Of a stretch of 64,000 nucleotides of DNA, positions 1-64,000 are shown in pieces; within the stretch, counting starts at the first letter, position 1, and every line of letters starts with the position of its first letter. The translations under genes were made by a program, and so were the position numbers. The stretch is from Candidatus Goldiibacteriota bacterium HGW-Goldbacteria-1 (lineage in GTDB: Bacteria; Oederibacteriota; PGYV01). The stretch lies in the NCBI GenBank assembly GCA_002839855.1, contig PGYV01000006.1, positions 16,367 to 80,366 on the forward strand, written 5' to 3'. The notes under the pieces were generated by a model that saw only the letters and a list, made by a program, of their open reading frames with translations, had not been told where the DNA came from and searched no databases.

Positions 1-921
1 GCAGGTTCTGTTGAAAGCGCGGTTAAACCCGGTGATGTTCCGGCTGTCGCGTGGCATGACGATATAGCCGGCCAGCAGGACGTGTACTATCTTTATCATA
101 TCTGCGGCTATGTAACGCCGACGCATACCCCTACTGTAACAATGACCGTTACCGTTACAAATACGGTCACCTGTACAGCCACAATAACATTAACACAACA
201 GATTACCCCGACAGCAACGTGCACTGTAACCGCCACTATTACGCCCGCGCCTGTTGATTTGAAACCCGTAAAAAAAGCTATTGGTGAAAATCCGCGTATT
301 GGTTCGGAAATCACATATGAAATTACCCTTGAAAACGATTCGGATTTTATTATCTATAATCCTGCTTTGTGGGACACGCTTCCGAATGAAATATATTACG
401 CTTCACGCATATCCGGTCCGGAGCCTGACACAGTATATAGTTCGGGAAATTATTATTACTGGAGCCTGCCCGATACCGCTTTAAATCCGGGCAGTTCAAT
501 TACCATAAGGTTCAGTACCAGGATAGCATCAATAAGGCCGGATGGAATAATAACGAATACTGTATATGCCGATTACATGGACCAGCATTATAATACCGAG
601 AATCACAGGCATCCGCCTGTATGCTCTGATATTTCTTATTTTCCGCAGGGAATCGCGGCAGTATACCCGAATCCGTTTAACCCCGCCACAGCTGTCGGCG
701 GTAATATGAAATTCATTAACCTTGTCCCTGATTCAAGGGTGGAAATATATAATATTTCCGGAGAACACATAATAAGTATGCATTCGCCGGGCGTTGTGGT
801 TTTTTGGAACGGGACAAACAGGGCGGGACAAAAAGTATCGCCCGGTGTTTATTATTATGTTATAATTAATTTAATTACCCGGGAAAAAATAAAGGGTAAA
901 TTTTTTGTTGTATCAAAATAA
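1..921 (+). CDS. C-terminal part of a secreted DUF11-repeat protein with a T-X linker and a canonical T9SS/FlgD-Ig-like C-terminal domain (5' partial)
   Basis: The open frame continues upstream of position 1. A TPTVTMTVTVTNTVT linker is present. A DUF11-like segment reads ITYEITLENDSDF..YNPALWDTLP. The C-terminus reads VYPNPFNP...VEIYNISGE...WNGTNRAGQKVSPGVYYYVI, which fits the Por-secretion-tail/FlgD-Ig consensus. Confidence 0.7.
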   Translation, partial: AGSVESAVKPGDVPAVAWHDDIAGQQDVYYLYHICGYVTPTHTPTVTMTVTVTNTVTCTATITLTQQITPTATCTVTATITPAPVDLKPVKKAIGENPRIGSEITYEITLENDSDFIIYNPALWDTLPNEIYYASRISGPEPDTVYSSGNYYYWSLPDTALNPGSSITIRFSTRIASIRPDGIITNTVYADYMDQHYNTENHRHPPVCSDISYFPQGIAAVYPNPFNPATAVGGNMKFINLVPDSRVEIYNISGEHIISMHSPGVVVFWNGTNRAGQKVSPGVYYYVIINLITREKIKGKFFVVSK

Positions 922-935
922 CGGAGGTAATATTA

Positions 936-1484
936 ATGAAAAAAATTCTTTTAGTTTCTGTCCTTGTAGCGGTTTTATGCGCGCCTGTATTAAGCGATGA
1001 GCTTTCTGCGGATACTAACGCCAATTCAAACGTTACCACAACAACTGTTTATGATATTTTTATGCACGAGGACATTGCCACAAACGTACTTATGGGATGG
1101 GGCGGACTGTCGCTTGGCACAGGTTTGGTAATGTTTTCGAACGGAAATGAATTTGTAAAAGGTTACGGGCTTACAAACCTGATATGGGGCGCGGTTGATA
1201 CGGCGCTTGGCATATGGGCAAAGCAGAGCATTGATTTTAGAAAGGCAAATATTACCCCGGAAAAAGAACTGCAGGAATTTAAAGATAATATCTGGCTGAA
1301 TATGATAATAGACGGCGCCTGTATTCTGGCGGGAACCGGAATGCTGGTATGGGGAAATGAAAGCGTAAAAGGGTATGGAGCGGGAGTTTTGACACAGGGT
1401 ATATTTTTAATTACCTTTGACGGCGTGAATTTCATGATGGCAGAGAACCTTTCGAAAAGATATCCGGATACAACCGCAAACTGA
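936..1484 (+). CDS. small secreted/membrane hypothetical protein with an internally duplicated Gly-rich hydrophobic segment
   Basis: RBS GGAGG lies 8 nt upstream. A signal peptide MKKILLVSVLVAVLCAPVLS is present. Two related halves occur: GWGGLSLGTGLVMFSNGNEFVKGYG and GTGMLVWGNESVKGYG. Confidence 0.5.
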   Translation: MKKILLVSVLVAVLCAPVLSDELSADTNANSNVTTTTVYDIFMHEDIATNVLMGWGGLSLGTGLVMFSNGNEFVKGYGLTNLIWGAVDTALGIWAKQSIDFRKANITPEKELQEFKDNIWLNMIIDGACILAGTGMLVWGNESVKGYGAGVLTQGIFLITFDGVNFMMAENLSKRYPDTTAN

Positions 1485-1752
1485 TTGAATTTAATAGGGC
1501 AGGGTTAAAACTTTGTTTACAGACTTGTGTATATTAAGCTGAGTAACAAAGAAAATAAATGCTATAAGCAGGTTTGACCCATATTAATCCTGCTTTCCAG
1601 GGATGCAGGAAAGAATAATACTGAAAACTCAGAACTGTTGAATGAAATACGCAACAGTAACATAGGGTGGATAATTTTAAAAGTAATGAATGGAACAAAA
1701 GAGGATAAAAAAGCAAAGCAGGAAGTGAATTAAATAATGAACTTATACAGGT

Positions 1753-3321
1753 ATGAGAAAAAATGAAAAATTAATAAGTGATAAAGGTTTGATCCCCGGC
1801 CCGCATAATCAACAAAACAAACGAAAGAGGAGTTCGCTGACTTTGAAAATAAAATTTTTAAACTTCATAATACCTGTTTTCTTATGTGTTCTTGCCTTTT
1901 CAATCGTTCTGCCGAACGCAGATAAATCAATTTGGTATGATGAAGCCTGTACTGTTGATTTTTCAAGGCTTGTTCCGTCCGGACTGACAGAAATGCTTTC
2001 ATCCGGCAATAATCTTCCGGCTTACTATTATTTTATGAGTGCATGGACCTTTGTTTTCGGAATTAGCGAGACAGCACTCCGGTTACCCGGGATATTCTTT
2101 TATATAATTTCAACTGTTCTTGTTTTTTTATTCGGGAAAAACCTTTTCAAAAACACCGGTTTTGCTTTCGTTTCAGCGCTTATATATCTTCTTTTGGAAA
2201 TAAACACAACAAACGCAGTCAGTGCCAGACCCTACGGAATGCTGGCATTGCTAAGCTTACTTTCGTTAATGCTATTTCATAAACTTTTTATCGAAAAAGA
2301 ATACAGTCTTGTCTCAGGCATATCTTTTGTGGCTGTAAATATTGCAGGTAGTTTTACCCACATTTGGTTTTTCTTTTCTGTGTTGCCGCAAATTATTTTT
2401 TATCTGAAAAGCAACAAAATCACAGGTAAACGTTTTCTTGTTCTGTTTTTGAGCTCTTTCACTCCTTTTATTTTATTATGGAGCCCTATATTGCTGGCTC
2501 AAATGCAAAACGCCAGCAATGATTGGATGTTATTTCGTGGAGACGATCTGAGAGTGACAATTCAGTATTTCACAGCCGGAAAATTAAATACTATCTTCAT
2601 GTTTTTTTTGATACCTGTACTTGCAGGAGTTTTAGTTTCAAGACTGAAAAAAGATACTGCCAAAATTAATTACTTTTCCGAAAATGCTTCTTTTCTTTTT
2701 ATTGTTATCACTTTCAGTCTGCTTACCCCATACCTGATTTCATATTTCAGGCCGATATATGTCGTTGACCGCGGCCCTATTATTGCCGCAGCTCCATTTG
2801 CCCTGCTTCTTGGTTATCTTGGAAGTATTTCATATAAACCTTTTTTTTATCCGGCCGCAGCCTACTTTTCGATTTTTTTGTATATTACGCTGTATTCATC
2901 GCGCGCTGTTTATTTCGATACCGACAAAATAATAACAAAGGTAATAATTTCAAACTCCCGCAACGTTCGGCAAATAGTTTTATTTAACGAATCACAAAGA
3001 CAGGTAAAATACTATTTTAACAGGCTGCACTTTAATGGAGAGGTTTCGTTCTCAGATATACCCCTTATACTGTCTTATTCAAATATCTCCGAGTGGCGGA
3101 AACTTCCTGACAATATCCAAAATAAACTTCTTAGTGAATATACAAACAGTTTGAACAGAGATGGAAATCTGCTTTTTGTTTTCAATGATGCTGATGTTGA
3201 AAAAGAAAACTTTGCTCCGATATTTGAAAGCCTGAGAAAAAGCCGCAACATTCTCAGCATCAAGGAAATGAAAAGTTTAAGTTTAATACTTATAAACTTC
3301 GGGCCGCCGGTTAAATACTAA
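1753..3321 (+). CDS. polytopic membrane protein, GT-C (ArnT/PMT_2-like) glycosyltransferase family candidate
   Basis: The 522-aa protein has at least 10 hydrophobic helices. A WYDEA motif sits in the first loop, matching the DE motif of GT-C fold glycosyltransferases. Confidence 0.45.
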   Translation: MRKNEKLISDKGLIPGPHNQQNKRKRSSLTLKIKFLNFIIPVFLCVLAFSIVLPNADKSIWYDEACTVDFSRLVPSGLTEMLSSGNNLPAYYYFMSAWTFVFGISETALRLPGIFFYIISTVLVFLFGKNLFKNTGFAFVSALIYLLLEINTTNAVSARPYGMLALLSLLSLMLFHKLFIEKEYSLVSGISFVAVNIAGSFTHIWFFFSVLPQIIFYLKSNKITGKRFLVLFLSSFTPFILLWSPILLAQMQNASNDWMLFRGDDLRVTIQYFTAGKLNTIFMFFLIPVLAGVLVSRLKKDTAKINYFSENASFLFIVITFSLLTPYLISYFRPIYVVDRGPIIAAAPFALLLGYLGSISYKPFFYPAAAYFSIFLYITLYSSRAVYFDTDKIITKVIISNSRNVRQIVLFNESQRQVKYYFNRLHFNGEVSFSDIPLILSYSNISEWRKLPDNIQNKLLSEYTNSLNRDGNLLFVFNDADVEKENFAPIFESLRKSRNILSIKEMKSLSLILINFGPPVKY

Positions 3322-3778
3322 TGTCCGCCTTTACTGTCTTTGCATTAACTTGGTTATGCTGTCAAAACCCGCTTACAGACTTTAGTATAATAGGAATAAG
3401 ATGAGCGGTAAAGAAAATTAACGCTGTAAACAGGGTTTGGCCGGATATTATAATTTTTTATAACCTTTGACGGCGTTTATTTCATGATGGCAGAGAACCT
3501 TTCAAAAAGGTATCCGGATACCGCTACAAACTGATTAGATATATTATGTAACCGGTTAATTGACCGGTAAAATAACCGTAAATGATTAGACACATTAACT
3601 TATACTGGAATAGTATCCTTTGACGTAGTCATGGCTTACTGTCCCTGTAAAATCCTTTGTTTTCGTGGGGGATTGCTTAATTTTACATAACGCAATAAAC
3701 ACCTTCTATTAAAATAATGCATTTATACAAACCTACAAATTCCAGAATATAAAATCTAACAATCCCAACATACAAATG

Positions 3779-3811
3779 TCCCTAAAGGCACAAATAGTGC
3801 CTTTAGGGACA
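3779..3811 (+). other. perfect 14-bp-stem hairpin in a ~590-bp AT-rich non-coding region
   Basis: GTCCCTAAAGGCAC-AAATA-GTGCCTTTAGGGAC lies about 100 nt upstream of CDS 3914. Confidence 0.6.
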
Positions 3812-3913
3812 TTTATTCAAAATAAATATTACATAATACCTATGTTTTGACAGTTTTTTGGAAGGAATGAATCTTGCTTATTGTTATATGTAAATTGCCA
3901 GGAGGTGAAAGTT

Positions 3914-4291
3914 ATGGAACCGGACTTCAATTTAGAGCTTGAACAGATGATAGCCAACAAGCACAGAGTTCATGTAAGTGAAGAGGTTCGCTATAAAATC
4001 CTGGACAGGGAAGATGAAGAGTTTCAGGGCCTTTATATGGAAGCAAGGACAATTTCAATAAGCAAGAAAGGGTTAATTCTTCTTATGAAACACAGGGTAA
4101 AACCCGAAGATGCAATGATTGTTGAACTGATACTTGGTGCGGAAAAACGTAAAATTAAGACCTGCTGTGAGTCAATTGGCTGCAGAAAGGAAAGTTTTAA
4201 CAAAGGATATGAAGTGGAAGTGCAGTTTTTGATCTTAAAAGATGAAGACAAAGAATACATTGAACATTATATGAAACAAAACAGCGCCTGA
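3914..4291 (+). CDS. small cytoplasmic protein, possible PilZ-like domain
   Basis: RBS GGAGGTG precedes the ATG. KHRVHV and ISISKKGLIL segments weakly resemble the PilZ RxxxR / DxSxxG motifs. Confidence 0.3.
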   Translation: MEPDFNLELEQMIANKHRVHVSEEVRYKILDREDEEFQGLYMEARTISISKKGLILLMKHRVKPEDAMIVELILGAEKRKIKTCCESIGCRKESFNKGYEVEVQFLILKDEDKEYIEHYMKQNSA

Positions 4292-4359
4292 CTTCTGTGG
4301 ATTATCACAAGTAATTAATAGTGCATGTGATAATCTGCAGAAATGCAAAAGCTCTTTTC

Positions 4360-4415
4360 GCGTCCCTGCCTAATTCACCGCCCCCCCCGAAAAAGGCAGG
4401 GACGCGCTTTTTAAT
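4360..4415 (+). terminator. rho-independent terminator downstream of CDS 3914..4291
   Basis: A 12-bp stem GCGTCCCTGCCT / AGGCAGGGACGC is followed by a TTTTT run. Confidence 0.6.
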
Positions 4416-4482
4416 TATGCTTTTAAATCATAATCTTGCGCCGCCGCCGCTATTGTTGTATAATAAATTTAAAGAGGTGGCT

Positions 4483-5040
4483 ATGGCTTTTAAATGTCCG
4501 CGTTGTAATCAGGTAAACAAAGATGGAAGCGATACGTGCTGGAGCTGCCATACCATATTTGCCACCGGCGAAAAAAAACCGCTTGATATGAAAGTTAAAA
4601 AGTCAATTTTCTCAACGTTAAAAAGGGAAAAGGTTGATTTTAAAGTGGTTTCATCTGATTTTCCCGGGACAATTGCATTATATTTTTCAGCCCCTCCCAA
4701 AGAACGTTATATTCTTGCAAGGCTTACCGTATTTTTTCTTGTACTAAACCTTTTTAATAACATTATTTTTTATTATTTTAAAGGCGTTACACAGGCACAG
4801 GAAAATGCGGGCAGCATAACGACTTTTCTGGTAGTTTTTATAGCTATATACAGCGCTGTTATCTGTATAGCGCGGCTTAAAGCTGACACGGATTTTCCCG
4901 GAAAAACAGCTTACTTTTTTTACCTGTTTTTTATTCCTATTTTCGCTTTTGGTTATATTGTCCCGTCTTATTACCCGAATTTCAGGTTATTTCTGGAAGG
5001 TGCGCTGCTTATATGGAATGCGGTTCTGTTAAGGCCATAG
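4483..5040 (+). CDS. zinc-ribbon membrane protein (hypothetical)
   Basis: RBS AGAGGTGG precedes the start. An N-terminal CPRC...CWSC zinc ribbon is followed by 3-4 hydrophobic helices. The ORF-track start at 4321 lies inside the upstream terminator and is unlikely to be the true start. Confidence 0.5.
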   Translation: MAFKCPRCNQVNKDGSDTCWSCHTIFATGEKKPLDMKVKKSIFSTLKREKVDFKVVSSDFPGTIALYFSAPPKERYILARLTVFFLVLNLFNNIIFYYFKGVTQAQENAGSITTFLVVFIAIYSAVICIARLKADTDFPGKTAYFFYLFFIPIFAFGYIVPSYYPNFRLFLEGALLIWNAVLLRP

Positions 5041-5049
5041 TTTTATAAG

Positions 5050-5078
5050 TTGACATAACCGCTTTTTTTTTATATATT
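5050..5078 (+). promoter_or_regulatory. sigma70-like promoter for the LacI-family gene
   Basis: TTGACA, a 17-nt spacer, then TATATT, about 30 nt upstream of the ATG at 5111. Confidence 0.4.
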
Positions 5079-5110
5079 TGTTTTAACGTTAAAATTAAAG
5101 GAGCCATAAA

Positions 5111-6103
5111 ATGAGCATTACAATAAAAGATGTTGCCAAAAAAGTCGGGGTTACCGCAACCACGGTATCAATGGTAATCCGCAACGACCCAAGGATAAGC
5201 GATAAAACCAAAGAGAAAGTTTTAAAGGCTGTAAAAGAGATGAATTATTATCCCAATCAGATTGGGCGAAGCCTTGTTAAAGGCAAGACAAATGTAATAG
5301 CCGTTGCGTCATCAATGTTTTATGGCCCTTTTAAAATAGATATCTTTAACGGGATAGACACCGGTGTCGTTGAAACGGATTATACCACACTGCATTTTTC
5401 AGCGCGCGCGGATCAGGAAGCTGAATTGTTAAAGGAAATTGTTTATGGAAGGCGTGCAGACGGCGTAATTGCAATTAACATGAGGACAGAAAAAGAAACA
5501 CTGCAGGCATACAATGATACCGGCCTGCCGATAGTATTTGTTGAAGAGACATTTGACGGTTTTGCCGGAGTTAAAGGCGACAGTTTTAAAGGCGCGTATA
5601 AAGCAACGGAGCGCTTTATTAAAACAGGAAAGAAAAACATAGGTTTAATCAGCGCCGTGTACACTCATCTTTCATGCGTGACCGACAGGGAGAAAGGTTT
5701 TATGCAGGCGCTGGCTGATAACGGGCTTAAATATGATGAAAGCAAGACACTGCGCAGTGCCGCTTATAATTTTCAGGAAGGGCAGGATTTGATGGACAAA
5801 ATTATAAATGATAAAATGCAGGTGGATGCGGTATTTTGCAGCGCCGGAGACCTTGTCGCAATGGGGATGATAAAAAGGGCCAAAGAAAAAGGCGTTAAAA
5901 TTCCCGATGATATTGCAATTATAGGATACGACGGGCTTGATACGGGCTCTCTTGTAACACCTTCGCTTACCACTTTAAAGCAGCCGGTTGTGGATATGGG
6001 GCGCGCTGCTTTTGATATGTTAAAGAAACTTATGGAAGAAAAGAATGTCAAAAAAGAAATAAAGGTATTTGAACCTGAACTGATTATCAGGGAAAGCGCT
6101 TAA
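5111..6103 (+). CDS. LacI-family transcriptional regulator
   Basis: The N-terminal HTH reads IKDVAKKVGVTATTVSMVIRN. A periplasmic-binding-protein-like effector domain follows. Confidence 0.9.
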   Translation: MSITIKDVAKKVGVTATTVSMVIRNDPRISDKTKEKVLKAVKEMNYYPNQIGRSLVKGKTNVIAVASSMFYGPFKIDIFNGIDTGVVETDYTTLHFSARADQEAELLKEIVYGRRADGVIAINMRTEKETLQAYNDTGLPIVFVEETFDGFAGVKGDSFKGAYKATERFIKTGKKNIGLISAVYTHLSCVTDREKGFMQALADNGLKYDESKTLRSAAYNFQEGQDLMDKIINDKMQVDAVFCSAGDLVAMGMIKRAKEKGVKIPDDIAIIGYDGLDTGSLVTPSLTTLKQPVVDMGRAAFDMLKKLMEEKNVKKEIKVFEPELIIRESA

Positions 6104-6130
6104 ACAAAAACACAAACACGGAGACTGAAA

Positions 6131-8191
6131 ATGGCTAAAAAGCACCTGATTGTTTTAACGTTAATTCTTATGGCTGCGTTTATTTACGCTTCGCCTGTTT
6201 CTGAAAACGGGCAGCTTAAAGTAAACGGGCTTCAGCTTGTTAATCAATGCGACACGCCGGTGCAGCTGCGCGGCGTTTCCACGCATGGTATAGGGTGGTT
6301 TGACGGCTGTTATACTCAGGCTGCGGTTCAGTACGCGGCAAATACAATGAATTCGGATTTGTTCAGGATTGCAATGTATGTAAAAGCTTCGGAAAGCGGC
6401 TATCTTCAGGACCCGGCGTATTGGACATCGCGCGTTAACCAGATGGTGGACTGGATAGGCGCGGCGGGAATGTACGCTTTAATTGACTGGCATATATTAA
6501 ATGATGACCCGAATAATTTTATAGAAGACGCAAGGATATTCTGGACTGCAATGGCAACAGAACACAAGGATAAAAACTTTGTGATATACGAATTATGCAA
6601 TGAACCTAACGGCGTGACCTGGGCTCAGATAAAAGCTTACGCCGAAGATATTATTCCGCGTATAAGGGCCATTGACCCGGACGCGGTTATTGTAGTCGGT
6701 ACGCCCAACTATTCGCAGCTGGGCGCCGATGTTGTAAATGACCAGATACTTGAACCCAATATAATGTACGCGTTTCACTTTTACGCGGGTACACATTCCA
6801 CGTCCATGCTTATACCATATATAAACCAGATTCCGATATTTGTATCCGAATGGGGCGCAAGCAATGCTTCCGGCGACGGCGGCGACAATTATCCGCGCGC
6901 GCAGCAGTTTATGGATATAATGTCCGGCGTTGACACGATAAACAATCCGCAGGGCATAAAACTAAGCTGGGCTTCATGGTCGTATTCCGACGACAGGGAC
7001 TGGGCAACTGACCAGCACTTAAAATCCACGTCGCATCTTACTTTAAATTCCTGCAGCACAACCGGCTGGACAATAGCAAATTTAAGCACGGCAGGGCAGT
7101 TTGTTGCCGCTAATATTACCAATCCTGCAAGAAATTTTATCTGCTGGACTGCAACTGAAACTCCTGTCGGCGACCCGCATACGCCGACAGTTACAAGGAC
7201 TGTAACGCCCACAAGAACAATAACTTCGACGCCTGTCCCTGATTTAATTTATAACGGCGATATCGCGGGTTATACACTTGCGGACGGCAGCGTCAACAAC
7301 GCGGCAATGTTTTCTGAACCGGCGGCGGGGAACACGGGCAATGCGATGCAGATTGCTTACACTGCGGGAGGATGGCAGGAAGCCCGGTGGATGACAACTG
7401 CAAGGCCCAGAAATGACAGGACATATATAAGTATTGATGTAAGGGCGACGGCAGGCACGATAAGCCAGCTGCTTTTTATACCTGATTGGAACACATGGAC
7501 AAACCGCGCAACAGATAATGATTTTAACGTTGCCGCATACGTGCCTGGCGGTGTGATAACAACAACATGGAAGACCGCGTATATCCCGCTTTCAAAAGTT
7601 TATAACCCGTATCCGACAACCCTTGGGACAATGAGGTTTATCTCTAACAGCGCCATATATACAGTTCAGATTGATAATATAAAGTTCTTTGACGCGTCAG
7701 TATGGACGCCCACAGTCACAAGGACAAGGACACCCACAAGGACAGCTACAAGGACAAGGACGCCCGCGGCAACAATGACTGCAACCCCCACTGTTACAAT
7801 GACTCCGCAGGCGACTTATACGCCCACGTTGACGGCTACTGTTTATGTGGAACCTACGGTTACGCCCACTATTTCCGCCAATATAAGGATAACAATAGGC
7901 GATCATTTTCCTTATCCCAACCCTTCAAACGGAAGAAGCGTTAATATACGTTACCAGATAAAGACCGGTTTCGCGAAAAATGTTAAAATACATATATATA
8001 CGCTTGGCGACAGAAAAATAGATATGATAAAGGATTCTGACAGCGCGCCCGGTTTTCACGATGTGCTGTGGCGACCCAAACAGCAGCTTTCCAACGGAAT
8101 GTACTATTATATAATGGAGGCTGACAACGGGCGGACAGGGGACAGATTAAAACGCGATGTGGTTCAGGGTGCGATTGTAGTGCTTAAATAA
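6131..8191 (+). CDS. secreted GH5 endoglucanase (cellulase) with an unclassified CBM-like domain, T-X linkers and a conserved C-terminal sorting domain
   Basis: A signal peptide is present. GH5_2 hallmarks are VIYELCNEPNG (acid/base), FHFYAGTHS and FVSEWG (nucleophile). The CBM-like domain lies at about 7244-7700. The C-terminal domain YPNPSNG..YYYIMEADNG..VVLK lies at 7880-8188. Confidence 0.9.
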   Translation: MAKKHLIVLTLILMAAFIYASPVSENGQLKVNGLQLVNQCDTPVQLRGVSTHGIGWFDGCYTQAAVQYAANTMNSDLFRIAMYVKASESGYLQDPAYWTSRVNQMVDWIGAAGMYALIDWHILNDDPNNFIEDARIFWTAMATEHKDKNFVIYELCNEPNGVTWAQIKAYAEDIIPRIRAIDPDAVIVVGTPNYSQLGADVVNDQILEPNIMYAFHFYAGTHSTSMLIPYINQIPIFVSEWGASNASGDGGDNYPRAQQFMDIMSGVDTINNPQGIKLSWASWSYSDDRDWATDQHLKSTSHLTLNSCSTTGWTIANLSTAGQFVAANITNPARNFICWTATETPVGDPHTPTVTRTVTPTRTITSTPVPDLIYNGDIAGYTLADGSVNNAAMFSEPAAGNTGNAMQIAYTAGGWQEARWMTTARPRNDRTYISIDVRATAGTISQLLFIPDWNTWTNRATDNDFNVAAYVPGGVITTTWKTAYIPLSKVYNPYPTTLGTMRFISNSAIYTVQIDNIKFFDASVWTPTVTRTRTPTRTATRTRTPAATMTATPTVTMTPQATYTPTLTATVYVEPTVTPTISANIRITIGDHFPYPNPSNGRSVNIRYQIKTGFAKNVKIHIYTLGDRKIDMIKDSDSAPGFHDVLWRPKQQLSNGMYYYIMEADNGRTGDRLKRDVVQGAIVVLK

Positions 8192-8205
8192 CGGCAGGAG
8201 ATAAA

Positions 8206-10473
8206 ATGCGTAAATTTTACCTGACACTCACCGCTCTTTTATGCTGTTCGGTTTTTCTTTCAGCCGCTGACAGCGATATTGTTTATTGCGGTGCAGGATA
8301 TAAACCTGTAATGTCAAAAAAGGCATCGGTTAATGTGCCCTGCACCTCGTTTCAGGTGCTTAGGTCATCGGATAATGCATCTGTTTATTCCGGCACTGCA
8401 TCAGCGCCTGTATATACTTCTGACAGCGAAAGAAATGTTTATGTTCTGGACTTTTCGCCGCTTACAACGCCGGGCAATTATTACATAAATGTGGACGGGG
8501 TGGGCAGGACGCAGGGTTTTGAAATTTCAGAAACGGTTTTTGAGGATGTTTTTAAAAAAGTTTTTCTTGGAATGTATATGTGGCGGTCCGGAACCGCGGT
8601 TTCTTATACTTACGGCAGTACAACATATTCCTGGAACGCCGGACATATGGCTAACGCGAATTTATACTATTCAAACGAGCCGTATTCAAATTCATACAAG
8701 GACGGCACAGGCGGCTGGTATGACGCTGGAGATTACGGAAGATACCTGGGAAATGTGGGGATAACAGTATGGCCTATGTTTATGGCGTGGGAAGATTTCG
8801 GCGATTCAATAAATGCCATGACATACGGGATTCCTGATTTAAATCCGGGGATGCCGGAATATCTTCAGGAAATAAAATGGGAAACCGACTGGCTGTTTAA
8901 AATGATGTACGCGGACGGCAGCGGTAAAATTCACGATAAGCTTACAAGCAAAAATCACACTTCAATGAACGTGTTGCCCGCGAATGACACTTCGCTTATG
9001 TATTTTCTTCCGTGGAGCACGTATGCCACTTCTAATTTCGCCGGCACGATGGCAATGGCGGCAAGATACTTCGCGCCCTATGATTCGTTTTACGCGCAGG
9101 AATGCCTTGACGCCGCGGAACTTGCGTTTCAGGCATTAATAGACAATCCGTCAATAGTAACATTTGACGCTTACGGGCTTGGTTTTTACACCGGCATTTA
9201 TAACGGAGATGACGCGGGCAACAGGATATGGGCGGCCGCGGAACTTTTTGCGTCCACGGGAAAAACGGTTTACCGCGATTATTTTGAAGCAAGGGCTTCA
9301 AGCGGATATATGCAGTCTATATATGACTGGAATAATCTTTTAGATATGGCTATGCTTACTTATTATTTCTGCGACAGGCCGGGTAAGAATTCGGTCATTA
9401 CGGACAGGATAAGAACCAACACGATAAATACAGCAAATGGGATTGTTTCATCCGTTAATTCTCATGGCTATGGAAGGTCAATGTCAAATCACTGGTGGGG
9501 AAGTAACGGCGTGGTGGCAAGGATGTCTGTGATTTTATATTCGGCTTTTAAAATGACAGGGGATTACAAATATAGAAATGCCGGCTTTGAAATATTAAGC
9601 CATCTGTTTGGCAGAAATCATTTTGGACGCTCTCAGGTAACGGGTATCGGCACTAACCCCGCGCTTTATCCGCATGACAGAAGGTGTAATGCCGACGGAA
9701 TTGCCGCGCCGATACCGGGGTATCTTGTGGGCGGTTCGCATGGGTCTAATAATACGGATGACCCGATAATTGGAGCAATGCCCGCTGGGCTTCCAAAGGC
9801 CGCGTATTGGGTCGATAATGTGGGTTCTTATTCATCAAATGAAATTGCCATTAACTGGCAGGCAGGGCTGATATACGGTGTTGCTGCTTTTTTAAAAGAC
9901 GGGCCGGCGCCTACGGTTACGCCTACCGTTACGGTAACCCTGACAAGAACAAACACTCCTATTGTATCGCCGACGCCGACAAGGACACTTACAGCGACAA
10001 AGACAGCCACAAGGACAATTACTTTTACAAGCACAGCTTCGCCTACGCCTACAATTACGTTGACATCAACGGTTACGCCGTTTGTGACATCCACGCCCAC
10101 GTTTACCATAACCATGACGTCAACAATAACAATTACAGCCACCCCAACTTCCGAAATTCCTTCGGTTTATATAACGGTGGGTGAACATTTTCCTTATCCA
10201 AACCCGTCAAAAGGAAATGAAATTAAAATAAGATATCAGATAATAAAAGGGCTGGCAAAAACAGTTAACATTCATTTTTACACCCTTGCAGACAGAAAGT
10301 TTGACACGATAAAAGAGAATAACATAGGTATAGGATGGCATGAAGTTTTGTGGAAGCCCAAAAAGAAACTTGCGTCCGGAATGTATTATTATGTCATTGA
10401 AGCGGACAACGGGAAGTTTGGTGGATTAAATAAGAAAGCTATAAAGCAGGGTGCGGTTGTGGTAATAAAATAG
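8206..10473 (+). CDS. secreted GH9 endoglucanase with N-terminal Ig-like domain, T-X linker and C-terminal sorting domain
   Basis: The GH9 signature GGWYDAGDYGRY is present. A CelD_N-like N-terminal domain precedes it. The linker PTVTPTVTVTLTRT lies at 9903-10155. The C-terminal domain lies at 10156-10470. Confidence 0.9.
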   Translation: MRKFYLTLTALLCCSVFLSAADSDIVYCGAGYKPVMSKKASVNVPCTSFQVLRSSDNASVYSGTASAPVYTSDSERNVYVLDFSPLTTPGNYYINVDGVGRTQGFEISETVFEDVFKKVFLGMYMWRSGTAVSYTYGSTTYSWNAGHMANANLYYSNEPYSNSYKDGTGGWYDAGDYGRYLGNVGITVWPMFMAWEDFGDSINAMTYGIPDLNPGMPEYLQEIKWETDWLFKMMYADGSGKIHDKLTSKNHTSMNVLPANDTSLMYFLPWSTYATSNFAGTMAMAARYFAPYDSFYAQECLDAAELAFQALIDNPSIVTFDAYGLGFYTGIYNGDDAGNRIWAAAELFASTGKTVYRDYFEARASSGYMQSIYDWNNLLDMAMLTYYFCDRPGKNSVITDRIRTNTINTANGIVSSVNSHGYGRSMSNHWWGSNGVVARMSVILYSAFKMTGDYKYRNAGFEILSHLFGRNHFGRSQVTGIGTNPALYPHDRRCNADGIAAPIPGYLVGGSHGSNNTDDPIIGAMPAGLPKAAYWVDNVGSYSSNEIAINWQAGLIYGVAAFLKDGPAPTVTPTVTVTLTRTNTPIVSPTPTRTLTATKTATRTITFTSTASPTPTITLTSTVTPFVTSTPTFTITMTSTITITATPTSEIPSVYITVGEHFPYPNPSKGNEIKIRYQIIKGLAKTVNIHFYTLADRKFDTIKENNIGIGWHEVLWKPKKKLASGMYYYVIEADNGKFGGLNKKAIKQGAVVVIK

Positions 10474-10478
10474 ACGGC

Positions 10479-10583
10479 GGCTAGGCAGCTAGGCAGCTAG
10501 GCAGCTAGGCAGCTAGGCAGCTAGGCAGCAAGGCGGCAAGGCGGCAAGGCGGCAAGGCGGCAAGGCGGCAAGGCGGCAAGGCG
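10479..10583. repeat. tandem octamer microrepeats, left arm of a composite intergenic element
   Basis: (GCTAGGCA)x6 followed by (CAAGGCGG)x7. The reverse-complement arm, (GCTTCCCA)x4 + CCGCCTAGCTGCCTAGCTGCC, lies at 10871..10925. Confidence 0.85.
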
Positions 10584-10870
10584 GGCGCACCTTTTAAGGT
10601 GCGGTTGTAGCGAGCATGCGAAGCGGAAATCCCGGCAATGAAGCGAGCTTGCAATCTGAAGCGGGCGGGACAGTTGGTTGTTAATATGAAGAATATTTTA
10701 AATAGAATAGAACCAGTATAAAACGGATTAATTATATAAAAACATAATCAAAACAACGCGGGCTAAAGACCCGCGTCTACCAAGGCACAAAGAAACTTCC
10801 AACCATCCAACCATCAAGGTGTCTTAAATATATTCCGTGCTTTTATCATCTATCTCTGATATGTCTTATA

Positions 10871-10925
10871 GCTTCCCAGCTTCCCAGCTTCCCAGCTTCC
10901 CAGCCGCCTAGCTGCCTAGCTGCCG
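10871..10925. repeat. reverse-complement tandem microrepeat arm, right end of the composite intergenic element 10479..10925
   Basis: CTTCCCAG is repeated 4 times, then CCGCCTAGCTGCCTAGCTGCC. This is the reverse complement of the left-arm motif. Confidence 0.85.
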
Positions 10926-11082
10926 TATTTCTCCCTTATTTCATTGCCAATCTATCCCTGTTTTAGTATAATAAACACCGTTTCAGAATTGCACTTTGAC
11001 CGAAACTTTAAACGCTTAAATTTGTCAAAATAATTGTTAAATGTGATAACCGCAAAAAGAATAATTTAAGGAGAAACGGCAC

Positions 11083-14000
11083 TTGAAAAAACTAACATTG
11101 CTGACTATAGCCGTTTTGTTTATAACAGTTAATATTTTTTCCGCACAAAATAATGCCATCCGCGTGGACATGGAGGGTTATAGAACCCTTGGTAATAAAT
11201 ATGTAATTCTTGTCGGGAATTCTGCTACATCATTCACCGTTAAAACTGTTTCGGGCGGTACAACTGTATTTACCGGCACTTTTTCGGCGGCTGTTGCCGA
11301 TGCCGCGTCCGGTGATTCTGTTAAAACAGGCGATTTTTCCGCGCTTACAACACCCGGCGAATACTACGTAGCGGTAACAGGGTTGGGCGAATCTTATAAC
11401 TTTAGAATATCCGATACCATTCATACTGACACTTTAACCACTCTTATGCGGGGATTTTACGGGCAGCGCTGCGGCGCATCTGTAACCTTAACTCACAGGG
11501 GAACCACTTTTACCCACGGCGCGTGCCATTTAAATGACGGAACTTACGCGGGTTCAACCGGATTAAACGGGACAAAGAATACAACCGGAGGCTGGCACGA
11601 CGCCGGCGATTACGGCAAGTACGCCTTAAACTGCGGCGTAACAAACGGCGAGCTTCTTCTTATGTACGAAAAATATTACGATGCGCTTGAACACATTAAT
11701 CTTGGGCTTCCATATTCCGGCGGCGCGCTGCCTGACGTTCTGACCGAAATTAAATACAACCTTGACTGGCATAAAAAAATGCAGCACACAAACGGCGGTG
11801 TTTTCCACAAACTTTCAAACGGCTTTCCTCAGAATATTATGCCGACGTCAGATACTGATACAAGGTATATCTTTGCAATATCTTCCGCCGCGACCGCGGA
11901 TTTTGCGGCTGTAATGGCAATTGCGGCGCGCGTTTTTGATATGTATGACGCCGCGTACGCCGCGGAATGCCTGACAGCCGCACAAAACGCGTGGGCTTTT
12001 TTACAGGCAAACCCCAATATTGTCCCGGCCGGCGGTTTTACTGACGGCAGTATGGGCGGAATTTACGGCGATACCGATGACAGTGATGAAAGGTTATGGG
12101 CGGCGGTTGAACTGTTTAACACCACAGGCGAGGCGCAGTATAATACTTATGTTGCCGCGCATTATACGGATAGAACGCTTACATTAATGTCTGACCTTGG
12201 CGATGATTGGAAAGAACTTCATCCCGTTGCTTATATGTCATATATGCAGTCCAAACAGCCATCGGTAAATACCACCGTGGTTAACGCTATGAAAACGTTA
12301 TTTCAGCCGCAGGTTAACACGTTCAGGAACAGGGTGCAGTCAACGAACGGGTATAAGTTTGTACTTAACTCCGGCGATTATTACTGGGGCTCAAACTCTG
12401 TTGCTTTAAACAGGGCGATACGGCTTGTTGCGGCATCGGAAATATTCGGAGATGATACTTATAAAGACGCCGCGGAAGAAGTGCTTCATTATATCCTTGG
12501 CAGAAACGCCATGAATAAATCTTATCTTACTTACGTCGGCGAGGTTTACACGAACCAGCCTCATCACCAGCCGTCTGCCGCGGATGGAATTACGCCGCCC
12601 TGGCCCGGGATTCTTGCCGGAGGGCCAAATGAATATTACGATACAATAGGGGCGCCGGCAAAATGTTATGTTGATGATGCAGGGAATTACACTTCCAACG
12701 AAGTGGCAATAAACTGGATGGCGGCGTACGCTTATGTGCTTGCGGCTTTTGTTCCGACGCCGGGGCCTACAAATACGCCTACCAATACCCCCACGTCTTT
12801 ATGCCACCCGCTTACATGTACTTTTACGCAGACAAGCACACCGACTGTCACTGCCACGCCGATAAATGTTTTAAGGGTAAATGTGGCGGGGGCTCAGGTA
12901 ACCACCGGCGGAAATGTCTGGCTTGCCGACAAAGCATATATAGCGGGAAGCTGGGGTTATAACACACCCGCAAATACCGGCGACCGTACCGCGCTTGGAA
13001 ATATTGTAAACAACACAACAGATGATGTTTTGTATCTTACGGAAAGATGGGGCGCGGCGCTTTCTTATACTTTTGACCTTGCAGACGGCTGGTATCTTGT
13101 CACGCTTAAATTTAATGAAATGTTTGTAAACAGCGCCAATGCCAGGCTGTTTAATATACTTCTTGAAGGGCAGGTTGTGGAATCGTCTTTTGACGTTTAT
13201 GCCGTTAATAACAGCCAGGCATACGCGGTTGACAGAAGTTATCCGGTATTGTTAACAGATGGAAAACTGAACATTGACCTTACGCAGGTAACCGAAATGT
13301 GTATTTTAAACGCGCTGCGGATAGAATCATATTACCCTCCAACCGCCACTTATACATACACTCCTTTAAACACAAATACGTTCACAAATACCGCGACAGC
13401 AACCGCTACATTTACAAATACATCCACAAGCGAATGCTATCCGCTTACATGTACGTTTACAAATACCAATACTTACACAAGCACACAAACGCCTACAAAC
13501 ACGCCTGTGCCCACTCCGATACGCGTAAACTGCGGAGGCGCGGCTTATCTTGACGGCGCGGGGAACACATGGGCTGCGGATTATGGGTTTACCGGCGGGA
13601 CTGCCACATCTGTAACTGACGCGATTGCAGGCACAACAGATGACACGCTTTATCAAAGCGAAAGGTACGGAAACCCGTCATATACTTTTACCGTTCCAAA
13701 CGGATATTATGATATTACGTTTAAGTTCGCTGAAACATGGTTCAACGCGGCAGGGGAGAGGATTTTTGACGTAAGTGTGGAGGGAGTAACTGTAATTGAC
13801 AATCTTGACTTATATGTATCAGCTCCCGGAGCAATGCGCGCGTATGATGTAATTATATCAAATGTTTTAATTACGGACGGGCAGATAAATATAACCGCTT
13901 CATCCGCGGTTGACAGCGCCAACTTCCGCGCCATTGCAATAATCCCCGCGGGCCCGGCGCCTACATTCACATATACAAATACGGTGCCTCCGACAAACAC

Positions 14001-15168
14001 ACATACGAACACAAATACCGATACTGCGACAGCCACATCCACTTTCACAAACACTTATACGGCAACAGATACCGCCACAAGCACATATACTTATACGCAT
14101 ACCAGTTCACATACCGCCACAAATACACCGGAGCCTCCCACAAATACACATACCGCAACTGATACCGCGACATATACTTATACGAATACAAATACATCCA
14201 CTTTCACATATACGCATACACATACGGCAACGCATACCAATACGGAAACCCCGACAGACACAAATACCGCAACAATTACAAACACTCCGCCGCCGGGCAG
14301 CACAAACACGCATACTTTCACAATTACATCAACTCCGTCGGATACTCATACCGCCACATATACTTATACTTACACATTTACAAATACGGCAACGCAGACC
14401 TATACCGAAGTGCCTCCGACCTTTACAGGTACTTTCACGGAAACGTTTACGTTCACATACACTTCAACTTACACGCACACGGCAACAATAACAGATACGG
14501 TTCCGCCGGGAAGCACGTCCACTAACACCCCCACGCAAACGCTGATTCCGTCAAATACCCACACGCATACGGCCACTGAAACAAGTACTTATACAAACAC
14601 TTATACCGCCACAAATACTTTTACGGAAACAAACACGGTTCCGCCGGGAAGTACAAACACTAACACTCCCACAGAAACGCTGATTCCGTCAAACACTGAT
14701 ACCGCTACACATACACACACGCATACGTTTACAAATACATACACGGCTACAAGTACACCTGTTATTCCGACTGATACGCATACGGCAACGGCAACGGTTC
14801 CGGCGCCCACAGCCACGATTACAAATACTCCCTCTTCCATTATCGCGGAAGACGCAAAACAGATAATTTCTGAAGTTATGATTTATCCAAATCCTTATAA
14901 TTCTAAAATTTCTCCGGCAGGACCCTTTGTCATATTTAAACTTGCGAAGAATGCCGCAGGAGTGTCGCTTAGAATATATTCATCTTCATTCAGGCTTGTG
15001 AAAAATATTGAATTTGAAGGAGTATTTACGGCAGGGTTGAACAGGGCGCATACCCGCGCAGAAGATTTTAAAAATCTTTCAAACGGCACTTATTATTTTG
15101 TCCTGACAGCGGACGGTGCATCAGGAAAAGCCAAAAGCAAAGCGGATAAGATGATTGTCTTAAAATAG
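11083..15168 (+). CDS. secreted GH9 endoglucanase with two malectin-like CBMs, a ~300-aa alternating-Thr region and C-terminal sorting domain
   Basis: A TTG start follows RBS AAGGAGAAA. GGWHDAGDYGKY marks the GH9 domain. Two INCGG / NCGGAAY...ERWG domains resembling malectin/CBM57 lie at about 12850-13320 and 13516-13945. A (T-X)n region lies at 13950-14830. The C-terminal domain lies at 14850-15165. Confidence 0.85.
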   Translation: MKKLTLLTIAVLFITVNIFSAQNNAIRVDMEGYRTLGNKYVILVGNSATSFTVKTVSGGTTVFTGTFSAAVADAASGDSVKTGDFSALTTPGEYYVAVTGLGESYNFRISDTIHTDTLTTLMRGFYGQRCGASVTLTHRGTTFTHGACHLNDGTYAGSTGLNGTKNTTGGWHDAGDYGKYALNCGVTNGELLLMYEKYYDALEHINLGLPYSGGALPDVLTEIKYNLDWHKKMQHTNGGVFHKLSNGFPQNIMPTSDTDTRYIFAISSAATADFAAVMAIAARVFDMYDAAYAAECLTAAQNAWAFLQANPNIVPAGGFTDGSMGGIYGDTDDSDERLWAAVELFNTTGEAQYNTYVAAHYTDRTLTLMSDLGDDWKELHPVAYMSYMQSKQPSVNTTVVNAMKTLFQPQVNTFRNRVQSTNGYKFVLNSGDYYWGSNSVALNRAIRLVAASEIFGDDTYKDAAEEVLHYILGRNAMNKSYLTYVGEVYTNQPHHQPSAADGITPPWPGILAGGPNEYYDTIGAPAKCYVDDAGNYTSNEVAINWMAAYAYVLAAFVPTPGPTNTPTNTPTSLCHPLTCTFTQTSTPTVTATPINVLRVNVAGAQVTTGGNVWLADKAYIAGSWGYNTPANTGDRTALGNIVNNTTDDVLYLTERWGAALSYTFDLADGWYLVTLKFNEMFVNSANARLFNILLEGQVVESSFDVYAVNNSQAYAVDRSYPVLLTDGKLNIDLTQVTEMCILNALRIESYYPPTATYTYTPLNTNTFTNTATATATFTNTSTSECYPLTCTFTNTNTYTSTQTPTNTPVPTPIRVNCGGAAYLDGAGNTWAADYGFTGGTATSVTDAIAGTTDDTLYQSERYGNPSYTFTVPNGYYDITFKFAETWFNAAGERIFDVSVEGVTVIDNLDLYVSAPGAMRAYDVIISNVLITDGQINITASSAVDSANFRAIAIIPAGPAPTFTYTNTVPPTNTHTNTNTDTATATSTFTNTYTATDTATSTYTYTHTSSHTATNTPEPPTNTHTATDTATYTYTNTNTSTFTYTHTHTATHTNTETPTDTNTATITNTPPPGSTNTHTFTITSTPSDTHTATYTYTYTFTNTATQTYTEVPPTFTGTFTETFTFTYTSTYTHTATITDTVPPGSTSTNTPTQTLIPSNTHTHTATETSTYTNTYTATNTFTETNTVPPGSTNTNTPTETLIPSNTDTATHTHTHTFTNTYTATSTPVIPTDTHTATATVPAPTATITNTPSSIIAEDAKQIISEVMIYPNPYNSKISPAGPFVIFKLAKNAAGVSLRIYSSSFRLVKNIEFEGVFTAGLNRAHTRAEDFKNLSNGTYYFVLTADGASGKAKSKADKMIVLK

Positions 15169-15485
15169 CAGCTAGGCAGCTCAGCAGCTTAGAAGCTCAG
15201 TTTAGATCTGGTAGGCGCACCCTTCAGGGTGCGGTTATAGCAAGCCTGCGAAGCGGAAATCCCGGCAATGAAGCGAGCTTGCGAGTGAAAGCAGGCGGGA
15301 CAGTTGAACTTGGTTGTAAACAAAACGACTTCTGCCTCTGTTATAACGACGTTATTACTATGCGTACGAAACAAAAAAAATCGCAACAATTAAATCTAAA
15401 CAGTACGGGATAAAAACCCACATCTACCAATACCAAACCTTCAGAGCCGCCAAGCCGCTTAGCTGCCCAGCTGCTTAGCTGCAGT
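15169..15485. repeat. composite palindromic intergenic element with microrepeat arms, hairpin A and a conserved 70-nt module
   Basis: Left arm GCAGCTAGGCAGCTCAGCAGCTTAGAAGCTCAG. Hairpin A lies at 15209-15240. The module GCGAAGCGGAAATCCCGGCAATGAAGCGAGCTTGC lies at 15249-15283. Right arm GCCGCCAAGCCGCTTAGCTGCCCAGCTGCTTAGCTGCAG. Confidence 0.8.
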
Positions 15486-15609
15486 CCTTTGTTAAACATT
15501 TAACCGCAACTTTTTAACGTTAAAACTGTCAAAAGTATGGTAATATACAGGAACGTGATTTTTCATTATGAAATGGCTTAAAATACCATGCAAAAAAGAG
15601 GAGATTTCA

Positions 15610-18546
15610 ATGAAAAAATCTTTAAACGCCTTATTAATGGTGTTTATCTTTATTCCTTTATTATATGCCACGCCTGTATCTGAAAACGGCGAGCTTAAGC
15701 TTGTCGGAAATCAGCTTTCCAATTCATGCGGAAATCCGGTCCAATTAAAAGGAATGTCCAGCATGGGGCTTCAGTGGTACGGCGTTGGTCAGTGTCTGGA
15801 TACCGCCACTATGGATTATATGGTTAATACAATTGGAATTGATGTATTCAGGGCTGCTATGTATGTTGATGAAGGCGGATACCTGACTGATAAAACGAAA
15901 TACTCTAATATGGTAAATACAATTGTTGACTGGTGCGAAGCACGGGGTATTTATGTGATAATTGACTGGCATATGCTTACGCCGGGCGATCCTAATGCTC
16001 ATATTAATGAGGCCAAAACTTTTTTCGCGGAAATGTCATTAAGGCATAAAGATAAAAAGCACGTAATATATGAAATCTGCAACGAACCTAACGGCGTTTC
16101 GTGGTCAACTGTTCAGACTTACGCGAATATCATAATCCCCATAATCCGCGCAAATGACCCTGACACCATAATAATAGTAGGTACGCCTAACTGGTCACAG
16201 CTTGGTACTGATGTTGCAAATAATAAATTAAACTATACAAATATTATGTACACGTTTCATTTCTATGCCGCATCACATTCCACCGGCTTAGTTACGCCCT
16301 TTACCGATAAACTTCCAATTTTCTGTACAGAGTGGGGCATAAGCGATGCAAGCGGAAACGGCGCAATTGACACTGCAAACGCCACGAATTTTTTAAACAT
16401 ATTTGACGGAGCCAATACAGGCGGTCAGAAAATAAGCTGGGCAGGGTGGTCGTGGTGTGATAAAAACGAATCTTCTGCGTATCTGCAGGCAGGGTCGTGC
16501 CTCAGCAACCCGCCAAGGTTTACAACCGCGGGTAACTATATAATAGGCAAGATTCAGACGAATCCGAATAACTGGACAGCGTGTAACGCGCAGACTCCCA
16601 CTTTTACAAAAACAATAACACCGGGCGGGCCTACGTTTACACCCACCAGAACGCCCACTCCTTTTGCAAGTTTGTTGGTCAACTGTGCCGGGCCGCAGTA
16701 TACAAATGCGGAAGGCGTATGGCAGGCTGATAAAGCTTACGCGGCAGGAAGCTGGGGATATGTGGGTGGTACGGTTGTAAGCAGGGGAAGTGTGGCAATT
16801 GGCAATACCACAGATGACACGCTGTATCAGACTGAACGTTATGCGGACCCGGTGGAATACAGGTTTGATATTCCTAACGGGACATATTCGGTTACGTTTA
16901 AAATGTGTGAATCTTATTGGGGAAACACGACAGGCGGAAACGGAAGCAGGATATTTGACATAGTAGCGGAAAACAATACTGTAGTAAACAACCTTGATTT
17001 GTACGCGGTGGCGGGATATAACAATGCTTATGACGTAACGGTCAATATTACCGTAAATGACGGGCAGCTTAATATATCAATGCCTGCTGATGTTGATAAC
17101 GGGCTTATTAACGCGATAAAAATTGTAAACGCGGCTTCTGTGACAAACACTCCCACAAGGACCAATACGTTTACCGCCACAAGGACGCATACAAATACGT
17201 TTACAAAAACATTCACGCACACTTTTACAAGGACGAATACTTTTACCGCGACAAGGACAAACACCTTTACCGCGACAATTACTCATACTTTTACAGCCAC
17301 AAGGACAAATACGCCCGTACCTCCCACAAACACGTTTACAAATACGGCTACAAGGACATATACGCCGGTACCTCCCACAAACACATTTACAAATACGGCG
17401 ACAAGGACATATACGCCGGTACCTCCCACAAACACATTTACAAATACGGCTACAAGGACATATACTCCTGTGCCGCCAACAAGCACATTTACTGACACAG
17501 CCACAAAGACAAATACGCCCGTTCCGCCTACAAACACGTTTACTAAAACGGCTACAAATACTGCAACAAACACATTTACAAATACGGCAACTAACACAGC
17601 CACAAAAACAAACACGCCTGTGCCGCCGACAAACACATTCACGAACACTGCCACAAAGACAAACACGCCGACTGTTACGGAAACACCTATCCCGGGCAGC
17701 ACTGATACGTTTACACATACAATAACAAATACATTTACAAAAACAAATACGTTTACAAATACGCATACTGCAACTGATACATTTACGCCTGTTCCGCCCA
17801 CAAGTACGTTCACAAACACGGCGACAAATACATTTACAAATTCCAATACCGCCACCAATACAAATACCGCCACAATTACAAACACGCCTCCGCCGGGAAG
17901 CACAAATACGTTTACGCACACAATAACAAATACATTTATAAATACGGCCACAAATACGTTCACGTCAGTGCCGCCGACAGCCACGCATACATATACAAGG
18001 ACGTTTGTAAATACGGCCACAAACACTTTCACGTCAGTGCCGCCGACAGCCACGCATACATTTACAAGGACGTTTATAAATACGGCCACAAATACGTTCA
18101 CGTCAGTGCCGCCGACAGCCACGCATACGTTTACCGTTTCTTATACTGAAACAGCCGTTGTTTTTACCCCCACATATACCTTTACGGCAACCGTAACTGT
18201 TGTGTTTACAGGTACGCCAACGCCGGTTGCTACTGAAGGCAAAAAAGCCGAAATTAAAGATGTTGATGTTTATCCGGTTCCTTTTGGAAAAAAAGGGAAC
18301 GTATATTTTGAATTTACCCTTACCAAAAGCATGAACTCCGTTGAGCTGAAGATTTATTCTTCGGGTTACAGGCTGTTAAAGAGAGTTGATGTTTCTTCGG
18401 CATGCGTTCCCGGAAGAAAGAAGAGCGCAATAGCGGCAGGGGAATTTGTAAATCTTGCAAATGGGACGTATTATTTTGTACTGGAAGGTAATAGCGCGGA
18501 CGGATATGTGAGAAGCAGGACAGAGAAGATGATAATTTTAAAATAG
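15610..18546 (+). CDS. secreted GH5 endoglucanase with a malectin-like CBM, a ~360-aa T-X/PVPP repeat region and C-terminal sorting domain
   Basis: RBS AGGAG precedes the ATG at 15610. GH5 hallmarks are [11 protein letters not shown] and FCTEWG. The malectin-like domain reads [10 protein letters not shown]...TERYADP. The repeats [17 protein letters not shown] occur 3 times. The C-terminal domain lies at 18240-18543. Confidence 0.85.
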
Positions 18547-18707
18547 AGGCTTGGATGCTTTGAGGCTTGGATGCTTTGAGGCTTGGAAAGCTTGGCAGCT
18601 CGGCTTGAGTCTTTTGTCATGGTAGGCGCACCCTTTAGGGTGCGGCAGTCAGCTGTGGTTAGGCATTTGTTGTCCTGGTAGACGCGGGTCTTTAGCCCGC
18701 GGCAGTT
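18547..18707. repeat. intergenic microrepeat arm plus hairpin families A and B
   Basis: (GAGGCTTGGATGCTT)x2.5 lies at 18547-18610. Hairpin A GGTAGGCGCACCCTTTAGGGTGCGGCAGT lies at 18621-18650. Hairpin B GGTAGACGCGGGTCTTTAGCCCGCGGCAGTT lies at 18676-18707. Confidence 0.85.
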
Positions 18708-18849
18708 GGATTTGTTTTAAAACAGAACACGCGCATAATACCGAGCAATGTAATAATAGGCTCGGTATTAAAAGGCGGGGCTACCAGGGCTTAATACATA
18801 AAAAATTATATTTAAGTTATTACAAATGACAGAACAGGAGAATGATTTT

Positions 18850-21800
18850 ATGAAAAAAGGGATACTGAAATTACTTACAGGGCTTTTAATATTAATCCCG
18901 TCGTTTATATTCTCTGCGGATTCTCAGGTTAGGGTAAATTCTGTGGGATTTCTTCCTGCAAATGACAAAGGGGCGTCGGTCTCTACGGCGGTTTCGGGCT
19001 TCAACAAACGCTGTTGTTTTTTCTTCAACCGCCGCTAATATCACCGGGCCGGTTAATGCAACTGATTCCAATGAAACTGTTTATAAACTTAATTTTACCT
19101 CTTTTACAACACCCGGCACCTATTATGTTGATGTGACCGGCGTCGGCAGGTCGGTTAATTTTACTATAGCGGATAATGTATATAATGATGCTTATATTAC
19201 TTCTTATAAATCCATGTATTACTGGCGCTGCGGAATGGCTGTCAGCGCTGTTACAAACGGGCAGACTTTCGGGCACGGCGCGTGCCATACAAATGACGCG
19301 AATCAGAACTACATAGGATTTGGAAGCAATATTAGGGACGGAAAAGGCGGCTGGCATGATGCCGGAGATTTTAACAAATATATAGTTAACGCAGGCATAA
19401 CAATGGGTATGTTCTTCATGGCGTGGGAACATTACGGAAGCGTACTGAACAATATCCCGCTTACATACATGCCGAATACAGTTGCAGGTTATCCGGAGTA
19501 TAATGTATCGGCGTATCCTGATTTTCTGAAAGAATTAAGGTGGGAAATGGACTGGGTTTTAAAAATGCAGTATCCGGACGGTTCCGGTAAAGTTTCCCAT
19601 AAATTAAGCACCCTGAATTTCGGCGGTTTTATAATGCCGGAAACAGAAACCGCAACCCGCTATTATGTTGACTGGGGTTCTGCGGCTACCGCTGATTTTG
19701 TGGCGATGTGCGCAATGGCTGCCAGAATTTTCTACCCGTATGACCCTGTGTACGCGCAGAAATGCCTTGACGCGGCATGGGTAAGTTATAATTTTCTGCG
19801 CACAAATACGGCGAATAAAAACCCGGATCAGTCCGCATTTACAACCGGAGGATATGGGACAACAGACAGCGACGACAGGCTATGGGCTGCAGCTGAAATG
19901 TGGGCCACGACAGGTGATGCCAATGCAAAGACAGACCTTGATAACAGGGCAAATGCTTATTCCGATAAAACGGATGAGGATTTTGACTGGGGCAACGTAA
20001 AAAATCTGGGCATGTACACGTATTTGATGTGCACAAGGACAGGCAAGAACACAGCTATTGTAAATGATATACAGGCTGATTTGATTGCCGATGCAAACAC
20101 TATAGTTACAAAGAAAAATAATCACGCGTATTCAAGGCCTTTGGGCACAAATTTTTACTGGGGCTGCAATGGTTCGGTAGCAAGGCAGACAATGCTGCTT
20201 CAGATTGCCAATATGGTGTCGCCCAACGCTAACTATGTTAATACAGCGCTTGATTCGCTTGGATATCTTCTTGGAAGAAACCCTTTCAGGCGTTCATATG
20301 TAACGGGAATCGGGACAAGCCCTCCGATGTACCCGCATGACAGGACGTCCGGCGCGGATGGTATAACAAATCCTGTGCCGGGATATCTTGTAGGCGGTTC
20401 TAACGGAACCAACAGCGGCGACCCCGCTTTAACCGCAATGCCGGCAGGCCTTGGTGCCGCTATGTACTGGACAGATAATCAGGATTCATATGCCTCAAAT
20501 GAAATTGCTATAAACTGGCAGGGAGCGCTTGTTTACGCGCTTGCGGGTTTTTGTAAAAATCCGTCAGTACCCACATTCACGCCCACTAATACAAATACGC
20601 CCGACGGCCCCACATATACTTTCACAAATACGGCTACGCAGACAAATACGTACACGCCGTCGCATACATTCACGGTTACACCCACTGTTGTATTACCTGT
20701 GGCAATTTGTTCCGGGCCATCTTTGATAATTGACGGAAGCCTGGATGAAGCTTTCTGGCAGGCAGGGGAATGGACTGAGGTTTTAAAAGTGGTTACGGGT
20801 ACAATGCCTGCGCCCGTATCCGCGCGTTATAAAGTGCGGTATGATGATTATGGTTTTACCCTTGGCGTGCAGATTACTGACAGCGCGCTTTACAATGATT
20901 CCGGCACAGAATGGTATAACGACGATTCGGTTGAACTTTACCTTGATGTTAATAATGATAAAAGCACAACATACGACGCTGATGATTATCAGTTCAGCGT
21001 GCGCTACGTCGAAGGTATAATAAGGGAACAAAGCGGTGATCCCGGAAACGCTTACGCTGCTTACGGCTATATTGTGGGAGGTTACACGGTTGAAATTGAT
21101 GTGCCATGGGCCGATTTGGGAGTTACCCCTTTTGAAGGCATGGTAATGGGTTTTGACGTAGGCGTAAATTATGACCAGGACGGCGATGAAAGGGAAGGTG
21201 TTTTGATGTGGAACGGCACAAGCACCAACTGGCAGAACCCTTCAAATTTCGGCGAAGTAACCCTTGGCGCGCCGTGCGGTGCCGCGGAAACGCCCACGCA
21301 CACTTATACCAACACATCCACTTACACGCATACTGCGTCATACACATCAACCTTTACAAACACAGCAACAGTGCCTACAAACACGTTTACAAGCACAGCA
21401 ACAGTGCCTACAAACACGTTTACAAACACAGCAACAGTGCCTACAAACACGTTTACAAGCACAGCAACTGCACCTACATATACTTTTACGAGCACAGCAA
21501 CTGCACCTGCAAATACGTTTACGAGCACAGCAACTGCACCTGCAAATACGTTTACGAGCACAGACGTTTACAAATACGGCAACTGTTCCGACAAATACTT
21601 TCACTAACACGGCAACTGTACCGACAAATACATTTACTAATACTGCAACAGTCCCTACAAATACGTTTACAAGTACTGTAACAGTCCCTACAAATACGTT
21701 TACAAGTACAGTAACAGTATCTACAAATACATTTACAAGCACAGCAACAGCGCCGACAAATACTTTCACTCAAACTCCAACAATTCCAACGCCTACATAT

Positions 21801-22139
21801 ACTGTAACCCCTGTGATACAGGAAGGGGATAAACAGAAGATTACGGATGTAATGGTTTTCCCGCACCCATATAACGCTTCCAAAAATCCTTACGCCGGCA
21901 TAAAGTTTAACCTTTCCAAAAGCGCGGCTGTGGTAAAGATAAGATTATATTCATCAGCTTTCAGGTTGTTGGAAGAATCGGACATAGCAAAAAACTGCCA
22001 CCCGGGCAGTAATATCGGCGCGATAAGCGGAAGAAGGCTGTCAACAATGTCCAACGGGACGTATTATTTTGTCCTGATCTCGGAAGATAATGCAACAGAG
22101 GTCAGAAGTAAAGTGGATAAGATGATAATAATGAAGTAA
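18850..22139 (+). pseudogene. GH9 endoglucanase - CBM9-like - T-X repeat - C-terminal-domain gene interrupted by two frameshifts
   Basis: Three consecutive ORFs in different frames together give a complete protein. The pieces are a signal peptide + Ig-like N-terminus (frame 1), a GH9 domain with GGWHDAGDFNKY plus a CBM9-like domain IDGSLDEAFW (frame 2), and TFTNTATVPTN repeats plus the C-terminal domain (frame 3). The shifts fall at about 18990-19000 and at 21563/21564, where one 33-nt repeat unit is truncated to 16 nt. Confidence 0.7.
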
Positions 22140-22140
22140 T

Positions 22141-22355
22141 GGTTAGAATGAAAACCTTATCCCATAACCTGTTATCCCATATCCCATAAATAAAGGCATA
22201 CATCCGGCCGCGTCTTTACCTATGGGATAGGTGAATGTTGGTATTATCAAATTTCGAATCTCGAATTTCGATTCTCGATACACTTCCGTCCCTCACGCTT
22301 TAAACCGTCCCTCATGTTTTCCTAGCTGCCTAGCTGCCTAGCTGCCTAGCCGCTT
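22141..22355. repeat. intergenic repeat cluster
   Basis: TTATCCCATA / TATGGGATA inverted pairs. An (AATTTCGA/ATCTCGA) tandem at 22249-22280. A CCGTCCCTC module. (CCTAGCTG)x4 at 22322-22354. Confidence 0.75.
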
Positions 22356-22448
22356 CTCTTTCCTCAATTTTTCTGCTATAATCATCACAACTTTATTCAT
22401 TTGTTTTTGTCCAAAAACGAATTAACGCCTTATATCAAAGGAGAAAAG

Positions 22449-25400
22449 ATGACACTTAAACGGGTTTTAGCCACGGTATTTCTTCTTTCCATATTAAACT
22501 CTTACATTATTAGTGCGCCGATAACAGAGCAGATTATCGTTGACCAGATAGGGTACAGGACAACTGCCGACAAATGGTTTATGATTGCGGATCCAAGGAC
22601 GGGTTATAACGCAGCTGTTACATACGTTCCGGGTGCAAGCGTGGAATTAAGGCGCGCATCTGATGATATATCGGTTATGACTATCCCCGTTACCGCATGG
22701 AATGCCGGCGCGGAACATTCCCAGTCCGGCGATGTGGTATGGCAGGGAAATTTTTCCGCATATACAACGCCCGGTACTTATTACATATTTGACACCACAA
22801 ACAATACTCAGTCATTTGATTTTGATATTGCGGATGATACGTATAACACAATTCTTGAAAGCTCTGTTAAATCCTATTATTACCAGCGGTGCGGTACGGC
22901 AATTACCGGCGCTCACGGCGGTACGTGGACACATGCCGCTTGCCATACAACCACTCAACAGACTGCGCGCCTTTACGACGCATCACTTGGCGGCGATCAG
23001 GGAGCGGCAACCGCACGCGACATTACCGGCGGATGGCACGATGCCGGCGATTACAGAAAGTACACATCTTGGATGGCTGTTATAGTATGGGACTTGGCTT
23101 ATGCTTACGAATGGAACCCGGACGCATTTTCGGATGCTACCGGAATTCCGGAATCTAACAATGGCGTACCGGATATATTAGATGAAATAAAATGGGAACT
23201 TGACTGGCTTTTGAGAATGCAGGGTACAAACGGCGCGCTTTATTCAGGCGCATTTGTCGTGACAGGAATAAACGGAACAGGAAACGGTATCGGAGACCCG
23301 TCAACAGAGAACAGGCAGTATTTTTATGCCAACTATTCAACAGCGGCCACAGGTTCCGGCTGTTCGTCATTCGCAATAGGCGCTCGCCTTTTTGCGCCTT
23401 ATGAAGCAGCTTATCCGGGTTATTCCGCCGCGCTTCAAATCGCCGCCGAAAACGCGTGGGCTTATCTTCAGGCAAATCCTTCGAATATTACTTACAATCA
23501 CACCGGGTTTGATAACGCCAACGCCAATAAAGGGGTTGATGCTGACAGGGGGCACAGGATAATGTCGGCAGCGGAACTATACAGGCTGACCGGAGATACA
23601 GATTATAGAACTTATATTGACGATCACTACGATGACCCGCCTTCTACCGGAGTGCATAATCCGATTACAAGCGGATATTTTGAAACAAGCGGTTCTTATG
23701 AAATTCAAAGGGGATTGATTTCTTACTGCCTGGTGCCGGGCGCCACGTCATCAGTTGTAACCGCGGTAAAAAATTCAATCAATCAGGGTATACAGAACCA
23801 GGCTTATGGCCAGCGCAATAACGACCCATATAAGTCTTATACTTGGGATGGCCATCACTGTTGGGGTTCAAACGGAATCAAATCTGAATGGGGCAATCTT
23901 TGCGTCTTTGGTAATAAGTTAAATGTTAACGCCGGGCTTTCTGCGGCATATTTAAAAACAGGCGAAGAGTATCTTCATTACATTCACGGGCGCAACCCTA
24001 ACGCGTTTAATTACATTACACAGTCTCAGCTTTACGGCGCGGATAAGCCGATAAAGCAGATATATCACGGCTGGTTTCACCACGGCACGGTTTGGGATAT
24101 AAATCCAGCGCCCGGAATATTATCCGGCGGGCCTAACTGGTACTTTGTTCCTGACGCTTCGTATATAGGCACAATAGAACCGCCGCAAAATCAGCCGCCC
24201 ATGAAATCATATAAGGATTGGAACACAAGCTGGCCGGAAAATTCATGGGAAGTAACGGAAAATTCAACGGGCTACCAGTCGCGATACACTCTGCTTGCTT
24301 CGTTTTTCGCCTCTGCCGCGGGCCCGACAGCCACGCCCACATATACTTTTACCTATACCGATACAATAACACCCGGCGGGCCTACGTTTACTTTTACGCA
24401 CACGCCCACTGAAACATTTACAAACAGCCACACTTCCACACAGACGCCCACGCCTGTAAGCGTGCTTTTTAATACCTGCGATACCATAAATTACAACGGC
24501 GCCTGGACAGAAACCGCTTCTACAATATCCATCAACACAATTGAAACAGCGGCCATTACGCAGGGGACAGGCGCGCTTCAGATTGATGTTGAAACAATTG
24601 CGGCATGGCAGGACGGAATAGCATCACTTGGCGGTTTTGTTCCGTCAGACTGGAGCGGTATTGCACGCATTGAAATGGATGTTTATATCGCGCCCGGCGA
24701 AGAACCTTGGGGCGCGGCAGATACTTATCATCAGCTTGTATTAGTTGTGGATTCAAATGATACTTCAAAATGGTACAGGACTATTACAGCAAATCAGAAT
24801 ATTACAACAGGCATGAACCACCTGGTGTTTACAATAAACTGGGCACTTGATTTGGACCCTGACCCGATACTGCCCATAGACGCAATTAGCAATCTTACAT
24901 TTATTATAAATTCAGAGACAGGAAATACAGGGACGTTATATTTTGACAATATGATCCTTTATTCAACAGCATCCCCGGAGACACCAACCGCCACGATAAC
25001 ACTTACCCCGGTAATTTCCGCGACGGCAACAGCGACAGTTACAATGACAGAAGTATTATCCGCCACGGCGACATTAACAGCAACTGCAACAGTTACAATG
25101 ACAGAGGTGTTTTCGTTAACTATAACCAAGACGCCTACCGCGACAGTAACTGTAACACAGGATATATCATCCACATCGACGCCGACGGCAACGGCAACAG
25201 GAACTTCGACGGTGGAGGTCTCCGCTACATCAACACAGACAGCAACCCCCACGGCAACGCATACGGAAGAATTATCCGCGACAGTTACAAATACAATCAC
25301 TGTAACAATAACAATTACTTCGTCCTTAACTTTTACGGCAACGCCGACCATAACGCTGACGCCGGTTATTTCCGCTACAAATACGGTTACAAGGACAATT

Positions 25401-25871
25401 ACTATCACGTCATTTACATCTCCGACACCAACAGTTACGCCTTCTATAACAGCCACTTTTACACGTACAATCACGGTGACGGTTACTCCCACTGTTACAA
25501 ATATTATAAACACATTAACCCCAACCGTTACGCTTACACCGGCAATTCAGGAAGGGGATAAACAGGAAATTACAGATGTATTTATTTACCCGCATCCGTT
25601 TAACCCTGAATCTGACGAGATGAAAATGTTTATCAGATACAAGCTTTCAAAAAGTACAGGGTTGGTGAAACTGCGTTTATATTCGTCGGCGTTCAGGCTG
25701 ATAAGCGAAACAGAAATATCCCAAAACTGCACCCCGGGAATAAACACCGGAAGCGTAAACAGGGGAAAACTGAAAAACCTTTCCACAGGAACGTATTATT
25801 TTGTGTTAACCACAGATAACGGCGAAGGCGAAATTAAAAGCAAGGTGGATAAACTGATTATAATGAAGTAG
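22449..25871 (+). CDS. secreted GH9-family glycoside hydrolase with N-terminal Ig-like domain, an unclassified CBM-like domain, a T/V-rich linker and C-terminal sorting domain
   Basis: RBS AAAGGAGAAAAG precedes the ATG. GGWHDAGDYRKY marks the GH9 domain. The CBM-like domain lies at about 24465-24965. A TATxTxT linker lies at 24966-25540. The C-terminal domain lies at 25545-25868. Confidence 0.8.
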   Translation: MTLKRVLATVFLLSILNSYIISAPITEQIIVDQIGYRTTADKWFMIADPRTGYNAAVTYVPGASVELRRASDDISVMTIPVTAWNAGAEHSQSGDVVWQGNFSAYTTPGTYYIFDTTNNTQSFDFDIADDTYNTILESSVKSYYYQRCGTAITGAHGGTWTHAACHTTTQQTARLYDASLGGDQGAATARDITGGWHDAGDYRKYTSWMAVIVWDLAYAYEWNPDAFSDATGIPESNNGVPDILDEIKWELDWLLRMQGTNGALYSGAFVVTGINGTGNGIGDPSTENRQYFYANYSTAATGSGCSSFAIGARLFAPYEAAYPGYSAALQIAAENAWAYLQANPSNITYNHTGFDNANANKGVDADRGHRIMSAAELYRLTGDTDYRTYIDDHYDDPPSTGVHNPITSGYFETSGSYEIQRGLISYCLVPGATSSVVTAVKNSINQGIQNQAYGQRNNDPYKSYTWDGHHCWGSNGIKSEWGNLCVFGNKLNVNAGLSAAYLKTGEEYLHYIHGRNPNAFNYITQSQLYGADKPIKQIYHGWFHHGTVWDINPAPGILSGGPNWYFVPDASYIGTIEPPQNQPPMKSYKDWNTSWPENSWEVTENSTGYQSRYTLLASFFASAAGPTATPTYTFTYTDTITPGGPTFTFTHTPTETFTNSHTSTQTPTPVSVLFNTCDTINYNGAWTETASTISINTIETAAITQGTGALQIDVETIAAWQDGIASLGGFVPSDWSGIARIEMDVYIAPGEEPWGAADTYHQLVLVVDSNDTSKWYRTITANQNITTGMNHLVFTINWALDLDPDPILPIDAISNLTFIINSETGNTGTLYFDNMILYSTASPETPTATITLTPVISATATATVTMTEVLSATATLTATATVTMTEVFSLTITKTPTATVTVTQDISSTSTPTATATGTSTVEVSATSTQTATPTATHTEELSATVTNTITVTITITSSLTFTATPTITLTPVISATNTVTRTITITSFTSPTPTVTPSITATFTRTITVTVTPTVTNIINTLTPTVTLTPAIQEGDKQEITDVFIYPHPFNPESDEMKMFIRYKLSKSTGLVKLRLYSSAFRLISETEISQNCTPGINTGSVNRGKLKNLSTGTYYFVLTTDNGEGEIKSKVDKLIIMK

Positions 25872-26130
25872 ACGCTTGGATGGTTAGATGGTTAGAGGCT
25901 TGGTTAATTCTTATGTCTTGGTAGACGCGGGTCTTTAGCCCGCGTTGTTTTGATTTGATTATGTAAAAACGGACCAACTGCCGCGGGCTAAAGACCCGCG
26001 TCTACCAAGACTAAAACAAACCGACCCTCTGCCCATCCAACCTTCCGACCTTCAGTTTTTACTTCCGTCCCTTCGTTCCTCATGTTTTTCCTAGCTGCCT
26101 AGCTACTTAGCTGCCAAGCTGCCGCCTTTT
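25871..26130. repeat. composite palindromic intergenic element
   Basis: Left arm GCTTGGATGGTTAGATGGTTAGAGGCTTGG. Hairpin B at 25919-25948 and its inverted copy at 25981-26008. Right arm CCATCCAACCTTCCGACC...CTAGCTGCCTAGCTACTTAGCTGCC. Confidence 0.8.
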
Positions 26131-26216
26131 AAACCATTTGACACTTTTGCCCTAATTTTGTATATTGTTTAAACGGTTAAACAATACGCCTTTATTAATA
26201 TTATCGGGAGAAAACT

Positions 26217-29200
26217 TTGCTGCGCAGAACGCTTTTTACAGTGATGGTTTTGCTTGTTTTTATTACCGGCCTGCGCGCTTCTTCTATAATACCAACCCAG
26301 GCGTGGTCGCGCGATGTGGGCGCTTCCGGCTATACCGACGGCGCGCCTATAGGCGGCTTTGGCGCAGGAACAATTACATGGAAAAATAACGGGGATTTTT
26401 ACCTTTCACGCCTTGACATTGGCGCCGGCGATGAAACGGGAACTTTTACCGCGGCCAACACTAACTGCAAATTCTTTATGTATCAGAAACCGGCGTCAGG
26501 TGCGGCTACAGTACAGCGCCTTGATTCTGCTAACTTAGGCACAGGGCAGGCTGTTTACAATTCGCTTTTTCCTTTTGCGTGGGTCAACTATTCCGGCAGC
26601 AGGTTTAATGTAAAAGCAAAAGTGACGCAATACTCTCCGCTTATTCCCGAAGATTATCAGCGCGTAAGTTATCCTGTGGGCGTTTATGAATGGGAGCTTA
26701 CAAACCCCACAACCCAGAACTATGACGCGGCAATAATGTTAACGTGGGAAAATCCCTATGGTTCTTCGGCTTCGCTTGTAACGGACGGAAATTATACCGG
26801 CCTTGTTTTAAACAAAGCAGGCACAGGCACGCCAACGCTTGAAACACAGGGTGAGTTCTGCCTTGCGTCTTTATCATCGGCGAACGTTACAGTCACAAGA
26901 ATGTCAGCGGCAAACAGGGCCGCCCTTGAAACTGATTTTTCCACGGACGGCGCGCTTTCAAATACAGTCGGCAGCAACACAATAGGCGCGGTTGCTTTTA
27001 AGGTCACCCTTGCGCCGGGTCAGACAGTAAGGATTCCAATAATATTATCGTGGGACATTCCAATAACACAGTCGCAGTATAACGCCAAGTGGTACAGAAA
27101 ATATACGCAGCACTTTAACCGCCTTGGGACAAATTCGTGGGCAATAGCGCGTGAAGCGCTTGCTGACAGGTCTGTGTGGGAACAGAAACTTGATGAATGG
27201 ATTCACAGGATAACCGATAACCCCAATTACCCCGAATGGCTTAAATCCATGCTGTTAAATGAAATGTATATTTATTTTACCGCAGGCACATACTGGGAAG
27301 CGGGCGCTGCTTCAGGGCAGGCGGACAACCCTTCGGAAAATATGTTTTCGCATCTGGAATCATATATTTATGATTTTTACGGCACGTCAGACGTAAGGTT
27401 TTACGGTTCATGGGCTTTGTTCATGAACTGGCCGGAAATTGACAAGCAGTGCATAAAACAATTTTCAGACTCTGTTTACAACAACCGCTCTGACAGGCCC
27501 GCGGGATTAGGGACAACCGCGCACGATATAGGTTCAAGGGCCGATGTCTTTACACGCTGGAACGCTTACGTGTACAGGGATTCCACAAACTGGAAAGATT
27601 TAAATTCCAAACTTGTGCTTATGGTTTACCGCGACTGGCACTTAACAGGCAGGACAGATTCGGCTTTTCTTGATTACTGCTGGCAGCCGTGCAAAATAGC
27701 AATGGAAAAAACCGCAACGCAGGACGCGGACGGCGACGGGCTGCCGGATTCCAACGGTATAGACCAGACTTATGATGACATGGATTTAACAGGCGACACT
27801 TCATACTGCGGCGGGCTGTATCTTGCGTCATTGCTTGCGGCAAAAGAAATGGCGCTGGCAAAGGGCGAAACCGCGCTTGCGCAGACGTATCAGGACAGGT
27901 TTGATTTCGCGCAGCCCAACTTTGAATCACAGCTGTGGACGGGGCAATATTACAGGATTGATACTGACAGCCATGATCCAACCAGGATAATGTCAGACCA
28001 GCTGTGCGGTCAGTGGTATAACAAAGCGCTTGGGCTTCCCGGAATAGTGTCAGACGCCAATGCGGTTTCTTCTTTTCAGAAAATATACGATAATAATTTT
28101 GCCAAATTCGGGAACGGCACGCACGGTGTAATTAACGTAATGAACGCGAACGGTACAATAGACACAACTTCAAGCCAGACAGAAGAATGCTGGGTTGGCA
28201 CTTCGTGGGGCGTTGCCGCGGGAATGATTCATCAGGGAATGGAAGCGCAGGCTGACGATATAGGCCAGTCGCTTTTAAACACAATCTGGAATACCGGGCA
28301 GTACTGGTTTAGGACACCCGAAGCGTTCCGCGTTAACCTTACAATACCAAGGGCGTTTTATTATATGAGGGCAACAGCGGTGTGGGCTGTTAAACACGCG
28401 TATGATTCCGTACATCCCGTGCCCACTTATACGCCTTCGCCCACTGCCACGAATACCAATACCTGGGACCCCGCGTATCCAACATATACTTTTACCAATA
28501 CAGCAACGGCAACCAATACAAGTACTTATACCCATACAGCCACAGTAACGCCTACATTTGCCGACATCAGGGTAAACTGCGGCGGGGCGGCACACAATGA
28601 CGGAACGCATATATGGGCGGCGGATTATGGTTACACCGCGGGTACGGCGGCAGGGCCTTCGGGTGCGGTTGCGGGCGCGCCTGCAGGGCAGGGAACGCTT
28701 TATCAGACCGAAAGATGGGGAATGTCCGCGTACACTTTTAATAACATTCCTTTTGGCACTTATGATATAACTTTAAAATTTGCGGAGACGTATTCGGGCG
28801 CTTATTCTGTGGGTGCAAGGGTATTTGATGTATTTATAGAAGGCACACGCGTACTTGATGATTTTGATATTTTTGCCGAAGCCGGCGCAAGCACGGCGCT
28901 GGATAAAGTGTTTAGCGCCGTTCAGGTTTCTGACGGAGTCTTAAATATTACTTTTTCGGCATCTGTTGACAACGCTAACATTACCGCCATTGAAGTTGTG
29001 CTTGTTTCGCAGATGCCCACTTCAACGCACACTTCAACCGCCACGCGCACGCCCACCGCCACTTCTACTTATACAGCCACGGACACACAGACACCTGACC
29101 CGTTATGGACAAAGACTTTTACCTATACATATACGGACACGGCAACAAACACGGCAACTTATACTTATACAAATACATATACAATCACAAACACGCCTAC

Positions 29201-30932
29201 AGCCACGTTTACCGCCTCAATCACGCCCACGCGGATTGATGACCTTTTTATTGACTGCGCGTCCAATGATAATTACACAGACGGGCAGGGAAATATCTGG
29301 CTTGCGGATCAGGCGTATGGCGGCGGCAACGCGTGGGGATATGTCACAGCAGGTTCCACAAATGACTGGTACACCGGCGAGATTACCTTAACAAATGATG
29401 ACGAACTGTATCAAAGCGAAAGGTGGTCGGGCAGCGGCAATACACTTTTACAGTATAACGCGGATACGGGAAATGGGATGTTTGAAGTTGAACTTCATTT
29501 TACAGAAGGGTTCTGCACGGCTGCGGGATGCAGGCAGTTTAATATCGCCCTTGAATCGCTTACAGTTGAAACCAATCTTGATATATACGCGGAAACAGGC
29601 GCGCAGCGTGCGGCGCTTGTAAAAACTTATTACGTTGAAGTTACAGACGGCACTTTAAATATTAATCTTACTCAGGGAAGCGCGGACTGGCCGCTTATTA
29701 ACGCGATAAGGATAAGTACGTATTATCCTCCCACAAACACGCCTACAAATACAGTCCCCGAGACACCCACATATACTTTCAGCGCCACAAGTACGTTCAG
29801 TAATACGCATACATATACAAATACACAAACTTATACTCAGACTCCCGTATCTACAAGCACTTATACTGATACCGCCACGCACACTTACACGGACACATAT
29901 ACTGAAACCGCCACAAACACACCTGTAAATACAGACACAAATACAAACACCGCCACATACACGCATACATACACGGTAACTGATACAGCCACAGACACGC
30001 ATACAGCAACCATAACTTATACCCCTTCGGATACGGTTACAGGCACACCGCCGTCAACGCACACGTTTACGGACACGCCCACAGAGACTTACACATATAC
30101 ATTCACACAGACTTATACTGAAACTCCTGCAGACACGTTTACGCACACCCCTGAAAATACCAATACAAATACACCCCAGGATACTTTCACACATACTTAT
30201 ACAGCCACATACACTTATACTTCAACAAATACAAACACAAGCACAGAAACATATACGCCTACTATTACGAATACCTTTACAGACACAATTACACCCGGCG
30301 GCCCCACGCTTACGTTTACTGATACGCCGACAGAAACCGGCACACCCACGCACACACATACAAGCTCAAATACAAACACCGCAACAAATACAAACACAGT
30401 TACTGATACGGCGACAAATACAGCAACTGATACCGTAACCCATACAAATACATACACCGCAACATTTACCGCCACATACTCACAGACACCGTCATATACA
30501 TCATCACTTACAGAAACTCCTGTTTTTACGCAGACACACACGTTTACTTATACGGCCACAGAAACGCCTGTCTTTACAGCAACACCGACATATACAAAGG
30601 TTCCCGCGGACAAACAGGAAATTACAGAAGTACTGCCATACCCAAATCCGTTTAACCCGTCGCGTTATAACTATGTAAGGATATCATTTAAAATAGCGCA
30701 GCCGGATACAGAACGCCTTTCGTTGAGGATATATTCATCGTCATACAGATTAATAAGGGAAGTATCGTACGAACGTGATGCCCTTACGCAGATTGTGAAC
30801 AGGGGATACATACAATACGAATCCAAACACCTTGAAACTTTATCCAACGGCACATACTATTTTGTCCTTTTAGCCGGAGAACAGGGCGACGAAACAAGAA
30901 GCAGGGTGCAGAAGATTATAATTATTAAATAG
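26217..30932 (+). CDS. secreted GH116-like (GBA2/DUF608-type beta-glucosidase family) enzyme with two malectin-like CBMs, a ~290-aa alternating-Thr region and C-terminal sorting domain
   Basis: A TTG start follows RBS GGGAGAAAA. The N-domain motifs PIGGFGAGTITW and LFPFAWVNYSG resemble the GH116 N-terminal domain and are followed by an (alpha/alpha)6-like region. Malectin-like domains IRVNCGGAAH...TERWG and IDCASNDNYTDG lie at about 28565-29010 and 29240-29710. The C-terminal domain lies at 30600-30929. Confidence 0.6.
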   Translation: MLRRTLFTVMVLLVFITGLRASSIIPTQAWSRDVGASGYTDGAPIGGFGAGTITWKNNGDFYLSRLDIGAGDETGTFTAANTNCKFFMYQKPASGAATVQRLDSANLGTGQAVYNSLFPFAWVNYSGSRFNVKAKVTQYSPLIPEDYQRVSYPVGVYEWELTNPTTQNYDAAIMLTWENPYGSSASLVTDGNYTGLVLNKAGTGTPTLETQGEFCLASLSSANVTVTRMSAANRAALETDFSTDGALSNTVGSNTIGAVAFKVTLAPGQTVRIPIILSWDIPITQSQYNAKWYRKYTQHFNRLGTNSWAIAREALADRSVWEQKLDEWIHRITDNPNYPEWLKSMLLNEMYIYFTAGTYWEAGAASGQADNPSENMFSHLESYIYDFYGTSDVRFYGSWALFMNWPEIDKQCIKQFSDSVYNNRSDRPAGLGTTAHDIGSRADVFTRWNAYVYRDSTNWKDLNSKLVLMVYRDWHLTGRTDSAFLDYCWQPCKIAMEKTATQDADGDGLPDSNGIDQTYDDMDLTGDTSYCGGLYLASLLAAKEMALAKGETALAQTYQDRFDFAQPNFESQLWTGQYYRIDTDSHDPTRIMSDQLCGQWYNKALGLPGIVSDANAVSSFQKIYDNNFAKFGNGTHGVINVMNANGTIDTTSSQTEECWVGTSWGVAAGMIHQGMEAQADDIGQSLLNTIWNTGQYWFRTPEAFRVNLTIPRAFYYMRATAVWAVKHAYDSVHPVPTYTPSPTATNTNTWDPAYPTYTFTNTATATNTSTYTHTATVTPTFADIRVNCGGAAHNDGTHIWAADYGYTAGTAAGPSGAVAGAPAGQGTLYQTERWGMSAYTFNNIPFGTYDITLKFAETYSGAYSVGARVFDVFIEGTRVLDDFDIFAEAGASTALDKVFSAVQVSDGVLNITFSASVDNANITAIEVVLVSQMPTSTHTSTATRTPTATSTYTATDTQTPDPLWTKTFTYTYTDTATNTATYTYTNTYTITNTPTATFTASITPTRIDDLFIDCASNDNYTDGQGNIWLADQAYGGGNAWGYVTAGSTNDWYTGEITLTNDDELYQSERWSGSGNTLLQYNADTGNGMFEVELHFTEGFCTAAGCRQFNIALESLTVETNLDIYAETGAQRAALVKTYYVEVTDGTLNINLTQGSADWPLINAIRISTYYPPTNTPTNTVPETPTYTFSATSTFSNTHTYTNTQTYTQTPVSTSTYTDTATHTYTDTYTETATNTPVNTDTNTNTATYTHTYTVTDTATDTHTATITYTPSDTVTGTPPSTHTFTDTPTETYTYTFTQTYTETPADTFTHTPENTNTNTPQDTFTHTYTATYTYTSTNTNTSTETYTPTITNTFTDTITPGGPTLTFTDTPTETGTPTHTHTSSNTNTATNTNTVTDTATNTATDTVTHTNTYTATFTATYSQTPSYTSSLTETPVFTQTHTFTYTATETPVFTATPTYTKVPADKQEITEVLPYPNPFNPSRYNYVRISFKIAQPDTERLSLRIYSSSYRLIREVSYERDALTQIVNRGYIQYESKHLETLSNGTYYFVLLAGEQGDETRSRVQKIIIIK

Positions 30933-31420
30933 AGGCTTGGACGCTTAGATGCTTAGATGCTTGGCAACATAGAGTCCGCGCGTTTTTGCTTTTGCTCTTG
31001 TAGGGATAGCGCTCCCGCGCTGTCCGGCTCTTTTTGTTTGGTATTAAATGTTTGGTAGGCGCACCTTTTAAGGTGCGGTAGTTGATTTTTTCTTTATGTT
31101 CTGGATCTTTTGTCCTGGTAGACGCGGGTCTTTAGCCCGCGGCAGTTATCTTGTCTTGGAACTTGTAGGGACGGCGTTCCCTCGCTGTCCGGTTCTTTTG
31201 TTGTCTGGTATTAAATGTTTGGTAGGCGCACCTTTTAAGGTGCGGCAGTTGATTTTAATCTGTGAATTAAATCAAAACAACGCGCCCTGAAAGGACGCGG
31301 CTACCACTGCCAAAACAAACTGACCCGCCGCCCCTCGCGTTTTAAACCGTCCCTCCGTGCATCTGTCCCTCCGTCCCTCGTGTTTTCCCAAGCCTCTAAC
31401 CATCCAAGCTTCCAAGCCTC
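30933..31420. repeat. composite palindromic intergenic element containing a duplicated ~95-nt unit
   Basis: Arms GAGGCTTGGACGCTTAGATGCTTAGATGCTTGG (30933-30969) and CCAAGCCTCTAACCATCCAAGCTTCCAAGCCTC (31385-31420). Hairpin A at 31054-31083 and 31220-31251. Hairpin B at 31116-31148. The unit CTTGTAGGGA..CGCTGTCCGG.TCTTTTGTT..GGTATTAAATGTTTGGTAGGCGCACC occurs twice. Confidence 0.8.
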
Positions 31421-31437
31421 AGTTGTTAAAAAAACAG

Positions 31438-31499
31438 TTGTCTGAACAAATAATTTCTGTTGACATCAGGCGGGATAATATATATACTTGTCCGAACAA
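31438..31499 (+). promoter_or_regulatory. sigma70-like promoter of the marR-OMF-RND operon flanked by two TTGTCYGAACAA palindromic boxes (candidate MarR operators)
   Basis: -35 TTGACA at 31460-65, a 17-nt spacer, -10 TATACT at 31483-88. TTGTCTGAACAA lies at 31438-49 and TTGTCCGAACAA at 31488-99. Confidence 0.45.
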
Positions 31500-31568
31500 C
31501 AATATAGTTGCTTAGACAAGTATTAACATTCCGTTAACTGTAAATTAGCGGAAGGAGAGCAGGTTGAG

Positions 31569-32051
31569 ATGACAGAACAGAAAAAGGATAAAAGCCTGAA
31601 TAACCAGGTGGGTTGGAACCTTTACCGCACGGGCATGATGATGCGCAGGGAAGGGGCAAGAATGCTTATGAGGTATAACCTTACCCCGGAGCAATGGCAG
31701 ATAATGATGATACTTGGAAGCAAAGGGGCGCTTACGCAGAAGGCGCTTGGCGATATTACGCTTCAGGACGCGCCTGCTGTTTCAAGGGCTGTTCAGCGCC
31801 TTATAGGAAAAAATTACGCCAAGAAAAGTTCAAGCGATAAAGACAAAAGGGCTGTGCAGGTGGAAATTACCGATAAGGGCGTGCTGCTTCTTTCGGATAT
31901 TGTATTAAGAATGAAAAAAGCGCACAGGGTTAAAGATATTTATCAGAACTTTTCTGATGCTAAAAAAAGGCAGCTTATAAAACTGCTTACTGAATTACGG
32001 TCAAATTTGGAAAATAATATACATCCGGATAACTTTGGAGGAGAAAAATGA
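31569..32051 (+). CDS. MarR-family transcriptional regulator
   Basis: A winged-helix region reads LTPEQWQIMMILGSKGALTQKALGD...DKRAVQVEITDKG. Confidence 0.85.
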   Translation: MTEQKKDKSLNNQVGWNLYRTGMMMRREGARMLMRYNLTPEQWQIMMILGSKGALTQKALGDITLQDAPAVSRAVQRLIGKNYAKKSSSDKDKRAVQVEITDKGVLLLSDIVLRMKKAHRVKDIYQNFSDAKKRQLIKLLTELRSNLENNIHPDNFGGEK

Positions 32052-33535
32052 AAAGATTAATAGCACTGGTTTTAAGCGCGGTATTTATCGCGGGCACGGT
32101 ATCGGCGGAGCCTTTGGCATTTAATGACGCTTTAAAAAACGCTTTTGAAAAAAATACATCCATAACAAAAGCGTATTCGGACTATAAAATTTCAAAAGCG
32201 GTGGTAGAACAGACATACGGCATGTTTGATGTAATGCTTGATGCCGGCGTCAATTATATAGAACAGAGGGACCTTGCAACTTCCCCGCTTTCGCCGTCCG
32301 AATTAAAAGTCCTTTCATATAATGTGGGGCTTTCAGAGAAAATATTCACAGGCGGGTTTCTTGGGTTAAAACTTACAAACGACAGAACCACAATGCTTTA
32401 TGGTGATATTGACCCCATGATGGCGGCGTTTTTAGGGCCGGCAGAAACATACGACCCTTCGCTTTCAATATCCCTTTCTCAGCCTCTGTTAAAAGGCGTA
32501 TGGGGCAGGCCTGATGAAAAAGCCATTGAGATAGGGAAAAAATCCATCCTTCTTTCAAAAGAAGCCCTGAAAAATACTGTTTATAATCAGATATCAGCCC
32601 TGCGTGAATCGTTTTATTTTGTATATATGTCCGATGAAATGCTGAAAACACAGAAAAAGCTGTACGAAGACGCAAGCAAGTTCTATAAGGAAACGCTGAA
32701 TTTAAAGCAGATAGGAATGAGGGAAACAAAAGATGTTTATCAGACGCAGGCTTCCTTATTATCGGCTGAAGCGGGCATTACACCTGCCGAGAATCAGCTT
32801 AAGTTTGCCAAAGAACAGTTTTTGAACCTTGCGGGTTACTCTGACGCGCAGTGGGAAAATATAGAAGTTGAAATGACAGGCGCTGTTGAAGAAATAGAGA
32901 TTCCCGGCGGACTGAATTCCCAAATGGAAGAAACCCTTGTTGATTTTCAGCCCGAAGTTGTAATGGCAAAGCTGGGGATGGATATGACCGGAATTGAAGA
33001 TGATATGAAATTCGCGGACATGCTTCCGGAACTTAACCTTATCGGCAGCTATGGAATTGACGGGCTTGGAACAGATATGGACGGTGCGTTTGATACTCTG
33101 TCCACAAATAATTACAATAACTTTATGGTGGGCGTGAATCTTAAATATTCATTTCCTAACAGGGGAAACATAGCCGCAAAAAGCCAGACAGAAGAAAAAC
33201 TGAAGAAAGCCCGGGAAGATTATGAATTTTTAAGAAGGCAGATGAAGATAATGATAAGGGACGGGTACAGAAAACTGCTTTCCGCTAAAAATGATTATGA
33301 AAAGAAAAAAGAAGCCACAGAACTTCAGAATAAAAGGCTTGGTATAGAAGAAAAAGATTTTAAACAGGGCAGGTCTTCAACAAGGGAACTGTTAATGGCG
33401 CAGACAGACGCTTCAACCGCAAAGTTAAGCGAGATAGGTTCTTTTATTACATATATTCAGGCGGTAAATAACTGGAGTAAAATTTCGGGAAAATATAACG
33501 GGTATTTTGAAGAATACCTTAAAGACAAGGAGTAA
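32048..33535 (+). CDS. outer-membrane efflux protein (TolC-like OEP family)
   Basis: A signal peptide is present and the length is ~495 aa. The architecture is two-repeat and coiled-coil rich. The gene overlaps marR by 4 nt and sits immediately upstream of RND pumps. Confidence 0.7.
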   Translation: MKRLIALVLSAVFIAGTVSAEPLAFNDALKNAFEKNTSITKAYSDYKISKAVVEQTYGMFDVMLDAGVNYIEQRDLATSPLSPSELKVLSYNVGLSEKIFTGGFLGLKLTNDRTTMLYGDIDPMMAAFLGPAETYDPSLSISLSQPLLKGVWGRPDEKAIEIGKKSILLSKEALKNTVYNQISALRESFYFVYMSDEMLKTQKKLYEDASKFYKETLNLKQIGMRETKDVYQTQASLLSAEAGITPAENQLKFAKEQFLNLAGYSDAQWENIEVEMTGAVEEIEIPGGLNSQMEETLVDFQPEVVMAKLGMDMTGIEDDMKFADMLPELNLIGSYGIDGLGTDMDGAFDTLSTNNYNNFMVGVNLKYSFPNRGNIAAKSQTEEKLKKAREDYEFLRRQMKIMIRDGYRKLLSAKNDYEKKKEATELQNKRLGIEEKDFKQGRSSTRELLMAQTDASTAKLSEIGSFITYIQAVNNWSKISGKYNGYFEEYLKDKE

Positions 33536-33538
33536 TTC

Positions 33539-36500
33539 ATGGGCCTGATACGTTATTTTGTAAAGAAAAGTATTTTAGTAAATTTAGTGGCGGTTTTCAT
33601 CACGTTAATCGGTTTCTTTATGTTCTTTACATCCGCAAAGGAAGTGTTTCCAAATATTCAGATGGGTTATATTGTAATAACAACCGTATATCCTCAGGCT
33701 GGTTCCGAAGAAGTTGAAAAGCTTGTCACCATACCCATTGAAAACGCCATAGAAGATGTTGACGGGATTGATAAAATCACTTCCTGGACATCTGAAGGCA
33801 TGTCAATGATAGGAATAGAACTTGTCGCTGACGCTAATATCAAAGAGGCTCTTGATGATATTGAAAAAGCGGTTGATGCTATAAGCGATCTGCCGGACGA
33901 AGCAATGGACCCCAATGTTTTTGAGATTGCGTCTGATATCTTTCCGGTTATTAATGTCTCTGTTTCCGGCGGCAAAGATTATGCACAGCTTAGGGAAGCT
34001 TCAAAAAGGCTTGAAGAAAGGCTTCTGGAAGTAAAGGGTGTGGGTGAAATTGAAATGTGGGGTTATTACGACAAAGCCCTTTGGATAGATGTAGACAAGA
34101 ACGAACTTGACAGATACGGCCTTACGCTTTTTAACTTCATTTCAACACTGCAGGACAGGGATATTTCAATGCCCGCGGGAAACAAGACGTTTGACAGGTA
34201 TGAATACGCGGTAAGGTTCCTGTCTCCCATGGACAGCAAAGAAGATGTTGAAAATGTAATCTTACGTTCTAATGATGCGGGCAGAAAACTTCAGGTAAAA
34301 AATGTCGCTGAAGTAATTGACGGTTTTCAGGACGAAGATATGTACCTGCGTTCGCAGGGCCAAAGGGCTGTTCTGTTTGATGTTTTAAAAAATCAGGGCA
34401 AAGACAGCATTAAAATAGCAAAGCAGGTCCGTGAAATAGCGCTTAACCTTGAAAAAGAATTCAACGGCGATATTAAAGTTTCATTTTCCAATGATATGTC
34501 CATTTACCTTCAGGACAGGCTGGATGTGCTTTATTCAAACGGCGCTTTTGGAGCGCTGCTGGTTGTGGGCATGCTTATGCTTCTGCTCCGCCCATCCATA
34601 GCTGTTTTTACCGCGCTTGGCCTTCCGGTGGCTTTTGGAATATCATTTTTTGCAACAAACCAGTTGGGCATTTCGTTCAACATGATGTCAATTTTCGGTT
34701 TCATAATGGTTCTGGGTATGCTTGTGGATGACGCGATTGTTGTCGGAGAAAATGTCTACCGGCATATGGAAATGGGAAAGGATACATATAACGCCGTTGT
34801 GGACGGGACATCGGAAATGATAATGCCGGTTATTGCTTCTGTGTCAACCACTATCGCGGCATTCTCGCCGCTGATGATGATTGGCGGCATGATGGGAGAA
34901 TTCCTATCTGCCATCCCCAAAGTTATAATTATTGCATTGGCAGCGTCTGTAATAGAATGCTTCTTTATTCTGCCTTCTCATCTGGCGGATTTTGTAAAGC
35001 AGAAAACGCGCGGTAAAGGCGAACAGTTACAGGAGCATTGGTTTGAAGTGCTTAAGGAAAAATACGGCAAACTTCTGGAAATATCCCTGTATAAAAGGGG
35101 TACAACCGCGGTTCTGATAGCCCTTATGTTTATTTTTGGAATAGGGCTTGAAATGAGAAACGGTTTTTCTTTTACTGATTCACAGGTAAATGAAATAGAG
35201 ATAAAACTAAAAACTAATAAAGAGTTTTCAGTGGATGATACGGAAAGAATTGTCAAAGATATAGAAAAAATAGTTTTGGAGCTTGATCCAAAAGACCTTG
35301 AAGCGGTTAACAGTTTTGTGGGTATGTGGAATTCCACAAACGGCCCGCCGACTTTTGCCCCGAATATCGGAAATATTGCGGTAATTCTTCATATAGAAGA
35401 TAACAGAAAGACGAAAGACGCCAATAAGATACTTGAAACGTTAAGAAACCGCATAGGCATGCCGGAAGGCGTAAAGACCCTTGATATTAAAGTTGTTAAA
35501 GGCGGCCCGCCGTCAGGCGAAGAAATTGATGTCGCCATATCCGCGGACAGTTTTGACAGGGCGGTTGCGGTTTCAGAAGAGTTTATGGAAGCGGTAAAAA
35601 AGATTAATTTTGCCGATACTAAAAAAGATTCCGCCGCGTTTTATAACCCTGTTGCTTCTTTAAATACGGATTTTGAAGAGGGCAAAAAAGAATTAAGGTT
35701 TGTTGTTGATGAAGCAAAAGCTTCAAGGGCGGGGGTAAACCTTACGCAGGCAAGTATAATAATGAGGTCCGCGATAGCCGGTTTTAAACTGAAAACCATT
35801 AAAAAACTGGGCGAAGACATAGAGGTTAAAGTAAGGGTGAACGAACAGTCAATTGCCACTATTGATGATGTGCTTCAGTTAAAGGTGCCAAACATGATGG
35901 GCAACAGGATTCTGCTGCGGGAAATCGTGAAAGTTGAACAGGGCACAACATATTCGCAGTTAAAGCATATTGACGGCAAAAAGAGCGTATCGGTAATTGG
36001 AACTCTTAAAAAACCCGTTAAAAAAGACAAAGGCGAATCAAACGTCGTTAAAGCAGAAGCGGATAAAACTGAAAAAACAAAGATAAAAAAAGAACCAAAT
36101 ATAAATGTTAACTTTTTTAACATGAAGATGAAAGGCGTTATTAAGGAATTTGAAGAAAAATATAAAGATGTGCGCTTTGAAACAGGCGGCGAGCAGGAAG
36201 CTATGGCGGAAGGTTTTCAGGATTTGGGAAAAGCTTTTGTTGTCGCGCTCTTTCTGATATTTATTATCCTTGCGACGCTGTTTAACTCGCTTGTTCAGCC
36301 GTTTATAATAATGCTTGCCATACCTTTTGGGTTTATAGGCGTTATGTGGACGCTTGTATTCCACGGCATGTCAATTTCATTTATGGCATTCATGGCGTTT
36401 GTGGGTTTAACGGGTGTTGTTGTAAATAATTCTCTTATTATGGTTTCTTTTATAAACGGCCTGATTGCGGAAGGAAAATCCTTTGAACACGCGATTATTG

Positions 36501-36790
36501 AAGGGTCTAAAACAAGATTAAGGCCGATAGTGCTTACGACTTTCACCACGGTAATCGGGCTTATGCCGCTGGGATACGGATGGTTTGGCGGAAATGACCC
36601 TATGATTACGCCTATGGCGGTTGTGTTTGCGTGGGGGCTGCTGTTTGCCTCTTTTGTAACGCTGTTCATTATTCCAAGTTTTATGGTAACTGTTAATAAT
36701 CTTAAAATTTCCATAAAAAGAAAACTTGGAAAAGGCGGGGAAGAGAAAAAGGCTTTCAGTAAGAAAGAAAGCAGTCAGAAGATAAGTTAA
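33539..36790 (+). CDS. RND efflux transporter (AcrB/HAE1-like), paralog 1
   Basis: The 1083-aa protein has 12 TM segments and two large periplasmic loops. Conserved RND motifs are GLPVAFG, VDDAIVVGEN and FNSLVQPFIIMLAIPFG. Confidence 0.9.
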   Translation: MGLIRYFVKKSILVNLVAVFITLIGFFMFFTSAKEVFPNIQMGYIVITTVYPQAGSEEVEKLVTIPIENAIEDVDGIDKITSWTSEGMSMIGIELVADANIKEALDDIEKAVDAISDLPDEAMDPNVFEIASDIFPVINVSVSGGKDYAQLREASKRLEERLLEVKGVGEIEMWGYYDKALWIDVDKNELDRYGLTLFNFISTLQDRDISMPAGNKTFDRYEYAVRFLSPMDSKEDVENVILRSNDAGRKLQVKNVAEVIDGFQDEDMYLRSQGQRAVLFDVLKNQGKDSIKIAKQVREIALNLEKEFNGDIKVSFSNDMSIYLQDRLDVLYSNGAFGALLVVGMLMLLLRPSIAVFTALGLPVAFGISFFATNQLGISFNMMSIFGFIMVLGMLVDDAIVVGENVYRHMEMGKDTYNAVVDGTSEMIMPVIASVSTTIAAFSPLMMIGGMMGEFLSAIPKVIIIALAASVIECFFILPSHLADFVKQKTRGKGEQLQEHWFEVLKEKYGKLLEISLYKRGTTAVLIALMFIFGIGLEMRNGFSFTDSQVNEIEIKLKTNKEFSVDDTERIVKDIEKIVLELDPKDLEAVNSFVGMWNSTNGPPTFAPNIGNIAVILHIEDNRKTKDANKILETLRNRIGMPEGVKTLDIKVVKGGPPSGEEIDVAISADSFDRAVAVSEEFMEAVKKINFADTKKDSAAFYNPVASLNTDFEEGKKELRFVVDEAKASRAGVNLTQASIIMRSAIAGFKLKTIKKLGEDIEVKVRVNEQSIATIDDVLQLKVPNMMGNRILLREIVKVEQGTTYSQLKHIDGKKSVSVIGTLKKPVKKDKGESNVVKAEADKTEKTKIKKEPNINVNFFNMKMKGVIKEFEEKYKDVRFETGGEQEAMAEGFQDLGKAFVVALFLIFIILATLFNSLVQPFIIMLAIPFGFIGVMWTLVFHGMSISFMAFMAFVGLTGVVVNNSLIMVSFINGLIAEGKSFEHAIIEGSKTRLRPIVLTTFTTVIGLMPLGYGWFGGNDPMITPMAVVFAWGLLFASFVTLFIIPSFMVTVNNLKISIKRKLGKGGEEKKAFSKKESSQKIS

Positions 36791-36893
36791 ATGGAAATCC
36801 CGGATTTATTTTACCGGGCATAACAGGCTGAATGTTATAATATAGTGGAAAGGCCGTTTACGGTTTTTCCACTATATATTTACAGGGGTGAAC

Positions 36894-39800
36894 ATGAAGA
36901 TAATTGAATTTTTTGCCAAGAAACACATACTGGTAAATCTTCTGGCTGTGTTTGTGACTGCCGCGGGTTTTTATACTTTTCTTACTTCGCCCAAAGAAGC
37001 TCTGCCTGAAATCAAATTCGGGCTGATAGTGATACAGACTCTTTATCCGTCAGCCGCGCCGCAGGAAGTTGAAAAACTTATTACCACCCCGATAGAAGAG
37101 GCAATAGACGGCATAAAGGGTATTGACAGTATTACATCTTCATCATCTGAAGGGGTTTCAATAGTAAGTATCACTTTAAAATCGGGAATTAAAGACGCTT
37201 CTGTTATTTTAAATGACATTAAAGGTGCAATTGATAAAATACGCACTCTGCCCGCTGACGCGCAGGACCCGGTTGTAAGCGAACTTACAACTGATGAATT
37301 TCCGGTAATACAGCTTTCCGTTTCCGGCGGAAGCAATTACGGCGAATTAAGAGAAGCCGCAAAATTTATAGAAAACAAACTGTCTAAAATCCGCGGCGTT
37401 ACAAAGGTTGATAAAATTGGTTATTATGACAAAGTTATATGGGTTGAATCTGACGCGGAAAAGGAAAGAAAGTACGGCGTTACTCTTTTTAACATTGCCA
37501 ATGCCCTTAAAAACAGGAATATTTCAATACCCGCCGGCAATAAGGTGTTTGACGGTTATGAGAATTCCATCAGGGCCCTTGCGGAAATTAAAGACAGCAA
37601 AGATGTCGGCGGTGTGATTCTAAGGTCAAACGATGTGGGCAGATACATAAATATTGCTGACGTGGCGGATGTTTATGAAGGATTTTCTGATTCAGACTTT
37701 TTAACAAGGGCGGACGGAGAGACCGCGATACTCTTTACAATACTTAAAACAAGCGGCGATGACACGCTTCGTATCAGCAGGGATGTAAAAGAAAATATAA
37801 AAAGCATAAAAACTCTTATACCGCCGTCGGTCAGGATAAAATTTTCCAATGACACATCATTATTTGTCAAAGACAGGCTTAATATTGTATTTTCAAACGG
37901 CATAGCCGGGGCGTTTTTGGTTGTAGCCATCCTGCTTTTGATGCTAAGGCCGTCAATAGCCGTAATGACCGCGCTTGGCCTTCCTGTGGCATTTGGACTT
38001 GCGCTTATAACTTTAAAAGCGCTTGGATTATCCTATAATATGCTTTCGCTTTTTGGCTTTGTTATGGCGCTTGGGCTTCTTGTAGATGACGCCATAGTTG
38101 TGGGGGAAAATGTTTTCAGGCATATGGAAATGGGAAAAAGCGCCATGCAGTCAGCTGTTGACGGGGCCGCGGAAATGGTAATTCCCGTAACCGCGTCAGT
38201 TGCAACCACTATAGCCGCGTTTTTTCCTCTGTTAATGGTAGGCGGTGTGCTTGGAAGTTTTCTGGCGCCTATTCCGACGGCGATTATTATAGCTATTACC
38301 GCGTCATTGATGGAATGCTACATAATACTGCCTTCGCATCTGGCTTATTTCGGGCAGTTTGGCGGTTCCGGCAGGCTGGCCCCGCTGCAGGATTCATTTA
38401 CAAACACACTGAAAAATATTTACCTGAAAGTTCTTACCCCGGTTCTTAAACACAGATGGAAATTTATCGGTGTTATGATGGTTATTTTCCTGGGGGCGGT
38501 TTTCGCGGGCGGGATGAAAGGGGTGGAATTTTTCAGCCAGGAAACTGACGCCATAAACATAAAAATAAAGTGTGATAATCTTTTTTCCATAACGGATACG
38601 GATAAGGTTGTAAGGCAGATAGAACAGAAGCTTGACGGAAATCTTTTAAAAGATGACGTGGAAACAATTTTCTACTATATAGGAAAGTATCCAAATTCCC
38701 AGGGGCAGCCCGAAACCGGCAGCAATCTTGCGCAGATAGAAATTTATCTGAAATTAAAAGCTGAAAGAAAAACCAAAGACACCAATGACGTGATAAGCGC
38801 GGTCAGGCAGTTTGTAGGCAAGCCCGAAGGTGTAACCGACATAAAAATATCCGGAGTCACCAGAGAAGGCGGACCGGGAAGAAATGACATTGATTATTCG
38901 GTTGTGGGCGATTCGTATGAAAAACTTCAGCCTGCGGTTTTGGAACTTATTACGGCCGCGAAAACCATCAGCGGGGTCACTGAAATATCGGCTAACCTTG
39001 AACAGGGAAAGAAAGAACTGCGCCTTATCATGGACGAAAAGAAAGCGTCACAGGCCGGTATTATGCTGTCGGATATAGGAATGATGCTGCGCGGAGCAGT
39101 AGCGGGCGTAAAAGTAACATCAATAAAGAGGGACGGGGAAGATATAGACGTCATAGTAAAGGCAAAAGATTCAGAGATAAAATCATTAGATGACCTGCTG
39201 TCCCTGAAAATCCCAAACAGGACAGGCGCAAATATACCCCTGAAGAATCTGGTATCAATAGAAAAAGGCTACAGCTATTCCGTGCTTAAACACAAGGATA
39301 CAAAAAAGGCAATAAGTGTTCTGGGGTCTATTGATAAAAAAGAAACAACCGTAAACAGCGTAAATTCAAAACTGCTTGAAAAAATAGCGGCGCTTAAGAT
39401 GAAATATCCGGATGTTGAATTTATAACAGGCGGGGAGTTTAAAGAGATGCGGGAAACGTTCAGGTCTTTGGGGAACGCTTTTGCCGTGGCATTATTCCTT
39501 ATATTCATTATATTGGCCACGCTTTTTAATTCACTGATTCAGCCGTTTATTATAATGCTTGCAATACCTTTTGGATTTATGGGAGTTATGCTTACGCTTG
39601 CAATTCACGGCATGCCTGTATCATTCGGAGCGTTTATGGGGTTTGTGGGGCTGTCAGGCGTGGTTGTAAATAACTCTTTGATAATGACGGATTTTATAAA
39701 CAAAAATATTAAAAGCGGGATTGCTTTTGAAGAAGCTGTTTTAAGCGGTGCAATATCAAGGTTAAGGCCTATCTTTCTTACAACCGCAACCACCGCGGCC

Positions 39801-40010
39801 GGTTTATTGCCGCTGGGATACGGCCTTTTCGGCGCAAACGACCCATTCTTAAAACCTGTAGCGCTTGTTTTTGCGTGGGGTCTGATATTTTCCACGGTGG
39901 TAACTCTTTTTATGATACCGGTATTTACCGTTATGATGCACAATTTAAAAGTAACCTTTTTACGCGTTTTCCGCAAAGACAAAAACAACGAATACGCGTT
40001 TAAAAAATAG
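36894..40010 (+). CDS. RND efflux transporter (AcrB/HAE1-like), paralog 2
   Basis: The same RND motifs are present and the protein is about 45% identical to paralog 1 by eye. RBS AGGGG precedes the ATG at 36894. Confidence 0.9.
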   Translation: MKIIEFFAKKHILVNLLAVFVTAAGFYTFLTSPKEALPEIKFGLIVIQTLYPSAAPQEVEKLITTPIEEAIDGIKGIDSITSSSSEGVSIVSITLKSGIKDASVILNDIKGAIDKIRTLPADAQDPVVSELTTDEFPVIQLSVSGGSNYGELREAAKFIENKLSKIRGVTKVDKIGYYDKVIWVESDAEKERKYGVTLFNIANALKNRNISIPAGNKVFDGYENSIRALAEIKDSKDVGGVILRSNDVGRYINIADVADVYEGFSDSDFLTRADGETAILFTILKTSGDDTLRISRDVKENIKSIKTLIPPSVRIKFSNDTSLFVKDRLNIVFSNGIAGAFLVVAILLLMLRPSIAVMTALGLPVAFGLALITLKALGLSYNMLSLFGFVMALGLLVDDAIVVGENVFRHMEMGKSAMQSAVDGAAEMVIPVTASVATTIAAFFPLLMVGGVLGSFLAPIPTAIIIAITASLMECYIILPSHLAYFGQFGGSGRLAPLQDSFTNTLKNIYLKVLTPVLKHRWKFIGVMMVIFLGAVFAGGMKGVEFFSQETDAINIKIKCDNLFSITDTDKVVRQIEQKLDGNLLKDDVETIFYYIGKYPNSQGQPETGSNLAQIEIYLKLKAERKTKDTNDVISAVRQFVGKPEGVTDIKISGVTREGGPGRNDIDYSVVGDSYEKLQPAVLELITAAKTISGVTEISANLEQGKKELRLIMDEKKASQAGIMLSDIGMMLRGAVAGVKVTSIKRDGEDIDVIVKAKDSEIKSLDDLLSLKIPNRTGANIPLKNLVSIEKGYSYSVLKHKDTKKAISVLGSIDKKETTVNSVNSKLLEKIAALKMKYPDVEFITGGEFKEMRETFRSLGNAFAVALFLIFIILATLFNSLIQPFIIMLAIPFGFMGVMLTLAIHGMPVSFGAFMGFVGLSGVVVNNSLIMTDFINKNIKSGIAFEEAVLSGAISRLRPIFLTTATTAAGLLPLGYGLFGANDPFLKPVALVFAWGLIFSTVVTLFMIPVFTVMMHNLKVTFLRVFRKDKNNEYAFKK

Positions 40011-40019
40011 TTTTTTAAT

Positions 40020-40255
40020 ATTGTTATAGTTTCGTCACCCGCATTGTCCGGCTCTTTTGTTTGGTAGGCGCACCTTTTAAGGTGCGGCAGTTTATCTTGT
40101 CTTTGAACTTGTATTAATATCACGAATGCCTGCGATGTCTCAACATTCACGCTATCCGGCTCTGTTTGCTCTTGTATCTTCCAATCATCCAACCCTCCGA
40201 CCTTCTGACCCTCAGTTTTCCTTCCGTCCCTCCGCACATCCGTCCCTCTGATCTA
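40020..40255. repeat. intergenic repeat cluster
   Basis: Hairpin A at 40062-40092. The CCAACCCTCCGACC / CCGTCCCTCCG module at 40181-40250. Confidence 0.75.
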
Positions 40256-40419
40256 TTTTTGCACAAAAATAACCACAACAAAAACGCTTTTTGTTTGTCT
40301 AAATATCATTGAAACTAAAGCGTTTTTGTTAAATCGGGAATAAAGCAATTGACGGGGGATTAATTAAAAGTTATTATTTAAATGAATTAAGGGAATCAAC
40401 AAATATACGGGAGAAATTA

Positions 40420-43400
40420 ATGAACAAACTGAAAGCTAAGCTGCTCTCCTTATTAATAATATTTATTCTGGCAGGCGCGGTATTCGCCGAACCCTATACC
40501 TGGAAAAGCGTGCAGGTGGGCGGCGGCGGATTTGTGACCGGTTTTGTTTATCACCCCCTTGAACAGAACCTTCTGTACGCGCGCACAGACATGGGCGGCG
40601 CTTACAGGTGGGACAATACAAACAGCAAATGGATTCCCATAACAGATTCCATGACAAGGGACAACGCCGATAATATGGGTATTTTAGGAATGGCGGTTGA
40701 CCCGTCTGATGTAAACAGAGTCTACATGCTTTGCGGCAAATACACACAGAGCTGGGCGGTCAATGGGAATTTTCTTGCGTCAAATGATAAAGGCAATACC
40801 TGGACAATTAACGCGCTTAACTTTAAAGTGGGCGGCAACGAAGTTGGCCGCGGCGCAGGCGAAAGGGTGGCGGTTGACCCTAATCTTGGAACTGTAATAT
40901 TTGTCGGAAGCTCCGGCACCACTCCAAGCGGATTATGGAAATCCACGAACAGAGGGACTTCCTTTACACAGGTAACATCATTCCCGCAGACAATAATAAA
41001 TTTTATTATCTTTGATAAAAATTCAACTGTCACAGCCGCCGGCACACAGACGGTTTATGTGGGAGCGGGCGTTAACGGCAGCAGCCTTTATAAAAGCACG
41101 GATGGCGGCGCTACATGGACTTTGGTTGCAGGGCAGCCGGCAGGCGTGCAGGCGTTCCGCGGAGTCTTAATCGGCACCACATTTTATCTTACATACGCAA
41201 GCAATAACGGGCCCAATAACAGCAACGCCACGGGTTATGTTTATAAATACAATACATCAACAGGGGCATTCACCAATATCACGCCTGTTACCACCGGCTT
41301 TGGTTATTCCGGTATATCGGTTGACCCACAGAACACTGACAACATAATTGTTTCCACGCTGTTTCGATGGACGCCAATGGACGCTATTTATTACTCCACA
41401 AACGGCGGCACAAGCTGGACAGAAAAAAATGCGACAGCCACATGGGACAGGACATACGCGCCATATTCTGCTTCAAGCAGCCCGCACTGGGTAACAGATG
41501 TTCAGATAGACCCGTTTAACTCCAACAAAGCAATCTGGAATACCGGATACGGATTATGGATGACTTCTAACCTGCAGAGCGCGCCTGTGAAATGGGAATT
41601 TAATAACAGGGACCTTGAAGAAACGGTTCCACTGCAGATTATAAGCCCGCCTTCCGGCGCTAATCTGCTGACCGCAATGGGCGATATAGACGGTTTCAGG
41701 CACAACGATTTGGATGTTTCTCCGCCGCAGGGAAGGTACAGCCCGAATAAAGGCACCACATTATCAATAGCATTCGCGGAAAGCGTACCGCTTAAAATTG
41801 TAAAAGGGTATAATTCATCTCCGTTCGGCGCTTATTCAACTGACGGCGGCACAACGTGGATAGATTTTTCTTCTTATCCTTCCGGTACTTCAGGCGGCGG
41901 CAGCAAGGCGATTGCAATTTCCGCAAACGGCACTAACATAGTCTGGTCGCCTGCAGGTGCTGCAGTTTCATACTCTACTAATAACGGCTCTTCGTGGACA
42001 ACATCAGCGGGAAGCCCGCCGGCGAATTTTAGCCCGGTGGCTGACAGAATAAATTCAAGTAAGTTTTATTTATATGACGGTGTTACCGGCACAATGTGGC
42101 GTTCCACAAATGGCGGCGCAACATTTGCCGCTGCAGCATCAGGGCTGCCAATGGTTCCAAGCTGGGCCCCGGCTGACGGCGTCTGCGCGGCAGCGCCGGG
42201 CAATGAAGGGCACTTATGGATAACAACAGCCGCAGGCGGACTTTACAGGTCAACTGATTCAGGCGCCACAGCGGTAAAAGTAAACAGCGTTACAGCGGCT
42301 TACAGAATTGGTTTTGGAATGGCGGCATCGGGCTACACGTATCCGGCAATTTATATGCAGGGGATTGTAGGCGGGGCCCTTGGTTTCTACCGGTCAATTG
42401 ACACGGGCGCAACGTGGGAAAGAATAAATACAATTGCCAATCAGTACGGCTACGTACATCAGATAACAGGCGATCCGCGAATTTACGGCAGGTGTTATGT
42501 TTCAGCAGAAGGCCGCGGCGCGCTTTACGGCGATCCTGCAGGCACCCCAACCGACACACCGACAAGCACTTACACAGTAACACCGGGCGGCCCCACATTC
42601 ACATTCACACAGACGCCCACAGATACGGCAACCGCAACGCCTACAAACGCGTACAAACTTATATATGACGGCGATACACCGGGATACATGCTTGCTGACG
42701 GCGCTATTAATACAAATACTGCCGGTTCTTTAACCGAAGGCGCAGGCGGAGTTACAGGAAATGGAATGATAGCCGCTTATACATCCCCGGCTTATTGGGG
42801 GCAGGCGCAGTGGGACATCCCCGGCGCAAACCAGCAGATGGACGGGAATACGGATATTGTATTTAACATAAAAGCTTTAACAGGTACTGTTTCACAGTAT
42901 CTGCTTTATCTTGACTGGACTTACGCGTTTATAACTGTCGCAAACTATCTTGAAGAAGGCGGCGCGATAGACACAACATGGAAGACTGTCAGAATTCCTA
43001 TAGCGGACGTACTTTCCAATACACATACTGCCATTTATTACCTTGCGTTTATTAACAACGCCGATACAGACTACTCCGTAATAGTTGACAATGTCCGCTT
43101 TGAAGGGGCGGCCGCGGTTTCAACATCCACGTTTACAAACACCGCGACACAAACAAGTACTTACACATCAACTTACACGGCTACAAATACATACACGCAA
43201 ACGGAAACAGAAGTGCCCGCGACAAATACTTTTACGCAGACGTATACCGAAACTTTTACTGCCACAGCAACAGACACAAACCTGATATCAACCAATACTT
43301 TTACATCAACGCCTACTGATACCTCAACAGCCACATATACCAATACAGAAACACAGACTTCGGCGGATACCCCCACAGACACATTCACCAACACGTCAAC

Positions 43401-45270
43401 TTATACAAACACAGAAACAGAAACCCCCACGCAGACTTACACATTCACGGACACGGTAACCCCGGGCGGGCCCACATTTACGGACACACCTACAGCCACA
43501 CAGACTTTTACGCCTATGCCTTGCGCGTGCGGTGTGGTTTACGGCAACACCAATACAACCGCAATGGTAGGGGCAAGTATATATAATTCGCTGACCGCCA
43601 TTCCTATATATGTTTCCGAAAACACAATAATGGAAAGCATGGGTGTCCACCTTGTCTCAAGCGCCGGCGGATATATAAAGATGGCGCTTTACACAAATGA
43701 CGGGTCAGCGCCTTTGAATCTTATTGTATCTTCAACAGACACGCCTTCGGCTGCGGGCTGGAATATCGTGGACGTTGTTGATACGCCTTTAACCGCGGGT
43801 GTTTATTGGATAGTTATAAATACAGAAAGCGGAATACTGGTAAGCGCAATGGCGGGAATGCAGAACGCGGAGCTTTACACCGGATATTTCAGTGAAGCTT
43901 CCGCAATGCCGGCAACATTCCCGACAGCCGGTGTATCGCCCGGCAACGGCAGTTACGCGCTTGTAATTAACGCGTGCCCGGGTTCATGTGACACACCCAC
44001 GGAAACGCCAACGCCTGTTCTGCCGTGCATGTGTGAAGATGATTTTGGTTTACAGTATACTCCGACAGCGGCAACGGTAAATATATCCGGTTATGTTTCC
44101 GCAAACGTTTATTATATGGGATATAACGGCACATTAAGCGGAATTGACCTGCACGTGGAATCGGGTTCGGGATATGTCCGCCTTGCGGTTTATTCAAATG
44201 ACAATTCCACGGGGACAAATGTCCCTTACATACTGCAGGTGCAGACAGAAGAAACTGCGGTAACAACAGGGGATAACTTAATACCGCTGCCGTCAGCTCA
44301 TTTGAATTCAGGAATCTATTGGATAGCAATTCAAATGTCGCCCGGACTTATGGTTTCAAGGGATATAGGCAGCAGCGGCGATGAAATGTATTATGAAATG
44401 ACTTACGGAAATTTTCCAGGATTTCTGCCGTGGCCAATGGGGCAAAGCGCGGGCAATTGGGCATTCAAGGTAAACTACTGCCCGGATACCTGCAATACCC
44501 CTACAGAGACTTTTACAGCCACTTATACTTACACAGACACACAGACGGCGACATTTACGCAGACGTACACAGAAACATATACCGCAACAGAAACAGTTAC
44601 AACAGGCGGGCCTACATTTACGTTTACTGATACGCCCACAGAAACCTTTACAGAAACTGCGACAGAAATATTTACAGAGACTCCCACGGAAACAGCGGCA
44701 GAGACTGCGACATACACAAACACCGTCCCGCCCGCGTCCACTTCAACATACACGCATACAATCACTGATACATACACTTATACAGCCACGCACACTTATA
44801 CAAACACAGCGACTTTTTCACACACAAACACTTTAATACCTTCAGACACTTACACACAGACTCCGTCACAGACGCCTACAAACACCAACACTTACACGGC
44901 AACAGTAAGTGTTCCCACAAACACATTCACGCCCACACCCGTGGCAACAGAAGCGGAATTTAAGGTGAAAGACCAGCTTGCTTACCCGAACCCGGTAAAC
45001 CCCGGCGACAACCCGTATATTTTTGTGAAGTATTACGCCACAAGAAATTACAAAGAGGTTCATTTCAGAATGTATTCGTCGTCGTTAAGGCTGGTGGATG
45101 AAATCGCGTATAAAAATTCTTATACAGCGGGCAATCACGTAATCCCGATACCGGATAAACATTTTAAAGGCCTCGCCAACGGCGCTTATTACTATTTAAT
45201 TCTGCTTATTGACAACGACGGCAAAGAAGCCCGCGGCCCGGTAGGGAAGATAATAGTTCTTAAGAAGTGA
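40420..45270 (+). CDS. secreted BNR/Asp-box repeat beta-propeller glycoside hydrolase (GH74-like) with a CBM-like domain, two Cys-bracketed unknown domains, T-X linkers and C-terminal sorting domain
   Basis: At least 8 S-x-D-x-G-x-T-W type motifs are present (STDGGATW, STNGGTSW, STDGGTTW, STNNGSSW, STNGGATF, STDSGATA, SIDTGATW). The CBM-like domain at 42655-43110 is homologous to the one at 7244-7700. The tandem domains lie at 43505-43990 and 44000-44490. The C-terminal domain lies at 44940-45267. Confidence 0.6.
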   Translation: MNKLKAKLLSLLIIFILAGAVFAEPYTWKSVQVGGGGFVTGFVYHPLEQNLLYARTDMGGAYRWDNTNSKWIPITDSMTRDNADNMGILGMAVDPSDVNRVYMLCGKYTQSWAVNGNFLASNDKGNTWTINALNFKVGGNEVGRGAGERVAVDPNLGTVIFVGSSGTTPSGLWKSTNRGTSFTQVTSFPQTIINFIIFDKNSTVTAAGTQTVYVGAGVNGSSLYKSTDGGATWTLVAGQPAGVQAFRGVLIGTTFYLTYASNNGPNNSNATGYVYKYNTSTGAFTNITPVTTGFGYSGISVDPQNTDNIIVSTLFRWTPMDAIYYSTNGGTSWTEKNATATWDRTYAPYSASSSPHWVTDVQIDPFNSNKAIWNTGYGLWMTSNLQSAPVKWEFNNRDLEETVPLQIISPPSGANLLTAMGDIDGFRHNDLDVSPPQGRYSPNKGTTLSIAFAESVPLKIVKGYNSSPFGAYSTDGGTTWIDFSSYPSGTSGGGSKAIAISANGTNIVWSPAGAAVSYSTNNGSSWTTSAGSPPANFSPVADRINSSKFYLYDGVTGTMWRSTNGGATFAAAASGLPMVPSWAPADGVCAAAPGNEGHLWITTAAGGLYRSTDSGATAVKVNSVTAAYRIGFGMAASGYTYPAIYMQGIVGGALGFYRSIDTGATWERINTIANQYGYVHQITGDPRIYGRCYVSAEGRGALYGDPAGTPTDTPTSTYTVTPGGPTFTFTQTPTDTATATPTNAYKLIYDGDTPGYMLADGAINTNTAGSLTEGAGGVTGNGMIAAYTSPAYWGQAQWDIPGANQQMDGNTDIVFNIKALTGTVSQYLLYLDWTYAFITVANYLEEGGAIDTTWKTVRIPIADVLSNTHTAIYYLAFINNADTDYSVIVDNVRFEGAAAVSTSTFTNTATQTSTYTSTYTATNTYTQTETEVPATNTFTQTYTETFTATATDTNLISTNTFTSTPTDTSTATYTNTETQTSADTPTDTFTNTSTYTNTETETPTQTYTFTDTVTPGGPTFTDTPTATQTFTPMPCACGVVYGNTNTTAMVGASIYNSLTAIPIYVSENTIMESMGVHLVSSAGGYIKMALYTNDGSAPLNLIVSSTDTPSAAGWNIVDVVDTPLTAGVYWIVINTESGILVSAMAGMQNAELYTGYFSEASAMPATFPTAGVSPGNGSYALVINACPGSCDTPTETPTPVLPCMCEDDFGLQYTPTAATVNISGYVSANVYYMGYNGTLSGIDLHVESGSGYVRLAVYSNDNSTGTNVPYILQVQTEETAVTTGDNLIPLPSAHLNSGIYWIAIQMSPGLMVSRDIGSSGDEMYYEMTYGNFPGFLPWPMGQSAGNWAFKVNYCPDTCNTPTETFTATYTYTDTQTATFTQTYTETYTATETVTTGGPTFTFTDTPTETFTETATEIFTETPTETAAETATYTNTVPPASTSTYTHTITDTYTYTATHTYTNTATFSHTNTLIPSDTYTQTPSQTPTNTNTYTATVSVPTNTFTPTPVATEAEFKVKDQLAYPNPVNPGDNPYIFVKYYATRNYKEVHFRMYSSSLRLVDEIAYKNSYTAGNHVIPIPDKHFKGLANGAYYYLILLIDNDGKEARGPVGKIIVLKK

Positions 45271-45271
45271 C

Positions 45272-45850
45272 GCAGCTTGGCAGCTAGGCGGCTAAGCAGC
45301 TAGGCTAAAAAAAAATAAGGTTTGGTAGGCGCACCCTTCAGGGTGCGGCAGTTGGTCTTGTTTTATTTCAATCTAAACACCGCACCCTAAAGGGTGCGGC
45401 TACCAAACCAAAGCAAATAACGGATTGTATATAAAAATGTTTCAGATGTGGTAGACGCGGGTCTTTATCCCGCGGCAGTTAATGTGTAAATCCCGGTAAT
45501 TTCTTCGCTATAGCTTAATTGCTTAACCCGCTTATGCTTAATATTTATAATGCCATTTGTGACTATAATCACTGTTTTTTCATCTTTATTAAGTATAATT
45601 GTTATAGATGTAGGGGCGGTGTTTTAGGCAGAGATGGTGAGGTAAAAGCGGCGGATGAAAATCCGCCGCTTTTATTTTTAGCAAATATGTTTTTTAAAGT
45701 AGAGACGCAACATGTTGCGTCTCTACTTTAAAATATAAAACCCGCACCCTAAAGGGTACGCCTACCAGATCCATGCCAAACCTTCCGTCCCTCCGGCCAT
45801 CGTGTTTTTATGCCAAGCCTCCAACCATCCAAGCCTCTAAGCCTCCGCCT
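45272..45850. repeat. composite palindromic intergenic element
   Basis: Arm (GCAGCTWGGC)n at 45272-45305. Hairpin A at 45323-54 and its inverted copy at 45379-45408. Hairpin B at 45448-80. A terminator-like hairpin at 45645-80. Palindrome C at 45697-45730. Inverted hairpin A at 45741-68. Right arm CCGTCCCTCC...CCAAGCCTCCAACCATCCAAGCCTCTAAGCCTCC at 45781-45850. Confidence 0.8.
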
Positions 45851-45897
45851 TTAAAAAACAATATCTTTATCTCAATAATTATTATATAATTTTCATC

Positions 45898-47487
45898 ATG
45901 TCATCAAAACAAATTGCAAAATCAGCCGCTATAGTCAGTTTAATTACCATGCTAAGCAGGGTGCTTGGCTATGTGCGCGACGCCATTTCAGCGGCTATTT
46001 TAGGCGTTGGCTGGGTCTCTGATGCGTTCTTTGTGGCATTCCGCATACCCAACATGCTCCGCAGCCTTCTGGCAGAAGGCGCCTTGTCATCCGCTTTCAT
46101 CCCCGTATTTACAGATTACCTTGAGAAAAAGGACAGAAGGGAAACCTGGCTTCTTGCTGTTAATGTCTTAAACGCGTTATCACTTTTATTAGTCCTTATA
46201 ACCTTCGCGGGAATTGTATTCGCGCCGTTTATTGTAACCATAATGGCGCCCGGCTTTATCAATGACCCGCAGAAATTTCAGCTGACAGTATCGCTTACGC
46301 GGTGGCTTTTTCCTTTTATACTTTTTGTAAGCATTGCAGCTTTGTTTCTTGGAATATTAAACTCGCTTAAAAAATTCTCCATTCCTGCATTTGCGCCGGT
46401 TGTCCTTAATATCTCCATGATTTTATCCGGAGTATTTATCTGCCCGCGCCTTGGCGACACCCCGGAAACGCAGGTCTACGGCTGGGTATTTGGCGCGCTA
46501 TTTGGGTCATTTCTTGAAATATTAATCCAGTGGATACCTTCTGTAAAAGAAGGGCTTGCATGGAAACCGTTTATTAATTTAAAAGATGAAGGTTTGCGCA
46601 GAATAGGCAAGCTAATGATACCCGCCACACTGGCGCAGTCGGTCACGCAGATTAACCTTCTGGTAAATACAATCCTTGCATCACTGCTTGTAGAAGGCGC
46701 AGTCACATATCTTTATTACGGCAACCGCCTTATGCAGCTGCCGCTTGGGGTATTTGGTGTTGCCGTGGCAACTGTTTCTTTCCCGTTTATATCACAGTAC
46801 GCGTCAAGAGGGGATTTTGATTCTCTCCGCGACACCATACATTCATCACTTAAGCAGGCATTTTTTGTCGTCCTGCCCGCATCCGCGGGTTTAATAGCGT
46901 TAAGTGTGCCGATAAACCTGCTTCTTTTTAACTACGGCCGTTTTCAATACGACGACGCCATAAAAACAGCAGGCGTTTCCGCGGTTTACTGCACAGCCAT
47001 ATTCGCGCACACAGGGGTAAAGATTCTAACCCAGGTTTTCTACGCCATAAACAAAGCAGGAACAGCGGTAAAAATTTCCGTCTCTTCCATGATAATAAAC
47101 ATTCTTCTATGCGTTTCGCTTATGTTTTCCATGAATTACCTTGGTTTGGCGCTTGCCACATCACTTGCCGCGTTGATTCAGTTCATAGCGCTATATTTTT
47201 ACCTGTCTAAGTTCATCAACGGCTTAAAGACAAAAGAATTCCTGGCATATTGTGCAAAGGTCACGGTAATTTCGCTGATTATGGCGGGATTGTCGTATTT
47301 AACTTACTATCTGTTAAATGCCAACTTTAACGCCGCAGATTTCTCCCGCACTATTAACGGCTTTATAGTCCTTGCCGCAATAACGGTGGGAGTTATCTCA
47401 TATGGAATAATGGCAAAACTCTCCGGCCTTGATTACGCGGAAAGAATAATGCAGGGGATTGTTAACAGGTTTAACAAGAAAAAGTAG
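45898..47487 (+). CDS. murJ: lipid II flippase MurJ (MviN)
   Basis: The N-terminus SRVLGYVRDAISAAILGVGWVSDAFFVAFRIPNMLRSLLAEGALSSAFIPVF is diagnostic. The protein has 14 TM helices and 529 aa. Confidence 0.93.
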   Translation: MSSKQIAKSAAIVSLITMLSRVLGYVRDAISAAILGVGWVSDAFFVAFRIPNMLRSLLAEGALSSAFIPVFTDYLEKKDRRETWLLAVNVLNALSLLLVLITFAGIVFAPFIVTIMAPGFINDPQKFQLTVSLTRWLFPFILFVSIAALFLGILNSLKKFSIPAFAPVVLNISMILSGVFICPRLGDTPETQVYGWVFGALFGSFLEILIQWIPSVKEGLAWKPFINLKDEGLRRIGKLMIPATLAQSVTQINLLVNTILASLLVEGAVTYLYYGNRLMQLPLGVFGVAVATVSFPFISQYASRGDFDSLRDTIHSSLKQAFFVVLPASAGLIALSVPINLLLFNYGRFQYDDAIKTAGVSAVYCTAIFAHTGVKILTQVFYAINKAGTAVKISVSSMIINILLCVSLMFSMNYLGLALATSLAALIQFIALYFYLSKFINGLKTKEFLAYCAKVTVISLIMAGLSYLTYYLLNANFNAADFSRTINGFIVLAAITVGVISYGIMAKLSGLDYAERIMQGIVNRFNKKK

Positions 47488-47692
47488 TTTGTGTACTTGT
47501 TTTCTTTTTCTAATGTAGAGACGCAACATGTTGCGTCTCGCTTTTATGTGTGAATTTAAATTCTTGGTAGACACGGGTCTTTAGCCCGCGGCAGTAGATT
47601 TGATTCTGTTTATATCAGAAATCGCTCCTACGCTGTCAGCGTTTTTACAATGATTTGATAAGGGTAGTTGTTTAATTTTTCGCCAAAAATAG

Positions 47693-48133
47693 GTGGAGTT
47701 TATGAATAATAAAAATTCTTTAATTGTTTTCATTTCTTTTGTGTTTTGTTCTGTGTTTAGTGTCGTGTTTTTTTATCTTGTTAAAGGGGGATATGATTCA
47801 AACTCGGCGATTCGTTCATACTTTCTACTTGGCCAGTTGATGTGCGTCCTGATGATTGTCTATGCTGATGTTACGTATTTCTCGAATATTGACAAAGACA
47901 ATATGTTTAGATTTTTATTTCATCAAGTTATTATTTCTGTTACGTCGTTAATGAATTTAGTAATCATTCAACATTATATGGGAGTAATACTATTGTTCAA
48001 ACTACCGGTCGGATTTTTAATAATGATTAACATACTTATATTAACAACTGTTTTAGCTGCTATTTTATTTTCTCTTGAAAAAATATTCTTAAAATTTTGG
48101 GTTAAAGATAAAAGTGACACAATTCATTATTAA
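47693..48133 (+). CDS. hypothetical small membrane protein
   Basis: Four hydrophobic helices. No recognisable motif. Confidence 0.35.
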   Translation: MEFMNNKNSLIVFISFVFCSVFSVVFFYLVKGGYDSNSAIRSYFLLGQLMCVLMIVYADVTYFSNIDKDNMFRFLFHQVIISVTSLMNLVIIQHYMGVILLFKLPVGFLIMINILILTTVLAAILFSLEKIFLKFWVKDKSDTIHY

Positions 48134-48439
48134 AAAAAACACTGTTAGATCCTAGTTAATGCCTTGATGATTTAAATTCAACTACCGCGGGCTGAAGACC
48201 CGCGTCTACCAGGACGAAACAACTACTCGAAAACCACGCGCCCTGCCGACTCCTCCATAGCAAATGACATTTCCGCGACGGCAGGAAAAGGACGCGGCTA
48301 CCGGAATTTAATACAAAATAAAAAACAACATAATACTTTTTATCCTGTTTAGGTGTTAAATAGGTTGACTAATACCCAAAAAATTATTAAAATATGGGGT
48401 ATTCGGGCTTAATTCTGTCTATGGAAAGGGATTTTTATA

Positions 48440-49384
48440 ATGCGGAAAAGGACTGTTGTATTATTTGTGATTTTATTATTTGTATTATATTTATTTTCCG
48501 TGAAAGACGCTGATAAAACGGAAAACACGAATAAAAAACAGACTAAAGCGTCAATTAACCCAATAAATAAAGGCAAAATCGCTTTAATAGACATATACGG
48601 GGAAATTGGGGATACCACTTACGTTCTAAAACAGCTGCACAATTTCAGCAATATGAAAAATGTTAAAGCGATCGTCCTTCGCATAAACAGCGGCGGCGGC
48701 GCAATGGCCGCTTCGCAGGAAGTTTACAGCCTTGTAAGAAGAATCAGTTTAAGCGGCAAGCCCGTGGTTGTTTCAATGGGCGACGTGGCAGCTTCCGGCG
48801 CTTATTACATTGCTGCCGCGGCTGACAGGGTTGTGGCAAATTCAGGCACATTAACCGGCAGCATAGGCGTTATTATGATGTACATGACAGCGCGCGGCCT
48901 TTTGGATAAAATAGGCGTTGATTACGTTACTTTAAAGACGGGAAAATATAAAGATATCGGCTCTTTTGCGCGCGCCGCAACCAAAGAAGAAAAAGACCTT
49001 ATGATGTCCGTCCTTAAAGACGCGTTAAGCCAGTTTGTGGATGATATAGTGGAAGTGCGCTATGAAGCAATTGCCGCAGGCGCGGGTATCAAGGCAAAAA
49101 ATGATAAAGTAAAAAAACGGCTGGTAAAAGCTTACATGCTTTCCAATATAGCGGACGGCAGGCTTTTTACGGGTAATCAGGCGTTTAAACTTGGGCTTGT
49201 GGATTCCATAGGCACTATTGACGACGCAATTGAAGACGCGGCAAAAATGGCCGGTATAACAGGAAGGCCTTTTGTCGTAAAAGAAAGGTACAAACCAACT
49301 TTTTACGGCCTGCTGGAATCATCGCTTGCCGGGCTTGGTTTTAAATCAAAAATTCCATTAAATGGAAAATACTCATTAAGATAA
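48440..49384 (+). CDS. sppA: signal peptide peptidase SppA (36K type, S49 family)
   Basis: An N-terminal TM segment is present. The S49 core reads GGAMAASQEV...VVVSMGDVAASGAYYIAAAADRVVANSGTLTGSIGVI. Confidence 0.88.
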   Translation: MRKRTVVLFVILLFVLYLFSVKDADKTENTNKKQTKASINPINKGKIALIDIYGEIGDTTYVLKQLHNFSNMKNVKAIVLRINSGGGAMAASQEVYSLVRRISLSGKPVVVSMGDVAASGAYYIAAAADRVVANSGTLTGSIGVIMMYMTARGLLDKIGVDYVTLKTGKYKDIGSFARAATKEEKDLMMSVLKDALSQFVDDIVEVRYEAIAAGAGIKAKNDKVKKRLVKAYMLSNIADGRLFTGNQAFKLGLVDSIGTIDDAIEDAAKMAGITGRPFVVKERYKPTFYGLLESSLAGLGFKSKIPLNGKYSLR

Positions 49385-49402
49385 GCATATACACGGAGGT
49401 TC

Positions 49403-51871
49403 ATGATGGCAGACGCAAATAAAGGACCGAAAGATATGACACCTAATCCGCTTGAAGACGCGGAAAAGGCAAAAAAGGGTAAAGAAGAAAAGGCGGCAGC
49501 TCCCGCGGAACCCGAAGTTCCCGCAGGCCCAACGCCGGAAGAAATTGCGGCGCAGAAAGCCGAAGAGGAACAAAGTTCAATAATGTGGACGCGCGCGCTT
49601 CAGGTGGCGCTTTTAATCGGCGGCGCATTCCTGTTATTTCTGGGATTATCAGGCGAAAAGTTAATGTCGCTGCCCGCGGTAGCCGGCGGACTTTTATTTG
49701 TGCTGGCGGCTTTAATAGGCACAAAACTTTATCCCAGAATAAAAAAAGAAAACGCTTCAAAGCTGGGTTCGGTATTAAGGCTGGTGTTATTAGGCCTTGC
49801 ATCCGCTCTGGCAATATTTTACATAGTACAGCTGTTTAAACCGTTATCGCAGAAAATAAATATGGACGTAATAATGGCGGTACTTGCCGCGTGCTTTATA
49901 ATTTTCTGCGTTGAATTTATTGCCTACATGATTCACAACCCCAAGAAAATTTTATCTGACATCCTTATGTTTATAGCAACAGTGCTTTCAGCGGGAATGA
50001 TACTTGCTTTTTACTGGCACTTTGTTGTGCCTGCAATTGTGGCTGCCGCATTGGCTATAGCGCTTGTTTTATACGCGGTTAACAAAGACCCGTTAAAAGA
50101 TGACGGAAGGCTTGGTTTCAGGCTGTCAATGGCGGCAATAACGCTGCTTTTAAGCGGCCTTGTACTTGTTTACGCCGCGGGAATTTTTAATTATGCCAAA
50201 CAGGAAGTTTTAAGTTACACTGAAATAACACCGGCTTATAATAACGCCCCGCAGAACCTTGCGTGGTCAAATGACAGCTGGGCTCTTGCTTATACGGTTT
50301 TTAACCCCAAGAAAGGCGAAAACACGGTTAACATTATTCATGGCCTTACAAGGGGAATTACCGAAATAAAGACCACTCAGGAAACCGCAATACCGCGTTA
50401 TCTGGATGCGCCTGTCTGGAATAAAAACGGAAACCTGCTTATATTCTCCGGCGCTGCAACTGAAAATGGCGCCAGAAATATCTGGGCCGCTTCGTTTAAC
50501 CTTACATTAATGGAACTGCCCGATAATCTCCGCGAAAAATACGGCGATTACACGTACAACGCGATAAAGATGAAAGAAGAAAAAAAGAAAAACATATTTA
50601 ACTGGTTTGGAAAGAAAAAAGTTAAACCCTTATACACGGGAGACATAGAAACATTTGAAGACCAGGAAGCAAAGATAAAATACGAAAAACAGCTCCGTTC
50701 CAAAGAGCCTTCCGCTCCGCCCGGATTACCCAAGACCCTTGTAACAAGTTTTGACAAGGTAATTGATATGCCTTCAAACGCCATCACGCATAAAACCGCA
50801 TGGTCGCCGGACGCAAAAAGTTTTGTTGTGGCTGCAGCTGCACAAGATGGCGGCGATAATAACCTTTGGACAACAAACACCGAAAAACAGGAAATGTCAC
50901 AGCTTACAAAAGGGTTCAATAAATTTATGCCCCTTTGGTCTCCTGACGGTTCCAAGATATTATATGTAAGCAAGATTGACAGCTATACTTTCCTTGAAGT
51001 GAAAAACGAAAACGGTTCAGACGCAAGGGAATTAAACGTAAACAGGGCAAAAGACAAAGCCCTTTTCCCGTTGTGGAATTCACAGCAGAATAAGGTTATT
51101 TACATCAAGAATAATAAATTTGTTATTATGAATGCGGATTCAACCAACGGCAAGAACCTTTCAAAAGAAACGCTTCCGGATTCGCCTTTCTGGCTGACTT
51201 CTGAAAAGAAAAAGGTTATCCTTAATTTCACGGAAAGCGGCGAGATATGGAGAATCTGGACAATTAATAAAGACGGCAAAAACAATAAGGAAATTTTCAA
51301 GAGAAGCTGTGCGGGCTTTTCACAGCCAAAATGGTCATATGACGGCAAGGCAATTGCGGTCGGCGTAAATCACAAGGAAAGCGGCGAAATATGGCGCCTT
51401 GACGGAACCGGCGGAAACGAGCTTAACCTGTTTACAACAAAAAATGCCGTAACAGAACTTGAATGGGGCCCGTCATCTGAAAGGCTTGCGTTTATCGTTA
51501 AAAAAGGCCCTGCGGATAAGACCACGTTACAGGAAATGTGGGTGGTTGATAAAGAAGCCACCAATCCTTTACGTATTTATTACACCCAAAAGGGGAAGAT
51601 AAGCAACATGACATGGGACCATCAGAGCAAACGCCTTGCCTTTGAAGAGACATACCACAAATTTTACTTTCATGATGACGTAACAACAATAAGGATAGTT
51701 CACGCGATAGACGGGGAATTATGGGAATTGCTTCCCTATGAATTCTTCGGCAAAAACCCCGTCTGGACAGACGACGGCGATGTAATTGCGTACGTAGGCT
51801 GGAACAATTTCATAATGCCATCCATGCCCGGCATTTCAAGTTATAAGCTGTGGGCGGCAAGGGTACAGTAA
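49403..51871 (+). CDS. membrane protein with a charged N-terminus, ~6 TM helices and a C-terminal TolB-like PD40 beta-propeller
   Basis: RBS GGAGG is present. A KE/PA-rich N-terminus is followed by TM helices at aa 60-260. PD40-type repeats include WSPDAKSFVVAA and WSPDGSKILYVS. Confidence 0.6.
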   Translation: MMADANKGPKDMTPNPLEDAEKAKKGKEEKAAAPAEPEVPAGPTPEEIAAQKAEEEQSSIMWTRALQVALLIGGAFLLFLGLSGEKLMSLPAVAGGLLFVLAALIGTKLYPRIKKENASKLGSVLRLVLLGLASALAIFYIVQLFKPLSQKINMDVIMAVLAACFIIFCVEFIAYMIHNPKKILSDILMFIATVLSAGMILAFYWHFVVPAIVAAALAIALVLYAVNKDPLKDDGRLGFRLSMAAITLLLSGLVLVYAAGIFNYAKQEVLSYTEITPAYNNAPQNLAWSNDSWALAYTVFNPKKGENTVNIIHGLTRGITEIKTTQETAIPRYLDAPVWNKNGNLLIFSGAATENGARNIWAASFNLTLMELPDNLREKYGDYTYNAIKMKEEKKKNIFNWFGKKKVKPLYTGDIETFEDQEAKIKYEKQLRSKEPSAPPGLPKTLVTSFDKVIDMPSNAITHKTAWSPDAKSFVVAAAAQDGGDNNLWTTNTEKQEMSQLTKGFNKFMPLWSPDGSKILYVSKIDSYTFLEVKNENGSDARELNVNRAKDKALFPLWNSQQNKVIYIKNNKFVIMNADSTNGKNLSKETLPDSPFWLTSEKKKVILNFTESGEIWRIWTINKDGKNNKEIFKRSCAGFSQPKWSYDGKAIAVGVNHKESGEIWRLDGTGGNELNLFTTKNAVTELEWGPSSERLAFIVKKGPADKTTLQEMWVVDKEATNPLRIYYTQKGKISNMTWDHQSKRLAFEETYHKFYFHDDVTTIRIVHAIDGELWELLPYEFFGKNPVWTDDGDVIAYVGWNNFIMPSMPGISSYKLWAARVQ

Positions 51872-51886
51872 AAATTTAGTTTTTAA

Positions 51887-52090
51887 AGTAGAGACGCAAC
51901 ATGTTGCGTCTGGTTTTAAATAAAAAAAGAGGCGCAGAAATGCGCCTCTTTTTTTTGTCTGTTTTTAGTATTGTTTATATATGTATTGGTATATGCAGAT
52001 CTCTTGTATTTATAACGTAGAGACGTATCATGATACGTCTCGTTTTTGATTTTTAACAGCGAGACGCAATGTATTGCGTCTCTACATTAA
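51887..52090. repeat. cluster of family-C palindromes plus a bidirectional rho-independent terminator
   Basis: GTAGAGACGCAACATGTTGCGTCT at 51887-51912. Terminator AGAGGCGCAGAAATGCGCCTCTTTTTTTT at 51926-51957. Variants CGTAGAGACGTATCATGATACGTCTCG at 52017-45 and GCGAGACGCAATGTATTGCGTCTCTAC at 52061-90. Confidence 0.85.
51926..51957 (+). terminator. rho-independent terminator after the PD40 membrane-protein gene
   Basis: A 9-bp GC-rich stem with a GAAA loop and a T8 run, flanked 5' by an A7 run (bidirectional). Confidence 0.75.
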
Positions 52091-52311
52091 ACAACAAACT
52101 ACAAAATCTAGCGGGATAAAGACCCGCGACTATCAACGCTCTTATGTTTGACCGAGCTGCCGTTCTTCGTTTTTCCCAAGCATCTAACCATCCAATCTTC
52201 CAAGCATCCATATTGCATCTACTTTCAAAATCCTATTGACAACAAATTGCTAATCTGACAAAATAGTGATAATGGCATAGTAGTTCCACCAAACAAAACA
52301 GGAGAAACACA

Positions 52312-54255
52312 TTGTTTAAAAAGACTATACTGACATTAGCGGTATTTTTCCTGCTAAGCGGAACAGCATTTTCAGATATAGCACAAATCGGGACTACTTC
52401 TAACAACTTTCTGAAGATTATGGCACCCGCAAAGGCCGCCGCAATGGGTGAAACTTATGTTGCGCTGGCGGATGATGTGAATTCCATTCAATATAATCCG
52501 GCGGGATTGTCAAAAAGCATGCTTTCAGGAATATCGTTCACTCATATTATATGGTTTCAGGACATCGCGTTTGAAAACCTTAACCTTTCTTTTCCTTCAC
52601 CTGCGGGCACTTTTGGTTTTTCAATTAATTGGATGCACTTTGCCGACACAATGTTTAAAACAGAAGTTGACCCCGCTTCCATAACAGGATATTCCACAGA
52701 ATACGAATTCAGCCCTTATAGTTTTTACGGAACTCTGGCGTACAGCAAAGAATTTTCACGCGACTTTTACATAGGCGCAGCCCTTAAAATATTAAATTAC
52801 GCCATTGACCCCAATGACGACAAAGGTTCCGCGTTATCATTTATGGCTGATTTTGGACTTATCTATGACATGGAATTTTTAGAAGGGCTGTCCGCGGGCG
52901 TATCATTTAAGAACCTTGGCCCCGGCACTTCTTTTGTAAAAGAAACTTACCTTCAGCCTATGAACATCCTTGCCGGAATAGGCTTTGAAAGCCAATACTT
53001 TGACATAGAAGGCGGCGTTGAATATTACTCTGACAACAATATAAATTACTCCATCGGCGCAAATATCACTCTGTTTGAAGCCTTAAATTTAAGGGCCGGA
53101 TACAAAGGCGGCACAGTGCCGCGCCTTTCTTTTGGCGGCGGCATAGAATTCGGCGGAGCGGCAATTGATTACGCTTTTGTTCCTTATACTATAGACGGGC
53201 TTGGTTATACGCACAGGGCCACATTAACTTACAGCTTCGGCTCTCCGGAAGTTAAATTAAAAACTTATCCTGCTGTGTTCTCGCCAAACGGGGACAAAGT
53301 TGTGGATTACGTAAGGTTATTACCCGATGTCATGTCGCCGTCCAAAGCAAGGGCCGCGTCAATAAAAATTACAGACGCAATGGGAATAGCGGTCAGGACA
53401 GTAAAAATAAATCTCCGCAAAAAACTGTTCTGGAACGGAATGGATTCTCTTGGCATGCCTGCCGCAGAAGGCGATTACTTTATTCAGCTTGATGTTGATT
53501 ATGGCAAGGGAATTAAATCATCCTCCGCGCCGGCAAGGGTAGAAGTGGACTTAACACCGCCTTCTATTACTGTTGACGGCAGCCCCAAACTTGTAAAGCC
53601 GGGCAGGCTTGATACCCTGCTTGTACCGGTTAATTTTAACCTGTCCGCTTTTGACAAAAACGGCATTGGGCAGTGGAAACTTGTCATCTACGGCCCTGAT
53701 AACCTGCCTTTCAGAACTTATACGGGAACAGGCGACCCTATGATGGTAACATGGGACGGCAAAGACGACCTTGGCATAAACCAGGTGGATACAGGCAAAA
53801 CATATTCGTACGCGCTGTTTGCCTCTGACAGCGTTGGCAACTGGGGCAAAAGCAGGGCTAAACAGGTAAAAATACTTTTCAGAGAAGTGGTTATTAACCT
53901 TTCCGCTGACACGCTTTTTGACCTTGGCAAAGCGGACGTAAAGATAGCGGTTTACAGCGATATCAAAAAGATTGCCGACCAGATAAAGGGCTATCAGAAC
54001 CCCAAAATAACAGTGGAAGGCCATACAGATAACCTGCAGATGAAGCGCGGTGTTTACGCGGACAATATGGAACTTTCAAAAGCCAGGGCGCAGGCGGTTG
54101 TTAATTTCTTTGTGGAACTTTTTGAAATGGACAGGAATATTTTCAGGGTGGTGGGTTATGGCGAAAGCAGGCCGGTTGCTGATAATAACACTCCTGAAGG
54201 CAGGCGTGATAACAGAAGGGTTACAATAAGAATTTCAGGGATTGTTTATGAATAA
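52312..54255 (+). CDS. outer-membrane protein: N-terminal PorV/FadL-like beta-barrel + two FlgD-Ig-like domains + C-terminal OmpA peptidoglycan-binding domain
   Basis: A TTG start follows RBS AGGAGAAA, and a signal peptide is present. The N-terminal motif AKAAAMGETYVALADDVNSIQYNPAGLS resembles the PorV/UPF0164 barrel signature. FSPNGDKVVDY...WNGMD..G..AAEGDY and a second similar unit follow. The C-terminus VEGHTDNLQ...LSKARAQAV...RRVTIRI is a classic OmpA_C domain. Confidence 0.6.
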   Translation: MFKKTILTLAVFFLLSGTAFSDIAQIGTTSNNFLKIMAPAKAAAMGETYVALADDVNSIQYNPAGLSKSMLSGISFTHIIWFQDIAFENLNLSFPSPAGTFGFSINWMHFADTMFKTEVDPASITGYSTEYEFSPYSFYGTLAYSKEFSRDFYIGAALKILNYAIDPNDDKGSALSFMADFGLIYDMEFLEGLSAGVSFKNLGPGTSFVKETYLQPMNILAGIGFESQYFDIEGGVEYYSDNNINYSIGANITLFEALNLRAGYKGGTVPRLSFGGGIEFGGAAIDYAFVPYTIDGLGYTHRATLTYSFGSPEVKLKTYPAVFSPNGDKVVDYVRLLPDVMSPSKARAASIKITDAMGIAVRTVKINLRKKLFWNGMDSLGMPAAEGDYFIQLDVDYGKGIKSSSAPARVEVDLTPPSITVDGSPKLVKPGRLDTLLVPVNFNLSAFDKNGIGQWKLVIYGPDNLPFRTYTGTGDPMMVTWDGKDDLGINQVDTGKTYSYALFASDSVGNWGKSRAKQVKILFREVVINLSADTLFDLGKADVKIAVYSDIKKIADQIKGYQNPKITVEGHTDNLQMKRGVYADNMELSKARAQAVVNFFVELFEMDRNIFRVVGYGESRPVADNNTPEGRRDNRRVTIRISGIVYE

Positions 54256-54290
54256 AAAAAATATTTTTAAATTTAAGGGGAGGCAGTAAA

Positions 54291-55070
54291 TTGAGAAGAA
54301 AACAGTCGTATGACACAACAGTACAGTCGGTAGAAAGGACGCTGGATATTATAGAGACTTTAAGCGCGCACAAAACAGGCGTGGGAGTAACAACTCTTTC
54401 CAAAGAACTTAAACTTCACAAAAGCACTGTTCACAGGCTTTTAACCACGTTGATGCTGCGCAAATACGTGGAACAGGACACAGAGACTTCCAAATACCGC
54501 CTTGGAATGCGTTTATTTGAACTTGGAAACGCCGTGCTTTCAAAGCTTGATATCCGTCAGCACGCCATGCCTTATTTAAGGCAGCTGTGGAGGGAAACCG
54601 GCGAGACGATAGGCCTTGCCATTGTTGACCAGTATAAAGTCCTTTACGTTGACGTCCTTGAAACCCTTGAACGCGTAGGGGTAAAGTCCAACGTCGGCGA
54701 ACGCATGCCGCTGCACGCTTCTGCCTGCGGAAAAACATGGCTTGCCAGCCTTCCGGACGAGAGAATAAACGAAGTTATTAAACTTATCAAATTTGAACCT
54801 ATGACGCCTTACACGATAGATAACGAAGCCAAATTAAAGGAAGCCATAAAACAAAGCCGCGACATTGGTTATTCCGTGGACAATCAGGAATATTCGCCCG
54901 ATTTAATCTCTGTGGCTGCAGCTGTAAGAAACTTCAGAGGCAGGGTAATTGCATGCGTTGCAATCACTGCGCCTGCGTTAAGGACAGACGAAGCAAGAAT
55001 CAAAGACCTTGGCGAGCGTGTAAAGGTTGCTTCGCAGAAAATTTCCCAGAGCATGGGGTTTAATAAATAA
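54291..55070 (+). CDS. IclR-family transcriptional regulator
   Basis: A TTG start follows RBS AAGGGGAGG. The HTH reads VGVTTLSKELKLHKSTVHRLLTTL. A C-terminal IclR effector domain is present. Confidence 0.85.
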   Translation: MRRKQSYDTTVQSVERTLDIIETLSAHKTGVGVTTLSKELKLHKSTVHRLLTTLMLRKYVEQDTETSKYRLGMRLFELGNAVLSKLDIRQHAMPYLRQLWRETGETIGLAIVDQYKVLYVDVLETLERVGVKSNVGERMPLHASACGKTWLASLPDERINEVIKLIKFEPMTPYTIDNEAKLKEAIKQSRDIGYSVDNQEYSPDLISVAAAVRNFRGRVIACVAITAPALRTDEARIKDLGERVKVASQKISQSMGFNK

Positions 55071-55074
55071 GAAC

Positions 55075-55325
55075 AGGTTACAAGTAACAGGTTACAAGTA
55101 ACAGGTTACAGGTTACAGGTGACAGGTGACAAGTTACAGGTGACAGGTGACAAGTTACAGGTGATACGGCACAGGTTTGGGTTTGGTAGGCGCACCCTTT
55201 AGGGTGCGGCAGTTGAATGGCTTAGATTTGGTAGACGCGGGTCTTTAGCCCGCGGCAGTTGAAGTTGGTTATCAGCTGTAACTTGTAAGCTGTAACTTGT
55301 AACTTGTAAGTTGTTACTTGTTACA
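55075..55325. repeat. composite palindromic intergenic element
   Basis: Left arm (CAGGTTACAAGTAA / CAGGTGACAAGTTA)n at 55075-55165. Hairpin A at 55184-55215. Hairpin B at 55228-55260. Right arm (CTGTAACTTGTAAG)n at 55270-55325 in reverse complement. Confidence 0.85.
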
Positions 55326-55367
55326 ACTTTTTTTTAACACTTCATTTTAACGATAAAAGGAGACATT

Positions 55368-57543
<2,176 letters not shown>

Positions 57544-57597
57544 CAATTCCGTACGGGTAACACCCGGGAAATGCAAAAAAATGGAGGTTCTATTATT

Positions 57598-57972
57598 ATG
57601 TTTACAACTTTACTTTTCGCAGCAGAATCAGCAGTACCGGCAGCAGGAGCGGCAGCACCGGGCCAGCCGTCAATGATTGCATCTTTTTTACCTTTGGTTC
57701 TTATTTTTGTGGTTTTCTATTTTATGTTCATCATGCCGCAGCGCAAGGAACAGAAGAAACTTAAAGAAATGATGGCTTCACTTAAGGTCGGCGATAAGGT
57801 TGTTACCAACGCAGGCATAGTGGGAACCATAGGCAAGATACTTGAAAAAGACGACGTTCTTGCCATAAAGTGCGGAGAAAACACCACGATAAACGTACTT
57901 AGGGCTTATGTTTCCAGAAAAATAGAAAAAGAAGATGCTTCGCCTGTACAGGCAGAAGAACCTAAAAAATAA
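57598..57972 (+). CDS. yajC: preprotein translocase subunit YajC
   Basis: RBS GGAGG is present. A single TM segment is followed by FIMPQRKEQKKLKEMMASLKVGDKVVTNAGIVGTI. Confidence 0.88.
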   Translation: MFTTLLFAAESAVPAAGAAAPGQPSMIASFLPLVLIFVVFYFMFIMPQRKEQKKLKEMMASLKVGDKVVTNAGIVGTIGKILEKDDVLAIKCGENTTINVLRAYVSRKIEKEDASPVQAEEPKK

Positions 57973-58955
57973 TGTCGGAATTCCGTAAGGATCCGCTAAG
58001 CAATCGGTGGATAATCACACTGGATGACAAGACTTTCATCCCCACAACCGGCAGGGCATTGCCTGCAGACCTTCCTGAAAAGGACGAAAACTGTCCTTTT
58101 TGTCCGGGCAATGAAGATAAAGCCGGCAAAGAAATATACAAAGTGGATTCTGCCAAGGGCGAATGGGCCATACGGGTGGTTCCTAATAACAATCCTTACC
58201 TTCAGATAGAGACACAGCTTAAGAAAAAAGGCGACACCATATATGATATCATTGCCGGCACAGGGGCTAACGAGGTAATAATAGAAACCCCGCTTCACAA
58301 TGGCGGCTTTGATAACATTTCGCAGGAGCAAGCCGCGGAAATTATCAAGGTTTACAGGGCAAGAATGTTAGACCTTTTAAAGGATGACCGCCTTGAATAC
58401 ATCCTTATCTTTAAAAACAAGGGCTCTCGCGCTGGGGCAAACCTTGTGCATCCGCATTCCCAGTTAATGGCAATGCCTGTAATTCCAAAGACAATTTCAG
58501 ACGAGATGACAGAAGCAGAGCAGTATTATAAATTCAAAACCCGCTGCCCTTTCTGTGATACGCTGGAAGCGGAGCTTTCCTCGCGCTTAAGGCTTATAAA
58601 AGAGAGCGAAAACTTTGTAAGCTTTGTCCCGTTTGCTTCAAGGACGCCTTTTGAAGTCTGGATAATGCCAAAACATCACACAAGCCATTTCTACACCATA
58701 AACGACGCCATGTCGGCGGAACTGGGCGCCCTGTTAAAAGATTCCATTTCAAGGGTCAACAAGGCCCTAAATCACCCGCCTTACAACTACATGATACACA
58801 CCGCTCCGGCAAAATCACCGGAAATTCCTTTCTTCCACTGGCACATAGAAATTCTGCCAAGGGTTAAAAGTATTGCCGGGTTTGAATGGGGAAGCGGTTT
58901 TTACATTAATCCCACACTGCCGGAAGAGTCCGCGGAATACTTAAGGGGGCTTTAA
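57972..58955 (+). CDS. galT: galactose-1-phosphate uridylyltransferase family (HIT-like, COG1085)
   Basis: The zinc site CPFCPGNE and the HIT-like HPHSQLMA are present. The second half carries CPFCD and HWHIEILPR. Confidence 0.75.
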   Translation: MSEFRKDPLSNRWIITLDDKTFIPTTGRALPADLPEKDENCPFCPGNEDKAGKEIYKVDSAKGEWAIRVVPNNNPYLQIETQLKKKGDTIYDIIAGTGANEVIIETPLHNGGFDNISQEQAAEIIKVYRARMLDLLKDDRLEYILIFKNKGSRAGANLVHPHSQLMAMPVIPKTISDEMTEAEQYYKFKTRCPFCDTLEAELSSRLRLIKESENFVSFVPFASRTPFEVWIMPKHHTSHFYTINDAMSAELGALLKDSISRVNKALNHPPYNYMIHTAPAKSPEIPFFHWHIEILPRVKSIAGFEWGSGFYINPTLPEESAEYLRGL

Positions 58956-60175
58956 TGCCTTCCGCCAAATCCGAAGACAGGATACTTACGGTATCAGAAG
59001 CCTCTGTGATTGTTAAAGAGTTACTTGAGGGCGGGCTTAATAATGTATGGATTAAAGGCGAAATATCAAATTATTCAACCCCTTCTTCAGGCCATGTTTA
59101 CTTCACCTTAAAGGATAACGACAACCAGATTAAGGTGGCGTATTTCAGGGGTGCGTCCAAATGCAATAAATTAGGGATTGAAGACGGCAAAGAAATAATG
59201 GTTTTTGGAAGGGTGTCAGCTTACGGCAAGCGTTCCGAATACCAGCTTATTGCTTCTGAAATTCAGGTAACAGGAGTTGGTGCGTTACTTGTAGAATTCG
59301 AGAAATTAAAGAAAAAACTTAGCGATAAAGCTTTATTTAAAGAAGAACATAAACGCCAAATACCTTATCCGCCTGCGCGCATCGCGATAGTGACAAGCCC
59401 TACGGGCGCCGCCATCAGGGATGTCATTAAGATTCTTAAAAAAAGATACACATCGCTTTATGTTCTTGTGTGCCCATCTTTAATGCAGGGCAACGAAGCT
59501 CCCGCGCAGATAATTAAAGCCATTAACGATATCAACGAAGACGGCAGTTTTGACGTTATCCTTTTGACACGCGGCGGCGGCTCTATGGAAGATTTATGGG
59601 CTTTTAACGACGAAAACCTGGCACACGCCATATATGATTCCAAAACACCGGTAATTTCCGCCGTAGGCCACGAAATAGACTTTACCATAGCGGATTTTGT
59701 GGCTGACATGCGCGCTCCTACGCCTTCGGGCGCCGCAGAGATGCTTGTCCCGGACACCGCGGACATTGTCCGCAGGCTTACGGTAATCAGGGACAGAATT
59801 AGTTCTTCGCTGGAATCCATTGTGGACTTAGGGCAGGAGCGGTTAACCAAACTTATGCAGAGATACGGCTTTAAAATGCCGTTTAAAATTTATGAAGACT
59901 CTTCACGGCAGCTGGATGAACTTCAAATACGGTTAAAAAAAGCGTTGTCTTACAGCGTTGAGGGCACGGAATCAAAACTTAACCTTTTAAAAGAGAAAAT
60001 GCAGCTGTTAAACCCGCTGGCAGTTTTAAAAAAAGGCTATTCTGTAGTCTATGAAACATCCACGGGAAAAGTGGTGACTGACGCGTCGCGCTTAAAAGCG
60101 GGCGATAATCTTGACATTAAAGTATTCAGCGGGCAAATAGCAGCCACTGTAGACACCATAAAAAAGAACAAATAA
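58955..60175 (+). CDS. xseA: exodeoxyribonuclease VII large subunit
   Basis: An OB-fold N-terminus reads VWIKGEISNY...GHVYFTLKD. The catalytic core reads RIAIVTSPTGAAIRD...LTRGGGSMEDLWAFNDE. Confidence 0.9.
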   Translation: MPSAKSEDRILTVSEASVIVKELLEGGLNNVWIKGEISNYSTPSSGHVYFTLKDNDNQIKVAYFRGASKCNKLGIEDGKEIMVFGRVSAYGKRSEYQLIASEIQVTGVGALLVEFEKLKKKLSDKALFKEEHKRQIPYPPARIAIVTSPTGAAIRDVIKILKKRYTSLYVLVCPSLMQGNEAPAQIIKAINDINEDGSFDVILLTRGGGSMEDLWAFNDENLAHAIYDSKTPVISAVGHEIDFTIADFVADMRAPTPSGAAEMLVPDTADIVRRLTVIRDRISSSLESIVDLGQERLTKLMQRYGFKMPFKIYEDSSRQLDELQIRLKKALSYSVEGTESKLNLLKEKMQLLNPLAVLKKGYSVVYETSTGKVVTDASRLKAGDNLDIKVFSGQIAATVDTIKKNK

Positions 60176-60202
60176 AACGGTTAATAAAACCGGGAGGTAA
60201 TA

Positions 60203-60526
60203 ATGGCAAAAAAAGCGCAGGAAGCAAAAGCGGGATTTGAAATTTTCTTAAACGAAATAGAACAGATAGTGGACAGCCTTGAATCAGGGGAGCTGTCACT
60301 TGATGACGCCATAGCACAGTATGAAAAAGGAATGGCGCTTGCGGAAAAATGTGAAAAATCACTTAAAGAAGCCAAGATGAAAATTGAAATTGTGAAAAAG
60401 AAAACTGTAAAAGGGCTGGAAACAGAAAATTTTGAAGACGGCGATGACGACGAAGATGAAAACGGCCCCGAAGATAACGACGATGATGATGACAATGACA
60501 ACAACGACGGAAAGCTTCCGTTTTAA
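60203..60526 (+). CDS. xseB: exodeoxyribonuclease VII small subunit with an acidic D/E-rich tail
   Basis: FEIFLNEIEQIVDSLESGELSLDDAIAQYEKGMAL is present. The gene position after xseA is typical. Confidence 0.85.
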   Translation: MAKKAQEAKAGFEIFLNEIEQIVDSLESGELSLDDAIAQYEKGMALAEKCEKSLKEAKMKIEIVKKKTVKGLETENFEDGDDDEDENGPEDNDDDDDNDNNDGKLPF

Positions 60527-60544
60527 ACATCAGCAGAGGATAAT

Positions 60545-61426
60545 ATGAAAAAACTATTAAATGAACTTATACAGATGACTGACGGCGCGCTTAAAGGTTA
60601 TTTATTGCCGCAAAAAGGCCACCCCGCGCGCATTTATAAAGCCATGCAGTACAGCATCTTTGCCGGCGGAAAAAGACTAAGGCCTGTTTTATGCCTTATG
60701 GCGGCCAAAGCTTGCGGCCTTTCATACAAAGACGCGCTTCCTGCGGCATGCGCGCTGGAAATGATTCATACCTATTCGCTTATTCACGACGACCTGCCGG
60801 CAATGGATAATGATGACTTGCGCAGGGGCAAACCCACCTGCCATAAAAAATTTGACGAAGCTACGGCAATTCTTGCCGGCGATGCGCTTTTAACAAAGGC
60901 ATTCGAAACCGCGTTAAGCGCTTCAGAAAATAAAAAGACATCCAAAACAGCACTTCGTGCGGCTTTAGAAATTGCCAAAGGCGCGGGCGCAGAAGGCATG
61001 GTTGGCGGACAAATGGCGGACATAGAAAACGAAGGCAAAAAACACACAAAAAAGGCGCTGTTATATATTCACGGCCATAAAACAGGGTCGTTAATAACCG
61101 CGGCAGTTACGGCAGGCGCGATACTTGCGGGCGCTGACACTAAAAAAGAAAAACTTTTCCGCGCTTTCGGCGAAAAAATAGGCCTTGCGTTCCAGATAGC
61201 CGATGACATACTTGACGAGACCGGCGATGAAAAAAAGATGGGCAAGAAGTTAAGAAAAGACAGCGGCGCCGGAAAACTGACCTGGCCCGCAGTATTCGGC
61301 CTTGATGAATCACGCAAAAAAGCTTTTAAATTACTCTTTGAAGCAAGGCAGATTTTAGGTAAAATAGGTACCGGTACAAAAGGCTTATCCGCGCTTGCGG
61401 AATTGTTTGTAAACAGAACACACTAA
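60545..61426 (+). CDS. ispA: farnesyl-diphosphate synthase (geranyltranstransferase)
   Basis: FARM LIHDDLPAMDNDDLRRGKPT and SARM FQIADDILD are present. Confidence 0.9.
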   Translation: MKKLLNELIQMTDGALKGYLLPQKGHPARIYKAMQYSIFAGGKRLRPVLCLMAAKACGLSYKDALPAACALEMIHTYSLIHDDLPAMDNDDLRRGKPTCHKKFDEATAILAGDALLTKAFETALSASENKKTSKTALRAALEIAKGAGAEGMVGGQMADIENEGKKHTKKALLYIHGHKTGSLITAAVTAGAILAGADTKKEKLFRAFGEKIGLAFQIADDILDETGDEKKMGKKLRKDSGAGKLTWPAVFGLDESRKKAFKLLFEARQILGKIGTGTKGLSALAELFVNRTH

Positions 61427-61438
61427 AGGAGATTATAA

Positions 61439-61918
61439 ATGAGTTCATTTGTTGACGGATTAAAGGACTTTTGGGATGTATTAATTGTTATAATTACCCA
61501 CAAAATATTTTATACCACTTTTATTTCGTGGTTTGCTGCGCAGTTTATTAAGTTCGCGCTTAACCTGATACTGCACCACAAAATAAATTTTCACCTGCTG
61601 GTGGGGACCGGCGGAATGCCTTCATCGCACACAGCCACCGTTATCGCGGTTACAAACGCGGTTGGAATGGATTCGGGTTATGATTCGGCGGTCTTTATGG
61701 TGGCGCTGTGCTACTGTATCGTGGTTATAAGCGACGCAATGGGCGTAAGAAGGGCTGCGGGCAAGCAGGCGGAAGTGCTTAACAAAATGATGGATGAATT
61801 CGGGCACCAGAAGTTTTCGCCGAACCGGTTAAAAGAACTGCTTGGCCATACGCCCCTTGAAGCTATTGCCGGAATTCTTATAGGGCTTTTCCTTTCCATC
61901 ATTATTTATAACTGGTAA
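61439..61918 (+). CDS. divergent PAP2/DUF212 family membrane protein (YuiD-like)
   Basis: GMPSSHTATV and ISDAMGVRRAAGKQAEVLNKM match the acid-phosphatase/vanadium-haloperoxidase-related DUF212 pattern. Confidence 0.65.
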   Translation: MSSFVDGLKDFWDVLIVIITHKIFYTTFISWFAAQFIKFALNLILHHKINFHLLVGTGGMPSSHTATVIAVTNAVGMDSGYDSAVFMVALCYCIVVISDAMGVRRAAGKQAEVLNKMMDEFGHQKFSPNRLKELLGHTPLEAIAGILIGLFLSIIIYNW

Positions 61919-61920
61919 TC

Positions 61921-63813
61921 ATGAAAAAATACACCGTTTTAAACAGGGTAAATTTACCGTCAGACATAAAAAAACTTGACGCGGCGGAATTAAACACGCT
62001 TGCCGCCGAAGTGCGTTCCTATATGACCGATGTTGTTTCGCGGACCGGCGGGCATCTTGCTTCGTCGCTTGGCGCGGTGGATGTTACCATAGCGCTTTTA
62101 AAATGTTTTGACACCCCCAACGATAAAATAATCTGGGACGTGGGCCATCAGTCATACGGTTATAAAATACTTACAGGCAGAAAGCACGCCTTTAAAACTT
62201 TAAGGCAGTACGGCGGAATTTCCGGTTTTTTAAAACGGGATGAAAGCAGATACGACGCTTTTGGCGCGGGGCACACATCCACATCCATCTCCGCGGCTAT
62301 GGGTTTTGCCACAGCCCGCGACGTAAACAATAAAAACAACTTTGTAACCGCCGTAATAGGCGACGCTTCGCTTGCAAACGGAATGGCGCTTGAAGCAATG
62401 AACCACATAGGCTCTGAAAAAACAGACATGCTTATAGTGGTTATAGACAATGAAATGTCAATTTCTCCCACGGTGGGCGCACTGTCCACACATTTAAACA
62501 GGATTATTTCCGGAAAATTCTACAACGACCTGCGCGCGTCCGCGAAAAACGTAATAGAAAAAATACCCAAAATAGGCGTCCCTGCTTCCCATGTAATCAA
62601 GCACCTTGAAGAAGGGGTTAAATCCATTTTTTCGCGCGGTATTATCTTTGAAGACCTTGGTTTTATGTGTTATGGCCCCATAGACGGGCATGATATAGAA
62701 CTTCTTTGTTTCGCCATTAACAATATGAAAATGATAAAGGGGCCAAAACTGCTTCACGTTATCACTAAAAAAGGCAAAGGGTATGAACCGGCAGAAAAAA
62801 ATCCCACGCTGTTTCACGGAATCGGCGGTTTTGACAGGGAAACAGGCGAACCTTTAAAGCCCAAAATATGCGGCACGGCTTATTCCAAAGTATTCTCTGA
62901 AAAACTTGTCAGGCTTGCTTCTAAAAACAAAAAAATAATAGCCATCGTGGCGGCAATGATAGAAGGCACCAACTTAATAAAATTTAAAGAGAAATTTCCT
63001 TCGCGTTTTTTTGACGTGGGCATAGCCGAAGAACACGCCGTAACTTTTGCGGCAGGGCTTGCGGCAGAGGGTTTTAAACCGGTTGTTGCCGTTTATTCCA
63101 CCTTTATGCAGCGGGCTTACGACCAGATAATTCACGACACGGCAATGCAGAAACTTCCCGTGATATTCGCGCTTGACCGCGCCGGCATTGTCGGCGAAGA
63201 CGGCCCCACACATCACGGCGCGTTTGACATAGCATTTATGCGTTCGGTGCCCGGTATGGTGGTAATGGCGCCTTCAGATGCCGCGGAACTTGAAAAAATG
63301 CTTGAAACTGCCGCCGCCTATAACGAAGGCCCCGTAAGCATAAGGTTCCCGCGCGGCGATTCCTGGACATTTGACGGCAACGGCAATAAACCCGTTAAAA
63401 TAGGCAGGTCAAGAACCATTAAAAAGGGCGTTTCGCTTACCGTTGTATGCCTTGGGCATCCGCTTCCGGAAGTAATTAAAGCCGCGGCGCAGGCAGAAAA
63501 AAACAGAAGGGTTTCAATAGAGATAATTGACGCGCGTTTTGCCAAACCGATTGACATCTCAACAGTTCTTGCGTCTGTTTCAAAAACAAAAAGACTTATA
63601 ACTGTGGAAGAAGGCGGTATAGAAGGCGGTTTTGGCCAGGCGTTAATATCAGGGCTTCATCAGGCGGGGCTGAATAAATTTGAATCGCATATAATTGCCA
63701 TAAAGGATTCTTTTGCGGGCCAGGGAAAAATGAGCGCCATTAAACACGACTGCGGCCTTGACAGTGCGGGCATTTTAAAAGAAATCAATAAGATGCTTTT
63801 TAAAAGCAGATAA
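61921..63813 (+). CDS. dxs: 1-deoxy-D-xylulose-5-phosphate synthase
   Basis: The TPP motifs GHQSYGYKILTGR and GDASLANGMALEAMNH are present. The transketolase-like C-terminus runs to 630 aa. Confidence 0.95.
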   Translation: MKKYTVLNRVNLPSDIKKLDAAELNTLAAEVRSYMTDVVSRTGGHLASSLGAVDVTIALLKCFDTPNDKIIWDVGHQSYGYKILTGRKHAFKTLRQYGGISGFLKRDESRYDAFGAGHTSTSISAAMGFATARDVNNKNNFVTAVIGDASLANGMALEAMNHIGSEKTDMLIVVIDNEMSISPTVGALSTHLNRIISGKFYNDLRASAKNVIEKIPKIGVPASHVIKHLEEGVKSIFSRGIIFEDLGFMCYGPIDGHDIELLCFAINNMKMIKGPKLLHVITKKGKGYEPAEKNPTLFHGIGGFDRETGEPLKPKICGTAYSKVFSEKLVRLASKNKKIIAIVAAMIEGTNLIKFKEKFPSRFFDVGIAEEHAVTFAAGLAAEGFKPVVAVYSTFMQRAYDQIIHDTAMQKLPVIFALDRAGIVGEDGPTHHGAFDIAFMRSVPGMVVMAPSDAAELEKMLETAAAYNEGPVSIRFPRGDSWTFDGNGNKPVKIGRSRTIKKGVSLTVVCLGHPLPEVIKAAAQAEKNRRVSIEIIDARFAKPIDISTVLASVSKTKRLITVEEGGIEGGFGQALISGLHQAGLNKFESHIIAIKDSFAGQGKMSAIKHDCGLDSAGILKEINKMLFKSR

Positions 63814-63828
63814 AACGGGGTTAAACTT

Positions 63829-64000
63829 ATGCTTTCGGAAATTAAAATACAGAATTACGCGCTGTTAAAAGAGGTTCGGGTGGAATTTCACCCCGGCCTG
63901 AATATTTTAACCGGCGAAACCGGCGCGGGAAAATCCATTATAATCGGCGCGCTTGACATAGCGTTAGGGGAACGCGGATACGTGGAAAACATCCGCACAG
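63829..64000 (+). CDS. recN: DNA repair protein RecN (5' partial, continues beyond window)
   Basis: MLSEIKIQNYALL...LNILTGETGAGKSIIIGAL is the Walker A of the SMC-like RecN. Confidence 0.8.
   Translation, partial: MLSEIKIQNYALLKEVRVEFHPGLNILTGETGAGKSIIIGALDIALGERGYVENIRT

Follow-up and report, generated by a model that had tools for sequence, protein, structure and literature searches.

The two nested pairs of repeats that enclose a membrane glycosyltransferase gene at this locus are, in our judgement, probably a scar left behind by duplicative insertion, a lineage-specific event at the 3' end of a DUF6992 gene. A block of about 2.2 kb with one intact PMT_2-like gene is bounded by two copies of the DUF6992 gene end (A and A'), and inside these a second pair (B and B') immediately flanks the glycosyltransferase segment. 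Along the window, by which we mean the whole stretch of 64,000 nucleotides that was analysed, the order is A-B-[glycosyltransferase gene]-B'-A', and all repeat copies are direct. The locus opens with a 182-aa open reading frame at 936-1484, followed by an open reading frame at 1753-3321, a non-coding stretch of 590 nt and the next gene from 3914. Its features are the following.

936..1484, plus strand: DUF6992 gene (182 aa, small membrane protein; Pfam PF22503), with its 3' end as the probable insertion target
1403..1496, plus strand: repeat A, comprising the final 82 nt of DUF6992 coding sequence, stop included, and the next 12 nt
1480..1594, plus strand: repeat unit B, non-coding, abutting A directly (its core, 1517-1590, is robust; it probably reaches back as far as the stop-codon region)
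1843..3321, plus strand: gene for a PMT_2-like (GT-C type) membrane glycosyltransferase, apparently inserted (longest open reading frame from 1753)
3336..3452, plus strand: repeat unit B', the second copy of B, immediately 5' of A' (robust core 3373-3450)
3453..3546, plus strand: repeat A', an untranslatable relic of the DUF6992 3' end (ITFDGVYFMMAENLSKRYPDTATN, then stop)
3547..3695, no strand: spacer Y, lineage-specific, from A' to the conserved intergenic DNA
3774..3814, plus strand: conserved hairpin, an 18-bp perfect inverted repeat in the DUF6992-PilZ interval
3914..4291, plus strand: PilZ-domain gene (Pfam PilZ), which natively follows DUF6992

Over 900-4300, contigs from three samples (two from ENA, one from JGI) agree at every base, and the arrangement is therefore not an assembly artefact. 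The DUF6992 gene matches PF22503 with a score of 60 bits (cut-off 27; E=3.4e-16), and its orthologues occupy the same position in all related contigs. Within it, a direct repeat (1143-1168 against 1353-1378, at a spacing of 210 nt, reading GNEFVKGYG and GNESVKGYG) suggests that the protein may be built of two homologous halves of ~70 residues. The PilZ gene scores 22.6 bits, the Pfam cut-off being 22.5. Downstream of PilZ lies an open reading frame at 4321-5040 whose start is ambiguous, 239 aa when delimited mechanically and 185 or 207 aa according to gene callers; its product has a CPRC...CWSC zinc-ribbon-like motif, then hydrophobic segments, and has no Pfam match. GH44, GH5 and GH9 genes belong to the wider gene cluster around the locus, and the Goldbacteria phylum has been described as cellulolytic (PMC7031533).

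Related lineages carry this locus without the block. Orthologous loci were recovered by exact-protein and homologue look-ups, and in 13 contigs from four Goldbacteria lineages (L011/L019/L020/L021; L006/L012; L013-L018; L022/L023) the DUF6992 stop is followed after 159-225 nt by PilZ; these contigs lack the glycosyltransferase gene, B, A' and any second copy of DUF6992. Compared with the window, the DUF6992 protein is ~92% identical in L011, L019, L020 and L021 and ~75% in L006 and L012; L013-L018, L016 included, stand at ~73% nucleotide identity, and the most distant are L022 and L023, with PilZ proteins at 64% amino acid identity. A multiple alignment places A' collinear with the gene tail of the relatives, and homology to their intergenic DNA restarts at ~3695; spacer Y (3547-3695) aligns to nothing in the empty-site relatives. 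The block from 1500 to 3700 has a GC content of 0.32-0.39 against 0.42-0.50 in the flanks, and the nearest homologues of the glycosyltransferase, at 41-46% identity, reside in unrelated genomic contexts, with flanks devoid of A or B. Taken together, the empty sites, the low GC and the unrelated contexts of the homologues indicate that the block is derived and probably horizontally acquired, in agreement with the preliminary description, which had taken the 1753-3321 gene for an insertion. From the sequence comparison, the stretch from 1497 to ~3695 reads as a low-GC, lineage-specific insertion between the DUF6992 stop and the hairpin.

A followed by B is found only in the genome of the window and in the lineage of contigs L007 and L008. 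The L007 contig ends at the window equivalent of 1650 and the L008 contig at 1507, and these ends, near the repeat region, may be assembly breaks induced by repeats or polymorphism at the insertion. When the right junction of the L007 lineage was sought via PilZ homologues, every contig recovered was of the empty-site type.

The hairpin is found in all six lineage sequences compared. Its arms, AAATGTCCCTAAAGGCAC and GTGCCTTTAGGGACATTT, form 16 consensus pairs, and at 4 of these the six Goldbacteria sequences show compensatory changes, and it is a probable native terminator or operator that now lies 3' of the insert. Rfam returned only spurious sub-threshold matches to two miRNA families, mir-4477 and mir-5881, on the 3774-3814 palindrome.

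The product of the inserted gene scores 22.7 bits against PMT_2 (PF13231), below the cut-off of 26.1. PMT_2 matches were obtained for all five aligned members of its family (best E=6.5e-8), and PDB sequences searched with a profile gave nothing at E<=0.01. Of the four close homologues, P0004 and P0005 start at residue 31 of the long open reading frame and the other two, P0006 and P0007, start at residue 41. The TTG at 1843 encodes residue 31, and a strong Shine-Dalgarno-like AGAGGAG precedes it at 1828-1834. Given the starts of P0004 and P0005 and the position of AGAGGAG, the real gene is probably 1843-3321, and the annotated product of 522 aa is probably some 30 residues too long. Consensus scans detected no promoter-like site in 1484-1842 and no terminator-like site from 1484 to the hairpin outside the glycosyltransferase coding sequence. 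We infer that the gene would be co-transcribed with DUF6992, with the native hairpin acting as terminator. Two scans of genome contigs and one of viral contigs revealed no further carriers or donors.

The recurrence of the DUF6992 tail downstream of the glycosyltransferase gene, first noticed in the preliminary description, is borne out. A and A' (1403-1496 and 3453-3546) are 85% identical over 94 nt without gaps in a repeat search and 91.3% identical over 69 nt by BLAST (E=4e-20), and their local alignment score of 118 stands against a shuffle mean of 14.3 (z=48). It had likewise been claimed that the sequence 3' of the gene recurs, more diverged, ahead of the tail copy, and this too holds. 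B and B' share the ungapped pieces 1535-1575/3397-3437 (76%) and 1517-1536/3373-3392 (85%); when gaps are allowed, the local alignment of 1517-1587 with 3373-3451 reaches a score of 47, shuffled sequence averaging 16.1 (z=12.6), and the cores are ~75% identical with indels. The similarity extends beyond low-complexity sequence, neither repeat being of that kind, and no further copies of A or B exist elsewhere in the 64-kb window.

Anchored on the right, the alignment of B with B' continues some 35-40 nt further upstream (p=0.009 for the window copy and p=0.007 for the L007 copy), and the homology probably reaches back to ~1480, in the stop-codon region, and to ~3336, only 15 nt past the glycosyltransferase stop. 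With this extension to the stop-codon region, the swapped order that had been reported, and that we confirm (A then B at the left, B' then A' at the right), amounts to two nested direct duplications flanking the glycosyltransferase gene. Equivalently, the layout is a 2.5-unit tandem array of a ~192-nt (A+B) unit with the glycosyltransferase segment inside the middle unit.

What does A' represent? It has no start codon, an in-frame stop is present at 3451-3453, and all three upstream forward frames are closed. When a profile of the DUF6992 tail (the last 300 nt and 15 nt past the stop, from eight sequences) was run with nhmmer, only 3453-3542 was aligned (E=1e-21), in a match whose envelope begins at 3412. 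The tail-only profile match and the untranslatable state of A' indicate that it is the duplicated 3' end of a single resident gene and not the remnant of a lost full paralog, and the preliminary view that a paralog's tail is all that remains is not sustained.

Compared site by site, A' carries TCA and AGG, the state in most other lineages, and A and L007 share TCG and AGA. The TGA stop and its neighbouring bases are common to A', A and L007. TTC, GCA and GAG are shared by A and A' and are absent from L007, L011, L019, L020, L016 and L006, and all three fall within a 25-nt tract that is identical between A and A'. This pattern argues that the duplication is older than the split between window and L007 and that gene conversion followed; a short conversion tract (about 1428-1452) would have homogenised the centre of A and A' later. 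The inner pair B/B' (~75%) is more diverged than the outer pair A/A' (~85%), which fits a nested insertion only if constraint and gene conversion acting on A slowed the outer pair.

B and B' would derive either from foreign DNA or from decayed coding sequence just upstream of A; they match nothing else. As a decayed coding sequence from that position, neither B nor B' gave a significant local alignment (z from -0.7 to 2.3), and the nhmmer profile of the DUF6992 family aligned neither of them. An anchored test for coding origin yielded p=0.0035 for B' and 0.02-0.1 for the window's B, and the 3' part of B', which only the envelope of the profile match touches, may carry the gene relic on in frame in degenerate form.

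Several further candidates in the block were set aside. Additional tail-end copies at 3560-3613 (A'') and at 1703-1754, 5' of the glycosyltransferase gene, are not significant (p=0.06-0.12), and no similarity to the opening part of a split A copy was seen immediately after B (p=0.78). A 22-nt match of 1729-1749 with 3708-3729 is marginal (p=0.01). A minus-strand open reading frame of 60 aa at 1534-1716, overlapping B, was rejected as a real gene, its frame being broken by stops in L007; a gene caller called its L007 counterpart. Spacer Y contains a 12-nt tandem repeat, TAACCGGTAAAA, in 2.9 copies at 3549-3582 (TRF), including the palindrome AACCGGTT.

The DNA around the insertion is a mosaic. 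From -674 to 225 the window is 0.957 identical to L011 and 0.802 to L007; from 226 to 935 the figures are 0.787 and 0.848, from 936 to 1065 they are 0.808 and 0.885, and over A (1403-1496) they are 0.798 and 0.904, respectively. Downstream of the insert the window is ~0.88 identical to L011. The breakpoint, at ~225 (~5290 in L001), lies inside a CHU_C/DUF11 surface-protein gene that ends at 921, in or just after a Thr-rich linker. This switch in identity shows that the DUF6992 allele and the left junction are of the L007 type and the DNA upstream is L011-like; allele and insert therefore lie together in a tract with L007-clade ancestry, exchanged between Goldbacteria lineages by homologous recombination. 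The earlier wording that the gene had been inserted into, or recombined with, a tandem paralog array was apt as regards recombination, since the window changes from L011-like to L007-like at about 225. The possibility that A' is a freshly displaced native tail of the L011 type was rejected, its identity to the L011 tail being just 0.80, against 0.957 for the upstream backbone.

How could such a layout arise? In the scheme that we favour, DNA would enter by recombination at the 3' end of DUF6992 and duplicate its target. Campbell-type integration, a single crossover, duplicates the recombining target. One route would be such a single crossover of a circular molecule; in the other, the tail unit would first be duplicated in tandem and the insertion would come afterwards. 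The duplication would occur twice, nested, or once as a complex event, giving A[(tail-end + B) glycosyltransferase (tail-end + B')]A'. The copy attached to the gene, A, would keep the reading frame intact, and the distal A' would be non-coding, decaying and partly re-homogenised with A. Both routes can produce the layout, and it does not fix the order of events. A counterpoint to duplicative insertion is the ~150-nt spacer Y that separates A' from the native intergenic DNA, and neither a donor locus nor a circular form was found.

Integration by a dedicated recombinase is an alternative that we regard as unlikely. The block would then be a decayed site-specific integrative islet, in which a tyrosine or serine recombinase acted at an att core within A, so that A and A' are attL and attR. 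That B' and B were arms around this core in a circle (B'-A-B), with the integrase since lost or supplied in trans, we hold to be unlikely to the same degree. The geometry agrees, as A-B-cargo-B'-A' is the product expected when a B'-A-B circle integrates at a chromosomal A, and insertion at a 3' end with preservation of the reading frame, clean empty sites and a deviating GC content are classic features of islands. The left junction is moreover common to the window and L007, even though, in its upstream backbone, the window resembles L011 more; a recombinant tract explains this equally well. The contents of the block speak against an islet: it measures only ~2.2 kb, and the glycosyltransferase is its only gene. 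No integrase or recombinase was found in 1485-3913, where, among open reading frames of 40 aa or more, only the glycosyltransferase gene matches a family, and excisionase remnants are absent as well. Neither a transposase reading frame or remnant nor inverted repeats at the boundaries were detected at the block (p=0.04 and 0.77 in the inverted-repeat tests). B and B' are diverged repeats of ~75-115 nt and not short arm-type sites, and no relative of the glycosyltransferase was found in viral contigs.

A more speculative form of this idea, to which we give very little weight, makes A/A' and B/B' the recombination sites of a single-gene cassette that lacks an integrase, is mobilised in trans, targets the DUF6992 3' end and has moved between Goldbacteria lineages, B being a structure- or sequence-specific site duplicated on either side of the cargo.

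The preliminary description had instead read the locus as a tandem array of DUF6992 paralogs, the glycosyltransferase gene having been inserted into, or having replaced, the second of them, with B'A' as its last surviving piece; this now seems very improbable. A' is indeed a fragment of a gene tail, and its frame may extend into B' over ~30-80 nt (GFG...FFITFDG), in line with the anchored test mentioned above. A second DUF6992 gene occurs at the locus in none of the relatives, and none is present elsewhere in the window, where tblastn matches only the 26-residue A' fragment. The orthologous locus had been proposed as the place to look either for the absence of the glycosyltransferase gene or for an intact second paralog: the former expectation is confirmed and the latter is not, in any of the 13 contigs of the four lineages. 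The family DNA profile aligns nothing at the locus beyond the 3453-3542 segment of the relic, and B, the copy of B', lies directly 3' of the stop of the intact gene, which is not expected of a paralog's body.

Least probable of all, and about equally so, are two remaining readings. In one, the block was present ancestrally and disappeared from the relatives through precise deletion, by recombination between A and A', which direct repeats of 94 nt would permit and which might seem favoured by L011, a contig that lacks the block and is nevertheless closer than L007 to the window across the upstream 900 nt; this requires at least three independent losses, including one in L022/L023, each removing spacer Y too, and the composition of the block is foreign and the L011/L007 incongruence is explained by the breakpoint. 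In the other, B and B', possibly with A', are functional elements under selection, for example a regulatory RNA, a terminator or a folded site of the attC kind. A B unit does stand within 20-40 nt 3' of each of the two open reading frames, DUF6992 and glycosyltransferase, as in a cassette array, and one predicted stem keeps its pairing between B and B' through double changes. Only three sequences are available for this comparison, the predicted folds differ among the copies with energies that lie at z -2.05 to +0.79 relative to shuffles, so that a conserved RNA or DNA structure was rejected, B has no Rfam match, and RYYYAAC/GTTRRRY boxes are absent from both strands of B, B' and Y. The absence of B from all empty-site relatives further indicates that it is not a native regulator of DUF6992.

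Duplicative insertion, the reading that we prefer, makes the locus a case of a bacterium of a candidate phylum, Candidatus Goldiibacteriota HGW-Goldbacteria-1, gaining a membrane glycosyltransferase gene, apparently slotted between a gene and its terminator. The insert sits within the conserved cluster containing GH44, GH5 and GH9 genes, in a region where recombination has made a mosaic of lineages. Annotators should mark A' as a gene fragment and should probably shift the start of the glycosyltransferase gene to 1843; DUF6992 paralogy should not be concluded from this locus.

Comparison with known systems places the event among familiar kinds. It differs from an IS element, a transposon or a MITE in having neither terminal inverted repeats nor a transposase, and its flanking repeats, of 94-115 nt, are diverged. 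The likeness to integron cassettes and attC arrays, an alternation of reading frame and repeat, is superficial, since attC boxes, a consistent hairpin and an integron integrase context are all missing and DUF6992 is a fixed syntenic gene. Islets and other integrative elements at gene 3' ends come closer, with cargo between direct repeats of the target tail (~94 nt here), an intact reading frame, empty sites and a shift in GC; here, however, there is no recombinase gene, a single cargo gene and a nested B/B' pair, and the repeats are long and 85% identical rather than a short identical core. Tandem segmental duplication with pseudogene fragments offers another parallel, in that A' is a decaying, untranslatable 3'-end copy undergoing gene conversion with the functional one, whereas the copies at this locus are ~2 kb of foreign DNA apart and the order of the units is permuted (A-B ... 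B'-A'). Campbell-type or homology-facilitated duplicative integration is matched by the ~100-nt recipient copies that bracket the insert, the lack of element machinery and the mosaic flanks, although two nested duplications are needed in this case. The event is thus of a known sort, a routine insertion-associated duplication at a gene 3' end that left a tail relic in a recombinant region.

Follow-up and report, generated by a model that had tools for sequence, protein, structure and literature searches.

Gene content of the locus

We analysed a 64,000-nt stretch of the HGW-Goldbacteria-1 genome (the window; contig PGYV01000006.1, positions 16,367 to 80,366). It carries eight same-strand genes, g1 to g8, that encode secreted glycoside hydrolases (GH): two of family GH5, four of GH9 and one each of GH116 and GH74 (Table 1). 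N-terminal Sec signal peptides are apparent by eye in all eight enzymes. The coordinates and gene order of a first-pass annotation are all real, as is the LacI regulator that it placed immediately upstream, and the enzyme set, which serves beta-1,4-glucan, xyloglucan and cellodextrin, bears out its proposal of dedicated lignocellulose or beta-glucan degradation.

Table 1 Features of the window (positions in nt unless marked aa; CTD, C-terminal domain; E-values in brackets)
Feature	Position	Strand	Content in order	(T-X)n region	CTD	Matches
g0, 3' end of a 1161-aa surface protein	1..921	+	Thr-alternating linker, DUF11 domain, canonical T9SS-type CTD			DUF11 (4e-9)
Polytopic membrane protein, GT-C glycosyltransferase-like	1753..3321	+				PMT_2, MT1671
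LacI-family regulator	5111..6103	+	28 nt upstream of g1			Pfam LacI/Peripla_BP
g1	6131..8191	+	signal peptide, GH5, short linker, CBM11-like module (aa 368-525), (T-X)n linker, CTD	7691-7873 (61 aa)	7889-8188	Pfam Cellulase (1e-44); nearest structures GH5 endoglucanases 6gjf, 2cks
g2	8206..10473	+	signal peptide, CelD_N Ig domain, GH9, (T-X)n linker, CTD	9898-10164 (89 aa)	10171-10470	Pfam GH9 (1e-66), CelD_N (2e-14)
g3	11083..15168	+	signal peptide, CelD_N, GH9, two malectin/CBM57, stalk, CTD	13948-14844 (299 aa)	14866-15165	Pfam GH9 (1e-88), Malectin (3e-50, two stretches); nearest structure C. thermocellum CelD, 1clc (6e-103)
g4	15568..18546	+	signal peptide, GH5, malectin, stalk, CTD	17128-18243 (372 aa)	18244-18543	Pfam GH5
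g5, broken in this assembly	18826..22139	+	signal peptide, CelD_N, GH9, CBM9, stalk, CTD	about 21275-21824 (~190 aa)	21837-22136	Pfam GH9 (5e-77), CBM9 (2e-34)
g6	22401..25871	+	signal peptide, CelD_N, GH9, unclassified 176-aa module (aa 683-858; 24447-24974), stalk, CTD	24960-25553 (198 aa)	25569-25868	Pfam GH9 (4e-53)
g7	26217..30932	+	signal peptide, GH116 beta-glucosidase, two malectin, stalk, CTD	29712-30611 (300 aa)	30630-30929	Pfam DUF608 (7e-100), GH116N (3e-52), Malectin (2e-48); TxGH116, PDB 5bvu (9e-138)
Efflux operon: MarR, TolC-like OEP, two AcrB-type RND pumps	31569..40010	+	between g7 and g8			ORFs, Pfam
g8	40420..45270	+	signal peptide, GH74 (aa 22-708), CBM11-like module (aa 742-900; 42643-43119), 140-aa linker, two Cys-bounded domains (43507-43998, 44011-44502), stalk, CTD	44476-44958 (161 aa)	44968-45267	first 708 aa: 6p2m_A (4e-252), 2cn2 (9e-144)
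PorV/PorQ-family barrel + FlgD_ig + OmpA_C	52312..54255	+				NF033709; Pfam OmpA, FlgD_ig, PorV
IclR regulator + 360-aa GH5	54291..56450	+	GH5 without signal peptide, stalk or CTD			Pfam

Pfam found the catalytic domains of the GH5 and GH9 enzymes, and sequence motifs accompany them: NEP and EWG for GH5 (NEP and SEWG in g1), DAGD with NE(I/V)AINW in g2, g3 and g5, and DAGD only in g6. The remaining two had been called GH116-like and GH74-like. Pfam detects both the N-terminal and the catalytic GH116 domains in g7 (identical to GenBank PKL91439.1), and g8, with no Pfam match, aligns with solved GH74 xyloglucanases; because of these solved-structure matches we regard both as true family members. 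The two Cys-bounded domains of g8, ~160 aa each, share 30% identity. The efflux operon splits the cluster and lies outside the stalk-CTD module described below, and the 360-aa GH5 beside IclR is probably a cytoplasmic cellodextrinase.

Not every enzyme has a binding module, as had been thought: g2 lacks one. Malectin (PF11721) is the most frequent, with two copies in g3, one in g4 and two in g7, but at five copies in three of eight proteins it is not dominant, as had been claimed. The predicted CBM9-like domain is a Pfam CBM9 in g5. A further ~150-aa domain was described as shared and unclassified. It is homologous between g1 and g8 (40% identity, E 2e-25) and common to these two only; the 176-aa module of g6 had no Pfam match and no detectable relation to it. 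Nor does it resist classification: an AF2 model of the g8 copy (pLDDT 86.8) has CtCBM11 (6r3m, E 3e-7) and CBM30 as top fold matches, a modelled fold that makes the module CBM11/CBM30-like, and we call the g1 module CBM11-like because its g8 homologue best matches CtCBM11.

Three genes need comment on assembly. The window holds only the 3' part of g0, whose full length comes from contigs L001 and L002. The true start of g4 is probably Met15 at 15610, and the protein, 992 aa long here, has 912 aa in another assembly. In the window g5 is split by a 17-nt gap (about 18994) and a frameshift (about 21570) into an ORF at 18962-21607 and a tail ORF at 21264-22139, its orphaned CTD being annotated as CVV21_07585. 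Since an independent assembly has a single intact 1126-aa gene (L084:2543-5923), we take both disruptions to be assembly artefacts; an N-run marks the first of them in the JGI contig.

These repeat-induced local errors in g5, and a bulk GC of 0.45-0.48 against 0.40-0.44 in the flanks, could suggest recent acquisition of the cluster as a foreign island, or a chimeric mis-assembly. However, the catalytic domains (GC3 0.44-0.52) do not differ in GC3 from the flanking housekeeping genes (0.42-0.54), and Thr codon use agrees as well; the bulk GC gap is therefore probably a matter of amino-acid composition. Three independent assemblies agree on the gene order, which recurs in a congener that shares the REP elements, and the stalk-plus-CTD module is lineage-wide. 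We consider this explanation highly improbable and already largely refuted, and the term 'island', if it is to mean foreign DNA, is unsupported.

The threonine stalk and the C-terminal domain

All eight enzymes end in a ~100-aa beta-sandwich, the conserved C-terminal domain noted at first pass, with hydrophobic residues and then Lys at its terminus. With an HMM built on these tails we recover exactly eight strong copies (E 1e-32 to 1e-47), and a weak ninth that ends the truncated gene at 921, in agreement with the nine copies originally counted. The nine tails (g0-g8) are homologous and belong to the FlgD_ig/CHU_C/Por_Secre_tail superfamily. Matches to TIGR04183, the T9SS type A sorting domain, and to roughly the last 100 positions of the PorU and PorZ models recur below threshold (E 1.6e-5 to 0.07). 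Among the GH-borne CTDs that of g2 comes closest to TIGR04183 (E 1.3e-4, 21.8 bits, cut-off 23), and all eight stay below the curated cut-offs of both TIGR04183 and PF18962. The g0 CTD scores 29.4 bits against CHU_C (cut-off 27), 23.2 bits against TIGR04183 (cut-off 23) and E 1.5e-10 against the PorZ C terminus. An AF2 model of the CTD (pLDDT 88.5) best matches Porphyromonas gingivalis PorU in the PDB (6za2, E 2e-4, TM 0.65-0.70, 20% identity). Such a sandwich is a generic Ig-like fold, and its Foldseek E-values are modest. Internal FlgD_ig domains are found outside T9SS contexts too.

The Thr regions consist of about 40% Thr, and 80-90% of these residues have another Thr at i+2. They span 61-372 aa, their (Thr-X)n runs interrupted by short Pro-rich spacers; 'very long', as they were first described, fits g3 to g8 but not g1 and g2. 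Clear tandem DNA repeats are confined to the stalks of g4 (51- and 69-nt units) and g5 (33-nt units). The X residues diverge strongly from gene to gene while the Thr register is retained, and this constancy in mostly non-repetitive DNA suggests that the stalk is under selection. A long stalk always stands directly before the CTD; interdomain linkers elsewhere measure 33-140 aa. The GT-C-like membrane protein encoded upstream matches PMT_2 below the cut-off (E 1.2e-4, 22.7 bits, cut-off 26.1) and the NCBIfam mannosyltransferase MT1671 (E 4e-7), and had no match among PDB sequences. It is an unproven candidate for glycosylating the Thr stalks, and this nearby sub-threshold match is the single pointer to a modification that we regard as possible.

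The CTD profile matched 2192 cluster representatives at E<=1e-3 and 343 at E<=1e-10, the top multi-copy matches being subtilases with 12-15 tandem FlgD_ig/CHU_C domains. Nearly all C-terminal family members end in [K/x]-hhhh-[K/R] (h, hydrophobic), members carry ~40% alternating Thr in the 100 aa before the CTD, and all named cluster members are from Candidatus Goldiibacteriota. Passengers in the 43 members looked at include GH9, GH5, GH8, GH44, GH18, GH26, GH30, GH116, RGL11, peptidase M64 and several CBMs. Stalk and CTD thus travel as a conserved two-part unit that is carried by hundreds of protein clusters, most of them CAZymes; the pair is a lineage-wide module that has apparently not been described before.

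Proposed export and display of the enzymes

Because signal peptides and one homologous CTD recur in all eight enzymes, a shared export or anchoring route is the natural reading, as the first-pass annotation proposed, and we infer a T9SS-like outer-membrane step. The PorV/PorQ-family product, an outer-membrane barrel joined to Ig-like FlgD_ig domains and a peptidoglycan-binding OmpA_C domain, exceeds the cut-off of NF033709 (E 5e-38, 131.6 bits, cut-off 90) and falls under those of the PorV and PorQ equivalog models; its homologues in Candidatus Goldiibacteriota are named PorV/PorQ family. It is conserved across Goldbacteria, with the IclR-GH5 pair kept at 87% and 49% PorV identity, and its gene shows conserved synteny with housekeeping and LPS genes. 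Similar PorV/OmpA fusions are found in Spirochaetia, Treponema and Elusimicrobia, in which we know of no T9SS. Given these fusions and this synteny, the protein is not specific evidence for a T9SS.

A contig-ended ORF (L179:3557-7069) matched TIGR04189, 'T9SS outer membrane translocon Sov/SprA', with E 2e-43 and 147.9 bits, under the full-length cut-off of 200; it had no Pfam SprA match and no phmmer match to solved SprA/Sov. This 7-kb contig is from a congener, outside the HGW-Goldbacteria-1 genome. It carries the genome-specific 26-nt REP element and shares an activated-sludge assembly and similar coverage with L141, on which orthologues of g6 (82% aa identity) and g7 (90%) are encoded. The ~650 kb sampled yielded no PorK/L/M/N or PorU. 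To our knowledge, Goldbacteria are placed outside the FCB (Fibrobacteres-Chlorobi-Bacteroidetes) superphylum. The T9SS has been described as confined to Bacteroidota or to FCB (PMC5445135; PMC12398890).

We lean towards the view that the cluster is the principal beta-glucan depolymerisation locus of this diderm bacterium, and that its enzymes are exported by Sec, carried over the outer membrane by a T9SS-like step and displayed at the surface on a stalk that may be glycosylated. Each comprises, in order, a Sec signal peptide, a catalytic module (GH5 or GH9 endoglucanase, GH74 xyloglucanase or GH116 beta-glucosidase), zero to three binding or accessory modules (malectin/CBM57, CBM9, CBM11-like or unclassified), stalk and CTD. 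After Sec export the CTD would serve as the address for a type IX-like translocon in the outer membrane, where a PorV/PorQ-type barrel would receive the protein. Stalk and tail together probably place the enzymes on the cell surface: once the enzymes are tethered there, the Thr stalk, possibly O-glycosylated, would act as an extended spacer that keeps catalytic and binding modules clear of the outer membrane. Cellulolysis would be cell-bound, with cellodextrins finished by surface GH116 and cytoplasmic GH5, and the adjoining LacI regulator would probably control at least g1 and g2.

The tail might instead be a dockerin-like assembly or anchoring module on enzymes brought across the outer membrane by a different route such as T2SS, in a cellulosome-like surface complex. 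One conserved C-terminal module past a long linker on nearly all secreted CAZymes is a cellulosomal layout, and all eight CTDs miss the curated T9SS thresholds. Large surface proteins with tandem FlgD_ig-type arrays are possible partners, and the PorV-like barrel has FlgD_ig/CHU_C-like domains of its own; as part of the same explanation, the Ig-like CTD would bind a surface scaffold, an S-layer, LPS or the PorV-OmpA protein. Yet Pfam scans of all nine proteins revealed no dockerin or cohesin family, the window offers no scaffoldin candidate, the nearest sequence and fold matches of the CTD are T9SS cargo tails, and a congener has a Sov/SprA-like gene. We think such a complex improbable. Release into the medium seems to us similarly doubtful; here the CTD would be an export tag that is cleaved off, or would aid folding or stability, and the Thr region would be a plain flexible PT-type interdomain linker, grown by replication slippage and of no special function. 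Linkers rich in Thr and Pro are frequent in cellulases, tandem repeats make up the g4 and g5 stalks, whose lengths vary by assembly, and T9SS cargos may be freed rather than anchored (PMC10202324). Slippage fits poorly, however, with a strict i/i+2 register that persists where the DNA is non-repetitive and in hundreds of family members whose X residues differ widely, or with the fixed place of the long stalk before the CTD. Surface display also accords better than release with the adhesion to cellulose particles that was the basis of Goldbacteria cell capture (PMC7031533).

Comparison with known systems

Like the cellulases and other T9SS cargos of Bacteroidota (for example Cytophaga hutchinsonii, Flavobacterium johnsoniae, Porphyromonas gingivalis), the enzymes combine a Sec signal peptide with a ~100-aa beta-sandwich CTD that has YPNP near its start and G-x-Y-Y/F plus a basic residue near or at the C terminus. 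The best profile and fold matches of the CTD are the PorU and PorZ tails, a PorV/PorQ-family barrel and (in a congener) a Sov/SprA-like gene are present, and cellulolysis in both cases would depend on contact. In contrast, the phylum, described as sister of Elusimicrobia and Firestonebacteria (PMC7031533), lies outside the lineages with a described T9SS; the eight CTDs are a subfamily of their own under curated thresholds, PorV is fused to OmpA_C, and motor and ring components escaped detection in the sampled sequence. The CTD obligatorily follows a long (T-X)n stalk, for which we found no counterpart in the literature consulted on those cargos.

With clostridial cellulosomal enzymes (GH-CBM-linker-dockerin; C. 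thermocellum CelD, Lic26A-Cel5E) the cluster shares catalytic families, a GH9 in g3 nearest to CelD, a g1/g8 module nearest to CtCBM11 and CBM30, and one common C-terminal module past a linker; it differs in lacking dockerin, cohesin and scaffoldin, in its diderm host and in the Ig-like sandwich of that module. The grouping of same-strand CAZyme genes beside a regulator recalls Bacteroidota PULs, but no SusC/SusD pair was found among the window ORFs of at least 150 aa scanned or read, and the enzymes are large multidomain CTD proteins, not lipoproteins.

Cellulase richness of Goldbacteria has been published (Hernsdorf 2017, PMC5520028; Doud 2019/2020, PMC7031533; PMC9765126). The 12 putative cellulases of this very genome were part of the reason for the phylum name, and the arsenal therefore counts as known. 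The published repertoire agrees with ours in its GH5 and GH9 richness and its abundance of CBM9 and CBM11, and three GH9 enzymes of a related species were shown to be active. A term search of PMC7031533 gave no mention of C-terminal, linker, threonine, malectin or GH116, and we found no co-mention of Goldbacteria and T9SS in the literature searched. It is the lineage-wide (T-X)n stalk with its T9SS-like CTD, rather than the enzyme arsenal, that is the more unusual feature of the cluster.

Eight secreted glucan-active enzymes

The eight secreted glucan-active enzymes of the window are real and form an intact set, encoded by the glycoside hydrolase genes g1 to g8; every large ORF of the window lies on the plus strand. 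Catalytic domains were examined with Pfam protein by protein, and for g8 through solved GH74 structures; the families claimed in the first-pass annotation (GH5, GH9, GH116 and GH74) were borne out. GH5 domains were found in g1 and g4 (PF00150; 153 and 167 bits, cut-off 23.5), whose translations contain the acid/base and nucleophile motifs LCNEPNG/ICNEPNG and VSEWG/CTEWG; in the PDB, g1 comes closest to GH5 endoglucanases, for example T. fusca E-5 and Bacillus Cel5A. Four proteins, g2, g3, g5 and g6, belong to GH9 (PF00759, 182-299 bits against 27.7), and all four have an N-terminal CelD_N Ig domain (theme D) and the DAGD catalytic Asp pair in their translations; the nearest solved relative of g3 is C. 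thermocellum CelD (1clc). The GH116 protein g7 matched PF12215 in its N-terminal part (179 bits) and PF04685 in its catalytic part (335 bits), and TxGH116 5bvu at E 9e-138. For g8, which gave no Pfam match, the criterion was full-length homology to the two-propeller catalytic domain: residues 22-708 aligned end to end with xyloglucanase 6p2m_A (E 4e-252), and the region also matched 16 further GH74 structures.

Malectin domains (CBM57; PF11721, cut-off 23) had been claimed as well, and matches above the gathering score were obtained for g3 (171 bits, two copies), g4 (90 bits, one copy) and g7 (165 bits, two copies); Pfam placed a CBM9 in g5. The shared unclassified domain of ~150 aa that had been proposed is common to g1 and g8 only, as a module of ~155 aa (40% identity between them); the g6 module showed no relationship to it. 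Scores for the g1/g8 module fall below the family thresholds of both CBM11 (PF03425, 15.1 bits against 27, E 0.025) and CBM30 (E 0.05), and a word-indexed homologue search with its profile gave no match. Its AF2 model (7-sequence alignment, pLDDT 86.8) has a beta-jelly-roll fold most similar to CBM11; CtCBM11 takes the first four places among its PDB matches (E 3e-7 to 7e-7, TM about 0.6), and CBM30 comes next. On the model, this module is predicted to work like a CBM11/30-type module while lying below the family sequence threshold, which fits the published abundance of CBM11: PMC7031533 ranks it first among the CBMs of a related Goldbacteria genome. The two Cys-bounded domains of g8 are each flanked by CxC and CPxxC and are 30% identical to each other.

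The g5 gene is split in the window, and this is an assembly artefact; Thr-stalk repeats break short-read assemblies. In the independent assembly L084, g5 is intact and encodes 1126 aa with a signal peptide, CelD_N, GH9, CBM9, a ~190-aa stalk and the C-terminal domain (CTD). The first break (18994) has an N-run at the same place in the JGI contig, the second (about 21570) lies within 33-nt tandem repeats, and the orphaned tail appears in GenBank as a 95-aa 'hypothetical protein CVV21_07585' that contains the CTD. Frameshifted genes and orphan CTD ORFs arising from stalk repeats may distort the CAZyme counts of such metagenome-assembled genomes. The placement of the efflux operon between g7 and g8 is identical in L084. 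The g7 product is identical across 1571 residues to PKL91439.1 (CVV21_07595, HGW-Goldbacteria-1), and DXS has a single relative at 84% identity among GTDB species representatives, all others being at most 50% identical. Microsatellites, for example (GGCGGCAA) x13.6, occupy the spacers behind g2, g4 and g5 and ahead of the small GH5 gene. Promoter and terminator consensus scans performed no better than shuffles.

The glycoside hydrolase arsenal has been described before, and according to the literature it is what drew attention to the phylum. The name Goldbacteria was proposed in the paper that reports '12 putative cellulases' for the HGW-1 genome (PMC5520028), Goldbacteria cells were captured on cellulose and three GH9 enzymes validated (PMC7031533), and a survey of cellulase density places the phylum alongside Fibrobacterota (PMC9765126), so that the arsenal itself was already known. 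[quoted passage not shown]

Genes, modules and repeat elements of the window, with positions in window coordinates; (-) marks minus-strand copies
Feature	Position	Strand	Remark
g0	ends 921	+	truncated surface-protein gene
Small membrane proteins and 522-aa polytopic membrane protein	latter 1753-3321	latter +	after g0; polytopic protein is a candidate stalk glycosyltransferase, flanked by two Thr-stalk protein genes
LacI	5111-6103	+	
g1 to g7	6131-30932	+	seven large genes in a row
g6 module, 176 aa	24447-24974	+	between GH9 and stalk; no Pfam match
MarR-TolC-AcrB-AcrB efflux operon	31569-40010	+	between g7 and g8
g8	40420-45270	+	
g8 Cys-bounded domains, two, ~160 aa each	43507-43998 and 44011-44502	+	no Pfam match
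MurJ, SppA, TolB-like propeller protein	between g8 and PorV-like/OmpA gene	+	
PorV-like/OmpA protein, 647 aa	52312-54255	+	
IclR and small GH5	54291-56450	+	small GH5 of 360 aa, without signal peptide
TGT, GalT, XseA, IspA, DXS	downstream of small GH5	+	housekeeping
REP type A	15209, 18620, 31053, 31220, 40062, 45323, 45393(-), 45755(-), 55184		
REP type B	10757-10782(-), 18676, 25919, 25982(-), 31116, 45449, 47565, 48186(-), 55229		
Microsatellites, 7-8 nt (also 16/24 nt)	10476-10584, 10870-10924, 18546-18587, 22321-22350, 55073-55162		

The threonine stalk and the C-terminal domain

When the CTDs of g1 to g8 were aligned, their tails proved homologous, as the first-pass annotation had held, and shared conserved motifs: YPNP shortly after the start, a central IYS..RL, G(T/M/A)YY(F/Y) and, at the very end, hhhh-K (h, hydrophobic). 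An exhaustive profile search of 1.84 billion cluster representatives recovered 2192 proteins at E<=1e-3. Members with a terminal CTD nearly all end in [K/x]-hhhh-[K/R], and in them Thr makes up about 40% of the 100 residues in front of the domain, which contain 30-40 T-x-T pairs. The named cluster members are all Goldiibacteriota. The passengers of 43 full-length members are mostly CAZymes (GH9, GH5, GH8, GH44, GH18, GH26, GH30, GH116 and RGL11), accompanied by CBM9, CBM11, CIA30 and malectin binding modules; Kelch proteins and one M64 peptidase also occur. Stalk and CTD are therefore a lineage-wide two-part module.

A word-indexed homologue search with the CTD profile returned only 14 short fragments, and many matches of the profile are 80-180-aa contig-end fragments, probably produced by stalk repeats breaking assemblies. 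One 189-aa protein (L110:571-1140(-)) consists of signal peptide, stalk and CTD alone, without a passenger. Giant Goldbacteria proteins of 1500-1800 aa (L088:536-5053; L154:5444-10840(-)) are 25-27% Thr and have several (T-X)n blocks and T9SS-like tails.

Within the stalks, (T-X)n-T runs that average 6-10 Thr and reach at most 29 cover 70-80% of the region, and the spacers are short and often contain Pro (PVPP, VPPGS, LIPSN). The residues at X differ sharply from gene to gene: g4 has N, F, A and R, g7 has Y, N, H and D, and g6 has A, V and I. Clear DNA tandem repeats are confined to the g4 and g5 stalks; the conserved feature is therefore the Thr register itself. The g4 product is 912 aa in one assembly and 992 aa in another, and this difference in stalk length may be a real polymorphism or an assembly collapse. 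The 522-aa polytopic membrane protein gave two GT-C matches, both sub-threshold (PMT_2, E 1e-4; a polyprenol-phosphate-mannose transferase model, E 4e-7), and its possible part in stalk O-glycosylation is only a lead. The Bacteroidota O-glycosylation sequon D-[ST]-[AILVMT] was rejected as a general explanation of the stalks, occurring 0-6 times per stalk and in four stalks not at all.

We compared the CTDs with curated models of T9SS cargo tails, for which the cut-offs are 23 bits (TIGR04183) and 27 bits (PF18962 or PF13585). All eight enzyme-borne CTDs score below them, the best reaching 21.8 bits on TIGR04183 (g2) and 16.9 on PF18962; only the tail of the truncated surface protein g0 passes (TIGR04183 23.2, CHU_C 29.4). 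Across NCBIfam, the CTDs repeatedly but weakly matched the type A sorting domain of the T9SS, as well as the C-terminal ~100 positions of the PorU and PorZ models. The AF2 model of the CTD (pLDDT 88.5) is an 8-strand sandwich whose best PDB match is P. gingivalis PorU (6za2). Among proteins with several copies, the CTD profile matched most strongly to subtilases, in which 12-15 FlgD_ig/CHU_C domains stand in tandem; such arrays were present in three of the four subtilisin-family proteases scanned (P0015-P0018). We place the CTD in the FlgD_ig/CHU_C/Por_Secre_tail superfamily as a divergent member, and it most probably works like a T9SS cargo tail. Because it lies below the curated thresholds, we stop short of classing it as a true type A CTD.

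Candidate secretion machinery in Goldbacteria

The 647-aa PorV-like/OmpA protein, which has FlgD_ig-like domains and OmpA_C, passes the PorV/PorQ family model NF033709 (131.6 bits against a cut-off of 90) and lies below the equivalog cut-offs of T9SS_OM_PorV (51 against 250) and PorQ (66 against 220). The CTD HMM found no match in its Ig domains. The protein is kept throughout Goldbacteria, with weaker relatives and related fusions in Spirochaetia, Treponema and Elusimicrobia. Its gene sits in a conserved Goldbacteria block, PorV/OmpA-IclR-GH5-TGT-YajC-GalT-XseAB-IspA (L085, L087), down to 49% PorV identity, and in a distant relative the LPS genes LpxB, LpxK and GT9 are directly upstream. Given this wide conservation and fixed synteny, it is a core outer-membrane protein and not a marker of the glycoside hydrolase cluster.

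Two related REP-like hairpin elements (type A, TGGTAGGCGCACCnTTnAnGGTGCGGCAGTTG, also written TGGTAGGCGCACC...GGTGCGGCAGTTG; type B, TGGTAGACGCGGGTCTTTAGCCCGCG) occur in the window in 9 copies each, always intergenic; chance would give practically none (0.00 and 0.05 with shuffled sequence). They are not limited to glycoside hydrolase genes; type A is often followed by type B about 45-60 nt on, and some copies form inverted pairs. The exact REP 26-mer turned up in 108 stretches of metagenome sequence, from digesters, sludge and the like, and therefore serves as a lineage marker. Probing metagenome contigs with it yielded 108 loci and 649 kb of Goldbacteria DNA in total, and several of these loci carry orthologues of window genes at 76-91% DNA identity. 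One contig (L141) keeps both the gene order and the repeats, with orthologues of g6 at 82% and of g7 at 90% aa identity.

A 7-kb contig (L179) from the same activated-sludge assembly as L141, at similar coverage and congeneric, carries an ORF truncated by the contig end to its N-terminal 1171 aa that matches the Sov/SprA model TIGR04189 at E 2e-43, with 147.9 bits against a cut-off of 200. Pfam recognized only fn3 in this ORF, and phmmer against PDB sequences gave only FN3/titin or nothing. Along L179:601-7069 the gene order is a Wzy_C WaaL-like O-antigen ligase, a GT9 heptosyltransferase, a 218-aa ORF without Pfam match and the SprA-like ORF. In Porphyromonas, T9SS cargo becomes attached to LPS, which makes the link of the SprA-like ORF to its LPS-gene neighbours suggestive. 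Both candidates for gldKLMN-like four-gene runs in the sampled DNA turned out to be metabolic genes. An FGE-sulfatase motif search of the same DNA gave one 349-aa lipoprotein, by motif only and without a gldL-like neighbour.

Possible routes to the cell surface

We lean slightly towards a reading in which the enzymes would be translocated, in dependence on their CTDs, through a T9SS-like system, and each would then be tethered to the surface on its Thr stalk, resulting in cell-bound cellulolysis. The proteins have the layout of T9SS cargo, with the CTD at the extreme C terminus, Sec signals (judged by eye) and a sandwich of ~7-8 strands; a search by length heuristics, and by NCBIfam on 14 candidates, found no PorL/M motor, PorK/N ring or PorU sortase in the window or in the ~650 kb of REP-sampled Goldbacteria DNA, a very incomplete sample. 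A rival to be set beside these observations is that the CTD acts as a docking or anchoring module and the enzymes are exported by another route. Another is that the enzymes are released and their Thr regions are ordinary linkers. Linkers between domains measure 33-140 aa, and those directly before the CTD 61-372 aa; the description of the latter as very long fails for g1 and g2, at 61 and 89 aa. Foreign DNA or artefact is largely excluded as an explanation: comparison of GC3 and Thr codon usage went against horizontal transfer, and the term island, in the sense of foreign DNA, is not supported. Overall, the first-pass observation stands with corrections, and its interpretation is supported in part.

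A more specific version of CTD-dependent export and tethering strikes us as rather doubtful. It posits that Goldbacteria operate a working type IX-like pathway for secretion and attachment, with a cargo-tail subclass of their own. The CTD would always come joined to a (Thr-X)n stalk, at most about 370 residues long; a GT-C enzyme would glycosylate this stalk in the periplasm and so turn it into a rigid bottle-brush tether.

The linker chemistry is unusual: Thr alternates strictly with residues that vary and are often aromatic. Such a region may be a novel kind of surface tether, which would make it interesting for enzyme display. A (T-X)n stalk followed by a CTD that ends in hydrophobic residues and then Lys/Arg is a simple signature, usable for enzyme mining; it marks what look like the proteins that this uncultured cellulolytic phylum secretes or carries on its surface.

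What looks new is the stalk-plus-CTD architecture, together with hints of T9SS parts in Goldbacteria. We take this phylum to lie outside the FCB superphylum, and the evidence for T9SS-type tails, a PorV/Q barrel and a Sov/SprA-like protein in it could bear on the origin and spread of the system. The accounts in PMC5445135 and PMC12398890 describe the T9SS only for Bacteroidota or the FCB superphylum. If true, the more specific version with a glycosylated stalk would be a non-cellulosomal, non-PUL route to a cellulolytic cell surface. The locus differs from a cellulosome in that Pfam found no dockerin or cohesin family in any of the nine proteins, and from a Bacteroidota PUL in that no SusC/SusD-like ORF was seen among window ORFs of at least 150 aa, scanned or read. 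Compared with the T9SS cargo of Bacteroidota, the CTDs described here lie below the curated sequence thresholds, yet they are kin to T9SS tails at the superfamily level.

Follow-up and report, generated by a model that had tools for sequence, protein, structure and literature searches.

The spacers between genes in the stretch of Goldbacteria DNA analysed here (64,000 nucleotides, called the window below) are probably BIME- or REPIN-like mosaics, in which REP hairpins linked to RAYT transposases are combined with dispersed, polarised arm modules and remodelled locally. The core of these spacers is already explained by REP/RAYT, and the frame around it is a new form of a known, unexplained repeat class.

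The window encodes a same-strand row of large glycoside hydrolases, which are secreted, belong to GH9, GH5 and GH116 and carry malectin or CBM9 modules, along with RND pumps, MurJ, an IclR regulator and housekeeping genes, and its proteins are identical to Candidatus Goldiibacteriota (Goldbacteria) MAG entries PKL914xx. It has 17 gaps longer than 60 bp, and REP or array elements are found in 11 of them, numbered S1 to S11. Tandem Repeats Finder reports 19 period-8 tandem arrays in the window versus 0-4 (mean 1.6) in 20 dinucleotide shuffles; Rfam covariance models gave no match at gathering thresholds across the whole window. The spacer architecture is real and non-random.

A previous sequence-only reading had described a common construction for these gaps, namely a tandem block after the stop codon, hairpins of two families, a CCGTCCCTC / CCAACCATCCAA module and the reverse complement of the first block, with the next promoter beyond. 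We found that the elements are indeed placed between a stop codon and the next promoter, and that the left arrays begin 0-3 nt past the stops at 10473, 15168, 18546, 25871, 30932, 45270 and 55070. In the 40 kb scanned for sigma-70-like sites, the top three (each matching at 11 of 12 positions) also agree with that description, as they lie 10-40 nt beyond the right arms of S1, S5 and S6, at 10944-10972 (just beyond the arm), 26138-26166 and 31460-31488, respectively. The CCGTCCCTC / CCAACCATCCAA module is present in some spacers but missing from S2 and S11. The view that the spacers are not copies of a single MITE is borne out, the copies varying in unit order, unit number and cargo.

REP hairpins and their RAYT transposases

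Hairpin A reads GGTAGGCGCACC-loop-GGTGCG, i.e. GGTAG-GCGCACC-loop-GGTGCG, and hairpin B reads GGTAGACGCGGGTCTTTAGCCCGCG, i.e. GGTAG-ACGCGGG-TCTTTAG-CCCGCG. Each is present in 10 copies in the window and all 20 copies lie between genes; a generic hairpin pattern has 10 matches in the window versus 0.3 expected. Both are short imperfect palindromes with an unpaired GTAG at one end, and both occur in many dispersed extragenic copies, mostly 3' of ORFs where the neighbouring genes are co-directional or convergent, as is the case for GTAG-type REPs. Judged by structure and distribution, hairpins A and B are GTAG-type REPs. Integron attC sites, which are also imperfect palindromes following stop codons, were rejected as an identity because the genes here are large enzymes with their own promoters rather than cassettes, and because the RAYT link accounts for the hairpins.

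JAKQNO01, a related MAG, has about 40 exact copies of hairpin B; its REP-carrying contigs have repeats in common with the window and no coding similarity, so that this MAG is unusable for comparing orthologous spacers. One of its loci, L036, encodes a 154-aa ORF (4283-4747) between inverted B copies (4214+ and 4787-). The ORF matches Pfam Y1_Tnp (1.2e-8), and its best PDB match is 4ER8, the TnpArep of E. coli, with which its HUH and Tyr motifs line up. On NCBIfam REP_Tyr_transpos ('REP-associated tyrosine transposase'; cut-off 80 bits) it reaches 95.1 bits. A second RAYT, in L052, is 64% identical to the L036 protein, scores 91.8 bits on the same model and is flanked by four hairpin A copies; its assembly, JAFGWA01, is also home to the closest relative of the window that we fetched. 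There is no RAYT gene within the window. A cognate RAYT flanked by the same REPs, the arrangement that defines a REPtron, is hence seen in related genomes, in L036 for B and in L052 for A, and since the two genes are flanked by different hairpins, each REP family has, going by these predicted transposases, its own REPtron in related Goldbacteria genomes. RAYT-mediated mobilisation, which is established for the family and which we infer here, would explain the REP layer. The sequence-only reading overlooked that what it called hairpin cores are mobile REPs of an ordinary kind, for which cognate RAYT transposases exist.

The REPs are arranged in various ways within the spacers. Two inverted doublets are REPIN-like. 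The one in S5 (25915-26011, unstranded) consists of REP B(+) at 25920-25944 and REP B(-) at 25982-26006, with 30-nt arms that are 100% complementary and 37 nt apart; the other (45319-45409; 30 nt, 93%) is in S8, where the core REPs (45319-45767) are A(+) at 45324, A(-) at 45381, B(+) at 45450 and A(-) at 45743. Many other REPs are single or head to tail, e.g. REP A (18621-18644) and REP B (18677-18701) in S3 (18621-18701, +), REP A (55185-55208) and REP B (55230-55254) in S11 (55185-55254, +), and the series A(+) 31054-31077, B(+) 31117-31141, A(+) 31221-31244 and variant REP(-) 31281-31305 in S6 (31054-31305). S1 has REP A at 10580-10603 (+), its GTAG head overwritten by the adjoining array (GGCGG), and REP B at 10757-10781 (-). 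S2 has REP A at 15210-15233 (+) and a degenerate inverted REP at 15403-15428, S7 has REP A at 40063-40086 (+), and S10 has a degenerate REP B(-) at 52110-52134. In S9 (47566-48210), REP B(+) at 47566-47590 and REP B(-) at 48186-48210 surround a 146-aa ORF with no assigned family.

Modules D and E, as well as GGTTTAGATYT, a linker conserved on the 5' side, recur among the REPs, and REP orientation does not alternate regularly. Copies of module D are interleaved with the REPs of S6 (31004-31025 and 31169-31190). Module E (GCGAGCATGCGAAGCGGAAATCCCGGCAATGAAGCGAGCTTGC...) is found in S1 (10604-10676, +), has a second copy at 15234-15308 and matches MAG loci L021, L015 and L009 by blastn. Palindrome C, a perfect palindrome GTAGAGACGCAACATGTTGCGTCTCTAC, also recurs in the spacers, at 45692-45733 in S8 and in several copies in S10 (51888-52210). 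Both of these spacers include an ordinary intrinsic terminator, at ~45645-45679 and ~51922-51957, respectively. The spacers are mosaics of REPs A and B, palindrome C, modules D and E and the 5' linker, like BIMEs.

REP heads point toward the arms in a ratio of 20:8, a count of REP-arm association that is biased because the MAG loci were picked for containing REP B. REPs without arms are common. We rejected a strict mobile unit made of a purine-rich arm and one REP, given REPs in both orientations between arms, arm pairs without REPs and REPs without arms.

Arm modules framing the REP clusters

The outer arms are tandem arrays, purine-rich (R) on the left and pyrimidine-rich (Y) on the right. 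They are reverse-complementary to each other in three spacers. In S1 the R arm (10474-10584, +) begins 1 nt past the stop and consists of (GCTAGGCA)x6 and then (GCAAGGCG)x7 (period 8 and 13.6 copies by Tandem Repeats Finder), and it pairs with 10871-10926 over 56 nt at 82%; the Y arm (10870-10925, +) is (AGCTTCCC)x4 followed by AGCCGCCTAGCTGCCTAGCTGCC. In S6 the R arm (30930-30967, +) takes the TAG stop as part of its first unit, and the right block (31310-31420, +) comprises a delta module, CCGTCCCTCCGTGCATCTGTCCCTCCGTCCCTC-GTGTTTT, and the Y arm at 31385-31420, the pairing covering 36 nt at 86%. In S11 the R arm (55073-55165, +) is made of the heptamers ACAGGTT, ACAGGTG and ACAAGTT, with a period of 7 or 21, and pairs over 67 nt at 78% with a Y arm of the TGTAACT family (55270-55333, +), which is followed by T8.

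The other full spacers pair poorly or not at all. The arms of S2 (R 15167-15209, +, overlapping the stop codon; Y 15445-15485, +, preceded by the degenerate REP) are about 70% alike, which is under the detection threshold. In S5 (R 25872-25910, +; Y blocks 26010-26128, +, with epsilon/delta modules and then an alpha Y arm) the complementarity is weak, 22 nt at 77%, and runs through an inner block, the outermost right block at 26090-26128 not being the complement of the left arm. In S8 (45272-45850) the R arm (45272-45306, +) and the Y arm of about 37 nt (45813-45850, following a delta remnant within the block 45775-45850, +) belong to different families, and no complementarity was detected between them. 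Hence the earlier description of large palindromes holds in part: many spacers can fold in this way, with whole-spacer folding at z = -9.7, -10.2 and -5.0 against shuffles and the arms paired, but complementary outer arms are found in about half of the full spacers only. When the arms were checked for selection on the sense-strand RNA through G-U pairs, the sense RNA folded better than the antisense in 8 cases, the antisense in 3, and the two were equal in 3, which is no consistent difference.

Single arms also occur. S3 has an R arm (GAGGCTTGGATGCTTT x2.6, 18546-18612, +) without a Y partner. S4 (22285-22352, +) has CCGTCCCTC (delta) modules and then a Y arm (CCTAGCTG x3.8) without an R partner, S7 (40063-40255, +) has Y modules at 40175-40255 and no R arm, and S10 ends in a Y arm at 52176-52210, followed by a conserved promoter.

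All left arms were aligned with all right arms in reverse complement, and this gave three arm families in the window. The alpha family (CAGCTAGG-like) is on the left side of S1, S2 and S8 and on the right side of S1, S2, S4 and S5; the beta family (AGGCTTGG / ATGGTTAG-like) is on the left side of S3, S5 and S6 and on the right side of S6, S8 and S10; the heptamer family is confined to S11. The sequence-only reading had the arms differing between loci yet matching within a spacer. This does not describe the arms, which fall into a few dispersed families common to loci and species: the score of S1 left against S4 right is 32, compared with 30 for S1 left against S1 right, and the two sides are of different families in S5 and S8. 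The same family is on both sides in 4 of the 6 full spacers. Matching within spacers is above chance in the window alone (exhaustive permutation, p = 0.022); adding the MAG loci gives p = 0.0002, a value inflated by the mixing of genomes.

The blocks within the families are reused. The beta blocks at S6, S8, S10 and MAG locus L033 have their unit variants in an identical order, and copies of the delta block CCGTCCCTCCGTGCATCCGTCCCTC-RTGTTTT are found in the window, in the MAG and in three relatives. Two species also have, at loci that are not orthologous, members of a related 41-48-bp family with 91% identity over 133 bp. The constant unit order, the delta recurrence and this shared family indicate that the arms are dispersed modules, and by such matches they are discrete units of ~33 nt, each with four degenerate repeats of 8 nt (7 nt in one spacer) and reused at many loci in at least two species. 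All octamers are compatible with one loose purine-rich consensus, ~ARGSWYRG. Arrays are about four units long in 37 of 68 cases, 11 of 18 in the window, and they are not free-running microsatellites. A metagenome scan with a 20-nt pattern of the beta module gave 43 matches with ~30 expected by chance; most of the matches are attributed to chance, and extended arrays are seen in only about a dozen. The octamers could have been degenerate copies of REP heads (GGTAGACG / GGTAGGCG), a candidate that we rejected since the best-phase match did not exceed that of shuffled units (p = 0.12) or that of shuffled targets (p = 0.41).

The position of the arms follows simple rules. Purine-rich arrays precede pyrimidine-rich neighbours 9:0 by an automatic criterion, and as an arm pair is an inverted repeat, the purine-first order holds on both strands and belongs to the hairpin itself rather than to the direction of the genes. 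The purine-rich block begins 0-17 nt past the stop of the gene on its own sense strand, on either gene strand, and the pyrimidine-rich block lies just ahead of the next promoter. Arm pairs without a REP between them are found at L014, L036 and L071. The cargo of arm pairs varies; in L012 a 23S-rRNA-IVP gene (4268-4630) is enclosed, and at the same site the relative L052 has a RAYT. Purine-first octamer hairpins occur also in L071 and L084, metagenome contigs of 52-61% G+C without GTAG hairpins matching A or B. The nearest named homologue of the L071 contig is 40% identical and comes from an Elusimicrobiota MAG.

Turnover of the spacers and competing explanations

Relatives with an IclR 76-85% identical have IclR-GH5 spacers of 81-98 bp and ordinary terminators elsewhere; they show no REPs and almost no arrays across 20 kb of synteny. 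Closer relatives were taken as those with an IclR at least 90% identical. At S11, L047, L049 and L050 have REP A and a compact heptamer hairpin followed by T8-T9, and compared with them the window has gained REP B and the long heptamer array 5' of REP A; past the stop codon L049 and L050 have a different palindrome, of 2+4 units in L049 and 3+3 in L050. At S8, L047 has the orthologous alpha left arm, the 37-nt beta right arm is in the window only, and L047 shows a fourfold expansion of the delta module, in the form of a 40-bp tandem. The beta right arm is the one insertion that could be delimited, and it has no visible target-site duplication. The pyrimidine block upstream of the conserved promoter of S10 is beta in the window versus delta in three relatives. 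Even within the window's own population, represented by two samples, the S11 array is one 21-bp unit shorter in sample L002. Close relatives differ at the same site in arm family, unit number and REP content, and as read from these comparisons the gain, replacement and resizing of modules are local and fast. The in-situ palindromising process suggested earlier has some basis in this rapid local change, but the change acts on pre-existing dispersed modules and is not a locus-specific process. As unit number varies between samples, the arrays could serve as strain markers in metagenomes.

We propose that RAYT single-strand transposition would bring REPs into hairpin-prone DNA just 3' of genes, often between arms. 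The arms may be copied between loci via recombination or transposition and then altered locally, with replication slippage changing the unit number and exchange between the two arms keeping many pairs matched. In transcripts that run on from the upstream gene into the spacer, arms and REPs would fold into a single long stem-loop of the 3'-UTR, with possible effects of ending or stabilising the transcript and of shielding the promoter that follows. Most of the spacer DNA is probably tolerated selfish sequence in the only space left free by selection. Copying, slippage and arm exchange of this kind alone leave the polarity, the four-unit preference and the stop adjacency unexplained. A purely selfish or neutral model would not lead one to expect these features, which hint at selection or at a directed mechanism.

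The arm pairs could plausibly act as terminators or insulators. We consider it rather unlikely, though possible, that the whole element is a selected bidirectional terminator or insulator, in which a long stem-loop ends or blocks transcription between the enzyme genes and the REPs are incidental passengers of the loop. The ordinary terminators of the relatives have an A-tract and purine arm and then a pyrimidine arm and T-tract, i.e. the same polarity as the arms; the arms lie past the stop codon and ahead of the best promoter-like sites; matching within spacers is above chance; T-runs follow the hairpin in S11 and in the compact orthologues of L047, L049 and L050; and the delta module has a conserved RTGTTTT tail. 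However, TTTT is found within 14 nt of only 28% of the pyrimidine arms versus a background of 13%, a weak enrichment; a standard intrinsic-terminator role is therefore not general. Canonical terminators are already inside S8 and S10, partnerless single arms are common (S3, S4, S7 and S10), the arms of S5 and S8 are mismatched, and spacers of 80-100 bp suffice in the relatives.

A foldback-type transposon as the source of the arm pairs appears less probable still. If the pair were the subrepeated terminal inverted repeat of such a non-autonomous element with variable cargo (REPs or small genes), one could understand the ~33-nt modules with constant unit order at several loci and in several species, the varied cargo, with the 23S-rRNA-IVP gene enclosed in L012 and a RAYT at the same site in L052, and the 37-nt module of S8 that L047 is missing. 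However, no target-site duplication was found at the delimited S8 insertion, RAYT is the only transposase found, and the copies are far from the near-uniform ones with terminal inverted repeats and target-site duplication that define MITEs and foldback elements. The two arms of one element differ in unit order and number, single arms hold a fixed orientation to genes that random insertion would not yield, and at S10 one family was swapped for another at an orthologous site with the flanks kept.

It is very improbable that the arms are G-quadruplex or i-motif elements with four G-tracts per array under selection, as proposed for the GGGNATC heptamers of Xanthomonas and Nostoc. The four-unit preference and the position rules equal those of the heptamers (PMC4692102), and the (GAGGGACR)n arrays of the MAG, the only ones with GGG, have it every 8 nt. 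In the window, however, the period is 8, and GG is changed to AG in many units (such as GCTTAG, GCTCAG and GGTTAG), while the heptamers of S11 show no more than isolated GG. We rejected this identity because the window arms do not conserve G-tracts, the G3-4 tract of the heptamers included; what was proposed for Xanthomonas therefore cannot be transferred to them. An artefact of short-read metagenome assembly across repeats has next to no probability: it would fit with contigs built by k-mer assemblers and with unit numbers that vary between samples, but the spacer sequence is identical in independent ENA, Logan and NCBI assemblies, most arrays are shorter than the assembly k-mer, and the same architecture is seen in several species.

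Comparison with known repeat systems

The REP layer of the mosaics has well described counterparts. GTAG-type REPs, REPINs and REPtrons were reported before (Nunvar 2010; Bertels and Rainey 2011, PMC3116915; Di Nocera 2013, PMC3733652), GTAG-type REPs being defined by an unpaired GTAG head and a GC-rich palindrome (PMC3733652). Hairpins A and B share with them the GTAG head, the GC-rich palindrome, the dispersed extragenic copies near ORF 3' ends and the inverted doublets, and as in REPtrons the RAYT gene is flanked by its own REPs, with a separate RAYT per REP family. They differ from the GTAG repeats of PMC3733652 in that the host, the candidate phylum Goldbacteria, is outside the phyla listed there, and from described REPs in that the clusters are framed by polarised octamer arrays. 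In the open-access literature we found no paper with such arrays framing REP clusters and none on REPs in Goldbacteria. Like the BIMEs of Escherichia coli, which are mosaics of REPs and fixed linkers, the spacers combine several short dispersed modules variably; unlike them, they have other module sequences and tandem short-period arrays as an outer layer. Work on REP/RAYT has been mainly in Proteobacteria, and two families with their own RAYTs in uncultured, cellulolytic Goldbacteria widen this range.

Foldback elements and MITEs carry inverted ends of tandem subrepeats around variable cargo. The spacers resemble them in their subrepeated inverted ends and varied cargo, and differ in that neither a target-site duplication nor a matching transposase was found and in that their polarity to genes is fixed. 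The heptamers called STRRs in cyanobacteria are kindred short-period repeats. The TAACTGA heptamer repeats of Beggiatoaceae, cyanobacteria and Bacteroidetes (PMC4679880) are likewise intergenic short-period arrays that can be missing from the same spacers in close relatives; unlike the arms, they are mostly just upstream of starts, have one sequence, and are direct repeats, rarely inverted.

The closest counterparts of the arms are the G-rich heptamer arrays of Xanthomonas and Nostoc (GGGAATC / GGGGAYT), which are intergenic and have no assigned function (Rehm 2015, PMC4692102). The Xanthomonas heptamers are on the sense strand within ~50 nt of a stop, or antisense upstream of an ORF, they form 70-75 pairs per genome that are always convergent (inverted), and they prefer four units and vary in length between close relatives (PMC4692102). 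The Goldbacteria arms are also intergenic, stop-adjacent and in inverted pairs, with a four-unit mode and variation among relatives; they differ in their period of 8 (except in S11), their several families, their unconserved G-tracts and the REPs they usually enclose.

The equality of these rules suggests one phenomenon across distant phyla, and we tentatively put forward, as an idea that is more likely wrong than right, that the octamer modules and the Xanthomonas/Nostoc heptamers form one multi-phylum class of gene-3'-end elements (purine-first, stop-adjacent, four-unit) with a directed origin or a selected function, whose loops are preferred landing sites for RAYT and REPs. The arm pairs without REPs and the purine-first octamer hairpins of L071 and L084 hint at such a class, and its selected function, if the idea is true, would be a bidirectional transcription stop or insulator. 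The rules of the flanking arrays, i.e. polarity, start at the stop, four units and fast turnover, are the more useful result. The Goldbacteria arrays offer a second, independent system beside the heptamers of Xanthomonas and Nostoc in which to ask whether such arrays are terminators, insulators, structure-forming DNA or a by-product of hairpin replication.

Coding repeats in the enzyme genes

The big enzymes of the cellulase array carry long coding tandem repeats in their C-terminal halves, with periods from 12 to 138, at 14490-14756, 17227-18134, 21353-21763, 29929-30022 and 44623-44784 of the window. These repeats have an A/C-rich sense strand and a strong negative GC skew, and they probably encode linkers rich in Thr, Asn and Pro. 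The ORFs at 18962-21607 and 21264-22139 overlap in different frames, with their junction inside the period-33 coding repeat at 21353-21763, and are probably a single GH9-CBM9 gene that has been split by a frameshift or by a miscount of repeat units in the assembly. The 1616-aa ORF at 40420-45270 lies within the same array with a repeat-filled spacer on each side, and matches no Pfam family at E <= 0.001.

Further recurrent pieces of the spacers

A third palindrome family, palindrome C (GTAGAGACGCAACATGTTGCGTCTCTAC), occurs at 45692-45733, 47516-47540, 51888-51911 and 52040-52090, and further copies are found in the close relative L047. Its stem includes GTAG, and stop codons often stand directly 5' of it. 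A dispersed module of ~70 nt (GCGAGCATGCGAAGCGGAAATCCCGGCAATGAAGCGAGCTTGC...), found at 10604-10676 and 15234-15308 and located 3' of REP A, is conserved across species (contigs L021, L015, L009, L034 and L074). At 22250-22278 lies a distinct heptamer array, AT-rich in composition (AATTTCGAATCTCG / TCGAATC), which recurs beside the CCGTCCCTC modules in related contigs (L092, 1341-1446; L009, 6841-6874).

Hairpins formed by purine-first octamer arrays of the TTGGATG / TGGAAGR type were found in three metagenome contigs of 52-68% G+C, i.e. L084 (461-602), L076 (725-782) and L071 (699-872). GTAG hairpins that match REP A or REP B are absent from all three. Exact REP B copies are present in MWBL01000135.1 (L013), a contig labelled 'Firmicutes bacterium ADurb.Bin300', and the sequence around them is near-identical to that of another compared contig, L037. 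We consider it to be probably a wrongly binned Goldbacteria contig.

Genes framed by REPs or arrays

The M48 peptidase / RsmB site is orthologous in two genomes, at L012 (4120-4750) and L052 (1600-2560), and its contents differ: L052 has the gene of a REP-associated tyrosine transposase (RAYT) with REP A on its flanks, and L012 has a gene for a 23S-rRNA-intervening-sequence protein (Pfam, 7.5e-17) between inverted TAAGC/TAGGC arrays. At 47566-48210 of the window, two inverted REP B copies with their GTAG heads outward surround a hydrophobic ORF of 146 aa (47693-48133) without any Pfam match, and a REP B pair and ORF are arranged in the same way in L047 (3261-3927). This window locus shares the inverted-REP geometry of the RAYT REPtron, in which the RAYT gene is flanked by its own REPs, but differs from it in the enclosed gene.

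Follow-up and report, generated by a model that had tools for sequence, protein, structure and literature searches.

Proteins with alternating-threonine arrays

The window, meaning the whole 64,000-nt stretch analysed here, covers positions 16,367-80,366 (forward) of PGYV01000006.1 in assembly GCA_002839855.1, from Candidatus Goldiibacteriota bacterium HGW-Goldbacteria-1 (GTDB lineage Bacteria; Oederibacteriota; PGYV01). We found ten secreted window proteins in which every second residue is Thr in blocks of 8-58 residues. These stretches are called TX arrays here, X being the residue that alternates with Thr (Table 1). The other ORFs of the window have no array beyond two chance 8-residue matches. 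In each enzyme the layout runs from a signal peptide through catalytic and carbohydrate-binding domains with short TX linkers to a long TX stalk and a ~105-aa beta-sandwich. TX arrays lie at every domain boundary of the ten proteins: short arrays of 19-71 aa connect domains, and one long array always stands directly before the C-terminal domain, at 3-10 times the length of the inter-domain arrays; it spans about 45-360 aa, with 130-360 aa in the six large enzymes. In all ten ORFs the last domain is of one shared kind. This constant adjacency of long array and sorting-type domain is context that the preliminary description of this DNA did not contain.

Table 1. Positions in the window of the array-bearing proteins, their TX arrays and two neighbouring genes.
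Feature	Position	Strand	Description
DUF11-domain ORF	82..921	+	No glycoside hydrolase; TX array 115-243 near 5′ end; CHU_C/T9SS-like C-terminal domain
Glycosyltransferase candidate	1753..3321	+	GT-C (PMT_2-like), membrane; Pfam PMT_2 1.2e-4, below cut-off
GH5 enzyme	6131..8191	+	TX linkers 7148-7231, 7706-7840; C-terminal domain of second subtype
GH9 enzyme	8206..10473	+	TX array 9913-10149; C-terminal domain of second subtype
P1	11083..15168	+	1361 aa: signal peptide, CelD_N + GH9, two malectin, TX linkers, TX stalk, C-terminal domain
P1 short TX linker	12769..12858	+	30 aa; GH9 / malectin 1 junction
P1 short TX linker	13342..13515	+	58 aa; malectin 1 / malectin 2 junction
P1 long TX stalk	13963..14829	+	289 aa, 44% Thr, 8% Pro; region of the preliminary description
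P1 C-terminal domain	14848..15165	+	Beta-sandwich, T9SS-CTD / FlgD-Ig-like (alignment, weak profile matches, AF2, Foldseek)
P2	15568..18546	+	992 aa: GH5, malectin, TX stalk, C-terminal domain
P2 long TX stalk	17143..18222	+	360 aa; tandem units of 17 aa and 23 aa
P3	18826..22139	+	GH9, CBM9, TX stalk, C-terminal domain (Pfam)
P3 TX stalk	21290..21809	+	~170 aa; 33-nt tandem units (11-aa TNTFTSTATVP); frame change near 21540-21564
P4	22401..25871	+	GH9, unknown domain, TX stalk 24981-25538, C-terminal domain
P5	26217..30932	+	GH116, two malectin, TX linkers 28443-28556 and 29019-29231, stalk, C-terminal domain
P5 TX stalk	29787-30596	+	270 aa
P6	40420..45270	+	Large secreted protein: propeller-like N-terminal region, TX arrays, C-terminal domain
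P6 TX arrays	42544-42645, 43123-43512 (130 aa), 44488-44937	+	
Outer-membrane protein	52312..54255	+	PorV-like barrel, FlgD Ig-like domain, OmpA C-terminal domain

Pfam matches identify GH9 (1.1e-88), Malectin (2.9e-50) and CelD_N (2.4e-18) in P1, and Cellulase (9.1e-49) and Malectin (2.6e-25) in P2; P6 matches the NCBIfam F510_1955 glycosylhydrolase family alone, and weakly. The arrays are not cellulase-specific, since the DUF11 ORF bears one as well; as this ORF begins 82 nt from the window edge and lacks a signal peptide, its true N-terminus may be upstream. P3 is broken by two frameshifts in the present assembly and intact in an ENA contig (1126 aa). Its array of 33-nt units is missing 33+17 nt here, and the aligned JGI contig has a scaffold gap at that place.

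Composition and regularity of the arrays

The preliminary description reported strictly alternating Thr in five regions of 290-360 aa. We find period-2 Thr arrays at all five, in frame with long plus-strand ORFs, and both of its example strings, with lengths of about 270-360 aa in three regions and about 130-170 aa in the other two. The pattern is also much wider, occurring in 82-921, 6131-8191, 8206-10473, 22401-25871 and 44488-44937. Alternation is strict inside the blocks; these are divided by breaks of 2-4 residues, mostly containing Pro (VPP, PPGS, IPSN), and at some of these breaks the register shifts.

Thr accounts for 40-48% of array residues, and its alternation is far beyond chance. 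T-x-T is about twice as frequent as in composition-preserving shuffles (113 in the P1 stalk, against 53.9 +/- 4.2), and T-T, for which the shuffles predict 9-65 per array, is seen 0-1 times (0 in the P1 stalk, with 54.6 +/- 4.3 expected). The avoidance of T-T indicates that spacing matters and not Thr content alone. All four Thr codons are in use (ACA 345, ACG 181, ACT 131, ACC 75), which places the constraint on the amino acid rather than on repeated DNA. Arrays also contain tandem DNA units of 33, 51 and 69 nt.

The X positions are dominated by Asn, Ala, Phe, Tyr and His, with Gly at 3 of 882. Aromatic residues (F/Y/H/W) account for 25% of X overall and about 30-37% in P1, P2 and P5. Aliphatic or basic residues take their place in the P4 stalk (mostly A/V/I/P/L), the GH5 enzyme at 6131 (R/P/A/V) and the GH9 enzyme at 8206 (P/I/V/S). 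An aromatic share of about 25% is odd for a disordered linker, and a pure spacer model does not account for such X.

Structure prediction, which the preliminary description had proposed, returned no fold for the arrays: the AF2 pLDDT was 37 from one sequence alone and about 40 from an alignment of 30 sequences, although for low-complexity sequence a low AlphaFold confidence counts only weakly towards disorder. The order of X residues did not differ from shuffles at lags 1-4, with no higher-order periodicity, and a search for periodicity of aromatic or hydrophobic X found none. Most likely, to judge from these models, the arrays have no fold of their own.

Conservation and distribution

Homologues keep the period-2 pattern. 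Thr columns are retained at 79-100% in orthologues, in alignments that for a low-complexity region are biased to match T with T. Identity at X is 0.23-0.85, below the 0.57-0.94 of the globular domains; the dominant X moves from N/F/A to R/A/P/W between orthologues, and stalk length varies. Since the period-2 placement is real and conserved, it is under selection, which at the level of the alignments is shown to retain Thr at every second position and to shut out Thr-Thr, with X nearly free. The length variation that the preliminary description had suggested surveying is plain in a 99.8% identical contig, whose differences are almost solely whole 17-aa, 23-aa and 11-aa units; its P2 stalk is without 2x17-aa and 2x23-aa units.

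We surveyed 84 full-size database proteins that have the domain once, at the C-terminus. In 72 of them a TX array lies next to it, with TX covering at least 30% of the 120 aa before the domain. The stalks have a median length of 177 aa (interquartile range 82-273, maximum 524). Among the listed homologues and cluster members with the domain at the C-terminus, 50 of 50 are TX-rich. The TX share has a median of 19% of the protein in the 84 domain-bearing proteins versus 0.8% in GH5 homologues without the domain, which are largely from Bacteroidota and mostly have essentially no TX; Bacteroidota GH5 homologues with genuine Por_Secre_tail domains also have no TX arrays. In one Goldbacteria (FCPU426) MAG, encoded pure TX extends over at least 2666 aa, in the manner of a fibre protein. 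Many other phyla also have long alternating-Thr runs with X mostly Pro or Ala; such linkers are common in Chloroflexota, Binatia, Myxococcota, Verrucomicrobiota and Actinomycetota, some in proteins without the C-terminal domain.

C-terminal domain and neighbouring genes

AF2 models the C-terminal domain as a beta-sandwich of ~105 aa with a pLDDT of 94-98. In Foldseek, the P1 domain best matches the C-terminal region of PorU (6za2, E 4e-4, rmsd 2.4 A), and in profile comparison it matches the PorU C-terminus weakly; other best PDB matches are FlgD and the CTD of the T9SS cargo NucA. Profile matches to Por_Secre_tail, CHU_C and FlgD_ig are weak but consistent, in 3-6 of 9 members, and scores fall under the curated cut-offs of every family. 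From profiles and models, the domain thus resembles type IX secretion C-terminal sorting domains. It could also be a secretion signal that is cut off without anchoring, or a mere Ig-like module.

The outer-membrane protein lies 7 kb downstream. In the PDB it matches PorV (6h3i_F, E 2.4e-7 across residues 4-231), and Pfam matches PorV (1.5e-4), FlgD_ig (3.3e-7) and OmpA (3.7e-20); it is a candidate partner of the sorting domains. The sole nearby glycosyltransferase candidate is a weak GT-C match. It has a partial NCBIfam mannosyltransferase match (4e-7), homologues that carry PF13231 and no relative in the PDB, and its connection to the TX arrays is speculative.

Proposed function of the arrays

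On balance, we think it probable that the TX arrays are extended linker and stalk segments, with no fold of their own, on secreted and probably cell-surface-attached glycoside hydrolases of Goldiibacteriota. By analogy with the serine-dipeptide stalks on adhesins of Gram-positive bacteria, the long array most likely acts as a tether and does not fold into a surface that binds cellulose or ice. Once exported, the protein would be guided to the outer-membrane surface by its C-terminal domain, possibly with participation of the PorV-like protein, and the stalk would keep the enzyme and its binding modules off the cell and bring insoluble cellulose within reach. We infer the surface anchoring; Goldbacteria cells have been recovered firmly bound to cellulose particles (PMC7031533). 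The alternating Thr side chains would be the functional residues, most likely as O-glycosylation sites. Dense O-glycosylation is a reasonable inference from (SX)n and (SD)n stalks (PMC2952246, PMC3794999) and would stiffen the chain, hold a beta-prone sequence soluble and shield it from proteases.

The arrays might instead be a lineage-specific form of plain, disordered Thr-rich linker on enzymes that are released free, with no particular function for the length of the last array and a C-terminal domain that serves only as export signal or Ig-like module. The short arrays do have ordinary linker positions and lengths (PMC3490864), no fold is predicted, and the X = P/A linkers of several phyla also occur without the domain. 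We nevertheless regard this as unlikely, although it deserves consideration, because the longest array always adjoins the C-terminal domain, a spacer to a discarded domain is not expected to persist at 80-520 aa family-wide, and the domain has a T9SS-CTD-like fold with a PorV-like protein nearby. Another reading takes up the Thr ladder of the preliminary description as a folded surface: the arrays would form a regular beta-solenoid or a flat beta-sheet and attach to crystalline cellulose by the Thr face or by the face of aromatic X, in the way of type A binding modules or of the TxT faces in insect antifreeze proteins. Strict period 2 with T-T excluded would set all Thr on one strand face, TxTxTxT motifs are known from ice-binding faces (e.g. 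PMC13080227), aromatic X is frequent and the array-bearing proteins are cellulases. However, such a ladder is improbable: AF2 gives no structure, the unbroken blocks of 8-58 residues have no fixed coil length, aromatic and hydrophobic X lack periodicity, and the Gly that turns would need is almost absent at X. X composition is unconserved among orthologues and non-aromatic in several of the cellulases, the DUF11 non-enzyme has an array too, dedicated binding modules (malectin, CBM9) are already present, and near-identical contigs differ by whole-unit copy number.

An intermolecular zipper is quite improbable. In it, adjacent enzymes would align their beta-prone TX strands as sheets, giving a common mesh or fibre on the cell surface that resembles a cellulosome but lacks cohesins and dockerins. 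Thr, Phe, Tyr, Val and Ile do have a preference for beta structure, the arrays hold little Pro, the FCPU426 MAG encodes its fibre-like TX protein and Fap1-type SX repeats build fimbriae (PMC2952246); yet interruptions with Pro at intervals of 8-58 residues, together with an X that varies, would hinder regular pairing, and glycosylation, if present, would oppose it. The frameshifted P3 array and the tandem DNA units could suggest that non-coding simple repeats or assembly errors are being read as protein. This reading has next to no probability and is refuted by ten ORFs in which the arrays sit in frame, flanked by securely identified domains, by varied Thr and X codons, by orthologues from independent assemblies and sources, and by an intact P3 in another contig.

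Comparison with known systems

TxT ice-binding faces of beta-solenoid antifreeze proteins resemble the TX arrays in having alternating Thr, which would share one strand face. In antifreeze proteins the motif spans 3-7 residues per coil within the fixed 12-16-residue repeat of a folded solenoid, whereas TX runs reach 58 residues.

T9SS cargos of Bacteroidota share with the TX enzymes a signal peptide and a C-terminal beta-sandwich of ~80-100 aa that opens with a YPNP-type motif, in addition to the PorU and NucA fold matches and the PorV-like neighbour. Glycoside hydrolases are numerous among T9SS cargos. In contrast, the domain of the TX enzymes stays under every curated threshold, the Bacteroidota GH5 homologues with Por_Secre_tail have no arrays, and the phylum lies outside Bacteroidota, where one account places the T9SS (PMC10202324).

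The preliminary description set the arrays apart from ordinary cellulase linkers, which holds for the long arrays only. In bacterial cellulases, linkers are typically 34-35 aa long on average (range 14-75), and about 35% of their residues are Pro (PMC3490864). The terminal TX arrays exceed every linker surveyed there in length by a factor of 3-10 and have 5-10% Pro, compared with 30-35% at X in Chloroflexota-type arrays; their X is chiefly Asn, Ala, Phe, Tyr and His. The short arrays, however, lie between catalytic and binding modules of cellulases, as PT box and Chloroflexota TP/TA linkers do, and match their 20-70 aa lengths (PMC3490864); (PT)n boxes are likewise low-complexity with alternating Thr. 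The arrays are a Pro-poor, Asn/Ala/aromatic-rich and very long form of a known alternating-Thr linker type. They are akin to PT linkers, and nearer still to the (SX)n and (SD)n stalks on adhesins anchored at the cell surface.

Staphylococcal SD proteins (ClfA/B, SdrC-G) carry 25-275 SD repeats between a ligand-binding domain and an LPXTG anchor, a placement that parallels that of the long arrays. The SD repeat, variable in copy number, is proposed to cross the envelope and expose the functional domain, and its glycosylation protects it from proteolysis (PMC3794999). X is fixed there as Asp and nearly free in TX arrays, SD repeats are acidic and TX arrays almost uncharged, and glycosylation is demonstrated for the former and argued by analogy for the latter. 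In the SRR glycoproteins (Fap1, GspB, SraP; consensus SX), as in the TX proteins, a hydroxy amino acid alternates with a nearly free partner over hundreds to thousands of residues (about 2000 aa in Fap1, up to 360 aa here and more in the related MAG), and the repeat separates functional globular domains from a C-terminal signal for surface anchoring. TX arrays differ in using Thr for Ser, in doubling as short inter-domain linkers, in carrying glycoside hydrolases and not adhesins, in ending at a T9SS-CTD-like beta-sandwich and not LPXTG, and in belonging to a diderm candidate phylum and not a Firmicute; the window showed no accessory SecA2/Y2 or GtfA/B genes. As SRR and TX proteins have no sequence homology, their shared design is convergent.

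Alternating-threonine arrays in a cluster of secreted glycoside hydrolases

The window carries a plus-strand run of secreted glycoside hydrolase genes, assigned by Pfam. Using a six-frame scan of the window, we were able to identify runs with Thr at every second residue, (T-x)n with X the partner residue (TX arrays), in the coding frame of ten ORFs; elsewhere the scan gave just two chance 8-residue matches. All five regions named in the preliminary description are TX arrays and both of its example strings are present in the translations; however, the pattern is more widespread than it stated. Segmentation by T-x-T density yields short arrays of 19-71 aa at domain boundaries and one long array per protein; the latter is 45-80 aa long in the two small enzymes (GH5 and GH9), as against 130-360 aa in P1-P6, the six large secreted proteins. 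The long array, or stalk, stands directly ahead of the last ~105 residues and adjoins the C-terminal sorting-type beta-sandwich (CTD) in 10/10 window proteins. The true start of P4 lies downstream of 22401, its ORF being 1156 aa in the window and 1140 aa in a matching ENA contig.

Features of the window
Feature	Positions	Strand	Source
Small DUF11 protein	82-921	+	
GT-C (PMT_2-like) membrane glycosyltransferase candidate	1753-3321		
GH5 enzyme	6131-8191	+	Pfam
GH9 enzyme	8206-10473	+	Pfam
P1: GH9 and two malectin domains	11083-15168	+	
P2: GH5 and malectin	15568-18546	+	
P3: GH9 and CBM9	18826-22139	+	
P4: GH9	22401-25871	+	
P5: GH116 and two malectin domains	26217-30932	+	
MarR regulator, outer-membrane efflux protein, two AcrB-type RND transporters	31569-40010		
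P6: 1616-aa protein, no Pfam match	40420-45270	+	
Paired ~150-aa modules of P6	43513-44490		
PorV-like/FlgD Ig-like/OmpA C-terminal ORF	52312-54255		
Long ORFs wholly within TX arrays	17077-17919, 17283-18122, 24959-25513	-	
REP-like hairpins	10584-10604, 10757-10777, 15214-15234, 18625-18645, 18681-18701, 25924-26002, 31058-31245, 40067-40087, 45328-45474, 45742-45762, 47570-47590, 48186-48206, 52110-52130, 55189-55254		
7-8 nt tandem repeats	10476-10584, 10870-10924, 15445-15482, 18546-18587, 22321-22350, 55073-55162, 55277-55321		

Several other features of the cluster were observed. Genes for a regulator and an efflux system lie amid the glycoside hydrolases, and P6 contains two similar modules, each with a Cys-x-Cys start (PCACG, PCMCE) and with TX linkers between them, that have no Pfam match. 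The long minus-strand ORFs within the arrays were rejected as genes, being stop-free by-products of ACN-NNN repeats. Intergenic hairpins of REP-like type fall into two families (GGCGCACCCTTTAGGGTGCGG and GACGCGGGTCTTTAGCCCGCG), with ~10 copies of each per 64 kb versus 0 expected; they are always in gaps 3′ of genes and often paired in one spacer. They are flanked by 7-8 nt tandem repeats (GCAGCTAG/GCAAGGCG, AGCTTCCC, GAGGCTTG, CCTAGCTG, ACAGGTT, TGTAACT) placed directly 3′ of stop codons or 5′ of starts.

Threonine spacing is constrained at the protein level

Threonine makes up 40-48% of array residues. T-x-T is about twice as frequent as in composition-keeping shuffles (113 in P1 vs 53.9 ± 4.2 expected), and adjacent T-T is nearly absent, with 0 observed in the P1 array vs 54.6 ± 4.3 expected and 0-1 vs 9-65 expected per array across all arrays. 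The spacing is therefore constrained, and the arrays are more than merely Thr-rich. Since all four Thr codons are in use (ACA 345, ACG 181, ACT 131, ACC 75), the constraint lies at the level of the protein. Alternation, which had been described as strict, is so within blocks of 8-58 residues; however, the blocks are separated by short breaks, mostly with Pro (VPP, PPGS, IPSN), some of which change register.

The X position is occupied chiefly by Ala, Asn, Pro, Phe, Tyr, Val, Ser, and His, whereas Gly (3/882), Trp, Cys, Met, Lys, and Leu are rare. The aromatic share of X is ~25%. Aromatic and hydrophobic X residues show no favoured spacing at lags 1-4 compared with within-run shuffles, and regular spacing of the aromatic residues was rejected on this basis. 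The Bacteroidota O-glycosylation motif D(S/T)(A/I/L/V/M/T) was also considered as a cause of the pattern; with only 0-6 occurrences per protein in the arrays, it cannot explain it.

The C-terminal domain resembles sorting domains of the type IX secretion system

The last ~105 residues align in 9/10 proteins (P3 being represented by its C-terminal fragment); the domain opens with a YPNP-type motif and has G-x-Y-Y close to its end. AlphaFold2, run on a 30-sequence alignment, yields a confident beta-sandwich (pLDDT 94-98) whose best PDB match by Foldseek is PorU of Porphyromonas gingivalis (6za2, E 4e-4, rmsd 2.4 Å), followed by FlgD and, more weakly, by the NucA cargo domain in a type IX secretion system (T9SS) complex (8glk_D, E 0.017). 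Profile matches to Por_Secre_tail, CHU_C, FlgD_ig, and the PorU C-terminus are weak and fall under curated cut-offs: the best scores, those of the P1 domain, are 20.3 bits for PF18962 (cut-off 27) and 14.4 for TIGR04183 (cut-off 23), and 4-6 of 9 members have sub-threshold matches to these two families.

From the T9SS core (SprA/Sov, PorV, PorU, GldKLMN), one PorV-like barrel is found within the 64-kb window. It belongs to an ORF 7 kb downstream, matches PDB 6h3i_F (E 2.4e-7), and is joined to an FlgD Ig-like domain and an OmpA C-terminal peptidoglycan-binding domain, a fusion that is unusual outside Bacteroidota. The CTD and the PorV-like protein fit a T9SS-like sorting route. Because the scores are under the family thresholds and the data on the T9SS core cover 64 kb of the genome, we describe the CTD as T9SS-CTD-like and not as a family member.

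Searching 1.84 billion representatives exhaustively with the CTD profile yielded 389 proteins at E ≤ 1e-10, where a word-indexed search gave only 10 short fragments. In 72 of the 84 full-size proteins with a single C-terminal copy, TX covers ≥30% of the 120 residues that precede the CTD. Their stalks, measured in a gap-tolerant way since 10-20 non-TX residues stand ahead of the CTD, have a median length of 177 aa (interquartile range 82-273, maximum 524). Where the Ig-like domain is repeated many times within a protein of this search set, arrays are absent. All 50 P2 homologues and cluster members with a C-terminal CTD are TX-rich. GH5 homologues without the CTD, largely from Bacteroidota, are mostly without appreciable TX: the median TX share of the protein is 0.8% in these vs 19% in the 84 CTD-bearing full-size proteins.

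Array evolution and assembly artefacts

The period-2 pattern is present in every P2 orthologue. Thr columns of P2 are retained at 79-100% (100% in the short linker) in an alignment that carries a low-complexity bias toward T-T matches. Identity at X is lower than in the globular domains (for example 0.42 vs 0.82-0.84, and 0.23 vs 0.57-0.65), the main X residues shift from N/F/A to R/A/P/W, and stalk length varies among orthologues of 790-990 aa. Between P2 orthologues, CTD identity is 24-29% and GH5 identity 65-83% (14848-15165 and 18235-18543 compared with orthologues P0015 and P0016); these sequence identities suggest that sorting domains may have been swapped among paralogues.

One protein of the window is identical to CVV21_07540 of Candidatus Goldiibacteriota bacterium HGW-Goldbacteria-1. 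Two metagenome contigs match the window, one of 685 kb from JGI and one of 180 kb from ENA, the latter with 99.8% identity outside the arrays. P2 is 992 aa long here and 912 aa in the ENA contig, and the difference consists of whole units, two of 17 aa and two of 23 aa. The P3 array differs by 33 + 17 nt between the same two sequences. These differences in repeat number may partly reflect assembly collapse. P3 is broken twice in the window assembly and is intact, at 1126 aa, in the ENA contig. The first break, near 18990, coincides with a run of N (a scaffold gap) in the JGI contig; the second, near 21540, falls in a 33-nt repeat array that is 50 nt shorter here than in the ENA contig, and this 33 + 17 nt difference accounts for the frameshift. 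Given the intact ENA gene and the JGI scaffold gap, both breaks are assembly artefacts, and a biological origin of the frameshifts was rejected. These arrays should be read with caution, as they collapse or frameshift in assemblies.

Alternating threonine in other lineages

We scanned GTDB, with a single genome for each species, for twenty ACNNNN units in a row, a sample of at least 120 stretches rather than a census, in which (AC)n microsatellites and non-coding stretches are included. Among the matches listed, long alternating-Thr runs occur in Chloroflexota (for example Herpetosiphon aurantiacus), Binatia, Myxococcota, Verrucomicrobiota, Acidobacteriota, Actinomycetota, Burkholderiales, and cellulolytic Firmicutes, and X is Pro and/or Ala in nearly all translated matches outside Goldbacteria. 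Malectin proteins found through their own arrays have 30-35% Pro and 15-30% Ala at X and no C-terminal sorting domain.

Loci of candidate division FCPU426, the rRNA-based name of Goldbacteria (PMC7031533), are mostly set apart by diverse X among the matches listed; a Pro-rich exception (L024) has ~51% Pro at X. An 8-kb locus from an FCPU426 MAG (CAWIXE010000003.1, 416001-424000) is a pure T-x frame of at least 2666 aa, which reads TQTVTETITQTM... and then TETA... and extends past both locus ends. It may encode a giant protein that acts as a fibre or stalk.

Function of the arrays

The period-2 placement had been proposed to form a Thr ladder on one face of an extended strand. AlphaFold2, run with an alignment, gives 100 stalk residues a pLDDT of ~40 and no regular secondary structure, and a 186-aa array alone a pLDDT of 37, low confidence on such sequence being weak evidence of disorder. 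The arrays have no fixed period beyond 2. A beta-solenoid or lattice-matched face is disfavoured by the variable block length, the near-absence of Gly at X, the drifting X residues, and the copy changes by whole units. From the models, the arrays are likely extended and without a fold of their own. Dense O-glycosylation was also part of the earlier proposal, and a glycosylated extended stalk is plausible; a folded Thr ladder is not.

The best reading is that the arrays belong to a known functional class, of which they are a very long and Pro-poor variant particular to this lineage, and the mechanism is most likely conventional. Short arrays would take the role of PT linkers. The long array before the sorting-type domain parallels two dipeptide-repeat systems of Gram-positive bacteria. 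If the analogy holds, it is probably the Thr side chains that are functional, and O-glycosylation would be the most likely reason for their strict spacing. The enzymes would be anchored at the cell surface. A weak match identifies a candidate GT-C glycosyltransferase upstream of the hydrolase cluster; it has 12 database relatives at E ≤ 1e-5, a rare family, and no solved structural relative in the PDB.

The ~25% aromatic X is unaccounted for by a spacer model, which leaves a cellulose-adhesive or self-associating role possible at low probability. Here the arrays would be a new kind of tether, adhesive to polysaccharide or to one another, rather than passive spacers; cells would be covered by a Velcro-like coat of tethered cellulases, with TX-only giants (at least 2666 aa in a related MAG) as fibres. 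Each would form an extended strand with a Thr face, possibly glycosylated, and an Asn/aromatic face, lying along cellulose chains or zipped to neighbour strands. We consider this improbable; if true, a candidate phylum would have its own counterpart of the cellulosome that does without cohesins.

Goldbacteria are uncultured cellulose degraders. The paper that named the phylum notes 12 putative cellulases (PMC5520028), and their cells have been recovered on cellulose particles, with three GH9 enzymes active (PMC7031533). The words "linker" and "threonine" are absent from these two genome papers (PMC5520028, PMC7031533), and our literature search on alternating threonine or TXTXT found only antifreeze papers and unrelated text. 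On every enzyme of the cluster, and likewise across the phylum, the catalytic domain and binding modules are followed by a long alternating-Thr stalk and then by a T9SS-like sorting domain. The layout suggests that the cellulases are tethered to the cell through a Thr counterpart of the dipeptide stalks known from Gram-positive adhesins. As a model of cellulase tethering in an uncultured phylum it is clear and open to test, and it provides a simple sequence signature by which surface proteins may be sought in Goldbacteria.

Comparison with known systems

In TxT beta-solenoid ice- and surface-binding proteins, coils of fixed length carry TxT in register on the flat face of a folded solenoid. 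The window arrays, in contrast, have no fixed period beyond 2, no predicted fold, and a variable number of units.

Bacterial cellulase linkers have a mean length of 34-35 aa (range 14-75), with ~35% Pro and ~30% Thr (PMC3490864). The arrays had been described as unlike ordinary linkers, and this stands for the Pro content, mostly 5-10% in long arrays, and for the 130-360 aa of the terminal arrays; however, their position and Thr content fit PT linkers, and Pro reaches 23% in one short linker. Overall, TX arrays fall outside the definition of the PT-box cellulase linker (~35% Pro, 14-75 aa, between GH and CBM).

The closest likeness is to the SRR/SD-type dipeptide stalks of surface-anchored proteins, a functional class rather than a homologous family. 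In Clf/Sdr proteins, 25-275 SD repeats connect the ligand-binding domain to the LPXTG anchor, and glycosylation of these repeats protects them from proteolysis (PMC3794999). Members of the class have their repeated Ser/Thr O-glycosylated by dedicated glycosyltransferases; for such an enzyme the window offers a weak candidate, the GT-C protein at 1753-3321. TX arrays share with this class a hydroxy residue at every second position (Thr 40-48%), a repeat that separates the functional domains from a C-terminal sorting-type domain (10/10 in the window and 72/84 in the database), and a repeat number that varies without loss of the protein (P2, 992 vs 912 aa).
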